A DNA stretch of 64,000 nucleotides from positions 2,356,001-2,420,000 of the forward strand of contig CM026547.1 in assembly GCA_014905635.1 (NCBI GenBank). The letters run 5' to 3'. This document shows positions 1-64,000 of this stretch, piece after piece. The translations under genes were made by a program, and so were the position numbers. The notes under the pieces are model-generated. The model searched no databases and had not been told where the DNA came from. It saw only the letters and a program-made list of their open reading frames with translations. The stretch is from Scenedesmus sp. PABB004 (taxonomy: Eukaryota). Position 1 is the stretch's first letter. The number at the start of each line of letters is the position of its first letter.

Positions 1-400
1 GGCGTCGATGGAGGGCTTCAGCGGGCGCGAGATCGCCAAGTTCATGGCCAGCGTGCAGGCCGCCGTCTACGGCAGCGCCACGGCGCGGCTCACGCCGGAG
101 ATCTTCAAGTGCGCGGCCTGCGCCGCGCGTGGGCGCGCCGCGCCGCGCGCCCTTCGCAGCGCCCGACCGCCGGCCCCGCCCCGCCCTGCGCCGCGCCGTC
201 CCGCCCCGCCCCGCCCCGCCCCGCCGCGCCGCCGCAGCCGCGTGCTGCAGGCCAAGCTGGCCGAGCACGCCGCGCGGCGCGGCTTCCTGCTGGGCCACCA
301 CGGCACCGGCGACAGCGCGCCCCGCGCCGGCGGCGCCGGCGGCGCTGGCGGCGCCGGCGGCGCCGCGCCCGCCGACGCCGGCACCGGCAAGGCGCAGTAG
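1..400 (+). CDS. ATAD3: ATAD3-like mitochondrial AAA+ ATPase, 3' end (partial); intron 109-237
   Basis: Spliced EGFSGREIAKFMASVQAAVYGS...FNRVLQAKLAEH matches the conserved ATAD3 C-terminus. GT-AG intron; stop TAG ends at 400. Confidence 0.85.
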   Translation, partial: ASMEGFSGREIAKFMASVQAAVYGSATARLTPEIFKCAACAARGRAAPRALRSARPPAPPRPAPRRPAPPRPAPPRRRSRVLQAKLAEHAARRGFLLGHHGTGDSAPRAGGAGGAGGAGGAAPADAGTGKAQ

Positions 401-714
401 CTGGCGTGGAACGCTCCCGCGCTGTTCGTGCGAGGCGCGCATGCAAAAGCCCTCGGGGCACCCGAGTCGTCGGGGCACCCGAAGCAGCAGCAGCACACCG
501 AGGCGCCAGACCGCGCCCCGCTCCCGCCAGGCGCCCACGTCGCCTCCTAGAACGACCGCGCGTCCGACGTAGACTCCCGCGCGCGCGCAGGCCCGGCAAA
601 CGGCAGCCCGCAGCTCCTGCGGCAACGGCAGCGCGCCGCGGTGCCACGCGCTCGCGGCAATGCGACGACGCTCACGGTCCTAGGCGGCCGACGCTCGCTG
701 CTGCGCGGGGCGCC

Positions 715-3700
715 ATGACCGTGCCTCCGCAGCAGCGCTACGGCGTGCCGGCGCTGCGGCGGCCGCGGCGGACGCTCACGCCCTCCAGCACCGTGGGCCT
801 GGGCGCCGTGGTGCGGCTGGCTGTCTGCTGCGGCGGCCCCAGCGGCCAGGCGCTGCTGCGCGGGGCGGGCGCGGCGGCGCCCGCCGCTGCAGCGCCTGGT
901 GCCACCACCGCCGCCACCGCCGCCGCCGCCCCTGCGCAGGCGCTGTGCGTGGGGGTGATCTTCGTGGCGGGCCACCACAGCATATCGCGCTCGTGGCACC
1001 GAATGCACTCGCCGAGCGTGGAGCAGCCGGCGGGCTGGGCGACGCTGCACCGCACTACCACGGTCGAGACGGCTACGCTGACCATCAGCAGCAGCGCCAT
1101 CACCGGCTCCGCGCTCACCGCGACCACCACCGAGACGGCCGCCAGCGCTGAGGCGGCGGCCGCGGCGGCGGCGGCCGCGGCCGTAGGCGCCGGCGGCGCG
1201 GTGGCGCGGCAGCCCGCCGGCGACGCGGCCGCGGGCGCGCCGGGGCGCAGCAGCAGCGTGCTGCACATGCTCGGCGACCTGCAGCACAGCCTGCAGGCGA
1301 TGCTGGCGGCGCGCACGGGCTGGCGGCCGGGCGACGCAATCACGCGCGCCCACCTCGCGGCCGCGGCGGCGGCGGCGATGCCGGAGGAGGGGCGCGACAT
1401 CGAGCTCACGAGCGGCAGGGTCTCGGCGGTGCTCGGCCGCAGCCGCGCGCACCAGCAGCTGCAGCGCCTCGCGGCGCAGGCGGGCGGCGGGCTGGCGGGC
1501 GCGGACAAGGGCGAGGACGCGAGCTCCGCCGAGGCGTACGCGGTGAGGCACCGGCGGGGCGGCGCGGCCCGCCGCCAGCCAGCCGCGTGCGCGCCCGGCC
1601 GCCCGGCCGACCGCGCCGCCCCGCCCCGTGCCGCGCCGCGCCGCAGGTCCTGTACGGCCGGGGCGGGGGCACCGTGGTCTTTGCGCCGCACGACGACCTC
1701 GCGACCTGCCCCGAGGGCTCGGCCGCGCCCGGCGGCGCGGCGGCGGCGGTCGTGCTGCTCGCGCGCGGCGGCGCCGCGGCGCTCAAGCGCTCGCTGGACG
1801 GGCTGATGCTGCTGTACAGCCGCGCGGAGCCGGAGGTGCGCGCCGCGCTGCACATCTACATCGGGCTCGACAGCGACGACCCCGACCTGCGCGCCACGGC
1901 GGCCGCGTACGCGCACGAGTCGATGGGCGCGGTGAAGCTCGTGCACCACGCGCGCGCCTCGGCGAAGCACCTCAGCACCAACCAGCTGCACGACGCCGCA
2001 GCGGCCGCGGGCGCCGCGGCGCGCGCGGCGGCGGCGCCCGCGCCCGCGCACGACGCCGGCGCCCGCGCCGGCGCCGGCCCCGGCGCGGCGGCGGCGGCCA
2101 AGGCGCAGCTGGCGGCTGCGCGCAGGCTGATGGCGGGCGAGGCGGGGGCTGGCGGCAAGGCGGCCGGCGCTGCCGCAGCGGCTTGGCCGGCGGCTGGCGG
2201 CGCGCCCGCCAAGGCCGCGCAAGCTGGCGCGGGCAGCGCGGCCGCCAAGGCCGCGCCCGCCCCCGCGCGTGCGGCGGCGGCAGATGGCGGTCGCGGCGTC
2301 GGCGGCAGCAGTGGCGACGCCGCCGCGCAGGCGCCGGCGGCGGGCGGCGCCGCCCCGAGCGCGGCGGTGCCGGCGGCCGCCAAGCCCGGCGGCGGCGGCG
2401 GCGGCCCCGACTCGGCCGCCACGGCCGACGGCGCCGCGGCGGCGGAGCACGTGCGGCTGATGCTGCACGTGTTCTTTGACTGCTTTGACTTCCCCGCCGT
2501 GCTGCTGCTGGAGGACGACGCGGTGCTCGCGCCCGACGCGCTGGCCTTCTACGCCGCCGCGGCGTGGCTGCTGGAGAGCGACCCGAGCCTCTTCTGCGTG
2601 AGCGCCTTCAACCCGGTCGGGCACCGCAGCGGCGTCGTGCACCCGGGCGTCGTGCTGCGCAGCGACTACGCGCCCGGGCGCGGCGCGCTGCTGCGCCGCG
2701 AGCTCGGGCGCGCGCTGCTCGCGGGCTGGCCGGCGGCGCCGCTGGCCGACTGGGTCGAGCACCTGCGCAGCGCGCGCGTGCGCGCGGGGCGGCAGTGCGT
2801 CGTGCCTGAGATGCCTCGCCTCGCGCCGGCAGGTGGGCGCGCGCGGGGGCTCGCGCCGCGGCGCCGCCCGCGCCCGGCCGATGCTCCGCGCTTGGCAGCT
2901 GCCGCGGCTCGCCCGTGAGCCCCGCGCGCTCGCGCCCGCCGCCGCCCGCAGCCGCGGACGACACCTCGGAGGGCGCCCACGTCCACGACCCCATGCACGG
3001 CGGCAGCAAGCGCCTCGCGCCCAGCGGCGGCGGCGGCGCGGCTGCGGGCGGCGGCGACGGCGGCGCCGGGGCCGCGCCGGCGGCCGCGGGTGGCGACGAG
3101 GGCTCGCTCGACCTGGACGCATACGGCGCCGCCGGCGACGACGACGGCGCCGTGCTGGGCGCCGACGCCGGAGGCGTCGGCAGCGCGCCGGGCGCCGGGG
3201 ACGGCGGCTGGCTGCACCGCGACCTCTCGGCGCTGCTGGAGCCCTTGTACGAAGCTGGCATGGAGCAGCTGCTCCGCGGGACGCGCGTGTGCGACGTCGC
3301 GGCCGCCTCGGCGCTGCGGGGCGACGCGCGCGCGGGCGGCGGGTGCGTGGTGCCCTACTCCTCCGCCGCCTTCCTCGAGGCCGCGGCGCACCGCCTCGGC
3401 GTGCCGGTGCAGCTCGTGCCGGCGCCGGGCTACTGCTACCCGCTGCCGGGCGCGCCGCCGGGCGCGTCCGAGCACTGCCAGGTGCGCTGCTGCACGCGTC
3501 GATGCGCCGCGCGCCGCCGCCCTGCACCCGCCGACGGCCGCCGGTCGCTGGCCGCTGACCGCCGGGCGCCGCAGGACTATCTGCCTGAGATGGCGTGGCG
3601 CGGTGTGGTGCCGGGCTTCACGCACCACGGCGCCCGCGTGTGGCTCGCGCACGCGCGGTACGTCGACGCGCTGCACGGCAAGCGCCCGGCGCTTGCGGGC

Positions 3701-3856
3701 GACGGCCAGGCCGCCGGCGCGGCGGCGGGCAAGGCGGCCGGCGGGCTGGCGCAGCGCGCGCCTGCCCCGCAGCAGCAGCAGGGCGCGCAGGCAAACGCAG
3801 CGCAGCAGCAGCCAGCACGTGCGGCGACGGGCGCCAAGGCAGGAAACGCGACGTAG
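715..3856 (+). CDS. GT13 family (GnT-I-like) glycosyltransferase, divergent; about 5 exons
   Basis: N-terminal TM after removing intron 811-939 (GLGAV|ALCVGVIFVAG). GT13-type motifs LLLEDD, DPSLFCVSAFN, RSDYAPGRG, WP..DW, RQCVVPE. Further GT donors at 1543, 2833 and 3482. Confidence 0.75.
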
Positions 3857-4096
3857 GCAGCTGGCTCGGGGTTTGACCAATGCAACCCTGCACTGACCGG
3901 GAGCCCGCGCCGGCGTTGGAGCGGCGGGGGATTTCTTTCGTTTCGTTCACCCAGGCTCAGCATTTGATGGCGGCACGTGAACCCAGCTGGGGCGGCGGCC
4001 GATGGTGGACAACTCGACTGCGGCTGCATGTGATGCACGGCCGGGGAACTCGGACCGCATCGCGCGGCGTGTGTGCGTTGTCACACCGTCGCAGCG

Positions 4097-7026
4097 TCAC
4101 AGCGCGGCGCACAGCTCGCACAGCCAGGCCTCAAACTCGGACGCAATGGCCTGCAACTCCTCGGGCCCGCTCGCACCCGCGGCGCCGCTGCCGCCCGCGC
4201 CGACCAGCCGCGCGCGCTGGCCCAGCAGGTCGTACAGCTCTGTCGCGCGCCCCGCGGCGTCACGGTCGCCGCCGCGCTCGTCAAACAGCCCGCCGTCGTC
4301 GTCCGAGCTCGCTCGCGCCGCCGGGGCGGGGCCGCCGCCGTCGGGCGCCTGCTGCTGCTGCTGCTGCTGGCCGGGCGCCGGGGCAGGCACGGGCGCCTGA
4401 CCGAGACGGCCGATGGCCACCTCGAGGCCGGCCTGGCGGCAGGCCTCCACATACGCCGCCGCGCAGTCAGGCACCCCCGCGCCGCGCAGCACGCCGGCGG
4501 CCGCTGAGAGGCAGCCCGCGGCGGTGAGCAGGCCCGCGCAGCGCCAGGGGCTGCCCTCGGCGTGCCGCACGTGCGCCGCCCAGCGCGACAGCGCCTGCGC
4601 GCGCTCGGTGCCGGCCAGCGAGCGCGCTGTCAGCGCGGCGGCGAGCTGCCAGTGGCCCGCCTCCTGCAGGAGCGCCACAGCGTCCGCGTCCAGCCCCGCG
4701 CTGCAGTTGAGTGGCACGCCCAGCAGCGAGTCGCCGATGCTTGCGGCGTGCGCGGACACGACCTTGGCAGCCTGCAGGTGCAGCGTGGCCGCCTGCGCGC
4801 TGCTCGCGGCGGCGCCGCCGCCGCCGTGCGACTGCGCGGTGAGGCTGGCGGACGCGGCTAAGGCAAGCGCGCAGACGACGCTCCGGTAGTACCTGCCGCG
4901 GCCGGCGCGGCGGCGGGTGAGCGCAGTGGGTGAGCGCGGCGCCGCGCTGCGCCGCGCTGCGTGGCCGCCGCGCCGTGCGGCCGCTGGCCGCTGCTGCGCG
5001 CCGCGCTCCTCGCTCCGAGTCCAGCTGGCGAGCAGCTCACCGCACGCTGCTGTCGGGCGGCATCGACAGCAGGAAGGCGACCGCGGTGGCAAAGTCGCCC
5101 AGCACCACGTACTCAAGCAGGCGGTGCTCCAGCAGGCCCTCGGCCTCAAACACCGCCCCCGGCAGCGCCTCGTGCCAACGCAGGCGCTCCTGCTGCGCCG
5201 CCAGCACCAGCTCCTCGTCCCACAGCCGCGCCGGCCGCCCCTCGGCGGGCGGCCTGATCGCGCCGCGCGCGCTGAACTGCTGCTCGCCCGCGTGCGCACC
5301 GCTCGGGCGCACGTGGCCGGGCACCGCCGCGCCCGACCCGCGCCGGCCGAGGGCGGGCGCGGCGCCGCCGCCGGCCGCGCCCTTGCGCGGCGACGCGGCC
5401 GCGCCGAGCGCGCCCCCGTGTGGCCCGCGCACGGGCCCGGCCGCGGCGCTGCCCTCCAGCGCCGCTTGCACCATGCGGTCATAGTCCGCCACGTCCACGT
5501 CACCGTCGGCGTCCCCCGGCGGCGCCGGACCCGCAGACGCCGCGGGCGCGGCGCCCGCGGCGGCGCCGGGCTGGGCCGCTGCCGCGGCGGCGTCCGCGCC
5601 GGCGCTGCCCTGCCGCTGCGGGCCCGCCGCGCCCCCGCCCTGCTGCGCCTGCTGCGCCTGCTGCGCCTGCTGCGCCTGCTGCGCCTGCTGCGCCTGCTGC
5701 GCCTGCTGCGCCTGCTGCGCCTGCTGCGCCTGCTGCGCCTGCTGCGCCTGCTGCGCCTGCTGCGCCTGCTGCTGCGCGGCGGCGATGGCGCTCTGCAGGG
5801 CCTTCACGTGCGCCAGCGTCGGGGGCAGCGCCTCCCAGAAGCGCGCCTCGTCAGGGTCGCCGCTCAGGCGCGCCGCGACCACCATGCGCCGGGCCACCAG
5901 CCCGCTGGTCAGCGCCTGCGGCGGCCGGCGCCGACGTCGCCGCACGGTGAGCGGCGGCCGAGCGAGCGCGCAGGGCCGCCGCCGCCGCCGCCGCCGCTGC
6001 AGCAGCAGCAGGGCGGCAGCGGGCGGGCCCCACCTGTGCGTAGCCGCGCCACTCGTCCGCGTGCAGCAGCTGCCCGCTGCCGCGCAGGCCCGCGATGCGC
6101 CTGCGGCGCCGGCGCGCGGCGGTCAGCTCCGTGCGAGCTGAGCGCAGCGCGTGAGAGCCGCCCGCGCGCCGCTGCCCGCGCAGCACACACCGCAGCAGCC
6201 CGACCAGGTCGCCGTCAAAGCGCTCCGCCCTGAAGCCGGGCGCCTGGCAGCTCTCACCCTGCGCCGGCCCGCTGGCCAGCGCGCCGGCGCCCTTGAGCAG
6301 CAGGGGCGTGGACTTGGCCTTGGCGAGGTGGTGCGCGGCCGCGTCGCGTGCCTGCACCGCAGCCTCGGACGACGTCGCGCGCAGGCTGCCAGGCAGGCTC
6401 AGCGGCGGCTGCAGCGTGTCCAGTGCGCCGGACGCCGCCTGCGCGGATATGTGTGCGAGCGCGGCGCGCGCGGCGCGCGGCAGCAGCTGCTGCAGCTCGC
6501 TGCGTGCGTCGTCGAGCTCGTCGCTGCTGCCGCTGCTGACAAACATCAGCGCGTCCTGCGACACGCCCAGCTGCGGGGCGCAGGCGCACGGGCGGCGCAG
6601 CGACCGCGTTGGCCGGTCGGCGGCGGGCCGGCGCCGCCGTGCGGGCAGCCGGCGGGCGGCGGGCGGCGCGCCGCCCGGGCGCCACGCACCTGCAGCAGCG
6701 CACGCAGCAGCAGCACCCAGGGCTGGGGCAGCATCACGCTCGGCCCCAGCGGCCGCGGCGGCTGCAGCACCAGCGGACGCCGTGCCCCGCCGGGCAACGC
6801 CGCGACCGCTGGTGCCGCGAGCGCCTGGTGCAGCAGCGCGGCGCGCGCGCGCGGGCCAGCGCTGCCGGGCGTGGGCGGCGTCGCGACGTCCAGCAGCGCG
6901 AGCGAGCCGTCCTCCAGCACCACCGCCAGGACGCTGCCCGCGCCGGCGGCCCTGCGGCGCACGGCGGCGCCCGCGCCTGAGCAGCAGCGCGCCCACGGCG
7001 CAGCGCGCCCACGGCGCAGCGCGCGT

Positions 7027-7081
<55 letters not shown>

Positions 7082-10000
7082 AGCGCGCCCCGCGCTCACC
7101 CCGGCATGGGCGCCCAGGCCAGGTCGAGCGCCCGGCCCGCGCGCGCACAGGCGGCAGGGCTGGCGCCGCTCGTGCGGCTCAGGCGGCCCCCGGCGTCCAG
7201 CTCAAACACCGCAAACGCGCCGCCCGCAAACAAGACCGCCAGGCGCAGCAGGCACTCGCCGCCGCCGTGGGCGAGCTGGATGCGGCGCACCATGCCGGCG
7301 CCCGTCGCCAGCGCAGTGCACCGCCCCTCGGTCAGGTTCCACGCCAGCAGCTGGCCGTCTGAGCCGCCCAGAACCATAAGCGGGCCCGCCGCCGCCAGCG
7401 CGCTCGCCACGACGTCGCCTGGGCTGGGGCTGCCGCTGGGGCGGTGCGGCCGCGTGTCTGTGACCTTGCGCCCGCTGCGGCGGGCCGGTGGCGGCGGCGG
7501 CGGCGGCGCGGTCAGGCGTGGGCAAGGGCAGTGGGCGCGTCGACGGCGCGTGCGCGCGCCCGGCCGCCCCCGGCTGCTCTCACCACACGGCCAGCACGCC
7601 CGCGCGGCCGTCGACCAGCGCAAACGCCAGCTGCTCGACAGGGAACGGTGCCACGGCCGGCGGCGCAGGCGCGCTGCCGTCGTCGCCCGCCTGCACTGCC
7701 TCGCCGGCGCCGCCCGCCGGCCCAGCGCCGCTCGCCGCTGCCGGCGCGCCGCCGTCCGGCTCAGCCCACGAGCTGCACGCCTCCGGCGCCTGCTCCGCCG
7801 CCACCCACTCCACCGCGCTGAACGGCAGGTCCACCAGGCGCAGGCGCCACGGCGCGCCGGCCACGCCCGGCTGCCCGCCGGCCGCGCCGCCCGCCGCGCC
7901 CGGCGGCGGCAGCGTGGTCCACAGCTCCGCCGGCGCGCCCTTGAGCAGCAGTAGGAGGTAAGCCCCTGACGGCGAGACGCGCAGGCCCAGCAGCGGCGCG
8001 GCCTCCGCACCGAGGCCGTCGCGGAAGGGCAGGCTGCGCGGCGGCGCGGCGGCGACGGCGGCGACGGCGGTGGGGCCCCGCCGCGCGGTGCGGCTGCTCT
8101 CGACGGCAGGCCGCCGCGGCGCGGCGCCTGCGCCTGCTCCCGCCCCGTGCGCGCACCTCCGACCGTCGCGCATGTCGGTGATCGCCAGGCTGTTCTGCCA
8201 GGCCTCCCGGCCCGCCCTCTCGCTCGTGAACGAGACCAGCAGCGGCGCCGCGCCTAGCCAGCGCACGCCGCGCACGGCCACGTCGCGGTGCACTGCGTGG
8301 CAGCTCGCCACCTCCGCTGCCAGGGGGTTGATCAGCCCCCGCTGCACCGAGACGACCAGCACGTGGCCGGTGGCAGTCGCCGCCGCGGCCACGACTGCGC
8401 ACTCGGCCGGCCGCTGCGCCGCGCCGTTGGCGGGGTCGCCGCCGCCGCCGCCGTCGCCGCCGCCGCCCGCGGCGTCAGCAGCGCGTCTGTCCGGGAGCAG
8501 CACGGGGCGCTGCTGCAGGCTGATGGCGGTGACAGGGCCCGGGAGGCCGTGCAGCATCCCCACCAGCTGCGGGCTCACGGTCGCGGGCGGCGCGGCGCGC
8601 GCGGCCTGCGGCGCGGCCGGCGCGGCGGCTCAGGCGGCGCGCAGGCGGCCGGCCGGGCGGGCGGCTGCCGGCCCCGCCGCGCCGCCGCACCAGGGGCTCG
8701 CCGTCGCCTGCCAGCGCGCGCCGGGCAAACTTGGGCAGGGCCACCTGCAACTTCCACACGCGCCCGTCTGACGTCGACGCCAGCACCAGGAGCGACGCGC
8801 CGCTCGACGCCGCACCGCCGGCCGCGGCGCCGCCGCTGCCGCCGCTGCCGGCCGCGGCGGCGGCCTTGTGCCCCACGCAGCTGCTGGCGGCTCCCTCACG
8901 CGAGAGGTGCATCTCCGCCAGGCTGCGGCTGAGCTGGGCGGTGATGAGCTCAGTGCTGGCCGCGGTCTGGGCGCTGCCCGCCGCCACGTCCGGCGCGCCG
9001 TGGCGCCACAGGCAGGCGCGCACCATCACCAGCGACGCCTGGCCGGGCGGCGGCGGCAGCGGTGGCGGCGGCATCGCCTCTGCGCCGCGAGGAACGCGGC
9101 CGCCCCGCGCGCGGCCGGTGCGCCGCACCTGGGCCGCGCCGCGCAGCGGCGCCGGCGTCAGCCGGCTCATGCCGCCCAGGCGGAAGCGCAACTCCCCCGG
9201 CACGCGGACCCAGGCGCTCAGCGCGCCGTCGACGTGGGTCGCGTGCACGACGTCCAGGCCGCCCTCGTCGCCGCCGCCGGCGACGCACCCGCTGCCGAAC
9301 GCGCCGCCCAGCAGCGCGCGGAAGGCGGGGGTGCCGCCCGGCAGCGGCGTGCTCGCGGCGGGGCAGCCGAGCTCGAGGTCAAACACCAGCAGCTCGCGCG
9401 GCAGCAGCAGCAGCAGCAGCCCCGGCGCGGCGCAGAAGAGCGCCTGCAGGCCGCCGCCGGGCGCGGCCTTGGCCTCTGCGGGCGCGCCGCGGCGGCTCGG
9501 CGGCGTCAGCGCCGGCGCCGCACGCGCACGCGCTGCCGCCCGCGCTGCTGCGTCGCGCCCCGCCGCGCGCCGCGCACCGGGGGCCTGGACGCTGACGCGG
9601 TACTGGCTGACCGCCACGCGGTCGGCGCCGGGGTCGTGCAGCTGCAGCACCACCAGCGCGCCGCCGCCCCCGGTCAGGCAGAGCTGCCGGCTGTCCAGCG
9701 GCGCCACGCACAGCGAGGCGAAGACCTCCCGCCCGCCGCCGGCTGCGAGCTCGCGCCGCCACAGCAGCGCGCCGGCGTCGACGTCCCAGAGCAGCAGCAG
9801 CGCGGGCGCGATCACCACCGCCAGCACGCCGGCGCGCGGCAGGACCCACGCCAGCGACGTCACGCCCACGCCGCTGCCGCCCGCGCCGGCGCCGGGCTCG
9901 GCGTGGCGCGCCATGTGCTCCGCCGCCGCCTCGCGCGCCGCCGGCACGTCGGCCAGCCGCGCGGCGACGGACGCGCCCAGCACGTCCCACACCACCACGC

Positions 10001-10376
10001 CGCCGTCGGCGTCGCCCGACGCGAGGCGCAGGGCGCCCGCGCCCCGCTGCGCGCCCGCGCGCCCGCGCGCCGGCGGCGCCCACTTGAGCGCGGTCACCGC
10101 CGCGGCGTGCCCGCCGACCAGCGTCGCCACGACCTGCAGCCGGCGCACCTGCCAGGCCGGCGCGCGGCGCCCGAGCGCGCGGGCGGGTGAGCGGCGCAGC
10201 AGCGAGAGCAGCGCGCGGTGGTTGGCGCGGCCCGCGCGCGCGCGCACCTCCAGGCAGGCCACCGCGGCGCCGTACCCCAGCGCCAGGGCGCTCCCGTCGG
10301 GCAGCACGTCCGCCGCGCCGCCGCCGGGCGCCTGCGGCGCGTGCGGCGCCAGCAGCAGGCCCGCGTGCGCGGCCAT
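4097..10376 (-). CDS. WDR11: WD repeat-containing protein 11-like; about 10 exons
   Basis: N-terminal WD40 motifs (VTALKW, LASGDADGGVVVWDV). C-terminal helical region HRLLEYVVLGDFATAVAFLLS..YYR..ALAL and AVALLQEAGHWQLAA..LSRWA is typical of WDR11. GT-AG introns. Confidence 0.8.
5640..5765 (-). repeat. 14 x 9-bp tandem repeat (CTGCTGCGC on +) encoding (AQQ)n in the WDR11-like protein
   Basis: Perfect tandem repeat read directly from the sequence, in frame with the flanking coding sequence. Confidence 0.95.
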
Positions 10377-10638
10377 CGCGGGCGGCGGCGACCGACCAGC
10401 AGCACGCAGGCGCCTGGTGGTGTGGTGGTGCGGGCGTCGCAGCTCGTGCGCTGCGTCGTCGGATCGAGAGGCAGACAGCTCGCCAAATGACATCCTCCCT
10501 GCGCGCCGGCAATCGTAATCCTCGCCGTCCCGCGCAGCTCCGTCGTCGCCGTCGTCGCCCGGGTCAGCAGCAGCAGCAGCGGCCGCCCCCTCGTGCCGGC
10601 AGCAGCAGCAGCAGCCGCCCCAGCGCAGCCCAGGCAGC

Positions 10639-11655
10639 ATGGCGCTCGCCGCGCGCGTGCCGGGCCTGGCCGGTCGCCTGGCGGGCAGCAGCCGCGTCGC
10701 CGTCGCGGCGCCGCAGCGCGCGGCGCTGCGGCCGCCCGCCCTGGCGCGGCGCGGCGCGGTGCAGGTGGTGGCAGCGGAGGCGCAGGACAAGAAGCGCACC
10801 GACAGCGCCGTCAAGCGCGCCGACCTGGCGGAGGAGCGGCGCATGCGCAACAAGTCGCGCAAGTCGGCCATCGCCACATACATGAAGAAGGTCCGCCGCC
10901 CCCCCCGCGCAGCCCATTGGCCGCCGCGCGCGCCGCACCGCGCGACGGCCGACCCGGCGCAGCGGCCCGGCCGGGGCCCCGCATCGCCGGGGCGCCCCGC
11001 GCCGCGCCGCGGCCGGCGGCGGCGCGGGCCGCTGCTGCCGCGCGGCGGCTGCGGGCGCGGCGCGCGCCGCGCCGCGCCGGCAGCTGTCGCGGCAGCGGGG
11101 CCAGCTACAGTGGGGGCGGGGCCAGCTGCTGGCGCCAGCGGCGGGGGGGGGGGGGCAGCGCACGGGCCGGCCCGCCGCTTCGCGAGCGGCCGCGCTCTGG
11201 CGGCGCTGGCAGCGCGGCAGCGGCGGCAGCGGCGGCGCGCGGCAGCGGTGCCGTGCGGCAGCGACGCGGCGGCGCCGTGCTCGCCCTCGGCACGTGTGTG
11301 CGCCGACCCGCGCCGACCCCCGCCGACCCCCGCCGCCCGCCGCGCCCTGCCGTGCGCGCGCCAGGTGACCAAGCTCGCCGAGTCGGTGGTCAAGACCCAG
11401 GCGCTGGACGAGCAGCAGGTGGCCGCGCTCGACCGCGCCGTGGCGGACGCGTTCAGCGCGATCGACAAGGCGGTCATCCGCGGCACGCTGCACCACAACA
11501 CCGGCGACCGCCGCAAGGCGCGCGTGTCCAAGTACAAGCGCCAGGCGCTCATCGCGGCGGGCCTCTACGCGCCGCAGCCGGAGCAGCCGGGCTACTTCTT
11601 CTACCAGCGCATCCAGGCGCGCAAGGCCGCCGCCGCCGCCGCGGCCGGCAACTGA
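10639..11655 (+). CDS. PRPS20: Plastid 30S ribosomal protein S20 precursor; intron 10891-11364
   Basis: Ala/Arg-rich transit peptide followed by bS20 motifs DSAVKRADLAEERRMRNKSRKSAIATYMKK|V and AFSAIDKAVIRGTLHHNTGDRRKARV. Confidence 0.95.
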   Translation: MALAARVPGLAGRLAGSSRVAVAAPQRAALRPPALARRGAVQVVAAEAQDKKRTDSAVKRADLAEERRMRNKSRKSAIATYMKKVRRPPRAAHWPPRAPHRATADPAQRPGRGPASPGRPAPRRGRRRRGPLLPRGGCGRGARRAAPAAVAAAGPATVGAGPAAGASGGGGGAAHGPARRFASGRALAALAARQRRQRRRAAAVPCGSDAAAPCSPSARVCADPRRPPPTPAARRALPCARQVTKLAESVVKTQALDEQQVAALDRAVADAFSAIDKAVIRGTLHHNTGDRRKARVSKYKRQALIAAGLYAPQPEQPGYFFYQRIQARKAAAAAAAGN

Positions 11656-12142
11656 GCGCCGCGCCACGGGCGGGCGCGGCGGGCGGGCGGGCGGGCGGGC
11701 GGGCGGGCGGCGGGCGGGCGGGCGGGCGGGCGGCGGGACCGCAGCGGCGCGGGGCGGCGGGAGGGAGGGGGCTGCAGTGGAGCTGACGCTGACGCTGGGT
11801 AACTGGGCATTGCGTGCACCTTCCGCCGTGTCACGACCGGCGGCGCAGCAGCGGCGGTCCCGGGTGCAGCGGTTTTTGCACGATTGCTGGCTGGCCCACG
11901 CGCGCAATGCTCCCACCCGCAACCGCCACTGCGCTGCCCGCACCGCCACCCGCTGGCTCAAACTCGCAGCATCCCCGCCCGTCGCGCGCAGCCCGCGGTG
12001 CCACGCCCTCCGCCACCTCCCCCGCCCCACCACAAGCGCCACAGGCGCGCCCTCGCTGCTCGCCGGCGGCTGCAGCCTCGTCGGGGGCGCGGCGCGGGCA
12101 GCGCTGCTGCTCGAGCGGCGGCGGCGCCGCTGCTGAGCTGCG

Positions 12143-13641
12143 ATGGCAAGGACGGCGCCGCCGGCAGGGCGCCAGACCCAGCCGCACGCCAAGCAGCAGC
12201 AGCAGCTGGAGCAGCATGAGCAGCAGCAGGGGCAGGGCCGGCCGCGGCCGGGCAGCGGCGGCGCGGCCAGGCAGCGGCGGCGCTCCGCGCCGGCGGCGGC
12301 GTCGTGCCCCGTCGCGCGCCGCGTCTGCGCCGAGCTCGGCGCGGCGCGGCGGCGCGAGGCGCGCGCGCAGCTGGCGGGCGCCAGCGCGTTTGGCGGCCTG
12401 CTCTTTGTGGCCGGCGCGGTGCCGGCGGCGCTGCCGTTTGTGTTCCTCGTGTTTTTCGCCGTCGCCATGCCCCTGCGCGCCGCCGCGTTCTGGCGCTCCA
12501 GCGCGCGCTTCTACTTGCTGGACTTCTGCTACTTCGTCAACGCCGCCGTCGCGGCGGTGCTGCTGCTCGCGCCCGACGACCCGCGCGCCGAGGCGGCGGC
12601 GAGCGCGCTCGCCGACGGCCCGCTCGCCGGCGCGCTGGCGGCGTGGCAGTGCCCGTGGATCTGGGGCAGCGCCGAGCACACGGTCAGCGTGCTGATGCAC
12701 CACCTGCCAGGGCTCGCCCTCTACGCGCACCGCCACCACACGCCGCGCGCGCTGCGCGGCTGGCGCGGCCTCGCGCGCGCGGCGGCGGGGCTCGCGCGCG
12801 GGCAGCTGCCCCCGCTGGGCGCCGCGCCGGCGCCGCCGAGCCGCCCCGAGCACCTCGCGCTGTGGCTGGGCGCCGCGCCGCTCGTGTTCTACGCGGTGTG
12901 GCAGCTCCTGTACTTCCTGGCGGTGCAGGAGCGCGGCGGCGGCGCGGCGGCGGGGCGGGCCGTGGGGCGTGCCGCACGCGGCGTGCCGCGCGCCCCCGGT
13001 CGCCGGCGCGCCGCCGCCCGAGCCCCCGCCTCTCCCCCTCTCCCCTCTCTCCCGCCCGCACAGGTGGTCTGGCGCAGCTTCATCCTGTCGCACGGCTATG
13101 AGACCAGCTACACCTGCCTCGCAGCGCGCGCGGCTAAGACGAACAACTTTTGGAACCGCCTAGTGCGCCGCGGCAGCATCGCGCGGCGCTGCGCGGTCTA
13201 CGGCGCGCTGCAGCTCGCGTTCACGGTGCTGTGCCTGGTGCTGTTCGTGCCGACCTACCTCGACTGGCGCCTCGCCCTCCTCCTGCAGGCGCGCGCGCGG
13301 GCGGCGCGCAGCAGGGCGGGGCCGCCGCCGCCGCGCCGGCGCTCACCTCACCGCACGGCACACCACCGCAGGCCGCCAAGTTTGTCGTCCCGCTCTATTA
13401 CGGCTGCCGCTTTGCCGCGGTCAAGGCGCCGCAGCACGCGTTCCTCGATGGCCTGGCCGCCTTCAAGGCCATCGAGGCGGCGGAGCAGGCGGAGCAGGCG
13501 GCCGCCGCGGCGGGGGCGCAGCACCCGCCGCAGCACCAGGCGCAGCCGCGGCGCGGCGGCGCGGCGCGGCGCGCGTGCGCGGCGGAGGCGGTGCCGTGCA
13601 GCAGCTGCGGCGCGGCCGCGCCGCGCGCGGTCGCGGCGTGA
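12143..13641 (+). CDS. GPC1: Glycerophosphocholine acyltransferase (GPC1/DUF2838 family); 3 exons
   Basis: Motifs FYLLDFCYFVN, GPLAGA..W, SVLMHHLPG, WQLLYF and TSY; multi-TM protein. Introns ~12923/12929-13063 and 13289-13371 (GC-AG). Confidence 0.85.
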
Positions 13642-13765
13642 GCGGCCGCCCGGCGCTGCCGCCGCCGCCGATCGCGCTCTGCAAGCGGCGCGGCGAGCAC
13701 TCTGTGCGGCGCAACGTGCGAGTGTTACCGCCGGCCCGCGCGCGCGCCCGGGAGCCCGGGCCCCC

Positions 13766-16635
13766 TCACTTGACATCGTACAGCCCCGCCAGCGCGTGCA
13801 GCACGTACAGCTCCTGGCTGCGGCTGTACAGCGGGTGGCGCTCCAGCACGGCGACGAGGTCCTGCAGCTGCAGCTCGCGCAGCCGCTCGTCGCCGTCGCC
13901 CACAACCGCGCCGCCGAGGCTGCCCGCCACAAACGGCTTGACCGCGGGCACGCCCGTCGTCGGCAGGAGCTGGTGCTGCAGCGACACCGGCTTGAGCGGC
14001 GGCACGCTCGGGCCGGCCGCCGCCGCCGCCGCCGGCTGCTGGCCGGCAGCGGCCGGCGCGGCGGCCGCCGCCGCAGCCGCAGCCGCAGCCGCCGCCGCCG
14101 CTGCTGCGCCGGCCGCAGCGTCCGGCTCCGCCGTGGGCGCGGGCGCGGGCGCGTCGGCCGGGGGGTCGCCGGCGCCGCCGGCGCCCGCCGCCGCGGCCTT
14201 GGCCTGCTGCAGCTCCGGCTTGGTGAAGCCCGCCTTGGCGCCGCCGCCCGCGCCGCCGGGGCGGCCGAGCGCGGCCATGGTGAAGTTGCGGCGCCCGATG
14301 CCCATCTTGGTGAGCGTGCTGCCCAGGTTGTTCTGCTGCTGCTTGAGCAGCCGCTGCGCCTGCGCCTCCTTGGCCTTGGCGCGGTCCTCGTCAGCGATCC
14401 TGCGGGCGCGGCGCCGCGCCGCGTGGCCCCCGTCAGAGCGACGGCGGCGGGGGCGGGGGCGGCCGCGGCCGCGGCCGCGCGGGCGGTCGCTCACTTCTTG
14501 CGGCTGTGCAGCAGGCGCTCCTTGGCCTCGGCCTCGCGCTCCTTGCGCGCGCGCGCGTCGGCGGCCTCGCGCTCCCGGATGTCGTGCAGCGCGCCGTGCA
14601 GCCGGTCGTCCAGCTTCTCGCGCCCCGCGTAGTTCCTGTCGGGGCGGCGGCGGGGCGGGGCGGCGGGGGCTTGCAGGCCCGGCCCGGCGCGCGCGCAGCG
14701 GGTGCGCACTGCCCGCGGGCCGGCCCCGCCGCGCGGCGCGGCGCACTCACTTGCCGAGGTCCTCCCGCTGCAGCCGCATCTTGACCAGGCCGTGCAGCAG
14801 CTGGCCGAGGTGCGCCTCGGCCGCGAGGCAGAGCGCGCGGTAGACGTCGGCCTCCACGTGCCGCACGCCCGCGCGCTTCGCCGCGGCCGCGACGAGCTGC
14901 AGCACCGGCCCAGGCGCCAGGATGAACTCCTCCTGCGCGGCCGCGGGCGCGCGGCGGTGGGCGGCGGCGGCCCGGCGCGGCTGGCGGGCGCGGCCCGGCG
15001 CGGCTGGCGGGCGTGGCGCACGCCCCCGGCGGGCGCGGCACACACAAGCGCGCCCGCGCAGCGCGCGCGCGGTCACCTGCACGTTGCCCTGCTCCACCAC
15101 GACCGCGCGCTTGGCCGACTCGTTGAGCGCGAGCTCGGCCTGCAGGTCGTCCGCGGCCATCACGTCCAGGGCCGTCATGCCGCCCGTGACGTCGTCGTCC
15201 ACCTTGCGCCGCGCCCCGCCCGCGCCCGGCCCCGCGCCGCCGACCTTGGCCGGCGGGCCGCCGCCCGGGCCGTCCTCGGCGCGCCGCTTCGCCGCGGCGC
15301 GCGCGGCGGCGGCGCTCGCACGCGGGAGCGCGTACCACGTCGCCGCGCCGGTGGCCTTGCTGGCGCACAGCACCCACTCGTGGCCGTCCGGCGGGTCGAC
15401 GCGCGGCGCCTCGTCCGGGCGCAGCTGCGCGAGGTGCGACTGAGCGGCGAGCTTGGCGCGCACCGCGGGCGTCTGCCCCGCGCCCGGCGCGCCCGCCAGG
15501 CCGGCCCCGAGCGGCCCGCCCATGAGCGCGCCGGGCTGCCCCGGTCGCGCGGCGAGGCCCGCCAGCCCGCCGGTGGCGAGCGGAAGGCGCTGCCCGGGCC
15601 GCGGCTGCGCCGCCGCCGCCGCGGGGTCGAGCGCGCCGCCGGCGAGGTTGCCGGACGAGCCCGACGACGCGAGGCCCGGCGCCTTTTGGGGCGCGGCCGG
15701 CGGCGCGGCGCCGGGGCGCCGCGCCGCGCCGCCCGCCTGGCGCTGCAGGTGCTGCTGCTGCAGCTGCTGCAGCTGCTGCAGCATCGCCGGGTTGACCAGC
15801 ATGGGGCCGTTGGGGCCGGTGATGATGGAGCCGCCCATCTTGCCCGCCGCCAGGTGCGCCGCCAGCAGCTGCTGCTGGGCCTGCGCCTGCGTGGCGGCTG
15901 CGCCGGCGGCCTGCTGCCCCGGCGCAGGCGACACGGTGCGCGGCTGCTGCTGCTGCTGTTGCAGCAGCTGCTGTTGCTGCAGCAGCTGTTGCTGCTGCTG
16001 CTGTTGCTGCAGCAACTGCTGCAGCTGCAGCTGCTGCTGCTGCGCCTGCTGCTGCTGCTGCCGTGCGGCCTGCTGTTGCGCCGCCGCGGCTGCGTTGGCG
16101 GGCGCCTGGTACGGCCCGCCCTGCTGCGACATCGCGCCGGCTGCGGCGCTGCCTGCCGCTGCCGCGGGCGCCTTGCTGCCGGGCTGCGGCTTGCCCTGCG
16201 CGGTGCGGCGGCGCCAGCGGTGGCGGCGAGAGGGGCCCGTCGGCTCGCCTGCCGCTGCGGCACGGCCGCGGCTGCACTCGGCCCCGCTCGGCGTGCCCCG
16301 CGCACCTGTTGAACGAACGCCTCCTGCGCGTCCCGCAGCACCTCCTCGGGAATGACCCTCACAAACTCGGCGTACGCCTGGTTGCCCGAGCAGCCCTGCG
16401 GGCGCGCAGGCCGGCCGGATCGCACGCGTACGCGCGCAGCGGCGGCCGCCACGCGCGCCGCTGGCTCTGCCCGCGCGCTCGCGCGCCCCGGCCCTCGCCG
16501 CCGCCGTGCGCGCACGTTGGTGCGCTGGAACCAGTCGCTGACGGTGGGCCGGTAGGCCGGGTGGCGCTGCACCAGGAACGCGATGAACGCGGCGGAGACT
16601 AGCTCATCGCGGGACAGCAGCAGCTGCGTGCCCAT
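13766..16635 (-). CDS. TAF4: TFIID subunit 4-like; 6 exons
   Basis: N-terminal RST-like helices, Q-rich region, histone-fold segment (DVMAADDLQAE...VEADVYRALCLAAEAHLGQLL) and C-terminal conserved motif LQDLVAVLERHPLYSRSQELY. Confidence 0.8.
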
Positions 16636-17134
16636 CCCACCGCATCATTCGCCGCCCGCCGGCAAACGCACGCGGAGAAGGTGCTATGGATCTTCAAGCG
16701 CCAGAGATCGGCCGTTCGTGGCGCCAGGGTGCCGGGCTGCGGCCCTGCAGCCGCGAGATGGGATGCCGAGGCGCCCAGGCCTCCCCGTCGCGCACGGGGG
16801 CCGGCACGGCGCGGGCGCGCCGCCGTTCGCACGCGGCGATCTCTGTGTCACGCTGCGCGGACTGGGGACGCGCAAGGGGGGTTGCTGAGGCCGGCAGCCC
16901 GATGTTGGGCTCAACAGCAGCAGCGCCGCCGCCGGGCAGGCGTCGCAGACGATGGGGGCCCAGGCCCGGCGGGCAGGGGTCTGCCGGGATGCCCGCGCCG
17001 TCCAGGGCAGAGCGGCGGCGGCTTAGTGTGCTGCGCCGCGCGCGATCCGAGCGTGGACGGGCCGCGCCAAGTTGCACGCGCGGCGCGCTGCGCCTGCAGC
17101 TGCCCGCCCGCGTGCCGCCCCGCGCGCCGCCGTC

Positions 17135-17842
17135 TCAGCTGCCGCCGCCCGCGCCGCCGCCGCTGCCGCTGCTGCCGCCGCCCGCGCCGCCGCTGCCGAA
17201 CAAGCTGCCCTTCATGCCGAGCTTCTTCAGCAGGTCGTCGCACTGCTGCAGCACCTCGGTCTCCTGTGTGCGTGCGTGTGCGCGGGGGCGGGCGTGGGCG
17301 CCTCGCCGCCGGTGCGGGGGGTGGGCGAAAGCTGCACGCCGCGCGGCGCGGCACGCACGAGGTCGCCGAGGTGCTCCAGCTCCTCCACCGCCGCGCGCAC
17401 GGCCTTGCCCAGCTTAGTCTGGCCGTTCATCGCGTCCGCGTAGCCGCCCGGCACCTGCGGCGCAGCGCGCCCCGCCGCCGCGCGTGACGGGGCCGGGCGC
17501 GTCGCCGCGAGCCCCGCGCGCTCGCTGCGGCCGCGCGCACCTCAAAGTCCTCCTCCGGCAGCAGGCCCTCGTCGGGGGGCTGCTGCGCCTGCGGACGGGC
17601 GGACGGCGCGTGTGTGAGCGGCGGCGCCGGCGGCGGCGGCAACGGCGGCGCCGCCGCACCTCGCTGCCGCTGGCCGCTGGCGGCTCCGCAGCCGCTGCGC
17701 GCCGCCAGACCGCCGCGCGCTGGGGCGTCCCGCCGCGGGCCAGGGCGGCGGCGCGCGGCGCGGGAGGGCGCCGGTGCTGGCGAGCGGCGGCGCGCGCCGC
17801 CGCCGCCGTGCGCGCGCCGCTGCGGGCGAGGGCGTGCGCCAT
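17135..17842 (-). CDS. Small hypothetical protein, probably plastid-targeted; 4 exons
   Basis: Transit-peptide-like N-terminus. Three clean GT-AG introns join ...EEDFE|VPGGYADAMNGQTKLGKAVRAAVEELEHLGDL|ETEVLQQCDDLLKKLGMKGSLF, ending at TGA 17135-17137. Confidence 0.75.
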
Positions 17843-18075
17843 GGTCACAGCGTTCGTGGAGGCGGCGTGGGGCCGCTCCCAATTGGCCTCGGCAGGGCGC
17901 TGCTGCGCGGCAGCGGCGCTTGCAAACCGCGCCCGCCCGCCGCGCGCCCTGCGCCCGCCAGCGACGTCCCGCGCGTGTCCGCAGACCGCGCGCCTCCCGC
18001 GCCCCGCAGGACGATGATGGCGACCGCCGGACGTCCGGCGCGGCCGCGCGCGCACTCGCGCGCGGCGCAAAGCGC

Positions 18076-19107
18076 ATGAAGCGCCCCGCCTCCGCCCAAG
18101 ACAGCTCCACCGCGCCGGCAGGCAGCTCCGGCGCGTCGCCGGCCAAGCTGCGGCGCAGCGGCGGCGCCGGCGCCGCGAGCCCCAACAGCAGGAGCAGCGG
18201 CGGCGCCGCGGCGCCGCCCGGCGGGAGCGGCGGGGCGATGCAGGCGGCGGCCTGCCGCGTGCTGACCCGGGGCCAGCAGCAGGCCCGCGGGGAGGGCCCG
18301 CCGGGCGCCGGCCGCCTGCAGGCGCAGCAGCAGGAGGGGAAGGACGCCAACGCGCGCGGCGGCGCGCCGGACGCGGCGGCGAAGCAGCAGCTCCTGCAGC
18401 TCGTGCACCCGAGCCTGCAGCGCCACGGCGGCGTCAAGGCGGCGGCAGCACATGAGCAGCAGTCGCAGCAGCCGCAGTCGCAGCAGCACGCCGGGGGCGT
18501 CGCGGCGGCGGCGGCGGAGGCGGCGGCAGCAGGCCCGCGCGGCACGCCCCACCGGCGAGGAGAGGCCGGCGGCAGCCCGGCCGAGGCCAGAGCCAGCCCC
18601 GCCGCGGCCGAGCCACTCGGTGCGGCGGCGCCGGGGCCGGCCGACGACAAGCCCGCCGGCGACGCGGCGCCTCGGCGGCGCGTGCGCTTCGCGCCCGGCC
18701 CGCTGCAGCCGGGCGCGCACGCCAACGCGACGCACGACGGCCACCCGGCGAGCGAGTGCGCGCTGGCGGTGCCCGTGCGCCGCCTGCCCATGGCGCTGCC
18801 GGCGCACGACCTGACCAAGGGCAACGTTCTGGTGCTCGAGGGCCTGCTCGGCGAGGAGTCTGCGCAGAGCGTGGCGCGGCTGAAGCGTCGCGTGGGCCTG
18901 CTGCCGCCCATCAAGCCGCCGCGGCCGCACGCCAACGCGGTGCCCGCGCCGGCGCCCGCGCCCGCGCCCGCGCCCGGCGGCGGCACGCGCCTCGGCGCGG
19001 CGGTCGCGTCGGCGGTGGGCAAGCTGAAGCTGCCCGGCCGCGCGCGCGCGCTCGTGGGCGTGGCGGCGGCCCCGCCGCCGGGCAAGCAGCCGCCGCGGGG
19101 CGGCTGA
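18076..19107 (+). CDS. Hypothetical low-complexity protein, single exon
   Basis: ATG-to-stop ORF of 343 aa with coding-like segment HDLTKGNVLVLEGLLGEESAQSVARLKRRVGLL and basic N-terminus (MKRP...PAKLRR). No recognisable family. Confidence 0.55.
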   Translation: MKRPASAQDSSTAPAGSSGASPAKLRRSGGAGAASPNSRSSGGAAAPPGGSGGAMQAAACRVLTRGQQQARGEGPPGAGRLQAQQQEGKDANARGGAPDAAAKQQLLQLVHPSLQRHGGVKAAAAHEQQSQQPQSQQHAGGVAAAAAEAAAAGPRGTPHRRGEAGGSPAEARASPAAAEPLGAAAPGPADDKPAGDAAPRRRVRFAPGPLQPGAHANATHDGHPASECALAVPVRRLPMALPAHDLTKGNVLVLEGLLGEESAQSVARLKRRVGLLPPIKPPRPHANAVPAPAPAPAPAPGGGTRLGAAVASAVGKLKLPGRARALVGVAAAPPPGKQPPRGG

Positions 19108-19604
19108 GACGGGCAGGCAGGACAGGCAGCGGCAGCGACAGGTAGCGCAAGAGGGGGGAGGCCGCACATCCGCCTGCGCGCGGCAGCGGCTGGGCCTGCT
19201 TGCGGTGGCGCGGCGACGCGCCCCCACCGCCCAAGCGGCGCAGCGTCTGACCCGCCTGTGTGTCTGCGCGCGCGCGGGGTGCGTGTCGTGTTTTTCAAGT
19301 CGCGAGTGAGTGCGCGCCGCCGCGCGGCGGCCGCCGCCGCCACGCCATGGTGCGCCGGCGAGGTGTTTGGGGGCCACCGTCGTCGATCTGTCGAATAATT
19401 CTGCGCCGGCCGGGGCGCCGCGCTCGTGTACAGCAGCGACTCGACTCAAGAGGTGGTGGTCGTGGGTCCCGGTCGTGTGACGCGGTTTGAGCCGTTGTGA
19501 CGAACGACGTCCGCAGGCAAGACTTGTGCGCGCCGCGGCTGCCCCATTCTCTCTCTCTCGCCGCGATGTAGCCAGCTGGCGCAGCTGGCGCAGCGCGATC
19601 GATC

Positions 19605-19989
19605 ATGATGGACATCGATGCGCGCGCCGCCGACCGCACCGCGCGCGTGTGCAGCGGCAACGCGCGCGCGGCCGACGCCTCAGCCGCCGCCCGGTCCTGC
19701 GCGGCGGGGCTGGTGGAGTTTGCGGGCGCGCGTCGAGCTGCGCTGGAGCTGGCGCGGCGGCACGGGCTCAGCCGCGCGCTGCCGGCGCAGGACGCAGCTG
19801 TCGCACTGCTCGAGCAGCACGGCGACCGCGTGCGGCGGGTGTTTTTCGGTGCGGATGCGCGCTGCGCGCGCGGATGCGCAGAAGCTGTGCGCCGCGCCTC
19901 AACAATCGCCGCCGCTGCTGGCGCTGCTGTTGCCGCGCAGACGCGCCGGACATCGCCGCGGCTGGCCAGGACGACCAGGGCAGCGGCCG

Positions 19990-20057
<68 letters not shown>

Positions 20058-23000
20058 GCGGCCCTGCGGCGCCGCCGCCGCCGCCGCCCCGCCGCCGCCG
20101 CCGTCGCTTCCGGGGCGGGCCAGCTCGTTGCCCAGCGCCGGCGCGCCGCGGCCGCCGCCGCCGCCGCCGCCGCCCGCTGCACTGCGGGGCGGCGGCGGCA
20201 AGCCTGCGCCACCGCCACCGCCGCCGCCGCCGCCACTCGCGGGGCAGCTGCGAGCGGTGCAGGCCGGGAAGCAGCACCAGCAGCAGCAGCCGCCGGCGCA
20301 CGCGCCCAGGCCGGCGGGCGTGGCGTCGCTGGCCGCGGCCGCGGCGGCCGCGGCGGCCGCCGCCGCGCCGGCCGCCGCGCCGGCGCCCGAGGCCGAGGGC
20401 GCCGGCGCCGGCAAGCTCAAGGCGCTGCACGTCGACCCCGTGCCGCAGAGCCGGCTCTCGCCGGGCACGTTCTGGCGCGTGGCCGACCCCGTGGCGCAGC
20501 CGTTCAAGGGGTCGATGGAGTACATGCTCGCCGCCATGTTCAGCGACGCGCCGCGCCGCCGCACCGACACCAGCCCGCGCGGCGGTGCACCGGGCGCGCC
20601 CAGTGGCGACGGCGCCGGCGGCGCGCCGGGCGCGCCGGGGGTGGTGCGCTGCGCGGTCGTGGGCGAGAAGCGCGCGCTGCACGTGGAGGTGGTGCTCAAG
20701 CGCCTGCGCATCACGCCCGCGTCGCTCGCGGACGCCATCGACCGCCTCACCGACGCGCTCAAGGCACGCCGCGCGCGCCCGCGCGCGCGGTGCACGGGCC
20801 GCGGTGCAGCGCGCCGGGGGCGACGCCGACGCGCGCCGCCGCCCCGCCGCCCCGCGCCGCGCAGCCGGACGACCTGGCAGCGGTGCGGTCCATCCTGCCC
20901 AAGCCGGAGGAGCTGCAGGCGGTGCGGAAGGCCAAGGCGGCGATGGACAGCGCCGCAGCGGCGGCGGCGGCGGCCAGCCCGCGCACGCCAGGCGCGTGCG
21001 CCGGCGGCGGCGAGGCCGCTGCGCCGCGGCTCGGCGTCGTGGAGGAGGCGTTCTGGGCGCTGGGCGGCGTGGAGCAGCTGCAGGCCAAGATGCGCGCGCT
21101 GGAGTACCGGTGACCGCCCGCGCAGCACGGCGCGGCGCGGCATGGCCCCTCGGGCCCCCCGCGCCAGGCTCACTCACGCGGCGTGCCGCCCGCGCGGCCG
21201 CGTGGCACAGGTACGACGTGGACGCGATCGGCGCGGCGGTGTCCGACTACGTCGCGGACGTCGGGGCCGCGCTCGACGCGCTGCGCTCGGGGTCGCTGCA
21301 GACGCTGCTCGCCTTTGTGCGGGACGTGGCAAACACGATGAACGCCGGCCGCCCGGGCGGCGGCGGCGGCGCGCTCGCGGGCTTTGAGCTCAAGAGCCTC
21401 GGCCGCCTGCAGGCGCGGCGCTGCAGCGCGCAGCGCGCCGCCGGCGGTGCCCGCGCTTGGCGCGGCATGCCGCGCGGCTCACGCTGCCGGCACGTTGCCG
21501 TGGCGTGTGGCGTGCGCAGTCGACTCGCATGTCTGGCGCCACCGACCTGAGCCTGCTGCACTACATCGTGGCCCACCTCAGCGCGGTGCTGCCCGGCGTG
21601 CTGTGTCTCGATGCGGAGCGGGAGGCGCTCCGGGTCGCGTGCAAGCGCGGGCCGTTCGACGCTGGTGTGTGCGCGCGCGCGCGCGCGCCGCGAGGCGGGG
21701 CGGGCCCGCACGCCGCGCGCGCGCACCGCGGCCGGTGCGCTGAAGGCGCGCCCCTCGCCGCCGCCCTGCCCGGCCGCCGCCCGCCAGTGTCGGCACGCAT
21801 CCGCGCGCTGCTGGACGTCCAGAAGCGGCTGCAGGCCGACCTCGCGCGCGCGCGGGACGCCCCGCGGGCGGCGGCGCCGGCGGCGGCCCCCGCGACGCGC
21901 AGTACGCGTCGCGCCTCGCGGCGCTGCTGGAGGGCGCTGCGCCGCGGGTCGAGGCGGCGCGGAGCGCGCTGGAGGGGCTGGTCATGCGCTTCCGCTGGAC
22001 CGCCGAGTTTTTCAGCGAGGACGTGGGCAGCGGCGGCCCCGCGTGGCGGGCCCAGCCCACGGCGTTCCTGCAGCACTTCACCGACCTGCTGGAGGGCCTC
22101 GCCGCCGCGGCGCGCGAGCGCGGGCGCGTGTCGCGCGTGACGGCGATGCTGGCGCAGTATGTCGAGGGCCAGCAGCTCACCGCGCGCCTGCAGGACCAGA
22201 TCGCGGCGCTCGCGGTGGAGCAGGCGGCCGAGCTCGCCGTGCACGAGGCCTCCGGCACGGTGGGCGCCGCCGACGACGGCGCGGCGTGCAGCGCCGCGGA
22301 GGGCGGGGGCGACGCGGCGCGCCTCGAGGGCGGGTCGGCGGTGCTGGCTGCGCAGCAGCTGCTGCTGCGGCGCCACGCCGCGAGCGACGCGGACGCCGTC
22401 GGCGCGGCGGCGCCCGGCCAGCCGCCGCGCAGGTCGCCGCCGCGTGTGCCGCCGCTGCCGCTCGCGGCGGTGCTGCCGCCGGCCGCGCAGCTCGGCGGCG
22501 AGGTGTCCTGGGGCTCTGAGCCCTGCCCCAGCAGCGGGGGCAGCGGCAGCGCGAGCACGGGCCTCAGCACGGGCAGCTCTGCCGGCACCGCGGAGCACCC
22601 GGAGGCGCCCACGTCGGCGGCGCGCGGCGGCAGCCCGCTGCGGCAGCCCGACTTTGATGATTATGGCGCCGAGACGGGGGCAGCCCCGGCGGCAGCAGCG
22701 CGGTGGGCGGCAGCAGCGCCAGCGCGCCGCTTGCCAGCCGCACGGGGGGCCAGAGGGCGGCGTGGCGGTCAGCCGCAGCCTCGACAGCAGCATTGCGGCG
22801 ACCCCTGGGCGGCGAGCGAGGGCGGCGCAGAAGCGCTCGGCGCGGCCTCGCCGCAGGAGGGCCGCAGGGCGGCGCCACGCAGCGCTGGCAGCACCAGGCC
22901 GCCGGCCGGAGCCGTCGCCAGCAGCGCCAGCCTGCGCGGCCAGCGCCAGCGGCTGCACCTGCGCCAGGCGGTGGCGGCGCAGCCGTCGCCCGTCAAGCCC

Positions 23001-23228
23001 GGCGCCGGCGCCGCAGCAGCCGCCGCAGCAGCCGCCGCCGCGCTGCAGGCGGGGCGGCCGCGCTCGGCGTCGCCCGCCAAGCCGTCGCCGCAGCAGCAGC
23101 GGCTCGAGGCGCTGCGCCTGCGCGGCAAGCGCAGCCCCGCCAAGGCCGCGCCGGCGGCCGAGGCGGCCGGCGGCGGCGACGCGCTGCTGCGGCTGCTGCA
23201 GAGCGACTCCGAAGAGCTCAGCGAGTGA
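19605..23228 (+). CDS. Formin-like protein (poly-Pro FH1 + FH2); about 6 exons, 2 apparent frameshifts
   Basis: Poly-Pro tracts, then FH2 motifs KLKALHVD..TFW, KRALHVEVVLKRL, LPKPEE, NTMNAG...AGFELKSLGRL and SLLHYIV. Frame breaks at 20087-20090 and 21860-21863. Confidence 0.85.
19994..20053 (+). repeat. (CAG)20 microsatellite, poly-Gln in formin
   Basis: Read directly from the sequence. Confidence 0.95.
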
Positions 23229-23294
23229 CCGCGACGGCTTGGCCGGATCGGACCGGGGACTGTACATCAGCCGCGTGACCTTCTGTGTGCTCCC

Positions 23295-23299
23295 TGTAA
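23295..23299 (+). promoter_or_regulatory. TGTAA polyadenylation signal of the formin gene
   Basis: Chlorophyte UGUAA signal about 67 nt after the stop codon; the motif is rare in this GC-rich window. Confidence 0.6.
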
Positions 23300-23754
23300 T
23301 CGCCGCTTTGCGGGGCGCGTGGGTCGGGGCGCGGCGCCCTGCGCGGGGCGGACGGCCGGCGGCGCGCGTGCGTGCGCGGCGGGCGCGCGTGCGCGCGGCG
23401 GGCGCAGGGCCGGAGCCGCGGCCGCGGAGCCCGCCGTGGCGCTGTCACGAGCTCCTGGGCTGGGGAGCGTGCCCTGGGGCGGAAACACGATGGCAGTTAC
23501 TCGCCGGCGGGCGTGCGGGCACGCAACGGCGGCGCCGCCTCGGGCCCTCCGCGCGCGCCGCGCCGCGCCCAGCGCTTCGGCAGGCTCCCCCACCCCCCGC
23601 CGCGGCAGGCGCCCCGCCGCGCCGCACCACGCGCGCGCCCCGACCCCGCGCCTCGCGCACTGCGGCCCCGCGCCAGCCACCCGCGCGCCGGCGCCGCACC
23701 ATGTGAGCGGCTGCCAGTAACTTAGACCAGTCGATACGCGGCGCGAGGGGCGCC

Positions 23755-26700
23755 ATGACGCCCGGAGAGGGGGGGCGCGGCCTCGCGCTGGCCGAGCTCC
23801 TCGAGAGCGCCGGCCAGCGGGCCGAGGAAATCCGGTCGGAGATTCACCAGCTCAAGGAGAAGACGGTGAGTGCCTCTGCGGGCCCGGGGGCGCCCGGCAG
23901 CGGCTCCGCCGGGCCGGCGAGGCGCGTGCCCGCTGTTCGCGCGCCGGCGCCGCCGCCTCACCGCGCCCGGCGGGCGCTCGGCAGGGCGGCAGCAACGCAG
24001 TGACCGTGCCCCAGCTCCTCAAGGGTGACGCCATGCCGGACGTGACCGAGCCGGAGGTGCGCGCGTTGGACGGGCAGCAGCAGCAGGGCGCGGCGCCTCG
24101 AGGCGAGCACGCCCCGCGCCGGCGGCCGCCCAGGCGCCGCCACGCCCGCGCTGCGCAGGGCCGGGCGGACGAGCCCGACGGCGCGCTGCAGTACACTGTG
24201 AGCACGCCGTCTGGCGAGCGCCAGGCGCCGCCCAAGACCGAGGACGGCACCGACACCGAGGACCACCACCAGCCCCTCGACAGCCCCATCGCCGTGTTTG
24301 TGCGCCAGACGCCCGCCGGCGCCGACGCGCCCTGGGCCGCGGGCGCGCTGGCCGAGGGCGCCGACGGCGGCGCCGGCGCCGGCGCCGGCGCCGGCGCCGG
24401 CGCCGCGCCGAGCGGCGGCGGCGAGGGCTGTCCTGCAAGCTGGGCGGGGCTGTACCGCGACATGTTGACCAAGCTGCAGCAGTGAGCGCCGCGCGCGGCC
24501 TGCCTGGCCGCAGCTGGCTGGGAGGCGGGCGGGCGCCCGGGGCGGGCGGGGCGCAGCTGCAGCTGGGCGCGGCGCGGCCCGCTGACGCGCGCCGCCGCGC
24601 GCCGCAGGTCTGCGCACCCGCCCGGCGTTGACTGCGGGCGCGTCGTCGCGGCGCTGGTGGAGGCGGGCATGGTCTGCGCGGCCGACGCGGGCAGCCCGGG
24701 CCACCAGCTGGCCACGCCGTTTGCGCTAGGCGGCTCCCAGGCCGCGGCGGTGGCGGCGGGCGCGATCGCGACGGAGCCCTCGGCGGCGGGGCACATCCTG
24801 CCCTCGCCGCTGCACGTCGTGGGGGGGCTCTATGCGCCGGGCGGGGCAGCGCCGGCGCGTCGCGAGCAGCCGGCTGGCGCCGGCGCGGCCGGCGGCGGCG
24901 ACGCCGGCGACGACGCGGCCGCCGGCGACGACGCGGCGGGCGTGGCGGCCGAGCGCAGCTGCAGCAGCGCGAGCGGCGCGTGCGGTCTGTACGACGCGCG
25001 CGCGGGCGGGCTGCCGCTGGTGGTGCCCGCGTCGGCCGCAGACCTGCCGGTCCAGGCGGTGCTGGCCGAGCTGGACGAGCTGCTCAGCTGGAGCAGCCGC
25101 GCGCCCTCGCACGCCGCGGCCGGCCCGCGCATGCCCGGCGGCGCACGCCGCGCGGACGACGCGCCCGCGAGCCGGGGGCCGGCGCTGCCGGACGACCGCG
25201 CCGGCGAGGCGGCCGGCGAGGCGGCCGGCGAGGCGGCCGGCGAGGAGGGCGACGAGGACTGGGTCGCGCGCTGGCTGCGCGGCGTGCGGGTCAACCTCTC
25301 GCGCAGCAACAGCACCAGCTGCCTGCTGTCCGACGAGCACGACGGCCGCTGCCGGCGCGCGGGCGTCGACGACGGCGGCAGCGAGGCCGCGAGCCGGCGG
25401 CGGCGCTCCAGCAGCGTGCCGCCGGCGCACCAGCCCGCGCGGCGCGGCAGCAAGTCAGCGGGCGGCAGCCTCGGGGGGCTCTCCTGCGAGGAGGGCAACG
25501 ACAAGACCCTCAAGATGCGGCAGCACCGCGCCGACTCGTCGGCCGACCTGCGCGACGAGATCCTGGCACACCTGCGCCTGGTGCGCCCCGCGCCGCGCGC
25601 ACGCGCGCCGGGCCGCCATGCCTGTGGCGCCCGACTGACACCCCGCCCCCCCCCCCCCCGTGCCCCTCGCGCCGCGCGCCGCAGGCCGCCGCGTTCCGGC
25701 GTTCCGGCAAGGGCCGCGGCGCCGGCAGCGAGTCGCCGTCCGCCGGGGGCGACTGGTCCATCGGCAGCCTGACCGCGGGCGGCAGCAGCAGCGTGGGCGG
25801 CGAGGCCGACAGCCGGCGGCAGAGCGCCGTCGCGCTCAAGGCCGGCAGCTGCCTGGGCAAGGCGGCCGCGGTCGCGGCGGCCGAGGACGAGGGCGGGCCG
25901 GAGGTGAGCAGCTTCAGCATCATGGCCGCAACGGCGGAGGAGGCCGCGGCGGCAACGGCGCAGGTCAAGGCGGCCGCCGCGCTCGGCGCGCTGGGTGCGC
26001 CCGGGCAGCTGGGCTGCGAGGCGCCACTGCCCAAGTCGCCCAGCAAGGCGGCGCAGCTCTACCAGCAGCTGCTCGCGGCGCCGCGCAGCAGCGGCGACGG
26101 CCGCGGCCCGCGCGGCGCCGGCTCGCCCCGCCACGCGGCCAAGGCCAGCACCGGCGGCGGCATGCGGTCGGCCGGCACCAGCGGCTGCGGCGCCGCCGCC
26201 AGCCCGGCGCGCGCCGGCGCCGCGGCGCCCGGGGGCGCAGATGCGAGGCACGGCGCGCATCGTGAGCCTCGCTCCGCCTCGCCGGTCAAGCAGCGCCTGG
26301 CGGTGGCCATCCCCTGCGCCCCCGCCGACGACGCGGCGCCCATCTGCAGCGCGTGCGGCAGCCCCGTGGCCGCCGCCGAGCGCCCGGGCGCGGCTGCGCT
26401 GGCGCGCACCCGACGCGGCTGTCACTGGCAGACCTGACCGACGGCACGGCCACGGTCGCGGCCGCCGCGGCAGAGCAGGCGGCAGACGGCGCCGGCGGCG
26501 AGGACACCGGCTGCGAGGGGCGCAGCGAGGCCGCCGCCGGCAGTGGCGTCGGCGGCGCCGAGGCCTGCGTCGCGGCGGACGCGGCGGAGCACGCCGGCGT
26601 GCGCGAGGCGCCCGCGCTCGCGCCCCTGGCCGTGCCGCCGCGCGACGGCCAGGGCGCGGGCAGCGCCTGCAGCACGCCCGCTGCCCACGGCGGCCCGGGC

Positions 26701-29700
26701 GGCTCGCCGCGCAGGGCGGGGCGGTCGTGCGGCGCGCCGCCGGGGAGCGCGAGCCCCCGCCACCTGGCCAGCTACGCGAGCGCCACCAGCGTTTGGCAGC
26801 AGCGCATCAGCTCCGCCGCGGCCGCGCGCGCGAGCCACTCCGGCTCGGCCGCGGGCGGCGTCCGCGGCAGCCCCGCCGGCGCGCGCGCGCGGCGCTCTGG
26901 CGGCGGCGCCGCCGCGCCCGAGCCTGCGCCCGCGGAGGCGCCCGCGCTGCTGAGCACCGTGAGCTGCGGGCAGCTGCTGCAGGCGGCCGCGCTGGAGCAG
27001 GCGCTGGGGCGCGTGTCGGGCGCGGGCGCGAGCGAGGCCGGCGCCGCCCCGGGGTGCGGCGCGCGGGGGGTGGACACTCAGATGGTGGAGCTGGAGGCGT
27101 CGATCAGGGACGACACGCTGCACCTGCTGCACCACCGCGCGCCCAGCAACGAGGGCGCGGCGCGGGGCCGCCGCGCGAGCAGCGCGCGCGGCGGCGCGCC
27201 CAGCGCCGGCGGCGGTCCGGCGCTCGCCGACGCGCGGCCAGAGGGCGGCGAGGCGCGCGGGCACCGGCGCAGCAGCAGCGCGGGGTGCCGCGCCACGGCG
27301 GCGCCGGGCGTGTTTGTCTACCGCCTGCAGCCCACCAACGAGCCCGGCGGCGGCGCGGGCGGCGGCGCCAGCACCGGCGCGGCGGCGGCCGCGGCGGCGG
27401 CGGCGATGCTGGCGCTCTCGTCCGCCGCGGCGCGGCGGACGAGCAAGTCGGCGTCGCCCAGCCGCACGCCCAGCGGGCGCGGCCCGGCCAGCCCCGGCCG
27501 GCGCGCCGGCGGCGCCGACCCCGCGCAGGACAGCGCCGCTGGCAGCACGCGCGGTGGCGGTGGCGGCACGCCGCGCAGCCCCGCCGCCCGCGCGGTCAGC
27601 AGCAGGTGGACCTGCGGCGCGGCGCAGCAGGGCGGCAGCGCCAGCCCGTCGCGCTGCGGCGGCCAGTGCGCCCCGCGCGCGCCCGCCAGCCCGCGCCGCG
27701 GCGCCCCGCACCAGCCCGCACGGGCGCCGTGCTGCGCGCGCGCTGCGGCCGCGGCGGCCGCGCCGGGCGTGCCCACGCGCGGCCCCATCCCCGCGCAGGC
27801 GCGCGCGGCGGCGGCAGCCGCCGCCGCGGAGCGCATGGTCGCCGTGCGCGCGGCGGCCGCGGCGGCAGGCCGCGCTGCGGTTGCGGGGCGCGGCGCGCGC
27901 GTGACGGTGCCCATCCGCGGCGCGCCCGGCGCGCGCGGCCGGCCGGCGCCGGCGGCGCGCGTGGCTCACGCAGGCGTGCAGGCCGACCAGGCGTACCTGC
28001 AGGCCACCGACCCCGCGCACCTGCTGGCGGAGCTGCGCGCGCGCGCGCGGCCCGCCGCGCGCAAGTCGACGCCGGGCCGGCTGCAGCACGGCGCCGGCGC
28101 GCTCGCGCCCCCGCCGGCTGCGCTGCAGGCGCTCGCGCTCGCGCACGCGGCGGCCGGCGGCTGCCCCACGACGGCGCAGGTCGAGGAGGCGATCCGGGCG
28201 GCGCAGGCGGCGCTGCTGCAGCGGCGCTGGCAGATCTCGCAGCTGCGCAAGTCCGTGGCCGCGCACAGCGGCGGCAGCTCCGCCGCGGGCAGCGCCGCGC
28301 CCTCGGCCGGCGGCGCGCCGGCGCCGAGCGCCGGCGCGCGCGGCAGCCAGCCCGGCGCGGGCGGCCCGCCCGCCGCGCGGCCGCGGCCCGCAGCGGCGGC
28401 GGCTGGTGCGGCGGCGCCGCAGTTGAGTGCGATCATGGCGGAGCTCAAGCAGCAGCTCGCCGCCAGGCAGGAGCGCCTGGCGGCCGCCGCGGCCGCGGCT
28501 GCGGCCGCGGAGGCCGTCCCTGCAGAGGCGGCCGCCGCGGAGGCCGCGGCCGGCGAGGCGGCGCCCGAGCCGGCGGCGGGCGAGCCGGCGCTCGGCGGCC
28601 CTGCCGCCGGCGGCGAGGCGGGCGGCCGCGCCAGTCCCTCGCACCGGGCCGACCAGCACGGCCGCCCCGCGTCGGCGCTCGAGGCGGCGCTGTCGTCGGG
28701 GCCGTACAGCCTCGGCCTGGCGAGCCCCGCGCGCGCGCAGGCGGCGCCGCGCACGCCCAGCTCGGTCGACGCCGACGGCGGCAGCGGCGGCGGCCCGTGC
28801 GCCGGGTCGCCCGGCCCGGCGGGCACGGCGGGCGCGCGCACCAGCCCGCTGCGCCGCCGGAGCAGCCTGGCCGCGGAGGGCGCGGCGGAGCTGAGCCCCG
28901 CCGCGGCGCCGCCGCCGCCCGCGTGGGACGCGCCGCGGCGCGTGAGCTCGGGCGGCCTGACCGGCGAGCAGCTGCGCGACTTTTATCGCCGCAGCGGCGC
29001 GGCCGAGGCGGCCGAGGCGGCCGAGGCGGCCGATGGGTCGGGCCCGCTGGCGCTGGACGCCATGCTCCGCGCGCACCACGCGCTCACACGGCACAAGCGC
29101 GACGAGGACAAGGCGGCCGCGCTGGCGGCGCTCATGTCGGGCGTTGCGGCTGACGCGGCGCGGGGCGCCCCCGGCGCCGGCGGCCAGCTCGACGGCGCTG
29201 ACTCGCTGCCCGAGGCCCCGGCCGGCGCGGGGCCCTGCGGGCGCTCGCCGCAGGAGCAGGAGGGGGAGGGGGAGCAGGAGCTGGCGCAGAAGCAGGAGCA
29301 GGAGCTGGGGGAGCCGGCCCCGCCCGCGCTGGACGTTCTAGGCCGCAGCCTGGCGGCGGCGCACGACAGCGCGGAGGAGGACGCCGCCGGCGTCGTGATC
29401 ATTCGCACCGGCGAGGCGCCGCCCGGCGGCTGGGTGCCCGCGCGGCCGCTGCTGCGCGAGACGGCGACCGGCCGCGCGGTGCTGGCCGGCATCGGCGGCC
29501 GGCGGCTGACGGTGGACCAGGCTGTGCACTGGCTCAAGGTGGGGCTCACGCGCGTCCCCAGCGACGACGAGGCCGCGGCCAGCGCCGCCGCGGCGCCGCC
29601 GGCGCCGCGCGGCGGCCCGCCCCGCGCGCCTGGCGGCAGCCCGCGCCCCGGCTCGCCAGCGCGGCCGGGCAGCCCGGGGCGCCCCAAGTCGCGCAGCGCC

Positions 29701-30189
29701 AGCCGGCCGTGCTCGCCGTTTTCGCGCTGCTTCGCGGCGTCGCCGCTGTCGGACGAGGAGGACGAGGCCGGCGCCGGCGACGGCGCCGGCGCGCCGGCGG
29801 CTGGCGCGGCGCCCGCGGCGCCGGCGGCGCCTACAAAGGAGCCGGCGCCGCAGGACGGCGTGCAGTTTGAGATGGGTGCCGACAGCCAGCTGGTCATGGT
29901 GGTGCCGCGCCACCTCGCCGCGCCCGGCGAGCGCGGCGCGACGCAGCGCTACACCGTGACGGGCGTGGGCCTGCCGGCGGGCGGCGGGCGCTGCCTGGAC
30001 CTGGTCACGTGCGTGGGGCGGCACCGCATCGAGCTCGCGAGCGACCGCGACTGGGCGGGCCTGCTGGCGGGGCTGAACGCGATGCTGCTGCTGCGCGAGG
30101 CGCGCGGGCGTGGCGGCGGCGCCAAGCTGGGCGCCGCGGTCATCGCCGACTGCGCCTGGAGCGGCGCGGTGGAGGGCGTGCGGGCGTGA
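23755..30189 (+). CDS. Very large low-complexity protein with coiled coils and a possible C-terminal PH-like domain; about 5 exons, 1 apparent frameshift
   Basis: Four GT-AG introns link 23755 to ~26360, followed by a 3.8-kb terminal ORF. C-terminal beta-rich region ends RIELASDRDWAGLLAGLNAML. Confidence 0.6.
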
Positions 30190-30654
30190 GCGGGGGCGGC
30201 GGCGGCGGCACGCGCCTTTGTTTCCCAGAAAGACGGCTCTCTGCTGGCGGGTGAGGGGGCTGACGTGGTCGGGCGTTGACTGGGGGTGACGATTCCGCTG
30301 ACGGGCAGCATTTGCGCAGCGGGCACTGGCGCGCGGCGGGAGAGGGTTGGCTCACCGTCTGCGGCTTTAGACCTCAGCGAATAGTGTGAACGGCGGCAAC
30401 GGGTCGGCGCGCCTGCCGCGTGCCGCGTGGCAGCGGGTCTTGGGGCTTTGGCGACCGACAGCTGCAGCGACGGCGGTAACAGGCGGCGATTGAAGCTCCG
30501 CTCCCAGGCCAGCAAGCGGCACAGGCCGGCAAGCGCCAACGGCCGCGTTCACGGCGCGTCAAACGCGGCGCCAGCGGTCAGCAGCGGTCCAGGCTCGCCC
30601 GTGAGCCCGTGGGCGTCCGCGGGCGCGTGGCAGCTGGTGGTAGTAAAAGTCACC

Positions 30655-33198
30655 ATGCCCGCCACGGAGACGGGCAGCCGCCCAGGCGTGGCCATGACGG
30701 CGCTGGCGCGCCTGCAGGCCAAGGCGCGGGCCGCACGGCCGCTGCGGGCCGGCCTGGCCTGCCCTCGCTGCGCCCTCACCTCTGCCCGGCCGCACAGGCG
30801 GTGTTTCTGGCCGAAGAACTGCGCCATGCGCGCGAGGAGGCCGCCGCTGCGCCGCCAGCAGCAGGCGCACCGCGCCGCCGGGCGGGCGACCCGCCTGCGC
30901 GCGCCGGGCGGCCTGTGAGCCCTGCCCCGCTGCCCGTCGCACCCACAGACTGCTGCTCAGCGGAGGAGCACGCCCGCGCAGCAGCGGCGCGGCCGGCGAG
31001 CGCGACGGACGTCTTTGCGCGGCTGTCCGCCGGCGCGCAGCCGGCGCCGGGCGCCGCGTCGGCCGAGGCGCACCAGGCGGCGCTGCTGCAGTGCCAGAAG
31101 CTGGAGGCCGAGGTCCGGCTCTGGCAGTCCAAGCACGCCGAGGCGGAGCGCGAGCTGGACCGGCGCGAGGCGTCGTACATGCGGCGCGAGGAGCAGCTCG
31201 CCGCCAAGCTGGCGGCGGCGCTCGCGCCGCCGCCCGACCCCGGCGGCGCCTGCGGCGGCGGCGCGCCCGCCGACGGCGGCGCGCCTGCGGGCGGCGGCGC
31301 GGGGGGCGAGCCGGACGCCGAGCCGGGCGGCGCGTGCGCGGCTGTGCAGCCGCAGGCGGGCAGCCTGGAGGCGATGCAGGCGCAGGTGCTGACGGGGCTG
31401 GACGACCTGCTGCAGCGCCAGCGCCTGCAGATGCGCACCGAGGAGGCGCAGCAGCTGCGCGTTTTCCGCGGCCGCCTCGCGGACATCGAGGCGCAGCTCG
31501 CGTCCTACAGGGCGGCCGCCGCGGCGCACCAGGGCGACTGGGCGCACAAGACGGCGCGCGCGCGCGCGCCCTGCGCGGCGGCGCGGCGCGCGCTGGCACG
31601 CGCTCGCAGCCGCCTGGGCTGGCCGCGCCGGCACACGCGCCGCCGCCGCCGCCGCCGCCGCCGTGCCCGCTCTCTCGCGGCGCGCGCAGGTGGCGCTGCG
31701 CGAGGAGCTGGCGCGCACGCAGGAGGTTGCGGGCAAGCTGGACGCCCTGGTGCGGCTGGCCGAGGACGAGGCCGCGACGCTACGCGTGGCGTTTCGCGCG
31801 CAGGAGGACGACCGCACGCACCTCATCCGCCAGCTGCTGGCGGCCAAGCGCGAGGCCGCGCGGCTGCGCGAGGAGGGCGGCCGCGCGCAGGAGGAGCTGG
31901 ACGCGATCATGGCGCTCGCGGCGGCGGCCACCGCGCCCGGCGAGCCGCCGGGCCTGGCCGCCGCGATCGCGGAGGTCGCGAGCCGCCGCGGCAGCGCCTG
32001 CGAGGCGCCGCGCCCCGGCACCGCCAGCAGGCCGGGCAGCGGCGGCGCGCGCGCGCAGCCGGCGACGGCGGGGCCCGCCCGGCCGCGTCAGCAGGCGCCG
32101 CCGGGGCCGCAGCCGCTGCCGCGGCCCGGCCGGCCCTGGTCGGCGGCGCCCGGGCTGCGCCCCGGCGGCGCGCTGCAGCTGGCTGGCGGGGGCGCCGGCG
32201 CCGCCGGCGGGCCGGGGGAGTCGGCGACAGCAGACGCCGGGCTGGCCCGGCACGCAGCGGTCGTGGCCCGGCTGCAGAAGCTGCTGGAGAGCCAGCGCCG
32301 GCAGCTGCGCCACGCGCGGGCCGCCCTCACCGACGAGGTCGGCCGGCGCAGCGAGCTGCAGTCGCTCCTGCTCGGCAGCATACAGCAGGCCAAGCGCCGG
32401 CGCCCCGAGGCCGAGGCAGCGCTCGGCGGGGGCGGCGCTGCCGGCAGCAGCGGGTGCAGCTGCCTCGACGCGCGGCCGTGGTCCCGCGCCCGCAGCCGGC
32501 CGGGCAGCGCGGCGGTCGCCGCAGCGTCTGCGCAGGCGGCGGTGCCGCCGGGCGGCGACGACGCGCTGAGCCCAGCGGCGTGGGACGCGCTGCTGGGCGA
32601 GGTGCTGCAGCGGCAGGACGTGCTGGAGCTGATGCTGCGCGGCGCGTTCCCCGACCTCGCGGCTGGCGGCGGCGCAGCACAAGCGGCAGAGCGCGGGCGG
32701 GCGCCGGCGGCGGGCGGGCAGCCGCGGGGCGACCGCCCCGCCAGCCCCGACGGCGGCGGTGGCTGCGACGACGGCAGCACGAGCGGCTGCAGCAGCAGCG
32801 ACGACGAGCAGAGCCCGGAGCAGCACGCGCGAGCGACGGCGAGCAACTGGCAGCTGGGGCCGGGGCCGCGCGACAGCGCCCGGCCCGCCACCGGCGTGTC
32901 TGCAGGCGCTCGGCAGGCGGCGCGGCGACGGCGCGAGGGGGGCGGCGCGGCGCCGTGCGGCGGCGGCGCGGCTGCGGGCGCGCTGATGCCCAGCTGGCCC
33001 GCGCGCCCGCCGCTGTGCAGCGGCGGTGCCGGCAGGCGGCCGGGGACGGCGGCGGCGCGCGCGCGCCCTCGGCCCGCGCTGGGGGCGCGCCCTGCGACCG
33101 CCGCGCCGGGCGGTGGTGGCCTGCAGGGGCTGGGCCCGACCGGTGGCAAGGCGTGGGGCGCGGCGGCGATCCAGAAGGCGTTCCTGTCGGGCGGGTGA
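30655..33198 (+). CDS. Coiled-coil hypothetical protein; 3 exons, both introns GC-AG (30724-30797, 31554-31689)
   Basis: Heptad-rich segments ELDRREASYMRREEQL and FRAQEDDRTHLIRQLLAAKREAARLREE. The frame joins across exons when the GC donors are used. Confidence 0.7.
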
Positions 33199-33653
33199 CG
33201 CGCTCGAGCAGGGGTTTGACTACTGTCGGTGGCCCCTGAACGCCACGACGACGCGCCCCCGCCGCGGCCAGCCGGCCGGCCGGCCGCGCGTCAAAGCAGT
33301 GCTCGCCTCGCCCCGCAGCAAAAAGAAGACCTGCCTGGTGGTACACACACGCATACAGCCCCTGCCCCTGCCCCACCCGCGCACGTGCCCCGCACGGAAA
33401 TGATCACCACCATCACTGGGCGGCGGCCGCTTCTGCAGCTCGGGGCGTGCGGCACGCACACGCACGCAGAAGCCGGCGCCGCCCGGCGGCGCGGCAGGTA
33501 CACACGGACGCGCTTGCGGCGCCGGAAAAAAAAGCGCTGCACGGCTGACAGAGAACACACGCGGCGGCCGCTCGAGCGCGCGCGCCGAACAACGAAATGA
33601 TGCCCCCAAGGCGGGCGGCGGCGGCGCCGCCCGTTTGCGCCTCCGCGCCGCGC

Positions 33654-35564
33654 TCACGCCGCGACCGGCGCGTCCCGCAGCGCGGTGAGCGCGGCGGCCA
33701 GCTTGCTCGCGCTCGCGTAGCCCGCGGCGCGGCCGACCTGCAGCGTGGGCACGTCCGTGCAGATCGGCGCGAACGCCGCCTCCGGGCCGGGATAGATGGG
33801 CAGGACGTGCCCCAGCAGGCGCTCCGCCGCCGCGACCGCCGCGCCGCTCGGCGCGCCGCCGTCGGCGCTGTCCGCGGGGCTGCTGGGGCTGCGCCCGGGG
33901 CTCGCGCCGCGGCTGATGAGTCCGCTGCTCGCCACGTCCATGGCGGCGTCGAGCTCGAGCGCGCGGCCGAGCATGAGCTGCTCCACCAGCAGCTCGTCGA
34001 GCGGCCGCCCCTGGTGCGTGCTGTGCAGCGGCTCCACGCGCCACGCGTCGCGCATGTAGGGCTGCGCCGGCGCGCGGCGGCGGTGGCGGGGGAGGGGCGC
34101 GCGTCAGTCGGCGCGCGGGCCGCCCGCGCGCGGCGCGGCGCGCGCGCAGGCCGGCGGCGGGGCCGCGCCGCCTGCCCGCGCCCCCCGCCCCCCTGCCCGC
34201 CCTCCCGCGTCCTCCCACGCCCCCCTGCCCCTGCCACGCCCCCTGCGGGGCGCACCGGGTTGAGCAGCCAGTACTTGATGGCCCCCGCCAGCGCGCTGCT
34301 GAGGTCCTTGCCCCACGCGGGCCCCGCGCGGTGGGGGCGGCTGCAGAGCGCGAGCACGTGGGTGCAGCCGTCGCGCAGCGCGGCCTTGACCGGCACGGGC
34401 TCAAACACCGCCGCGTCGACGAGGTCGTGCCCACGGTGCCGCCGCGGCGGGCCCACGATCTCGGGCACGTTGGCGCTCGCCTTGAGGCACTCGACCAGGT
34501 CCGCGCGGTCAACGAAGTTGTCGAGCACCTCGCTGCGCAGCGAGGTGAGGCTCGACGCAACGACCTTGAGCGGCAGCGGCGACGCCAGCACCGCATCCCA
34601 GTCGAGCGGGATGGTGGTCGCCATGACCTCGCCCAGCAGGTAGTCGAGGTCTGCCGGGGCGGGGGGGGGGGGGGGGGGGGGGGGGGGAGCGAGCGACTGC
34701 GGGCGCGGGCGGCGGCCAGGGGCGGCGCGGGCGGCCAGGGGCGGCGCCGTGTGCGCGGCGAAGCGCACCCATGACGGGCGTGGTCTTGGACCAGTAGCGC
34801 TTGAGCGAGAGGAAGCGGCTGCCCGTCGCGAGGTGGTCTGTGTAGATGTCGAGCCCCTGCGGCTGGCCGCTGAGGAAGTAGGTCGCGTTGATCGCCCCCG
34901 CCGACGCGCCGTACACCGCGTCAAACGCGGGCGCCAGCCCCGCCGTCTGCAGGCCCATGAGCATGCCGCCCGTCACGATGCCGCGCATGCCGCCGCCCTC
35001 GACGACGAGCCCGAGCTTGCAGCCGTCCCGGCGCCGCCCCGGCGCGCCGCCGTCGCGGTCGCGCAGGCGCTGCTGGATGAGGCGCAGCACCGGGTGCGGC
35101 GCGCGGCCCGCGGGCGGCAGGCCGTCGCCGCCCTCGTCGCCGCACGCCGGCGGCGCGCCCTCGTGGACCAGCTCGAGCGCGTCCGCGGCCGCCTCGGCGC
35201 GCGCCAGCCGCGACTCCAGCGCGTCCGTCAGGGCGCCCGCCGCGGCCGGGAACTCTTGCAGGCGCGCCAGCAGGCCCGCGAGCGCGCCGCTGCTGGCGGC
35301 GCCGCTGCCGCTGCTGCTGCTCGCCTCGCCCTGCGGCGGCGCGCGGCGTTTCGGCGTGAATGGCCAGGGGCGCTCTGCGGCCCATCGGCAACGCCACACA
35401 GCGCGCCCGCCTGCTGCTTCGCGGCCGCTGCCAACGGCTCGCACCTGGCGCTGCAGCGCTCGCCGCGGCCGGCGATGCCGAGGGCCTTGCCGGCAGGGCG
35501 GCCGTGCCGCGGGACAGGGGCGCCGAGCGCCAGCGACAGCATCGCGCGGCGCGCTCGACAGCAT
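33654..35564 (-). CDS. Patatin-like phospholipase; 4 exons
   Basis: LVVEGGGMRG glycine loop, GASAG nucleophile elbow, ASANVP and LVDAA catalytic Asp. Confidence 0.9.
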
Positions 35565-35864
35565 CGCGCCTGCGTCACGCGCTGCTGCGGCCGCAGCCCG
35601 CCCGCTCCGCGCTTGCCTCCGCGCCCGGCAAACGCGGTGACGCTGTGGAGCAGCCGGCGGCAGCAGTGGCTGTGGGGGCCGCGCTGGCGTTAGCTGTCGC
35701 CCCCGCGTCTGCGTGCTGCTGCCGACGGCTGAGCACGCGGCGGAGGCACCGGGGCGTGAGTTGCTGCTCAGCCGGCACCGCGCGCCGCGCCGCCGCTGCG
35801 CGCCGCCGCGGTGCAGCGGCGGCGCAAGCCCTGCTCGCGACGCACGGCGGTCTCGCCCCGCCGC

Positions 35865-36233
35865 CTACTTCGCCCGCTCCTCCTGCGCCCCCAGCTGCTG
35901 CCGGGCCTGGGCCTTGAGCGCGCCGGTGCCGGCGTAGGCGGCGAGGTCGGCCAGCAGCTGCGCGACCGCGCCGGCGCAGGCGGGGTCGGTCGTGCACGCG
36001 AGCCGGTCGAGCGCGAGCCCGATCGCGCACACCGCCTCGAGCGGCGGCAGCGCGCAGAGGCCCTGCACCGCGCGCTGCGCGGCGTCGCGGCTGGCGGCGG
36101 GCGCCTCGCGCGTGAACGCGGCGATGAGGTCGCCGATCTCCCCCGCCCGCCCGCCCGGCGCGCCGCCGCCGCCGGGCGGCCCCGTGCCGCCGCCGGGCTG
36201 GCGCGCCGGCTGCTCCGGCGGGCGGGCGCCGCG

Positions 36234-36303
<70 letters not shown>

Positions 36304-38429
36304 CTGCTGCCGCCGCGGCTTCCTGGCCGCGGCGCGCCGGCGCCAGCGGCGGCGGCGGCGGCGGCGGCGGGCGGCGGCGGCGGCGGCGGCGGCGGCCGGC
36401 TGCCGCTCGCGGCTGCGGCTCCTGCTGCGGCTGCGGCGCCGGCTGGGCGGCCGCCCGCCCGCGCCGCCGCCGTCTGGCGGCCGCTGCTGCTGCGCGCCGC
36501 TGCCGCTGCCGCTGCCGTCGGCGCGCCGCCTCTTGGCCTGCTGGTCGTCGCCTCCGGCGGAGCTCGCCCGCGCGCGCTTGGCCGCAGCCTCCTGCGCGCG
36601 CGGGGGCGACGCCGGCGACGCCAGCTCCTGCTGCGCCTGCTGCTGCCGCGCCTGCTGCGGCCTCGGCGCGGCGCCGTTGGCGGGCAGCACGTCCGCGTAC
36701 GGGTTGCGGCCCTGCTCGCCGCCGCCCTGCGCGGCGGCGCCGTCCTCGTCGTCCCACGCCGCCGCCGCCTGCCCGTTGGCCGCGGCCGCGCCGCCGTCTG
36801 GCATGAAGCTGCCGGCGAGGTCGCGCAGCGGCTGCTGCTGCTCCGGCAGCTGGCCCAGGCACGCGCGCAGGTGGGCGTAGTCGGGCGCGTCCTCAAAGCC
36901 CAGGCCCTCCAGGTGGCGCGAGATGGCCGCCAGCGGCTCTGCGGCGCGGTGCGGCGCGTGCGGCGCTCGAGCCGGGCGCGCGCGCAGGCGCCCGCCGCCG
37001 GCGCCCGCCGGCGCGCCCCGCACCTGGCAGCGCCACGCTGCGCGCGAGCAGGCTGGGCTGCGCGATGCAGGCCTCCTTCTGCGCCTGCACCCACTGCTTG
37101 TCCGTCTGCACGTGCGGCTCGCCGCCCTCCTTGTCCTGCCGCCAGGGCAGGCCGCCTGCGCGCGGGCGCGGCGCGAGCGGCGGCGCGGGCGGCGTCGCGG
37201 GCGCGGCGTGGGCGCGGCGCGAGCTGCGCCGGCGGCGGGGGTGGCCGCGGGGCGCGGCCTTGGCGCGGCGCGGCGCGGCGCGCGCGCCGTCGAGGAGCTC
37301 CGCCAGCATGTAGAGCCATGACCAGAGGTCGTCACGGCGGGAGAGGTCCTCGTCCTTGTGCGCGTGCACGCTCGCGTACGTGGTGCTGCCGCGGAACGAC
37401 GCGTCGAGCCGCGGCGCGAGGTGCGCGCCGCCGTCGTCGGTGAAGCGCCGCGCGAGGCCAAAGTCGATGAGCGCCCACGCGCCTGGGCCGCGCGCGCGGC
37501 GGCACGGCGCGGCGCACTCTGACGCCCCGCGCCGCGCGCGGTGCGGCGCGGCCGGCGCCGGCGCGCGCGGCCGCCCGCGCGCCCGGCCGCGCCCGGCGCG
37601 CACCCTTGGCGGCGGCGGCGTTGGGCGGGCTGATGACAAAGTTTGCTGGCTTGATGTCGCGGTGGATGAGCCACGCGCCGTGCACCTGCTCGATCGCGCC
37701 CAGCGTGCTCAGGCCGACCGCCTTGAGCGTGGCCAGGTCGACGCGGCCGCCGAGCGCCTTGCGCGCGTCGTACAGCGTCTCGCCCAGCAGCTGCGCGCGA
37801 CAAACGCACGCGCGCGGGCGGGCGGCGGGAGCACGCGGGCGGCGTGAGCGCGCGCCGCTGGCGCCGCCGGCCTCCTCCAGCTGCGCGCGCCGCGGCGCGG
37901 CGCTCCGACCTGCATGACCATGAAGAAGCGCTCGTTGTGCACGCCGCACCCCTCCACCGCGACGACCTGGGAGCACTGCCCCGACAGCCGCTTCAGCGCC
38001 TGCGGCGCCGCCGCGGCGGGCGGCGCGCGCGAGCGGTCGGGCGCCGCTGCTGCCCGCCGCGCGCCGCGGCGTCAGCAAGCGCCTGCTCGCCCACAACCCC
38101 CTCCCCCGGGGCGCGCCTTGTACTCCTGCTTGACCGTGTTACGGTCCTTGCGCTTCTCCAGCTTGAGCGCATACTGCGGCGGCCGGCGGCGCCGCGGCCG
38201 GTCCGCGCGCCGGCAACCGGGTGCCGCCCCCCCCCCCCCCCCCCCCGCGCGCGCGCCGCCGCCGCCGCCGCCGCGCGGCGCGCCGGCTCACGCGCAGGTC
38301 GAGCTTGGCGGCGCCGGGGTCGTAGAGCTTCACCTCCCACACCTCGGCGAACTGGCCCTCGCCCAGCTTGCGCGTCACCACGTAGCGCCGACCCTCGCCC
38401 AGCACGTCACCCTTGTGCAGCAGCGGCAT
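35865..38429 (-). CDS. Tau-tubulin kinase / casein kinase 1 group Ser/Thr kinase; 7 exons, 1 apparent frameshift in the tail
   Basis: Motifs LGEGQFAEV, YALKLE, IHRDIKPANF, IDFGLARRF, FRGSTTYAS, RRDDLWSWLYML and LPW. Confidence 0.9.
36237..36299 (-). repeat. (CAG)21 poly-Gln tract in the kinase tail
   Basis: Read directly as (CTG)n on the + strand. Confidence 0.9.
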
Positions 38430-38919
38430 GGCCTGCTCCGCCGCCGCGGCCGCCGCCGCGGCAGCAGCGTCCGCGGCGCGCTGCTCCGCGCGCGCGCCGC
38501 CGCCGGCTGCGCCGCGCGCGTCGGCTGCCGCGCTGCGCCGACCCGGCAGCGGCTCAGCCAAGGGGTGTAGCGGATCAGGCCGCCCTCCTGCCGCTGGTGG
38601 CTGGCGAGGAGAGGTGATGGCCGGGCCGGCCCCGGGCGCAGGGGGTGGCGCGAGGGCCGACGGCAAGGGCCCGACTGCGCTCACGGCGGCGACGCCGGCG
38701 CCCCTGCAGCGATCCAGGACGCGCCGGACGCGGAGCAGCTTTTGCGGCAGACGGGCGGTCGGGTCGGCAAGCGGCGCGCGCGTTTGCGGCCACGGTCTGT
38801 TCTCCGGGTGCGACCACCTCCTCCTGAGCATTGCCAGCCCCGGCCGCCGAGGCGCGCCGTGCCTCTCCAGGCACTGCCCTGCGCGCCCTGCTCCGCACCA
38901 CGACCACCACGCACGCACG

Positions 38920-40717
38920 ATGCTGGCGCTCAGATGTCCCGCTCAGAACTACGCGTGGGGCCGGCCGGCCGGCGAGAGCGAGGTGCGCTGGCCCGGCGCG
39001 ATGGGCGGTGCAGGCCCGCCCCTCAGCGCGCGCACGCGCCCACGCGCGGCCCTCCGCGCGCGCGCTGCGGTCTCAGGTGGCCAAGCTGGCGGGCCTGAAC
39101 GGCTCAGACGTTGACGAGAGCAAGCCGTTCGCCGAGCTCTGGTGCGGCAGTTGGCGGCGGGCGGCGCTGCTGCTGCGCGCCGGCGCCGCCGGCCCACCGG
39201 CGCCGCCGCGCCGTCCGCCGCGCCCGCTCCAGGATGGGCACCCACCCCAGCGGCCCCGCGCTCATCTCGGGCACCGACGTGACGCTCAAGGCGTGGCTCG
39301 AGGCCCACCCCGAGGCGCTCGGCGACGCGGTGCTGCGGCGCTTCGGGCCGGACCTGCCCTACCTCTTCAAGGTGCGGCGGCGCGCGGCACGCGGCACGCG
39401 GTTGGCGACCGGCGCGGCGGCCGCGGCCGCAGCGCGGCGCCGCGGGGTGCAGCGGCGGTGGTGTATCCATGCGGCGCGCGCCTGCGTGCAGGTGCTGTCG
39501 GTCAAGACGGCGCTGTCGATCCAGTCGCACCCGGACAAGAAGCTCGCAGAGAAGCTGCACGCGCAGCAGCCCAAGGTGCGCGGCCAGCGGGCGCCGGGCG
39601 GCAGCGGCGGCGCTGGCGCTGGTGCTCGACCGCGCGGCAGCGCCCCCCCCCCCCCTCCTCCCTCCCGGCCGCGGCCGCAGCCGCCGGCACGGGCGCGGCG
39701 CGCGCTGACCGCCCGCGCCGCGCCGCCGCACGCGCCGCCGCGCTGCTGCTGGGCGTGCAGGACTACAAGGACGACAACCACAAGCCCGAGATGGCGCTCG
39801 CGCTGGAGGGCTTTGAGGCGCTGTGCGGCTTTGTGGAGCCCGACGAGCTCAAGGCCGCGCTGCGCGCGCAGCCCGAGCTGCGGCTCTGCGTCGGCGAGGC
39901 GGCGGCGGGGTACCTGCTGGAGGCGGAGGGCGAGGCGCTGCGCCCCGCGCTCAAGGCCGCGTTCACCGCGCTCATGACCGCCGAGCCGGGGCTCGTCGCG
40001 GGCGCGCTCGACGCGCTCGTGTCGCGCCTCGGCCAGGAGGCGGCGGGCGGGCGGGCACTGTCGGCCAAGGAGTCGCTCGTGCTGCGCCTCAACGCGCAGT
40101 ACCCCGCCGACGTGGGCGTGCTGTCGGCGTTCTTCCTCAACCGCGTCGAGCTCGCGCCGGGCGAGGCGATCGCGCTCGCCGCGAACGAGCCGCACGCGTA
40201 CGTGTCGGGCGAGCTCGTCGAGTGCATGGCGGCGAGCGACAACGTCATCCGCGCGGGGCTCACGCCCAAGTTCCGCGACACCGCGGTGCTCTGCGACAGC
40301 CTCACCTACGCGACCGGCGCGCCGGCGGTGCTGCGCGGGCAGGCCGTGCACGACCACGTGCGCGTGTACCGGCCGCCGTTTGAGGAGTTTGAGATCCAGC
40401 GCATCGAGCTGCCCCCGGGCGAGGCGGCGGCGGTGCCGACCAACGCGGGGCCCCTGCTGCTGCTCGTGCACGGCGGCGCAGGCTCAGTCGCCGCGGCGGG
40501 CGGCGCCGCGCGCGACGCCGCGCTGCAGGCCCAGGCGGAGCTGCGGCGCGGCAGCATCCTGTTTGTGCCCGCCGGCACGGCGCTGACCTTCACGGCCGCC
40601 GCGGGCGCGCCGCTCGCCATCTGGGCGGCCGCCGTCAACGCGGCGGTGTTTGCCGCGCCCGCCGCCGCGCCCGCCGCCGCCGAGGCGGCGCCCGAGCCGG
40701 CGCTCGTGGCGGCGTGA
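38920..40717 (+). CDS. MPI: Mannose-6-phosphate isomerase, type I; 5 exons
   Basis: Motifs QNYAWG, AELW|MGTHPSGP, LPYLFK|VLSV..ALSIQSHPDK, YKDDNHKPEMA, ANEPHAY and ECMAASDNVIRAGLTPKFRD. Confidence 0.97.
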
Positions 40718-40917
40718 GCGTGCCGCCCTGCGGCGGCGCGCCCGGCGCGGCGGTGCGGCGCGCCCCAGCTGGGGGCGCGGCCGCCGCGCGGTGGGAGCGG
40801 TGCGAGTGAGGAGGAGGACCGCTTCGGGCGGCGGCGCCGAGCGTAGGGCGTGCAGCTGGCGGGCGCGAGCGTCGCGCGGCTGTGCCCCGACGCGCGCGGT
40901 TTTGTGTCGGCGCGCAG

Positions 40918-40956
40918 TGCTGCACTGGATTGCTGCACTGGATTGCTGCACTGGAT
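40918..40956. repeat. 3 x 13-bp tandem repeat TGCTGCACTGGAT plus a degenerate fourth copy
   Basis: Read directly in the MPI to OPR-like intergenic region. Confidence 0.9.
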
Positions 40957-41140
40957 TGCGGCACTCATGAACCAACTGCCGGGCGAGAGAGCGGGCGCTG
41001 CCGTCGCCCACGCACGCGCGCACGCCTGCCCGCCGTGCACTCGCGCCGCCTGCCGCCGCGCCCCGCATCGCGCCCGCGGCAGCAGCTCCTCGCGCCCAAC
41101 AGACACACTGGCCGTCGGGGCGGCGTCGCCGCGCAGCGGC

Positions 41141-42347
41141 ATGCAGCTGGGCCCGGCGGCGCAGCACCAGGCGTCGCGCCGGCGCTCGCGCCCGCCAGCG
41201 GCGCCCAGGCCGGCCGACCCGCGGCCCGTGAGGCTGTCGCCGCGCGGCAAGTACGGCCTACCTCCCGGGCCGGATCCATTGGAGGCGCCGGTGGCGGCGC
41301 CGGCGGAGCAGCGGCAGCAGCAGCGGCGCGCGCCGCCGGGGCACGAGGAGGTGCGGCCTGCTGCCGCCGGCCCCGCCGCTGCCGGCCACACGCTGGCTGG
41401 TGCGCACGACCTGACGCGCGCCACGCGCCGCGCGCCGCGCCGCAGTTCTTCCGCCGGGTCGCGGCCGGCGAGCTGGCGGCGCAGCCCGCGCTGCGGCGAC
41501 GCCTGTTTGGGGCGCCCGCGCCGCGCGCCGTGTCGCCCGCGCTGCGGCGCAAGGTGTGCCCCGCCCTCGCCACCACGGGCGACTGGCGCCGGCTGCAGCG
41601 CAAGCTGCTGCCCAAGTACCTGCTGGCCGTGGCCGCCGACCCCGAGTGCGGCGCGGCGCTGCTGGCCTGCCTCGCGCGCCTGCAGCCGCCGCGCGCCGGC
41701 GCCCCCGCGGCCGCGGCCGCGGCGGAGGCGGCGGCGGCGGCGCAGCCGCTGCACGCGGCGGCCACGTCGCTGCGCAGCAGCATCGCGGGCGCCGCGCGCG
41801 CGCGGGGCGGCGGCGCCGGGGGCGCCGCGCCCGCCGACCCCGCCGTGCTGGACGCGGCGGCGGCGGCGCGCGGCTTTGCCAGCGCCGCCGACGAGCGGTC
41901 GCAGTTTGAGCTGATGCTCGCTGCGGTGTGCGCCGCGCTCGCGCCCGAGCTGGCGTCCTGGGACGGCCGGCGCCTGCTGCGCGCGCTGGCGCCCGTCGCG
42001 CTGCTGCAGCCGGCGCACGGTGGCTTCCTGCAGGCGTGGTTTGCCGCCACGGCGCCGCGCCTGGCCGGGGAGCCGCCCGGCAGCCTGGCGCTGTGCTTGG
42101 AGGCGCTCGCACGCCTCGCGGTGCCGCCGCCGGCGCCCTGGCTGGCCGCGTTTGTGGCGGCCACGCGCGGCCGCCTGGCGGAGCTGTCGCTGCAGCAGCT
42201 TGCGCTCCTGCTGCTGCACGTGGCCAGCCTGCAGCTGCGGCTCCCGGACGCCTGGTGGCGCGAGTTCGGGGCCGCCAGCCTGCAGCACGCGGCCGCAAAG
42301 CTCGGCGAAGGCGCGGCCCCGCTGTCGCTGCAGGAGCAGGAGCAGCC

Positions 42348-42391
<44 letters not shown>

Positions 42392-43167
42392 GACAGCAGC
42401 AGGAACAGCAGCATCTGCCCCCTCAGCAGCAGCAGCAGCAGCTGTCCCCTCAGCAGCAGCAGCAGCCGGAGCCGGCGGCGGCGGCGGCGCTCGCGACGAC
42501 GGCTGCGTTGGTGCAGCAGCGCGCGGCGCCCCCGAGCCGGCCGGCGACCGACGCCCTGTGCAGCATGCTGTGGAGCGCGGGCTTCCTGCCGCGGCGGCCG
42601 CTGCCGCCGGCATGGCTGGGCGCCTGCGCCGCGCTGCTGCTGCCGGCGGTGCAGGCGCACCGCTGCTCGGCGGGGCCGGCGGTGCTGCTGCTGCACGCGT
42701 GCAGCGCGGGCGCGTGCGCGCGGCTGCCGGCCGCCGCCGCGGTGCGGCGCGCGTGCCTGGCGACGATGCAGCCGCGCCTGGGAAAGGCGATCGCCGGCGC
42801 GGGGCTGCAGCTGCTGCTGGAGAGCCTGGCGGCGCCGGCGGCGCGGCGCGAGCTGCCGCCGGGCTTCTGCGCCGCGCTCGAGGACGCGCTCGCGCCGGCC
42901 CTGGCCGGCCTGCCCCCACGGCTCCTCGCCAGCGCCGCGCGCACGCTGGCGGGCTGCGGGCACGCGCCCGGGCTGCAGCTGCGCAGCGCGCTGGCGCTCA
43001 GCGCGCAGCGCCTGCCGGGCATGCCGGCGGGCGACGTCGCGGTCGTGGTTGAGGCGTGCGCGGGCATGGGCGCCGACCTGCCTCGTGCCTGGCTGGGTGC
43101 CGTGCTGGAGCAGCTCGCGGCGCAGCGAGTCGAGGCGCTTGCGGCGGCAGCGAGCGGCGGCGCCTGA
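41141..43167 (+). CDS. Octatricopeptide-repeat (OPR)-like alpha-solenoid protein; intron 41351-41445
   Basis: Repeated helical units with PPxxW motifs (PPPAPWLAAF, LPDAWW, LPPAWL, LPRAWL) and an organelle-targeting-like N-terminus. Confidence 0.65.
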
Positions 43168-43312
43168 GAGCCGCCCTGCGCGGTGGGTGGCCGAGTCTCT
43201 CGCTGGTCAACGCCGTCGACGGCGTTAGATTGCCGCATTGGCCGGATGTCGTGCCCGCCTGCCCCGGGGCCCCCAGTAATCGAAGCCCCAGCCACGCCAC
43301 GTACGCCCCCGC

Positions 43313-45740
43313 ATGCCCGGCGCTCAAATGGGCTCCGACTCCGCGGCGCTCCGCGCCCCCGCGCCTCCGCCCCCGCGCCTCCGCCCGCTCCGCCCACAGC
43401 GCGGGCACATGCCGCCCGCGCCCGAGCTGAGCTTCATGGGCCTGAGCAGCCCCTGCGGCGCGCCCTCTGCGCGCGGGGTCGCGGGCTCTGACCGCAGCGA
43501 CCGCGCTCGCCCGGCGCCGGCCGGGCGGGGGAGCAGCCCCCCCGCGAGCCCCTGCGACCCCTGGGACGCATGCCACGCCCGCAGCTCCGCGGGCGGCAGC
43601 GCGGCGACCTCGGGCGTGGGCGCGCCGCCGTGCGCGAGCAGCTCGTCGTTCGGCGACAGCCCGCGCAGCTCCCTCGACTGGGCGCTCGAGCTGCACGGCG
43701 CCGAGTCGCCGCCGCGCGCGGGCAGCGACAAGGCGCCGCCGGCGGGGCGCGCAGCGGCGGCGGACCAGCAGCAGCGCGGCGCGGCGCCGCCGTCGGCGCC
43801 AGCATCGCCGGGCGCGCCAGCATCGCCCGCCGCGGCGGCCGGCCTGCTGTCGGCGCTGACGCAGCGCCGCTGGAGCGACCCCGACGCGCGCCACGCGGGG
43901 CCGGCCGGCAGCGACTGCGGTCCTCGCTGCCCCGACGTGCACCGTGACGGCCCCGACAGCGCGCGGCAGCGCGACGCCCCGGGCCTCAAGTGCGGCGCAG
44001 GCGGGAGCGCGGAGCCGGGCGGCGCGGCGCCGGGGCCGCGCGCGCGCTCCGCGCCGCCCGCCGCCAAGGCGCCGCTGCCGCCCGCTTGCGCCGCGCGCGG
44101 CAGCGACGTCGCCGTCGCGTGGGCCGAGGCGGACCGCGCGCCGTCGCCGCCGCCGGAGGCCGTGAGCCCGCGCAGCGACAGCAGCAAGCTGCTGGTGGTG
44201 TCGGCGCGCGTGCCCGCCGCGATGCGCCGGCCGCGCTGGTGCCTCGCGCAGTTCTGGGTGTCCCGCCGCCTCTACAAGGGCTATGCCTCCACCGTGTACC
44301 ACGTGAGGCATGGGGGGCGTGCGCGCCCCGCGCCGCCGTGCGCGCTGCGCACGCCGCCGCGCGCGCCGCGGCGGTGCGCGGCCCACGCAGCCGCCGCGCC
44401 GCGCCGCACGCCGCGCGCAGGCCATTGACCGCGTGAGCGGGCGCGAGGTCGCGCTGAAGCTGTACCACACGGCCCGCCTGCCCGAGCTCAACCGCTACCA
44501 GGTGCTGCGCGAGGCCTACCTGCACGCGCAGCTCACGCACGACCACATAATCGCCATGTACGCCGCCTTCCAGGTGACGCGCCGCAGCGCGCCGCCGCCG
44601 CCGCCGCCGCGGGGCGGGCCGCGGGGCGGGCCGCGAGCTCGCGCGTGCTGCGTGCGCGCTCACGCGCTGCGCTGCGCGCGCCGCGGCGGGCACCGCAGGA
44701 GGGCGACGACCTGGTGATGGTGCAGGAGTATGCGAGCGGCGGCGACCTCCACACGCTGCTGCGCCGCACCGGCGGCCGCATGCCCGAGGCGCAGGCAGTG
44801 GAGCTGGTGCTGCAGCCCTTCCTCGCCGCGCTCGCGCACATGCACGCGCGCGGCGTCGTCCACAGGCGCGCCGCCGCCGCCGCGGGCAGCCGGCCGCGCG
44901 GGCGTGCGGGCGGGCGGGCCCCCGCTCACCGTGGTCACCCCCTGCCCCTGCCCCTGCCCCCCGTCTGCCCCCGCAGGGACATCAAGCCCGAGAACGTGCT
45001 GCTCATGGCCGACGGTGCGCTCAAGCTCAGCGACTTTGGGCTCGCCATCGACCTCAACCAGGAGCGCGCCGTCACGCGCGCGGGTGCGCCGCCGCCGCAG
45101 CGCGCCGCCGCCAGCCGCCGCGCCGCGCCGCCGCACGCCGCGCCGCGCCGCCGCACGCCGCGCCGCGCCGCCGCACGCCGCGCCGCGCCGCGCCGCGCCC
45201 GCCGCCGCGCCCCGCGCCGATCTGACCCGCGCCCGCGCCCCGCGCGCCGCAGGCACGCTTGACTACATGGCCCCCGAGGTGCTGCGCTGCCCGCCCAAGG
45301 CGCACCCGCTCGAGTTCAAGCAGTGCCGCAGCCTGCAGTACGGCGCGAGCGTGGACGCGTGGGCGGTGGGCTGCCTCGCGTACGAGCTGCTGGTCGGCTA
45401 CCCGCCCTTCTCCAGCAACACACCGCGCGACGCAGTGTCCAGGATACTGGCCGGCGACGTCGCAATGCCGCGCCGCCTCAGCGCCGGCGCGCAGGGCTTT
45501 GTGCTCGACGCGCTGCAGGCACACCCCGGCGACCGGCCGACCATTGCCGAGATGGCAGCGAGCCCCTGGCTCGCGGCGCGGCGGGGGCCCGGGCCCGCGG
45601 CGCCGGCTGGCCCCGGCCCCGTCCCCGGCGCGGAGTCGGCCGGCCCCGCCGCGGCGCCGCCGGCGCCCGGCGGCGCCGACGGGCCTGGCTACGGGCAGGC
45701 CGCGCTGCTGCGCTGCTTCCTGGCGATGCAGCCGCGCTGA
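43313..45740 (+). CDS. Aurora-like Ser/Thr kinase (chlorophyte expanded family); 5 exons
   Basis: Motifs RRLYKGYASTVY, VALKLY, VHR|DIKPEN, DFGLAIDLNQERAVTRA|GTLDYMAPEV and VDAWAVG. The start codon is uncertain (43313, 43328 or later). Confidence 0.9.
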
Positions 45741-47123
45741 GCGTGCAGCGCCAGCGGGAAGCTGGCGGGCTGCTGCCTGCTGCTGTTTGAGGCAATAGGG
45801 TTGTGTGTTGGGCGGTGGGGCGTCGTGGCTCTAGCAGCGTGCGCGAGGGCGTGCGCCGTGCTGCGCCCCCCGCTCGTCTATCTTGACTGCCTCCGCCCTT
45901 GTTCGCACGGCGTCGCACCAGCGATGCCGCAGCCACTACTTGCACCCACTTGCGCGCGGCCACCGCATTGGCACCACCGGCCGGGCTCTGCTGCAGGCCG
46001 CCCGGCGCGGCGCGCACCCGCCGCGCCGCGGCGGCCCTGGGGCCGGCGCCTGCGCGACTGTCGCTTTGCGCCCCGGCACCGCACGCACGGCCCTGCTGCT
46101 GCTGGCTCACCGCACGCCTGGGCCCTGAGCGCACGCCGCGCACCGCCCCAGCCGACCTGGCGCTGCGGGCTGCTCCAGCTGCCTCACCAATTGCGCTGCT
46201 GTGCTGCGCGCCGTCTGCGTGTACATTTCCGACTGTCGCTCGGCGGCGCTGTGGTTCTGATTCTGGTTGCACGCCAGACACGAGGGGGGCGGCGCCACGA
46301 CGGGGGCTGCGCCGCCGCCACGCCAGGAGGAGGGAGGCGCGGGGCTGGAGGGGGGCGCGCTGTGCCCGCCGGTTGATGCTGGGCGCGCGGGACGGCGCGC
46401 CCAGCGCGCCGATTGCTGCGGCCGCGTCCGAGACAAGGGGGGGCGCCCAGATCGCCACGCTGCCCCCCAGCATTACCCGCTGGCAGCTCGCTGCGCCGGC
46501 GTCTGCAAGATTTGCACGCGCGCACGAGGCAAGGCCCCGCCGGCCGGCGGGGCCTTGCCCCGTGCGCGGCTCGCCGCCGGGGCCAGCCCGGCGGCCGCGT
46601 TGGCGACGGTGTGGACCACCGCTGCGGTGCGCACGCACGTGCGGGCGCTGCTTGCTGCGAGGCAAGGGAGCGACCAGGAATCGCGCGAGCATTCACGTTC
46701 GGGGCTGGTGTTTGGTGTTTAGGGTTTTGTGGGCTCGCCTGCTGCGTCGCGCGTGCCGCGTCGCGCGTGCCGTCCCTCACGCGCACCGAGCCCGCTATCC
46801 ACAGGCGCGGCGGCGCGCGTGCGTGACGGGATGATGGGAGGGTGGGCGGCTCAGGTGGTCACAAGCACAGTGCGCGTGTGTGTTGGCTCGCAGCGCCGCG
46901 CGCCTGCTCGGCCCGTGCGGTGGGAGGGGAGGGGAGCGTTCCCGTGGCGTCGAAGCGTCGAGAGCATTGCCCGCGCGGCCGCCTGTCGGTCACGTGGGTG
47001 CACCCGGCGGCGGCCCGCGTGCTGAGGGTTGACGCGCGGGGGCGGCTCAGGTCCTGTGGCTGATGCTGGCGAGGCGAGGAGAGGCAGGAGTGTGCACACG
47101 AATAAAGTAACACAAACCGGTCG

Positions 47124-49682
47124 CTACCACCAGGCGGCGGCGCGCGGGCGCGGCGGCGCGCGCGAAAAGTGCAGGACGCTCGAGTAGAGCGCGTCGCTCA
47201 CGGCCACGAACAGCGCCGCGCCGTCGGGGCTGAACGACGTCCCCGAAATTTCGCCAAAGAGGTCAACCTCCTGCACCCCCGCCGGCGCGCCGCCGGGGCC
47301 GAGCGCATACACGTGCACAAAGTCGGCCGGCTCCGCGGCGGCGAGCAGGGCGCCGTCGGGGCTGAAGCGCAGCGACCGCACCGCGCCCATCGCGCCGCCC
47401 AGCACGGCGAGGCTCGCGCCCGGCTGGCGCACGTCCCACAGCCGCGTCGTGGCGTCCTGCGCGGCGCGGGGCGGGCGGTGCGCGTCAGGCGGCGGCGGCG
47501 CGAGCGGCGGCGGCGTGCGCGGCAGCGGCGGGGGCCGCGGCGGGGCGGCCCCGGCTGGGCGGGCGGCGGGCGGCGGGCGGCGGTGGGCGGGCGGGTGGGC
47601 GGGTCACCTGGTTGCCGGTCGCGAGCAGCTGGCCGTCCGGGTGCCACGCGACGGCAAAGGAAAAGTCCCGGTGCCCCACCAGCTTCATGACCTGCGGCGC
47701 GCGGCGGCGGCGGCGGCGTCGACACGGCCGCGCCCGGCGGCGGGGTACCCCGGCCGGCGGGCAAGGCCCGCCCCGGCGCGGCGCGCGCACCTCGAGGCCG
47801 CTGCGCACGTCGAGCAGCAGGGTGGCGGGGTCGTCGCCCACGACCGCAACGAGGGAGCCGCCGCCGACGCTGGCGCCGTCGGGGCGCAGGCTCGCGTAGT
47901 TGACCGCCCAGGGCAGCGCGAGGCGGCCGCGCGGGCGCGCGCCGGCGACGTCAAAGAGGCGCACGCAGGCGTCGTTGTTGCTCGTCATCACGCACGCGCC
48001 CGCGCTGCCTGCGCGTGTGTGGTGTGTGTGTGTGGGGGGGGGTGGTGATGATGATGCGGCAGGGGAGAGGGCGGCAGGGGCGGCGGGGCGGGGCCGGCGC
48101 GACGTCGGCGACGGCGGGGACCCGCGGGGCGCGCGCGGCCCCTGCGCGGGGGCGCGCACATGAGTCAAAGATCTCGATGCCGTTGGTGATGCCGTTCTCG
48201 CTCTGCGTCACGCGGCAGCTGTGCCACAGCTCCGCCGCCTCCGGCCCCGCCGCGCACATGACGCGCTCGCCGCCCGACTGCGCGCCGCCGCCCGGCGGCG
48301 GGCGCTGCGCCTGCTGCTGCGCCGGCTGCTGCGCCGGCTGCGGGCGCCGCCGCACTCGTGGCGGGCCCGCGTGCGGCTGCCGCTGCTGCGGCTGCTGCGG
48401 CTGCTGCTGCTCGCGCGCCCGTGATTGTGCCTGCTCCAGCAGCGCCACGCCCGGCCACTGCTGCTGCCGGCACGCCCAGGCGCGGGGTGGCTGGCCCGGC
48501 TGCCCCAGCGGCTGCTGGGGCTGCTGGGGCTGCTGCTGCTGCTGCTGGTGCAGCTGCCACGGCCGCTCCGCCTGGGCGGCGGCCTCGTCGGGGCCGTCCC
48601 AGCCGTTCTCCGCCGTGTCCATGGCGGCGCTGTCCGCCGCCGCGGCCGCCTGCTCCGCCGCCTCCGCCGCCTCCTCCTCCTCCGAGCTCCAGCCCGGCTC
48701 GCGCTTGTCCAGCCGCGCGAGCACCAGCTCGCCTGTGAAGCCGCCGGCCGCCAGCAGCTCGCCCGCGACGCACATACTGCTCACCTGCACGCGGCGGCAG
48801 CGGCGGCGGCGGCGGCATCGGCGGCGGCATCGGCGGCGTGCTGGGGGCGCGTCGACGGCGGCTGTCGCGCCCCGCCCCGCCCCGCCCCGCCCGCGCGGGC
48901 CGGCGGCGCCGCCGGCGCGCCTGCACGCGGCCGAGCCCCGGCAGGCGCGGGCCCTTTGGCGGGCCGCGCAGGTCGAGCACGTCTCCGAGCGCGCGCGTTG
49001 CGGTGTTGAACGCGCGCACGCGGTTGTCGTGCACCACGTACACGTCGTGCGCGCTGCCCGCCCAGCAGAGGTTGCGCAGCTGGAAGTGCACGATCGACGA
49101 CGCCACGCGCCGCCAGTTGCGCACAAAGGCGTAGGGGCAGGCCGGCGCGGGCAGCGCGGGCGGCTGCGCCCAGCCCGCGAGCAGGTCGCGCCGCACCGCG
49201 GGCCAGGCGGCCTCGTCGATGACGTTGGTGTAGTTGCGGTAGCTGCTCACACGCTGCGCGCGGTAGCGCACACGCGACACCTGCGCGGCGCGGCCGTGAG
49301 CCGGCGCGGGCGCGTCGGCGCGGGCGCGGCGGCGGCGCGCGGCGGCGCAGCGCGAGCGCGCGGTGCCGGCGGCGCGCGGGCGCGAGCACGAGTGCGCGGC
49401 CACCACCGCGGCCGCGCGCGCCTGCAGGCGCTCCCACGCGATGCCCTGCAGGTCGCGCCCCGCCGCCGCCTGCTGCGCGGTCGTGTCGGCCTCCTCGAGC
49501 TCGTCGGCTTCAAACTCCTCCACCGGCTCGTCGTCGCTGCTGCTGTCGTCGCCGTCCGCCCAGCTCAGCGGCGCGCCGCCCGGCGGCGCGCAGCTGCCCG
49601 CGCGGCTCGCGCCCGCGCCGCCGCTGCCCGCGCTACTGCCGTCGGCGCCGCGCTCGCCGCGGCCGCCCGCCTCGTCCGCCAT
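47124..49682 (-). CDS. WD40 repeat protein (DUF2415 / C2A9.03-like); about 6 exons
   Basis: Motifs GRDLQGIAWE, IVHFQLRNL, AGGFTGEL, NGITNGIEI, SNNDACVR, GHRDFSFAVAWHPDG, ATGNQ|DATTRLWD, AEPADFVHVY and QEVDLFGEISG. Confidence 0.9.
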
Positions 49683-50458
49683 CGCCGGCGCCCCTGCTCC
49701 CCTGCTGCTCCTGCTCCTGCCACCTCGGCCCGCCCCGCCGGCGGCGGCCCTGCGGCGAGCGTCGACGCAGCGCGTGTCGGCGTCGGCAGCAGCGGCGCGG
49801 CGCGGCGCGCGGGCTGCGGGCTGCCGGGCGGCCTGCCCGGCCTGGCCGGGCTCGAGGCCGGTATCTGGAGGCCACCTGGCCAGCCCTGGCGCCCGGCCCG
49901 CGATTGCACGGCGCGCGCCAGGCTGCGGCACTGCAGCAGCGCGCGCCGACTGGCGCAGCGCCCACCTGCTGTCGCTCCGGGCCGGCCCACGCGAACTCCC
50001 AAGGCCCCTCCGGCGCGGGCGCGAGCTGCCGGTGCTCCGGTGCTGCCGCGGAAGCGAAAGGCCGGCGCGCTCCCTGCGTCTCGTTCGCGGCGGCGTGCGG
50101 CTGCTGCGGTGCGCCGTCTGCTGGTGCCGATCGGGCGGGCTCGGGCCTGCGCGCCGCGCCGCCGCGCTGCACCGCGCTGCACCGCCGCGCCCGCTCTCGG
50201 GCGCTGCACCGCCGCGCAAAGGGGACAGTGCGCTAGTGTTCCAACAACTCGCCCGCCATCGCAGCAGTCAACAGGAGGCCGCCACCACACACGCCGCCAG
50301 CCAGACCCGCCCACGCGCACGCGCTCGCTTGCCGCGACTCTCGCCGCCGGGCACCTCCCTCCGCCGCCGGCCGCCGTGCCGGCGCGCCCCAAGCCATCCC
50401 CCGAACGCGCCCGCCCCCGGCCCCGGCGCGCGCGCGTCGCGTCGCGTCGCCGCGGCCC

Positions 50459-51587
50459 TCACTCGTCGTCGCCGCGCCACTCGTCGTCGAGGTCGCCCGT
50501 GTCCTCGTCGTCGTCGTCGCCGCCGCGCGCGGCGGCCGAGGACTTGCTGCGCGACCCGCTCGGCCGGCTGCGGCCGCTGCCGCCGTCGGCCTTCTTGCCC
50601 TTGGTCGACATGAGCAGCGCCTCGAGGCGCTCCGCCTGCTCGCGCGACAGCTCGTTGTGGCCGAGCTTGCGCTGCTGCTGGCCCATCCAGTAGTGCAGGT
50701 GGCGCTCGCTGTCCTCGGGCGCCGTGCGGCGCGGGCGGAAGCCGTTGCGCGACACAAAGTCGTGCAGGTCGGCGAAGCGCTTCTCCCACGCGTCGGGGCC
50801 AGTCGTCTTGGTGCCGCCGCCCGCGCCGCGCTTGCGCGGCGGCGGCGCCGGCGCCGCGGGGCCGGGCGAGTCGCCGCGCTCGGGCGAGGAGATGGGGTCG
50901 CCGTACCTGCGGGCGCAAGAGCGTGCGCGAGGGGGCGCGGGAGGGCGGGGGTTGTTTTTTTGGGGGGGGGGTGTCAGCAGCAGCAGCGGCCGCCGCGGGG
51001 CCGCCGCGGGGCCGGCAGCGCGCGCTGCCGCCGCCCGCGCGCGTTCAGGCCGCCGCCGCCGCGGCCGCGGCGGCCGCCGCCGCGACCATCGCCGCTGCCG
51101 CCGGCCCTGCCCGCGCGGCCGCGGCGCGGGCTGCTGCTGCTCGCCTGCGGTAGAGGTCTGTGTTGTCGCGGATGAGGCGGATGGCCTCGCCCGGCTGCTC
51201 GCGGCCGTACACGTCGGGCAGCGCGCTGGGGTTGCCCTCGGCGTCGCAGTTGTGGATGTAGAGCGGCGCGTTGAGGCGCAGCGCCATCTCCTCGTACATC
51301 AGCACGCGCACGCCCTCCTTGCCGTTGTCGTGGAACGCCTGCGCCCGCCCGCGGCGGCGGCGCGCCGCGCGCGTCGGGCGGGCGCGCCGCGCGGCTGCGC
51401 GCCGCGCGCGCGGCGCCGCCCCGCGCCGCGCAGCGGGGCCGCGCGGCCGCGCGCCGCGGCACCCCGCCGCGCCCGCCGCCGCCGCCGCGCGGCGCCGCGC
51501 GGCGCGCACCTGCACGATGCGCTCGGGCATCGTGTCGGCCAGCTCGTCCGAGCTGAAGCCGAGCAGGTCGAAAAAGTTCTTGGCCAT
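50459..51587 (-). CDS. Small protein with a C-terminal helicase-associated (HA) domain; 3 exons
   Basis: WEKRFADLHDFVSRNG..P......LHYWMGQQQRK....LSREQAERLEAL fits the HA consensus. One GT and one GC donor. Confidence 0.7.
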
Positions 51588-52506
51588 CGTGCCCGCTCGC
51601 GCGCGCTCGCTCGCTGCGCGCGCCGCTCAACAACAGCAGCGGCCGCTGCCTGCTGCTCCGGCGGGCTCGCGCCGGCGTCGGCGCGTCGCTGTGCGCGCCG
51701 GGGCTGGGGCGGCCGTCGCGGCTCCGGGGTCGGAGCCCGAGGCGCTGGCGGGGGTGGCAGCGCGGGGCGGCCGGGGGCCGCGCTGCTGCTGCGCGCGGGT
51801 GCTGCTGATGGGGGGCCGGCGAGCGGCGCGCGAGGCTCCGCAGCCTGCGCCGCGCGGGTTCGCTGTGGCTGCCCCGGGGGCACGCCTCGGGCCAAGATCG
51901 GGCCCGGCGGTGGGCCTGTGGGCGCGGTGGGCGGGCCCCGCGGAAGCGCGAGCAGCAGCAGGCCGGTCTGCGAACAACCAGCTGCCCGCGGCGTGCGGAG
52001 GTCACTGGGAGACGGCGCACTGGGCAAACCGGCAGGGCGCGCGCCGCGCAGCGCGCGGGCAGCTCAAAAACCTTGCGGCCGCGCCCCGGCCGCGCCCGGG
52101 CGTCCCGTGCCGCCCCGCAGCGCTCAGCGCCCGCCCTCATCATCCACGGCATCGATCACCGCCCGCCGCCCGCGTCCGTGTTCGCCCCCCGCCGGCGCAG
52201 CAGCAGCGCGCGCCCGGCGCCCGCCACGCCGCACTCGCGCCTTGCCGGGCCCAACGCGCCCGCCATCGCGGCCGCAAGCCGCCGCCGGCCGCGCCCGCAT
52301 CCGCCGCGGCCGCCGCGCCGCCGGCGGGGCCCCGGCCGCCGCTGCTGCGCGCCGCCGTCGCCGTCAGCGGCCCCCGGCGCGCCGCCCGGCCCGCCCGCCC
52401 CAGGACTCGCGCCTGGGGCGCCCGGCGGCGCGCGGCGCGCGGCAGCAGCCGCCGCGCCTGGCGCACGGGCGCCGGCGCCGCGGCGCGCGGCTTGTTGTCA
52501 ATCGCG

Positions 52507-53535
52507 ATGGCGACGCTCGACAACCGCCAGTACTTTCCCAGCTTTGACGAGCTGCCGCTCATGGACGAGTTCGTGGACCCCGTCTACTACGCCGACGTGG
52601 GCGGCGGCACGATGCTGCCGACCAAGCACTGGTGCGGCCGCTCACCGGCGCCGCGCCGCGCGCCGCGGACGGCGGTCCTGCAAGGCGCGCGGCGCGGGCG
52701 GTCGTGCAAGGCGCGCGCCGCGGTCGTGCAAGGCGCGTGCCGCCGCGCCGCGCGCCGCAGGGCGTTTGTGGCCGACATCGTGGACGACAGCCTCAGCCAC
52801 GTGCGCGGCGCGGCGCGGCGCGGCGCGGCGCGCGGGTCGGCCGCCCGCCCGCCCCTCTCCCCGCCCGCCCGCCGACACGCCGCCGCCCGCCCCGCCCCGC
52901 CGCCCGGCCGTGCGGCGCGGCGCGCCGTCAGATGGCTGACTTTTTCCACCGCGTCGAGGTGCGCGACCTCACCGGCACGAGCGCGAGCGTGCTCTTCACG
53001 CCCGACCAGCGCATGAACTACGGCCAGCTGCGGCGCGGGTGCACGCTGTTTGTGCGCTACGCGGCCAAGGCCTACTTCAGCGACCTCATCACGCAGGCGC
53101 GCGCGCACCCGCGGCGCACCCGCGGCGCCAGCGCGGCGGGGCCGCCGCTGCGGGGCCGGCGCCGCGCTCTGTGCGCCCTGCGGGGTACCCGGCGCGCACG
53201 CGCTCTCCGACGCCCGTCCTTCATGCCCCCCCCCCCCCCCCCAGGTGATCAAGGTCGAGGACTGCGCGTACGTCAAGGTCATCCCCCGCCCCCTGGACGA
53301 CCTCATGATGCTCAGCGCATGGTACTTTGGCGGCTCAACCTGCGCCGCGTGCCGCGCGCCGCTCGGCGGCGCGGGCGTTGCGTGCGGCCGCTGCGAGGCG
53401 GCGCACTACTGCGGCGGCGCGTGCATGGCCGCGCACGCGCGCGAGCACGCGGCGCACTGCGGGCTGTGCGCGTCGCTGATGCAGGTGCTCAACGTGGACA
53501 TGGACAGATTCATGCAGCCCGTGCCCTTCCGCTAG
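52507..53535 (+). CDS. MYND-type zinc finger protein; 4 exons
   Basis: C-terminal CAAC...CGRC...YC...C...H...HAAHC. N-terminal [21 protein letters not shown] domain. Confidence 0.8.
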
Positions 53536-53616
53536 GGGCCGCCGCGACGGGCGCGCCGAGCCCAGCCGCCGGTGGGGCGGCGCGCGGCGGGCAGCGGCGC
53601 GGCGGCGCCGGGCGGG

Positions 53617-53661
53617 GCGCCGAGCGGCGCCGAGCGGCGCCGAGCGGCGCCGAGCGGCGCC
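53617..53661. repeat. About 4 x 10-bp tandem repeat (GCGCCGAGCG) in the convergent 3' region
   Basis: Read directly from the sequence. Confidence 0.8.
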
Positions 53662-54068
53662 GGGCTGTAGCGGGTAGCAGCACCAAACTACTCTGTGTGT
53701 GGGCCGGAGCGGCGGCACTGCCGGCGGCCCCCCCGACTCGCGGAGGGGGAGCGCCGCGGCGAGGCGTGCTGTGCCCCCTCCTGCCCTCTCTTCACGCACT
53801 CCCCCTGTCCTCAGCAGCTGCATTGCGCGCGCCCTGGGCGCCTCATCGCATGGTTTTCTCGTGGCGCCGCCGCGATCGGTCTTGTCGGGGCGAGGCCGGA
53901 GCGTGGCCCGGCGGGGTGGGGGCGAGGGCGGGGTGGGCTGGGGTGGGGTGGCGCGTGCATGCATGCCACGCGATGCTCGCGGGGCATTCCCGGTGACGCC
54001 GGTCGGCCGGGCGTTCCGCAGCACTCGCGCGCAGCGGCCGCACCGCGCGCCTCGCGGCCGTGTCACGT

Positions 54069-56590
54069 TTACACCGCCGTGGCGGCCGCCGCGTCCCTGA
54101 AGAAGTTTCGGAAGAAGCGCAGCCCCTCGGGCCCGTCGTCGCGGCACAGCACGCCGTGCAGCTCCGCCACGAGCAGCGCCTCGCGCGCGAGCGTCAGCGG
54201 CAGCGCCAGCGCGCCGCTCACGTCCGCCGCCGACAGCGCGGGGCCGAGCGCCGGCGCGCCGCCGTCGTGCGGTGCGCCGCTGCCGGCGCCGCCGGCCGCC
54301 GCCCTGCTGGCGAGCAGCGCCTCGATGCGGCGGCACAGCTGCGCGTCGCTGAACGTCGCGCCCTCCACCACGACGACGCCGCTCGCAAAGCGGCGCAGGC
54401 GCAGCGGCAGCCCCAGCTGCGGGTCGGCGGCGCCCGCGGCGTGCGGGCGGGTCGGCGCGCGGCCGCGCCGCGCCGCGCCGCGCCGCACGCGCCGCGCGCG
54501 CCGCGCGCGCGCGCACCTGGGCGGCGGCCTCGCACGCGAGCAGCAGGTCGTCGGGTGAGACGAGCTCGGTGCCGCGCGCGCGGTTGAACAGACAGTACGC
54601 GTCGGGCAGCAGCAGCACGCCGCCGGCGCGCGCGAGCGGGGCGGCGAGAAAGTCGGCGAGCTGGCGCGCGAGCTCCTGCGTGTACCGCGCGCCCGCGCTC
54701 GCGCGCGTGACGGGGCTGGTGATGCCCATCGCGATGAGCGCGAGCTGCGTGTCCGCGTCGAGCAGCAGCGCCTCGCCGCTGCCGCCGCCGCCGGGCTCGG
54801 CGCCGCCGCCGCCGCCGCCGCGGCGGCGGCGCGGCGTGCGGCAGCGGCAGCACGCTGCCGTCGGGCGCGACCACGCCGCGGAACTTCTCTGCCAGCGCGA
54901 CCATGTCGGCGGCCATGGCCATGAGGGAGCTGAGGTCGGCAAACGCGACGGTGAGGTTGGCGCTCGCCGCGCTGCTGCGCTCCGCCTCGCGCGACATGAT
55001 GCCCGCCACGCCCACGACGCCGCTGCCGCCGCCGCTGCCGCGCACGCCGTGCGCGGCGCTGCTGCCGCCACCAGGCGGCCCCGCGGGCGGCGGCCAGGCG
55101 GCGCTGCTGGGCCCGGCGCCGCCGCCGCCGCCGCCGCGCGGGGCCGCCGCCGCCGCCGGCGCCGGCCGCCGCGGACACCGACCCGACGCCCCAGCCCGGC
55201 AGCGCGCCGCCCTGCACGCCGCCCTGCAGCGCCGCGTGGTAGAGCTGCTGCTGGCGCGCGTGGAGGTGCTGCAGCTGCTGCAGCTCCGCCTTGCTGACGA
55301 GGCTGGGCTCCTGCGGCAGCGGCGCGTCCAGCGCGGCGTCGCCGTCGGCCGCCAGGATCCAGTCCAGCGCGGCCTGCATGTGCTCGCTGCGCGTGGCCAG
55401 CAGCGCACGCAGCACGCGCGGCCGCGGGAAGCCCTGGCGGCGGCGGGCGTGGCGCCCGCGGCGTCAGCGGGGCGGGGGCGCGGCGCGCCCGGGCGGCGCG
55501 GGCGGGGCGCCGCGGCGGCGCGCGCCGCGCACCATGTCGACCAGCGTGTGCAGCAGCTCCTGGTCCACCGCTTCGATCGGCGGCGGCGGCGGCGGCGCCG
55601 CGCCGGCGGGCAGGAGCGGCACGCCGCCGTACGACGACGGCGGCGGCTGGCCGCCGCCCAGGCCCGCCGCGCTGGCGGCGGGGCTGTTGCGCCCCGAGCC
55701 CGCCCACGAGCCCGGCTGCTGCTGCTGCTGCTGCTGCAGCTGCAGGCCGGACGTCAGGGGCGAAGCGGCCGCCCACTGCTGCTGCGCCTGCGACCGCTGC
55801 GCCGGCGCCGGCGGCGGCGCGGCGCGCGCCGCCTGCTCCTGCGCCTGCCGGTGCCCCGCGATGGCGGCGGTGAGGTGCTCGCTGAGCGCGTCGGGGCCCT
55901 CGCCCCGGCAGCGCAGGTGGAGGTAGCGGAACGCCGCGCTCGCTTGCACTGCGACGGCGGCGGCGGGACGCGGCGCGGCGCGGGGGCGGGCGTCGGCGTC
56001 GGCCGCAGGGCCGCCCTCGGCCGCGCCGCGCCGCGCCGCGCCGCGTCCCGCCGCGCTGCGCCGCGCCGCGCTGCCCGTCGCGGCGGCTCACTGCTGCAGG
56101 GCGTGCTTCGCATGTCGACGTAGACCTTGAGCTCGAGGCGCACCTTGGGCGCCATGAGGTTGAGGCCGTAGCCCACGCGCTTCGCGGCCCCCGCGACCGC
56201 CACGAGCGGCAGGCAGCACGACCGCCCCGGCGCGGGGCTCGCCGCCGCGTCCATCCACACCAGGCGCTGGCTGGTCATCACCACGTAGCCGCCCTGGCGG
56301 CGGCGGCGCGCGCCGCGGCGTCGGCGGCGTGCGCAGGCGGCAGCGACGGCGCGCGGCGCCGCTGCGCGCGCACCTGGTAGCGATCGGCGGTCTGGCAGCC
56401 CTCCGTGCCGCCGATGCCCTCGAACTCGAGGTCCACCTGCGAGTGGGCGCCCGCCTGAGGCCGCTGCGCGCCCGGGACGCGTACGGCGGCGCCGCCAGCG
56501 GCCGACCTTGTCCAGCAGCATGCGCTCCACCTCGCTCGCCTCCAGCTGCGGCCGCCCGCTGGGCGTGAGCTTGATGCGCGGCAGGATCAT
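54069..56590 (-). CDS. VPS36: ESCRT-II subunit VPS36 with internal UBA domain; 6 exons, 2 apparent frameshifts
   Basis: GLUE-type N-terminus ([15 protein letters not shown]), then [48 protein letters not shown] and [15 protein letters not shown]. Confidence 0.92.
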
Positions 56591-56768
56591 CGCGCGCCGC
56601 TGCCGCCGCCGCGCGGTGCCGCGCCGTAGGCGAGCGGCGCTGCTGCCGTTGCTGCCGAAGCCCCACGCCCGTGTCCAGCCGCCAGCTGCTGCACCCGCCA
56701 CCCGAAAGGATGGGGAGCTCGAGTGCGGCGGTGCGACGGCGCGGCGGTTGCGAGCGCCGGCGCAGGGT

Positions 56769-56773
56769 TTACA
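56769..56773 (-). promoter_or_regulatory. TGTAA polyadenylation signal of the site-1 protease gene
   Basis: TTACA on the + strand, about 105 nt downstream of the S1P stop codon. Confidence 0.55.
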
Positions 56774-56878
56774 GCACACCCGACCAGTGCCGGGTGCCGG
56801 CCTGGGCCGCCGCCCCCCAGCGCTCGCGCGCGAGGCGCGCGTCCCGAACACACACAGCGCGTCTCTGCCGCGCCGCAG

Positions 56879-57417
56879 CTACGCCTCGGACGGCGAGGGC
56901 GAGCGCCGCACGGCCCCGTAGCCCCACCGCCGCGCCGCCCACTTGCGCGGCGGCGCGCCCGCGGCGCGCATGCGCCACATGACCACCACGCCCGCGACGC
57001 CGGCGACGCAGATGATGCTGGCGAGGCTCACCGCCTGGCTCGTGAACGCGCGGCGCTGCCCCTGCTGCCGCCGCTCGTCGGCGAGCGACGAGTGCGCGCC
57101 CTGCGTCGCCAGCGCGCCGCCGTCGCCCGGCTCCGCGCCGCCGCCGTGCGAGAGCGCGTCGTCCATGAGCTGCCCCGAGTCCACCGTGTCGCGCGGCGCC
57201 CCGTCCGCCTGCTGCACCGCCTGGCCGCCCTGCCCCTGCGCCGCGGCCGGCAGCGGCTCGGCGTAGGGGTCGGCCTTGTCGTCGGCCGCGCCACCCGCGT
57301 CGTCGGAGTCGTCTGGCGGCACGCCGCCGCCGCCGCCCGCGGCCGTCTGGCCGTCCTGCTGCTGCATGGGCGTGCCGTCCCCGGTGGAGGGCGTCGCCAG
57401 CGGCGCGGCGCCGCCCG

Positions 57418-57461
<44 letters not shown>

Positions 57462-60400
57462 GTCTGCTGCTGCTGCGCCGCGCCGCCGCTGCCTGCCGCG
57501 GCGCCTGCCGCGGCGCCCGCCGCGGCGGTTGGCTGGCGCGCCGCCGGCGCGGGCTCGCTGCCGGGCTGCAGGTGGCGGTGCCGCCACTCGTCGCCGGGCG
57601 GGCAGTCGGGGCGGGAGCGGAACTGGCAGGGCGCGGCCATGCCGCAGGCGAGCGGGTGCTGCAGCACCCAGCTGTACTGCGTGAGGTTGACGTCGGGGCG
57701 GCGCTGCGGCGGCGACGTGAACCCCGGTGCGGTGAACGCCGCGCCCAGGCGGCGCTCCGGCGGCGTGAGGTCGGAGCCCTGCTTGAGCAGCAGCTGCTTC
57801 ATGAGGTCCACCAGGAAGTCAAAGCAGGCGCCCATCTGGCAGAGGGGCAGGGAGGCAAGGGGGGGGGGGGGGAGGGGGGGTCAGCGGGCGCGGCGCGGGC
57901 GCCGGCGCTGGCGCTGGCGCCGGCGCGGCGGGGCGCGCGCCCCACGTTGTGGCTGGAGTCGAGGCAGTTTGTGTCGCCCAGCACCGCGACGGACCCCTTG
58001 CCGCTGGGCGTGATGCCAAAGCTCGCGTACTCGCCCGGCACGCCCGCGCCCTTGCCCGCGACGTCGGTGAGCGCCGAGGTGTGCAAGAAGCCGCCCGCCG
58101 GAAACTTGGCGATGTTGGAGCCGTAGAAGAGCTGCGGGCGCGGCGCCAGGTCAGCAGCGGCCAGGTCAGCCGAGGCCAGGCCGGCGGCACGCCCGCGCGG
58201 CCGCGCGCCCGCATGCCGCGCGTGCGCCGCGAGCGCGCCGCGGGCGCGCCTGCACGCTGTGCTTGCCGAGCTGCACGGTGCCCTGCAGGATGCGCTCGCC
58301 GAGCGTGACGGCGTGCGGGGCGAGCAGGTCGTTGAGCGCGGGGACGTTGGCGCCGCCGGTGATGGGCGTCCACCAGCTGCGCGTGTTGTCGTCAAAAAAC
58401 TTCATCGCGCGCAGGCTCTCCTCGTGGTACCTGGCCGGCCGGCGGTCGCACGCGGCGGTCGGCGCGGTCGGCAGGGGTGCAGGGGCGCGGGCCCGAGGGC
58501 GGGCTCCGCGGCGGGCGCCGCGGCCGCGCCGCGCCGCGGGCCGCCGCGCGCACCACTCCGCGAAGACCACGAGCGCCATGCCCTGCTCCTTCACCGCCGC
58601 CGCGAGCGCGTCGACCTCCTCCCTGCCGCGGCGGCGGCGGCGGCGGCGCGCTCGGCGCCCGCGCCCGCGCGCCGCGCCCGCGCGCCGCACGCGCGGCGCG
58701 CCGCCCCTGCCCGCCGCCGGCCACGCCGTGCCGCGGGGCGTTGGGCTCGCGCGCTGGGCGCGGTCTGACCTGTACCACTCCTCCTCTGCGTCGAGCACCA
58801 GGTAGGCGCCGTAGTTGGCCGCGTCGAAGCACGTCCCCGGCGCGCTGAGCACCTCGACGAAGAAGCCCGCGCGCACGAGCGCGTTGAAGGCGTCGTGGTA
58901 GTTGGTGTACGGGTGGTCGCCGTGCCAGTCGAGCACGTCGCTCTGCGGGGGGGGGGGGGGGGGTCAAGAGGCGCGCGCGGGGGCGCGCGGGTCAAGAGGC
59001 ACGCGCGGCGCGCAGGCAGCGCAGGCAGAGAGGCGGCGGCGCGCCGCCGCCGGGGCCACGCCGCCACCGCCGCCCCGCCCCCCCCCCCCCCCCCATCTCC
59101 CGACACACACCGCCACCGCCGCGCGCGCACCTTGACGTCGAGGTTGTCGCGCGGCACGTAGCCGGGCGGGTACTTGATGCTGTGCAGCACGTCCCACACC
59201 ACGCGGCGCTGCCGCGGCGGCGTGGGCGCGATGACCGCGCTCAGCGGCACGCTCACGGTGCTGGTCTGGTTGGACCCGCCCGCGCCCATGCGGGGCGGGC
59301 TGACGATCGTGAACGTCACGCGGCCGGTCGCGTTGCCGCTGAAGTTCCACGCCGCCGGCGACACCTGCGCGCACGGGCACGCGGCGGTGGCGCCGCGCCG
59401 CCGCGCGCGGCCGAGGCACCGGGGCGCGGCGGGGCGCGCGGCGCGCGCACGCGCGGCGGCGGCGCGCGCCTGGACGTGCACCGCGAGGAAGCCGGACCAG
59501 GGCCAGAGCACGTCGCTGTGGGTGAAGGTCACGTGCAGGAGCTTGCCCGCGGCGTTGGTCGCCTCGTAGCGCGGCGGGCCCGCAAAGTAGCCGGTGTTGG
59601 CCATGCCGTTGATGACGGTGCCGTTGAGCACGAGCGGCAGGCCAAACGCGTAGAGGGGCTGGGTGCAGTGCGGCCACACGTAGGGGCAGTCGGCGAGGTG
59701 CAGCGCGGGCGGGATGAGCGACGCGCGGGGCGTGTAGCTCGCCAGGATGGCCTGGCTGGCGGGCAGGTTGATGCGGCCGTTGCCCTGCTCGTGCATGTTG
59801 AGCCCCGGCAGCCGCGCCGCGCCCTCCACCAGTGCCTGCTTCATCGACGCCGGGTTGAGCAGCTGGCGCCGCGGCGGCGTGCGGCGTGTGGGCGGGGCGC
59901 GCGGCGGCGCCGGCGGCAGTTCGCCACCCCGGCACCACCCCCGCCGCGCGGCGCGCGCCTCACCCAGCGCCGCTCCTCCGGCAGCGTGCTCGCGAGCAGG
60001 CAGACCGCGCCCGCGACGACGGGGCTGGCCACGCTCGTGCCGCTGAGGCTGCGGCAGCCGGTCGTGATCTTGCTGCCCGTCACGTCCTTGGCGTACGCCA
60101 TGACGTCGGGCTTGATGCGCCCTGCGCGGCGGAGCGGCGGTCAGCGGCCCGGCGGCCCGGCGGCCCCGGGCGGCCCCGGGCGCGCGGCGCGGCGCGTGTG
60201 CCCGCCGCCGCCGGCGCGTCGCCGCGCCCGCCGCGCCCGCGCGGCGCACCCGTGCCGGTGGGCAGCTCCCAGGTCGTCATGCCGCGGCTGGAGAAGCCGG
60301 CGATCGCGTCGGCGTTGTCGATGCCCCCGACGCCGACGACGTCGGGCTGGTCGGCGGGGTTGTTGAGCGTGCCGTAGAGGGGGCCGTCGTTGCCGATCGC

Positions 60401-61430
60401 GCTGACCATGATGAGCCCGTTGCTCGTGACCTCGCGCACCTTGTCCACAAAGGGCGCGTCCAGGAAGTCGGGGCCCCCGATGGAGAGGTTTATGACAGTC
60501 AGGCGGCTCGCGATCGCGTAGTTGAAGGCGTCCAGGAACCAGCTCGTGTAGCTCACCTGGTCGTCGGTAAACACCTGCGGCCGGGGGTGTTGGGCGAGCG
60601 CGAGGGTGAGCGCGAGCGAGGGGCGGCTCCTCGGCGCGGGCGCCGCGCGCGCAGCGCACAGCGCAGCGCGAGCGCGGGCCGCCCCGCGCGGGCGGCGGCG
60701 CGCGCCTTGAAGGTGTAGAGCTCGACGTCTGGCGCAAAGCCGGGGCAGGCCTCGTCCTGGCTGCCGATCACGCCCGCCACGAAGCTGCCGTGCCCGAGGC
60801 CGTCGCTGAGCGAGTCCTGGTGCGTCCAGTTGGTGCGCTCCTTGATGTGCCGGATGTGGGGGTGGCCCTCGCGGATGCCGGTGTCAAACACGCCCACGCG
60901 GATGCCCTTGCCGCTGTGGCCCTGCTCCCAGAGCTTGCCCGCCTCCAGCAGCGTCGTCACGCGCGTGTCGGGCCCCGCCGCGAGGCCGCGGCGCTGCGCG
61001 GCGGGCCGCCGCCCCGCGAGCGCCGCGAGCAGCCGGCCCACGCTCGCGAGCCGCCGCCCGCGGCGCCGCCGGCGCAGCTCCTCCTTGCCCCCGCCGGCCT
61101 CACGGTCGGCCGGGTTGGCAGGGTCCAGCCCGATGGTGGGCTTGGTGCGCAGCCGCCCGGGCGGCTTGCTCACGGCCCAGATGTCGCCCCACTCGTCCTC
61201 GGCGGTCGCGTTGTCGCCCGGCTCCGCCGCCTGCTCCTGCTGCCCCTGCGCCGCCGCCTCGGGCGAGGGCGCCGGCGGCGTCCCGCTGGCGCCGGCGGCA
61301 GCGGGCTCGCCGTCCGCGAGCAGGTGCCGCGACGCCGCCGGCGCGTCGCCCTGCTCGACGGGCTCGCGGTGCAGCCTCAGGCCCGCCGCGTCGCCGCGCA
61401 GCGCCGCGTGCGGCTGCCCCTGCCCCTGCC

Positions 61431-61471
<41 letters not shown>

Positions 61472-62096
61472 CGCCCCGGCGCCTGCGCCGCGCCGCGCTC
61501 GACGTGGGTGAACGCGCTCGCCAGCGGCTCCTCCGGCTGCCAGTTGAGCAGGCCGCGGATGCGGCGGTCGGGGTGCACGTCCCGGAAGCCGGGCACGCTG
61601 CGCAGCGCCGCCTGCAGCGCCGCAAGCGCCGGGGCCGCCACGCTCAGCAGCGCAAAGTCCGAGGGCAGCGCCGCCGCGCGGTTGGGCCGGTCCAGCCACG
61701 CCCACTGCTCCGCCAGCGGCGCCAGGGCCTGTGAGGCGGTGCGCGCGCCCGAGCGTGAGCGGCGCCCGGCGCGCCCCCGCCGGCGCCTGCGAGCGCGCGC
61801 CGCCGCCGCTGCCGCCGCGCGCCCACCTGCGTGAGCGCGGCCTTGTGCTCGTGCAGCATCCTGTACTGGCTGAAGCGCACGATGTGGGTGGACCAGCCGC
61901 CCGCGGCCTCGGCCTCGCACCGCTCGACCCCGCACTCGCCGCTGTCGGCGCCCGCCGGCGCCGCGCAGCTGCCCCCGCCGCGGCCGGCCGCTTCGTCGGC
62001 TCCGCACGTCCGCACGCCGGCGCTGGCCCGCGCCAGCAGGCAGAGCAGCAGCAGCGCTGCCGCCGCGCGCGCCGCGCCGCCGCCGCCGCAGCGCAT
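56879..62096 (-). CDS. MBTPS1: Site-1 protease (SKI-1/MBTPS1/SBT6.1 subtilase); about 11 exons
   Basis: Signal peptide; catalytic [21 protein letters not shown] and GTSVASP. S1P-specific [40 protein letters not shown] and [13 protein letters not shown]-terminal TM. Confidence 0.97.
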
Positions 62097-62951
62097 GGTC
62101 GCGTCCTGGCGCGGCGCCCCTTAGCACGAGCGCACCTGCATGCTGCCTCGCCGCGGCGCCCCTGCGGACGCACGCGCGCGGCGCGGCGCGTCGGGCGGGG
62201 CACGGGGCAGCAGCAGCGCGGCGCAACCGCCGCCGCCGCCGGCCGGGCCGGTGCCGGCCGCTGCCCGCGCCGCGCCGCCGCGCTGGCGGCAGGGCCGCGC
62301 CCGCTGCCGATGCCGCTCAGGGGCGCGGGGACGCGCAGGAGCCGCACCTCGCGGGTGGTTGAGGGAGAGGCTGCTGCGCCCGCTCCTGCAGTGCCGGGGC
62401 TGCCGCAAACTGGCTCCCGGTTCCTGGCGCCTGACAGGGATGATGTCACAAGCCCCCCTCCGGAGCGCACGGCCGGCCTTGACGGCGGAGTTCGACTTGC
62501 CCGCGGCCGCTCGGCGCGCTGGGCGGCCGTGCGGGCCCAGGGCGCTGCTGGTGAGGGCGCCGGGATCGGCGGTGTGCTGGAGACGCGGCGCGGGCGGGCC
62601 ACGGCTCGCGGGCGCAGCGGCGGGGCCCATCAATCGGCGCGCCGCTGTGCCCTGCTGGATTTTGACACGCGAACGGCGCGCGGGGCCATTCGATCGGCGC
62701 GAGCACGAACGCACTCCCTCCGACACAGCGGCGCCGCTCGCCAGGCGCCCCACAGGCCTCGCCCCGCCCGCGCGCCAGCAGCCCGCGCCCCCAAGCACCC
62801 CCGCCGCCCACGCGGCCGCTCTTCGTCGCTTCGACCGATCCCGCGCCGCCGCCGGACGCGCCGCGGTCCCTAGCAGCCGGCGGGCTGCGGCGGGCGCCCT
62901 CTGCTGCTGCCCCGGCCGCCTGCCGCAGCGTCCGTCGCTGGCGCGGGCGCC

Positions 62952-63820
62952 ATGGGCGACCAGTTCTACCTGCGCTACTACGTGGGGCACACCGGCAAAT
63001 ACGGGCACGAGTTCCTGGAGTTCGAGTTCAGGCCTGATGGCGAGGTGCGCCCCCGCCCGCTGCGCGCCCCCTGGCGGGCCCGGCGGCCGCCCGGGCGGGA
63101 GATCAGGGCCCAGGCGCAGCCCTCCCGCGCCGGCGGCGCCGGCCGCCGCTCCGGCGCGGCGCGGCGGGCGCGCGCGCGCGGGAGCAGCGGCGGCGCCGCC
63201 GCGGGCGCCGGCGGCCCCACGCGCCGGCGGCGGCGGCGCGCGCAGATGCGCTACCGCAACAACTCAAACTACAAGAACGACACGGAGATCCGGAAAAAGG
63301 CGCACGTGTCGCAGGCGGTGCTGGACGAGCTGAAGCGCATCATCGAGGACGCCGAGGTGCGCGCGCGGCGCGCGGTGCGCGGCGCCGGCGCGCTGCGGCG
63401 GCGCCGGCGGCGGCGAGGCGGGCCCAGGCGTCGGCAGCAGCCGGCGCCGGGGCAGCAGCTGGCGGCGGGGCAGCAGCCGGGGGGGGGGGGGGCAGCAGCC
63501 GGCGGCGGGGCAGCAGCCGGCGGGGGGGGGGGGGGGGCAGCAGCCGGCGGCGCGCAAGCGCGCGGCGCGCCGCCGTGCCGCCGCGCCGACCCGCCGCCGC
63601 CGCCGCCGCCGCGCCCGGGCGTCGGTGCGCGCGTGTTGCGCAGATCATGAAGGAGGACGACAACAACTGGCCCATGCCGGACCGCGTGGGCAAGCAGGAG
63701 CTGGAGATCAAGATGAACGGCGAGCACATCTGCTTCAACACGACCAAGCTCGGCAGCGTGCTGCAGGTGCAGCAGAGCAAGGACCCGGACGGCCTGCGGA
63801 TATTCTACTACCTCGTGCAG
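62952..63820 (+). CDS. MAGO: Mago nashi, exon junction complex core; first 3 exons, last exon lies beyond the window
   Basis: [49 protein letters not shown] and [13 protein letters not shown], followed by a GT donor at 63821. Confidence 0.97.
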
Positions 63821-64000
63821 GTGACGCCCGCTGGCACGAGCACAGCACGGCGCGCAGCACACACAGCACGCAGCACGCACCGCAGCACACAGCGGGAGGC
63901 GCAGGCGGCGCGGCGCAGCGGCGGCGGCGCAGCGGCGGCGGCAGCAACGGCGGCAGCGCAGCGGCAGAGCGGCAGCACAGCGCTGGCGAGCACGCGGGCG

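Follow-up and report, generated by a model that had tools for sequence, protein, structure and literature searches.

GC-AG introns are routine in a 64-kb window of the GC-rich green alga Scenedesmus sp. PABB004

GC-AG introns make up 1.2% of introns in plants (PMC6310983), as reported there, in line with the baseline of about 1% for most eukaryotes from which the first-pass annotation of the present sequence started. The human figure is put at about 1%, with compensatory signals (PMC3167603). Far higher shares are described for algae. In the haptophyte Emiliania huxleyi, 56% of 241 curated junctions are given as GC-AG, nine GC junctions were confirmed by RT-PCR, and Feldmesser et al. (2014; PMC4028052) attribute the excess to genome GC. 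The pelagophytes Aureococcus anophagefferens (about 14–17%) and Pelagomonas calceolata (about 14%) are reported to share the excess, which is likewise attributed to high genome GC, whereas the lower-GC Aureoumbra has 0.32% (bioRxiv 10.1101/2024.10.30.620910). Among green algae, the donor consensus of Ostreococcus lucimarinus is given as GTGCGTG (Irimia and Roy, 2008; PMC2483917).

We analyzed a 64-kb stretch of contig CM026547.1 from Scenedesmus sp. PABB004 (hereafter, the window). Its GC content is 78–83%, T makes up 10% of its bases, and GC3 is approximately 1.0 in its coding sequence. A search of the 64-kb window against Rfam families returned no matches, so no snRNA gene lies within it. 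The first-pass annotation had proposed that about 15 of roughly 80 introns here use a GC donor. A splice model that learned its parameters from this same sequence, with AG demanded at the intron 3′ end, yielded 61 confident introns, 45 with GT and 16 with GC, for a GC-AG share of 26%; adding 14 lower-confidence GT calls lowers this to 16/75 (21%), so the earlier count was about right. Another 27 lower-confidence GC calls, mostly in low-complexity or intergenic gaps, were left out of the share. The model reproduced all ten homology-derived junctions of the S1P gene and recovered 14 of the 15 flagged sites at a posterior of at least 0.92, all 14 of them among the 16 confident GC introns. The whole genome measures tens of megabases, of which 64 kb were sampled, so its overall rate may differ from this share.

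The closest likeness is to E. huxleyi, also a GC-rich alga in which, by the published account, GC donors are routine, the acceptor stays AG and predictors that expect GT misplace junctions; here, one public protein model (P0131) reads through an intron. The lineages are unrelated, however, and RT-PCR and ESTs back the E. huxleyi junctions, while those of the window are known from DNA sequence. The reported rates also differ, 56–60% at 65% genome GC in E. huxleyi versus about 21–26% at about 80% GC here; the higher rate at lower GC implies that GC content alone does not set the rate. The GC-AG magnitude in Aureococcus and Pelagomonas matches that of the window, but these are stramenopiles reported to have 0.1–0.9 introns per gene, whereas the genes of the window, which belongs to a green alga of the Chlorophyceae, have several introns each.

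All 15 flagged coordinates carry G-C at the proposed intron start on the proposed strand, as annotated. The exon/intron letters are AG/GC in 13 of them and CG/GC in two (31554 and 37287). A seven-state, codon-based coding-frame HMM from which splice signals were left out gave 113 coding segments, and a coding-to-noncoding boundary of this blind model fell within 1 nt of ten of the 15 sites. The offset was 4 nt at 44866, 6 nt at 51144, 20 nt at 49421 and 50 nt at 48920, and no blind boundary was found near 30724. The heptamer AGGCGCG occurs 70 times on the two strands, and in eight cases a blind boundary is no more than 3 nt away, versus 0.43 expected in a chance control (p=1.4e-8). The enrichment of AGGTG at blind boundaries is comparable (10 observed, 0.78 expected). 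Coding potential by itself does not separate GT from GC candidates.

Junctions were then scored against homologue profiles only, with all 16 donor dinucleotides allowed. Among 21 junctions scanned in three genes, the best-scoring donor was GC at seven, GT at 12 and neither at two; at these two, a GT trailed the leading junction by 1.4 and 3.7 bits. GC was the best donor at every flagged site that was scanned (60705, 59469, 58249, 38116, 37287, 49421 and 48920); it outscored the best GT junction by 8.2 to 30 bits at six of them, and 37287 had no GT candidate. With 44866, which is placed by Pfam profile coordinates, homology supports eight of the 15 flagged sites, and exact excision of these eight introns recovers the conserved protein free of indels. 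A ninth, 51144, is backed by a public gene model, and 13289, 20764, 21413, 31554 and 53097 are ab initio calls. As a control, the same scan was run on S1P homologue loci of other organisms, at 32–73% GC. It gave 69 junctions, 53 of them distinct, with GT best in 41, GC in none and another dinucleotide in 12 (Fisher p=6.5e-5 against the window). The scans and the 16 of 61 confident introns thus bear out the earlier view that GC-AG introns are routine here, and sequence evidence confirms as real the predicted GC start in about every fourth or fifth intron of the window. Use of these donors in vivo is predicted from protein homology and coding statistics.

Three of the homology-supported introns lie in the S1P/MBTPS1 gene, on the minus strand. 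The first (60575..60705; ttcaag/GCGCGCGC...CCGCAG/gtg, 131 nt) was the top of 228 candidates, at 224.4 bits versus 194.4 for the best GT (posterior 1.00), and S1P profile positions 265 and 266 are contiguous across its junction, where the first-pass annotation had rebuilt the motif TFK/VFTDDQ. The second (59365..59469; gtccag/GCGCGCGC, 105 nt) led 80 candidates at 118.1 bits, versus 107.8 for a GT 6 nt upstream (posterior 1.00), and joins positions 83 and 84 of Pfam MBTPS1_3rd. The third (58132..58249; gtgcag/GCGCGCCC, 118 nt) also led 80 candidates, at 105.9 bits versus 97.7 for a GT 6 nt upstream (posterior 1.00). One S1P intron position is shared with a compared locus: a relative's locus of 73% GC (L064) has an intron at the same 265/266 position as 60705, with a GT donor (tacaag/GTGCGGTG). 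The other nine positions were unmatched in any compared locus.

The tau-tubulin-kinase-like gene, also on the minus strand, contains two such introns. That at 38000..38116 (tacaag/GCGCGCCC, 117 nt) was the best of 173 candidates, at 64.5 bits versus 44.9 for the best GT (posterior 1.00), and that at 37156..37287 (tcgacg/GCGCGCGC, 132 nt) the best of 150, none with GT, at 153.0 bits versus 146.9 for the runner-up (posterior 0.98). In the WD40 gene (minus strand), an intron whose length keeps the frame (49281..49421; ctgcag/GCGCGCGC, 141 nt) was the top of 120 candidates, at 107.7 bits versus 97.4 for the best GT. Its spliced peptide scores 127.4 bits versus 114.5 for the read-through that P0131 contains. 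The second WD40 intron (48785..48920; gtgcag/GCGCGCCG, 136 nt) likewise led 120 candidates, at 99.1 bits versus 86.8 for a GT 6 nt upstream. P0131, which matches the query exon at 100% identity, uses GC-AG junctions at 48920 and 51144, and its junction peptide at 48920 can be obtained from this GC-AG splice alone. The intron ending at 51144 belongs to the HA-domain gene (50907..51144, minus strand; ccgcag/GCGAGCAG, 238 nt); it has a posterior of 1.00 and no GT alternative, and its junction peptide is found in P0131. Finally, the Aurora-like kinase gene has a plus-strand intron (44866..44976; ccacag/GCGCGCCG...CCGCAG/gga) that splits the R codon of H-R-D. One Pkinase match (71–121) runs right up to the donor and the next (123–153) resumes directly behind the acceptor. 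The codon divided by the intron supplies profile position 122, so 121, 122 and 123 are contiguous. This contiguity fixes the junction, at which the first-pass annotation had rebuilt the motif H-R/D-I-K, and no GT-AG solution lies within 60 nt.

Five further flagged introns, all on the plus strand, are ab initio predictions, and in each the blind exon end falls at the same position as the donor. They lie in a DUF2838 gene (13289..13371; ctgcag/GCGCGCGC, 83 nt; posterior 1.00, best GT 18.3 nats worse), twice in a formin-like gene (20764..20864; ctcaag/GCACGCCG, 101 nt; posterior 0.99, best GT 22.6 nats worse; and 21413..21519; ctgcag/GCGCGGCG, 107 nt; posterior 1.00, no GT alternative), in a coiled-coil gene (31554..31689; aagacg/GCGCGCGC, 136 nt; posterior 0.95, no GT alternative) and in a zf-MYND gene (53097..53244; acgcag/GCGCGCGC...CCCCCCCCAG/gtg, 148 nt; posterior 1.00, best GT 18.2 nats worse). 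Alignments to homologues of the formin-like gene stop short of the 20764 junction. The model also called two candidate GC-AG introns absent from the earlier list, both on the plus strand: one in the GNT-I gene (2770..2951; tgcgca/GCGCGCGC; posterior 0.99, ab initio only) and one in the upstream part of the formin-like gene (20056..20309; gcagaa/GCGCGGCC; posterior 0.97), the latter a weak candidate, since its flanks carry poly-Q and low-complexity coding stretches. The remaining flagged site, 30724, was claimed to end a short first exon of 23 codons (30655..30724, plus strand), with an ATG at about 30655. The letters are as claimed (ccaag/GCGCGG), and no blind coding segment, homologue or paired acceptor was found for this exon.

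Apart from position +2, the GC donors mirror the GT donors, as the first-pass annotation had noticed. Among confident introns, positions +3 to +6 read GCGC in 12/16 GC donors and 24/45 GT donors; the other GC donors read GCGG (two), ACGC (one) and GAGC (one), and none carries the U12-type motif (ATCC at +3 to +6). Across all 61 introns, T stands at +2 in 45 and C in the other 16; C stands at +4 in 46 and at +6 in 47, with T at +6 in two. The retention of T at +2 in 45 introns, when T is 10% of bases, indicates that this position is still under selection. Among donors fixed by homology, GCGC occupies +3 to +6 in 8/8 GC versus 6/14 GT donors (p=0.018). An AG at the exon end shows a trend only, both in this set (7/8 GC versus 7/14 GT, p=0.17) and among confident introns (12/16 versus 21/45, p=0.08). 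The donor-flank score is also higher for GC than GT donors (4.66 versus 3.60 nats, p=0.037), but the model sets a higher bar for GC candidates, which biases this measure. The stricter +3 to +6 in GC donors is the compensation pattern known from GC donors elsewhere. Like the U2-type GC-AG introns of plants and animals, those of the window have GC at +1/+2, a 3′ AG and a stronger match to the remaining donor consensus. They differ in being 15- to 25-fold more frequent and in that the compensating +3 to +6 is GCGC here versus AAGT there. O. lucimarinus is a green alga with the same atypical GTGCG core, for which matching snRNA changes have likewise been asked about, but its published consensus keeps T at +6, and the account of it, as far as consulted, mentions no GC donors.

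We consider it likely that these are ordinary introns of the major (U2-type) spliceosome that carry C for T at +2 under GC pressure, with U1 and U6 unchanged. The lineage's donor consensus is AG/GTGCG(T/C), which other green algae show as well. Substitution pressure toward G/C, at about 80% GC, would have almost erased T at +6 and, at +2, would have converted T to C in approximately one-fifth to one-quarter of introns. The change at +2 would be tolerated in donors that otherwise match the full consensus AG/G.GCGC, which would leave enough pairing to U1 and U6. The direction of change was presumably from GT to GC, the driver may have been GC-biased mutation or gene conversion, and splicing would probably proceed with the existing U1 and U6.

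The first-pass annotation's account, altered recognition by U1 and U6, would have the lineage's spliceosome retuned through an alteration of the U1 5′ end, of the U6 ACAGAGA box or of a protein associated with them, by which G-Y-G-C-G-C would be read and C at +2 made cheap. In its co-evolutionary form, changes in the U1 5′ end, in the U6 ACAGAGA box or in a U1-C/Prp8 contact would have accompanied those of the donors, so that GC would be nearly as good as GT. In its favor, the donor consensus departs from GTRAGT at +4 and +6, and Irimia and Roy (PMC2483917) raised the same possibility, and left it open, for the Ostreococcus consensus. We nevertheless regard either form as improbable. A spliceosome to which C is cheap fits poorly with the retention of T at +2 in 45/61 introns or with the stricter remaining consensus of GC donors (8/8 versus 6/14). 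Furthermore, 8/41 GT donors in the S1P loci of other organisms begin with GTGCG, one of these loci having 51% GC, and the relatives with such donors (51–71% GC) show no GC donors, which means that the unusual +4 predates the excess of GC-AG. Given GTGCG-type donors elsewhere, T kept at +2 and the stricter +3 to +6, altered U1/U6 recognition is unnecessary as an account of the excess.

It is more doubtful still that most GC donors are modelling artefacts, with true donors at nearby GTs or with the segments remaining coding. GC makes up 22% of all dinucleotides in the window, coding potential alone cannot tell the two donor types apart, and the untrimmed model estimate of 42% GC was inflated by non-intron gaps. 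Each of 58249, 59469 and 48920 also has an in-frame GT 6 nt upstream, and P0131 reads through the 49421 intron. Against this, homology prefers GC wherever a flagged site was scanned, by the 8.2 to 30 bits given above or, at 37287, with no GT to choose, and chose GC at 0/53 control junctions. At 21413, 31554, 51144, 37287 and 44866 the range searched holds no GT-AG solution, and nine of the 14 recovered flagged introns are of a length not divisible by three, so read-through would break the frame. Least credible is that the spliceosome sees GU after all, through C-to-U editing of the pre-mRNA at +2 or systematic T-to-C assembly errors: GC and GT donors differ in the rest of the site, which neither editing nor random error predicts, GC-AG introns in another GC-rich alga are reported as confirmed by RT-PCR (PMC4028052), and C-to-U editing at nuclear donor sites was not found in the literature searched.

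The reading of ordinary U2-type introns under GC pressure is in keeping with the algae already described. The window shows the pattern of E. huxleyi and the pelagophytes, high GC together with a GC-AG share far above 1–2%. High GC-AG shares are already in print for Emiliania, Aureococcus and Pelagomonas, and the PABB004 window adds a further GC-rich alga showing the same.

The GC content is 78–83% across the whole 64 kb window, T makes up 10% of its bases, and third codon positions in its coding sequence are about 100% GC. Pfam matches on exon translations identified a dense series of eukaryotic genes: GNT-I, WDR11, ribosomal S20, DUF2838, TAF4, a formin-like protein, patatin, a tau-tubulin-kinase-like kinase, phosphomannose isomerase, an Aurora-like kinase, a WD40 protein, an HA-domain protein, zf-MYND, VPS36, S1P/MBTPS1 (site-1 protease) and Mago nashi. 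The closest protein relatives are from chlorophycean green algae of the Sphaeropleales, and the public protein model P0131, which shows 100% identity across the query exon, is assigned by its source record to a Scenedesmus strain (genome 78.5% GC in the accessible text of PMC12571836). About 800 nt at 30180–30995 on the forward strand have a lower GC content (~63–80% per codon phase), lack periodicity and contain stops in all three forward frames; this stretch is probably intergenic and lies between two genes that could be mistaken for one.

All 15 coordinates at which the first-pass annotation had placed a GC donor carry G-C on the strand claimed (AG/GC in 13, CG/GC in two). A seven-state codon HMM (noncoding plus three codon positions per strand), which has no knowledge of splice sites, returned 113 coding segments in the window, and its coding-to-noncoding boundaries fell within 1 nt of 10 of these 15 sites. 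The heptamer AGGCGCG occurs 70 times on the two strands, eight of them no more than 3 nt from a blind boundary (0.43 expected; p = 1.4e-8); the classical AGGTG was similarly enriched (10 vs. 0.78 expected). Coding potential alone was dropped as a means of separating GT from GC candidates, because some GC dinucleotide is always close by, and was replaced by a model with donor and acceptor matrices.

Junctions in three genes (S1P, kinase and WD40) were also placed by homology with no donor prior, using profiles built from homologues with the same-organism P0131 excluded. Near each intron, all frame-compatible, stop-free junctions with AG at the acceptor were candidates, whichever of the 16 dinucleotides stood at the donor, and their peptides were scored in fixed outer windows; an earlier scan, in which the peptide windows moved with the donor, gave non-comparable scores and was discarded. 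Over 21 junctions, the top candidate was GC at seven, GT at 12 and another dinucleotide at two. In S1P (10 introns; GC at three, GT at five, other at two), the GC donor at 60705, one of the first-pass examples, was the best-scoring junction (224.4 bits vs. 194.4 for the best GT), as were those at 59469 (118.1 vs. 107.8) and 58249 (105.9 vs. 97.7); where another dinucleotide came top, GT trailed by 1.4 and 3.7 bits. In the kinase (six introns; GC at two, GT at four), GC led at 38116 (64.5 vs. 44.9 bits) and at 37287 (153.0 bits, with no GT candidate), and in the WD40 gene (five introns; GC at two, GT at three) at 49421 (107.7 vs. 97.4 bits) and 48920 (99.1 vs. 86.8 bits). The Aurora-like H-R-D motif proposed to span a GC donor at 44866 also held: upstream of the donor the Pkinase profile stops at 121, on the final complete codon, and it restarts at 123 on the first codon past the acceptor, with R122 supplied by the split AG/G codon. 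At three of 16 GC donors, all on the reverse strand (58249–58255, 59469–59475 and 48920–48926), an in-frame GT lies exactly 6 nt upstream (GTGCAG/GC twice, GTCCAG/GC once); homology favours the GC site by 8–12 bits, and the pairs could serve as alternative donors, with two residues gained or lost.

As a control, we mapped the exons of 80 metagenome loci (32–73% GC) coding for S1P relatives and applied the identical scan. Among 53 distinct junctions (69 in all), GT came top at 41, GC at none and another dinucleotide at 12, the last being junctions with overlapping, gapped or low-scoring profile matches on their two sides. GC was thus on top at 7/21 junctions in the window vs. 0/53 in the control (Fisher p = 6.5e-5), so the scan does not create GC donors, even in GC-rich DNA. 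One control locus, L064 (73% GC), has an intron (L064:4152–4359) at the same profile position, 265/266, as the intron at 60705, where it reads tacaag/GTGCGGTG, a GT donor, vs. ttcaag/GCGCGCGC in the window. Two further gaps in this locus have no GT candidate and might be GC-AG or other non-GT introns.

For the window-wide count, we used a splice model built from coding log-odds, a GT/GC prior and matrices for donors and acceptors; EM from three starts reached one common solution, which recovers all 10 homology-derived S1P junctions. The raw GC share of 42% is too high, because low-complexity and intergenic gaps, which are not introns, enter the count. Confident introns (posterior at least 0.9, length 40–600, summed splice score at least 3 nats) account for 61 of 102 same-strand gaps, 45 with GT and 16 with GC donors; the latter comprise 14 of the 15 claimed sites and two more, at 2770 and 20056. 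The 41 excluded gaps hold 14 GT and 27 GC calls, and adding the GT calls alone gives 16/75. The share of GC donors in the window is therefore about 21–26% (16/75 to 16/61), in agreement with the first-pass estimate of about 15 in roughly 80. The abundance of GC-AG introns is confirmed here for junctions predicted from homology and a coding model.

The sites outside the homology scan vary in their support. Those at 13289, 20764, 21413, 31554 and 53097 are predicted by the splice model only; their lengths are not multiples of three, so the flanking frames require an intron, and a GT alternative is either absent or at least 18 nats worse. The donor at 30724 would close a 23-codon first exon inside an otherwise noncoding stretch of about 70% GC. 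For the formin-like gene (20764 and 21413), a Pfam search at E up to 1 matched one of five exons, all 12 representative-search matches start downstream of both junctions, and a PDB search with two exons gave only FH2 matches at E > 1 and chance ones. Relatives of its large exon (21787–22014, forward strand) all open with a conserved SARIRTL-type segment, which maps to 21787–21866, noncoding in the coding HMM and out of frame with the sequence that starts at 21867; the gene model here probably lacks a short exon or small intron.

P0131, an independent gene model, holds junction peptides obtainable only from GC-AG splices at 48920 and 51144, and reads through the intron at 49421, a read-through that homologues score 12.9 bits lower. 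This 934-aa model (47127–51594, reverse strand) fuses the HA-domain gene (50462–51594) with the WD40 gene (47167–49686) and retains both the 141-nt in-frame GC-AG intron at 49281–49421 and low-complexity sequence at 48338–48430; the model is apparently a fusion that is in part mis-spliced. The latter segment is absent from homologues and may itself be a 93-nt in-frame intron (gagcag/GCACAATC).

The confident GC donors (n = 16) have A at −2 in 13, G at −1 in 14, G at +3 in 15, C at +4 in 15, G at +5 in 16 and C at +6 in 14; the corresponding counts for GT donors (n = 45) are 26, 37, 42, 31, 42 and 33. Among donors fixed by homology alone, which are free of matrix bias, GCGC at +3 to +6 was found in 8/8 GC vs. 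6/14 GT donors (p = 0.018), and an exon-end AG in 7/8 vs. 7/14 (p = 0.17). GT and GC introns showed no difference in length or acceptor score. The acceptor consensus is CGCAG/G, with C at −3 in 98%. Runs of C alone, up to about 26 long, precede the AG at 53229–53244 (forward) and at ~34652–34680, ~58945–58960 and ~57852–57880 (reverse), and the pyrimidine tract appears to be built of C, not T, in this genome. The intron past the kinase DFG exon (45085–45252, forward) contains a ~20-nt unit (GCCGCGCCGCGCCGCCGCAC-like) repeated in tandem about four times; intron-internal tandem repeats also occur in E. huxleyi.

These donors most likely arose by GC-biased substitution on an ancestral GTGCG-type donor. 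Such substitution would have acted on AG/GTGCGT: position +6, nearly free from selection, would have almost lost its T, and at +2, still under selection, T-to-C changes would survive only where the remaining donor is full consensus. In the 61 confident introns, T is left at +6 in two (C in 47) and at +2 in 45. GC donors elsewhere fit this pattern, with C at +2 alongside a stronger match to the consensus at the other donor positions. Scenedesmus sp. PABB004 is not the first to show the GTGCG core, since 8/41 control GT donors start with it (mostly followed by T; two of the eight in a 51%-GC locus), as does the Ostreococcus lucimarinus consensus, GTGCGTG, in the available part of PMC2483917. The first-pass annotation had instead read the drift toward G-Y-G-C-G-C as a sign of altered recognition by U1/U6. 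We consider this improbable and unnecessary: T is retained at +2, GC donors keep the stricter consensus, and relatives carry GTGCG donors without an excess of GC donors. An Rfam search of the window at gathering thresholds gave no family match and no snRNA gene. We infer that the change ran from GT to GC, that GC bias drove it and that U1/U6 are unchanged; the first-pass interpretation as a whole is partly supported.

The window is a green-algal case of a GC-AG excess already known from GC-rich algae among the haptophytes and pelagophytes. In the portions of these sources available, GC donors make up 56% of 241 curated E. huxleyi junctions, with nine GC junctions confirmed by RT-PCR (PMC4028052), and GC-AG introns about 14–17% in Aureococcus and Pelagomonas vs. 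0.32% in a lower-GC relative (bioRxiv 10.1101/2024.10.30.620910) and 1.2% in plants (PMC6310983); genome GC correlates positively with splice-site GC (PMC7072748). The genome-GC explanation published for the three algae, as far as these texts give it, fits the window too. Our literature searches found no paper that gives the frequency of GC-AG introns in Sphaeropleales or any other green algae; PMC6310983 and PMC7072748 have per-species tables that may list GC-AG shares for some of the latter.

Current understanding is not overturned by this excess, which adds a green-algal example at the most extreme GC content (~80%) and is relevant to annotators and to researchers of splice-site evolution. 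Its main practical weight lies in gene annotation: where only GT donors are expected, roughly one in four to five introns of this genome will be mis-modelled, as has already happened at one intron of P0131, which also joins two genes, so that protein sets of such genomes hold spurious insertions and truncations. The near loss of T at +6 vs. its retention at about three quarters of +2 positions offers a direct gauge of selection on each donor position under strong GC pressure.

Follow-up and report, generated by a model that had tools for sequence, protein, structure and literature searches.

The usual account of ubiquitin recognition by the ESCRT-II complex consists of two cases, the NZF fingers of yeast and the GLUE domain of mammals. 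The locus described here raises the question of whether green algae have found another one. It lies in a stretch of 64,000 nucleotides of Scenedesmus sp. PABB004, which is the whole of the DNA analysed and is called the window hereafter, and in which a sequence-only reading had noticed a UBA domain inserted in VPS36 between the GLUE domain and the winged-helix core. That reading proposed the domain as a third, convergent solution for the capture of ubiquitinated cargo. The ESCRT-II of plants is called the least studied (PMC12051064). This paper discusses the gene, the domain, its distribution and origin, and what it may do.

The VPS36 Gene in the Window

The window, with a G + C content of about 80% throughout, contains one VPS36 (ESCRT-II) gene, on the minus strand (56590-54069). 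A genome-wide search found no second VPS36 locus in this green alga, which presumably belongs to the Sphaeropleales. The nearest named relative is the gene of Tetradesmus obliquus, with 87-88% identity over the core, and the domains of the product follow in the order GLUE, disordered linker, UBA, second linker and EAP30 core. When exons 1-5 are spliced by their coordinates, a stop-free frame of 353 codons results; the introns between them are all GT-AG, with lengths of 70, 80, 143 and 99 nt.

Exon 1 (56507-56590, minus strand like all the features of this gene) begins with the ATG at 56590 and contains the start of GLUE; it was placed by tblastn against residues 1-29 of the Tetradesmus orthologue, and a GT donor stands next to it. 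GLUE continues in exon 2 (56374-56436; 91% identity with residues 27-49 of the orthologue, AG/GT borders) and in exon 3 (56092-56293), which codes for GLUE strands, is 67% identical to the orthologue and matches PF11605 at 18.2 bits (E 0.0028), below the cut-off of 24.1. Exon 4 (55533-55948), an open frame once spliced, carries the final strand and helix of GLUE (which the GLUE alignment ends at about 55833), a first linker rich in Q, P, G and A, and helix 1 of the UBA. Thus PF11605 is weak and on one exon; GLUE membership is also indicated by the orthologue profile, which matches both mammalian GLUE structures (2dx5 and 2hth), and by the structural model of an orthologue, which matches 2cay and 2hth.

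After the UBA, the second linker (55019-55316) shows short conserved helix-like and GWG motifs, common to Scenedesmaceae-like relatives, and then becomes G/P/S-rich; the first of two frame shifts lies in it near 55140. The conserved helical region that opens the EAP30/Vps36 core (54851-55018) matches EAP30 positions 1-46 at 30.4 bits and aligns with human 2zme_B from residue 4. The second frame shift (near 54810) precedes the first winged helix (54517-54768; EAP30 64.9 bits, 88% identity to the Tetradesmus orthologue), which is followed by a GT-AG intron of 100 nt (54417-54516) and by the last exon with the second winged helix (54069-54416; EAP30 positions 145-219, 35.6 bits) and the TAA at 54071-54069. 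All three EAP30 pieces are over the cut-off, and their best matches are named VPS36 proteins and 2zme_B, that is, they are nearer to VPS36 than to VPS22. The orthologue profile reaches this human VPS36 core at E 1.4e-71. One other EAP30 locus, a candidate VPS22, exists in the genome on another contig.

Several side observations belong here. An S-P-L-T motif at 55760-55740 (minus strand), in the linker before the UBA, is also found in volvocine algae, and the helix-like stretch with its G-W-G motif after the UBA that is conserved in Scenedesmaceae-like relatives spans 55310-55176 (minus strand). The convergent neighbour gene (52508-53535, plus strand) codes for a C-terminal MYND finger (25.7 bits), and one of its introns seems to begin with GC at about 53099. 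The upstream neighbour, at about 56900-60000 and beyond on the minus strand, codes for a site-1 protease (third Ig-like domain of MBTPS1, 89.8 bits) and ends about 300 nt before the VPS36 start. Elsewhere in the genome, the polyubiquitin of the alga (L005:1390-1614 compared with L025) has Gln at position 28, where most fetched eukaryotic ubiquitins have Ala, and an intron interrupts each of its repeats.

The UBA Domain

The UBA covers residues 244-294 of the spliced product, after a complete GLUE, and corresponds to 55568-55317 on the minus strand. Helix 1 (55533-55568, profile positions 1-12) ends with the M of the MGF loop; the G and F of the loop, helices 2 and 3 and an acidic D-x-P-L tail are in exon 5 (55317-55433). 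The 99-nt intron between M and GF (55434-55532; phase 0, GT-AG, CTGAC at -34) contains an in-frame TGA, so it must be spliced, and its retention is ruled out. At the place of this intron the gene calls P0006 and P0022 of relatives show unrelated intervening sequence.

A Pfam search, which had been suggested as a check, gave two different answers for the exon-5 part by itself: UBA_7 (PF22562) was matched at 41.3 bits (E 1.5e-10, cut-off 27), while PF00627, for which helix 1 was absent, stayed at 17.5 bits, below the required 22.4. Against a profile of 16 orthologues from which the window was excluded, the spliced domain matched over the full length of 51 positions at 64.8 bits; after shuffling the 353 residues 1000 times, the highest score was 5.1 bits. 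In five full-length orthologues UBA_7 was matched at 50.5-57.5 bits. In PDB sequences the best match of the exon-5 part is 1whc (E 0.00025), a UBA/UBX protein which is taken here to be UBXN1; the best solved relatives are 1whc, Sts-1 (UBASH3), USP5, USP13 and Arabidopsis UBP14. The resemblance to UBAs of the USP5/UBXN1 type that had been noticed by eye is therefore borne out. Like other UBA_7 domains (UBA1 of USP5, USP13 and UBP14, UBXN1/SAKS1, UBASH3 and plant UBA-PUB), that of algal VPS36 has the MGF loop, A-x-x-W in helix 3, a D-x-P-L tail and three helices, but it differs from them in being a single copy within an ESCRT subunit. The window domain itself shows the MGF loop and, as the hydrophobic end of helix 3, W-I-L.

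The transcript-derived orthologues P0049, P0125 and P0126 have GLUE, UBA and core in one frame, so for these relatives cDNA places the UBA in the VPS36 message. An AlphaFold2 model of P0049, made with 65 aligned sequences, has helices at residues 214-222, 227-236 and 242-252 with pLDDT 93-97; the expected three-helix fold is thus predicted for this orthologue. In the same model GLUE and core are confident, the linkers flanking the UBA are mostly under pLDDT 50, and the pTM is 0.43, as expected of domains tethered by linkers. Foldseek with this model found the core, GLUE and, in addition, the UBA structures 1vek, 2dai and 2dag (E 0.004-0.02).

In 45 complete orthologous UBAs, a set that includes near-copies, the loop reads MGF in 38, has the conservative variants MGY, LGF and IGY in 2 each, and reads ASF in 1. 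Position by position, M is kept in 40, G in 44 and F in 41 of the 45, which makes these the most conserved exposed positions of the domain. The IGY and ASF variants (3/45) all belong to Chlorellales, namely Chlorella and Micractinium (P0054, P0056 and P0121), and keep the rest of the domain. The UBA is at least as close to that of the window as GLUE is in 7 of 10 named relatives, and the linkers around it are very variable (11-165 residues). A side observation is an F/x-x-N-P-L motif after the UBA, which 12 of the 53 UBA-bearing proteins have where composition predicts 0.7, an excess that kinship inflates. It spans Chlorellales, Sphaeropleales and Chlamydomonadales (e.g. P0031, P0049 and P0056), is absent from the window, and is a possible candidate for a linear binding motif.

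Distribution and Origin

Among 1.84 billion representatives, a profile search yielded 860 matches at E 1e-30 or better, the best 150 of which were examined. With the first winged helix as the query, 478 proteins were found; among the best 120 of them, UBA_7 is on record in 38 and in no named land-plant entry. Within P0001-P0250, 165 proteins have a GLUE match together with at least 80% of the core, and 39 of these have the UBA, which in 39/39 stands between a completed GLUE and the core. The carriers belong to the Chlorophyceae, the Trebouxiophyceae, Caulerpa and Tetraselmis, and the named ones include Chlamydomonas, Volvox, Dunaliella, Monoraphidium, Raphidocelis, Tetradesmus, Chlorella, Micractinium, Coccomyxa, Trebouxia, Botryococcus, Tetraselmis and Caulerpa. 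Among the named entries sampled, the UBA was not found in VPS36 of Mesostigma, Chlorokybus, Netrium, Selaginella, mosses, liverworts and flowering plants, nor in that of chytrids, Basidiobolus, a choanoflagellate and Syssomonas. The survey of chlorophyte orthologues that the sequence-only reading had called for shows a domain common to core chlorophytes, which streptophytes and the rest of the sampled eukaryotes lack. The VPS36 of Mesostigma viride (P0129) has a G/S/P-rich GLUE-core linker of 142 residues with no Pfam domain.

In a FastTree phylogeny of 146 core sequences (240 with enough core, minus 44 rows without a GLUE or UBA match and 50 thinned land-plant rows or near-copies), all 53 UBA rows form one clade (0.93) with 0 of the 93 others inside. 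The 44 omitted rows are for the most part gene calls truncated at the N-terminus, with chlorophyte ones among them, and are uninformative on the UBA. In an IQ-TREE phylogeny of 52 chosen rows, based on GLUE and core without the linker, the 25 UBA rows group at 96/91 within a green clade at 100/100. Because the UBA-bearing proteins form one clade, a single gain at the base of the core Chlorophyta is suggested, and the trees are consistent with one gain in the core-chlorophyte ancestor from a donor of the UBA_7 class; this reading rests on thin sampling of the prasinophyte grade and on the best 150 of 860 profile matches, below which a divergent UBA-bearing VPS36 of non-green origin could be ranked. 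With one gain in core chlorophytes, the UBA is independent of the fungal NZF insertion.

By sequence score the class of the donor is clear (UBA_7). In the alga's own genome the UBA-PUB protein scores 44.4 bits, locus L008 45.3 bits and UBA1 of UBP14 17.1 + 28.5 bits on two exons; these three paralogues are alike at 44-46 bits, so none is singled out. A homologue search with the UBA only, among 7 candidates, returned 1 match, the query itself, and was uninformative, and an ESM Atlas search gave no usable match.

Other Inserts in VPS36

The same linker has received another module elsewhere. VPS36 protein P0134 has a UBM (PF14377, HUWE1-type) at residues 172-194, between GLUE and core, with 30.9 bits against a cut-off of 23.3. 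The UBM is also present in 8/8 further members scanned of its cluster (P0252-P0260, a 137-residue fragment being outside the scan) and in a relative 77% identical to P0134. P0297 was grouped with VPS36 of this UBM-bearing type. In the IQ-TREE phylogeny P0134 forms a long branch of the green clade that belongs neither to the UBA clade nor to the streptophytes. A search with its N-terminal part gave 2 matches and so left prasinophyte sampling thin. Judged from these sequences, the UBM is a second, independent insert of ubiquitin-binding type, in VPS36 of an early-branching green lineage. Its occurrence in the same linker points to selection for ubiquitin binding at that place. Furthermore, zinc-finger matches of RanBP or NZF type were found in 16 of 34 non-UBA VPS36 proteins, which were picked because their linkers are long or because they lie near the green clade. 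A zinc-finger scan of UBA-bearing VPS36 gave a match in 0 of 20 proteins, and a GLUE split by NZF was not found in them.

Comparison with Known Systems

Yeast and fungal Vps36 (2cay, 1w7p; PF16988, PF00641) is, like the algal protein, an ESCRT-II subunit with GLUE, tandem winged helices and an added module of ubiquitin-binding type near GLUE. It differs in that the zinc fingers NZF-N and NZF2 are inside a split GLUE, whereas the three-helix UBA of the algae comes after a complete GLUE (39/39); the two modules have separate origins. Yeast GLUE is reported to be without the mammalian ubiquitin site, NZF2 having taken over binding, and loss of the Vps36 site alone leaves sorting normal until the sites of Vps23 and Mvb12 are also gone (PMC2700381). 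Reported variants of Vps36 further include a protein without GLUE in Entamoeba and one with a plain PH domain in Giardia (among PMC10049522, PMC6987245, PMC9192718, PMC1579232 and bioRxiv 2021.02.11.430673).

Mammalian EAP45/VPS36 (2hth, 2dx5, 2zme) shares with the algal protein an unsplit GLUE, the helical region and two winged helices, and differs in having no inserted domain. The arginine of the T-H-R-L strand of mammalian GLUE is retained in 32/33 chlorophytes. The nearest named group without a UBA is streptophyte VPS36 (Arabidopsis At5g04920 type, Mesostigma, Chlorokybus, Netrium), in which GLUE is similar but the linker is mostly 20-50 residues (142 in Mesostigma) and contains no UBA. 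The repeats of animal UBAP1 are SOUBA and have a role in ESCRT-I. UBAP1 is alike in that UBA-like folds serve an ESCRT complex (PMC7253699 and PMC12051064); it differs in belonging to ESCRT-I of animals and in its overlapping repeats, and its profile match is marginal (4ae4, E 0.027).

What the UBA May Do

The algal UBA is probably a tethered ubiquitin receptor of ESCRT-II. GLUE would anchor the complex at the membrane of the endosome, assembly with VPS22 and VPS25 would be the task of the helical region and winged helices, and the UBA, slung between two disordered linkers, would grip the Ile44 patch of cargo ubiquitin by its MGF loop and helix 3. Its role would be that of NZF2 in yeast and of GLUE in mammals, probably in redundancy with TOL and the UEV of VPS23. 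The expectation that it binds ubiquitin comes from its family, the USP13/USP5/UBXN1 class. The drifted loops (ASF, IGY) of Chlorella and Micractinium count against this receptor reading. Prediction of a complex between residues 1-265 of P0049 and a single ubiquitin gave 0.13 and 0.10 against a mark of 0.34; it was run without an alignment, its controls were not folded, and it was counted neither way.

The contacts of mammalian GLUE with ubiquitin are presumably Val67, Phe68, Val83 and His85, a hydrophobic site on strands 5-6. These residues are replaced in chlorophytes as well as in streptophytes and most other eukaryotes, the alignment at 67-70 being loose. At the position of human Val83, R/K stands in 32/33 chlorophytes, and the same basic residue in 44/45 streptophytes. 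A coupling of the UBA gain to loss of the GLUE site is not supported, since streptophytes without a UBA have the same substitutions. Arabidopsis VPS36 is reported to bind ubiquitin with no added domain (PMC7253699). Because streptophyte VPS36 shares the Val83 substitution and yet is reported to bind, green GLUE may have a different mode of ubiquitin binding and the UBA an accessory role, adding to GLUE binding instead of replacing it. The proposal of a third, convergent solution holds in part: the UBA is a single gain (96/91) independent of the fungal NZF, while "third" undercounts, given the UBM of another green lineage and the Arabidopsis protein.

A loss elsewhere in the pathway was also considered. 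Locus L019 (G000:C29, about 54000-57146) is the single VHS locus above the cut-off in the genome; with a partial GAT match (13.8 bits, cut-off 31) it is probably a TOL/TOM1 gene. As this TOL-like VHS locus and loci for the UEV of VPS23 and for VPS28 are all in the genome, the UBA fills no obvious gap, and compensation for a lost TOL or ESCRT-I is not supported.

The strongest rival explanation, though an unlikely one, is that binding is regulatory: the UBA would fold back onto the ubiquitin of modified ESCRT subunits, or help to place a ligase or a deubiquitinase, and GLUE would bind cargo as in plants. Long flexible linkers of 11-165 residues would permit such binding in cis, plant VPS36 manages without a UBA as just mentioned, and ubiquitination of ESCRT-0 subunits is reported to change their own ubiquitin binding (PMC7253699). 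However, the mammalian GLUE site, as listed above, is not kept in chlorophytes, and the other ubiquitin-binding modules of Vps36 are reported as cargo-sorting sites (PMC2700381).

It is still less likely that the fold serves another partner, such as the C-terminal domain of VPS28 or a ubiquitin-like protein, or self-association, and binds ubiquitin weakly. A few orthologues lack MGF, as this would allow, but the loop comprises the most conserved exposed positions. The helical region of human VPS36 binds VPS28, and the corresponding region is intact in the window, which also speaks against it. The inserted finger NZF-N of yeast does contact Vps28 (PMC4276913). Against this, the USP13 UBAs, of the same class, are reported to use the M and F of MGF for ubiquitin binding, slightly preferring K63, and not to bind ISG15 or SUMO (PMC3247260).

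Finally, the assembly changes frame twice 3' of the UBA, at about 55140 between UBA and core and at about 54810 within the core. Both sites are GGC/CGG runs, and relatives read straight across both. Introns as the cause were rejected, because the candidate GT-AG introns that restore the frame would delete codons conserved in relatives. For these three reasons the two shifts are probably assembly errors in a very G + C-rich genome. That the locus is instead decaying or mis-assembled, with the UBA exons outside a working VPS36 mRNA, is very improbable in spite of the two shifts, since it is the only VPS36 locus found, its matched exons have no stop, its core identity is 87-88%, and transcripts of three relatives join all the parts in one frame; even if real, such a defect would leave the clade-wide architecture unaffected.

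Significance

The UBA-bearing VPS36 is real and clade-wide, and apparently undiscussed. No description of it was found in the full-text literature on VPS36/EAP45 in green algae, while subscription papers on ESCRT evolution may mention it. The supplement of PMC4028247 lists CRE03.G159750 as the Chlamydomonas orthologue, with no remark on a UBA in 12 of its 29 files. Pfam UBA_7 matches are precomputed for VPS36 proteins in the protein collection, so the domain is already visible in databases even if undiscussed. The finding is a domain-architecture variant of a well-known protein, and the yeast work suggests that such sites are redundant.

The clade-wide UBA, together with the UBM in the same linker elsewhere, suggests a function rebuilt from unrelated modules. 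A discrete and removable domain in a model alga (Chlamydomonas VPS36, CHLRE_03g159750) is suited to measuring the share of ESCRT-II in cargo capture, and the IGY and ASF UBAs of Chlorella and Micractinium are natural test cases for binding. A bolder view, offered tentatively as possible rather than probable, is that green GLUE is a poor ubiquitin binder, that modules have repeatedly landed in the linker behind it, the UBA once and the UBM separately, in parallel to the fungal NZF, and that the UBA is the main and possibly chain-selective cargo receptor. If this were true, Chlamydomonas would lend itself well to finding out if cargo binding by ESCRT-II is required and if the modules are interchangeable.
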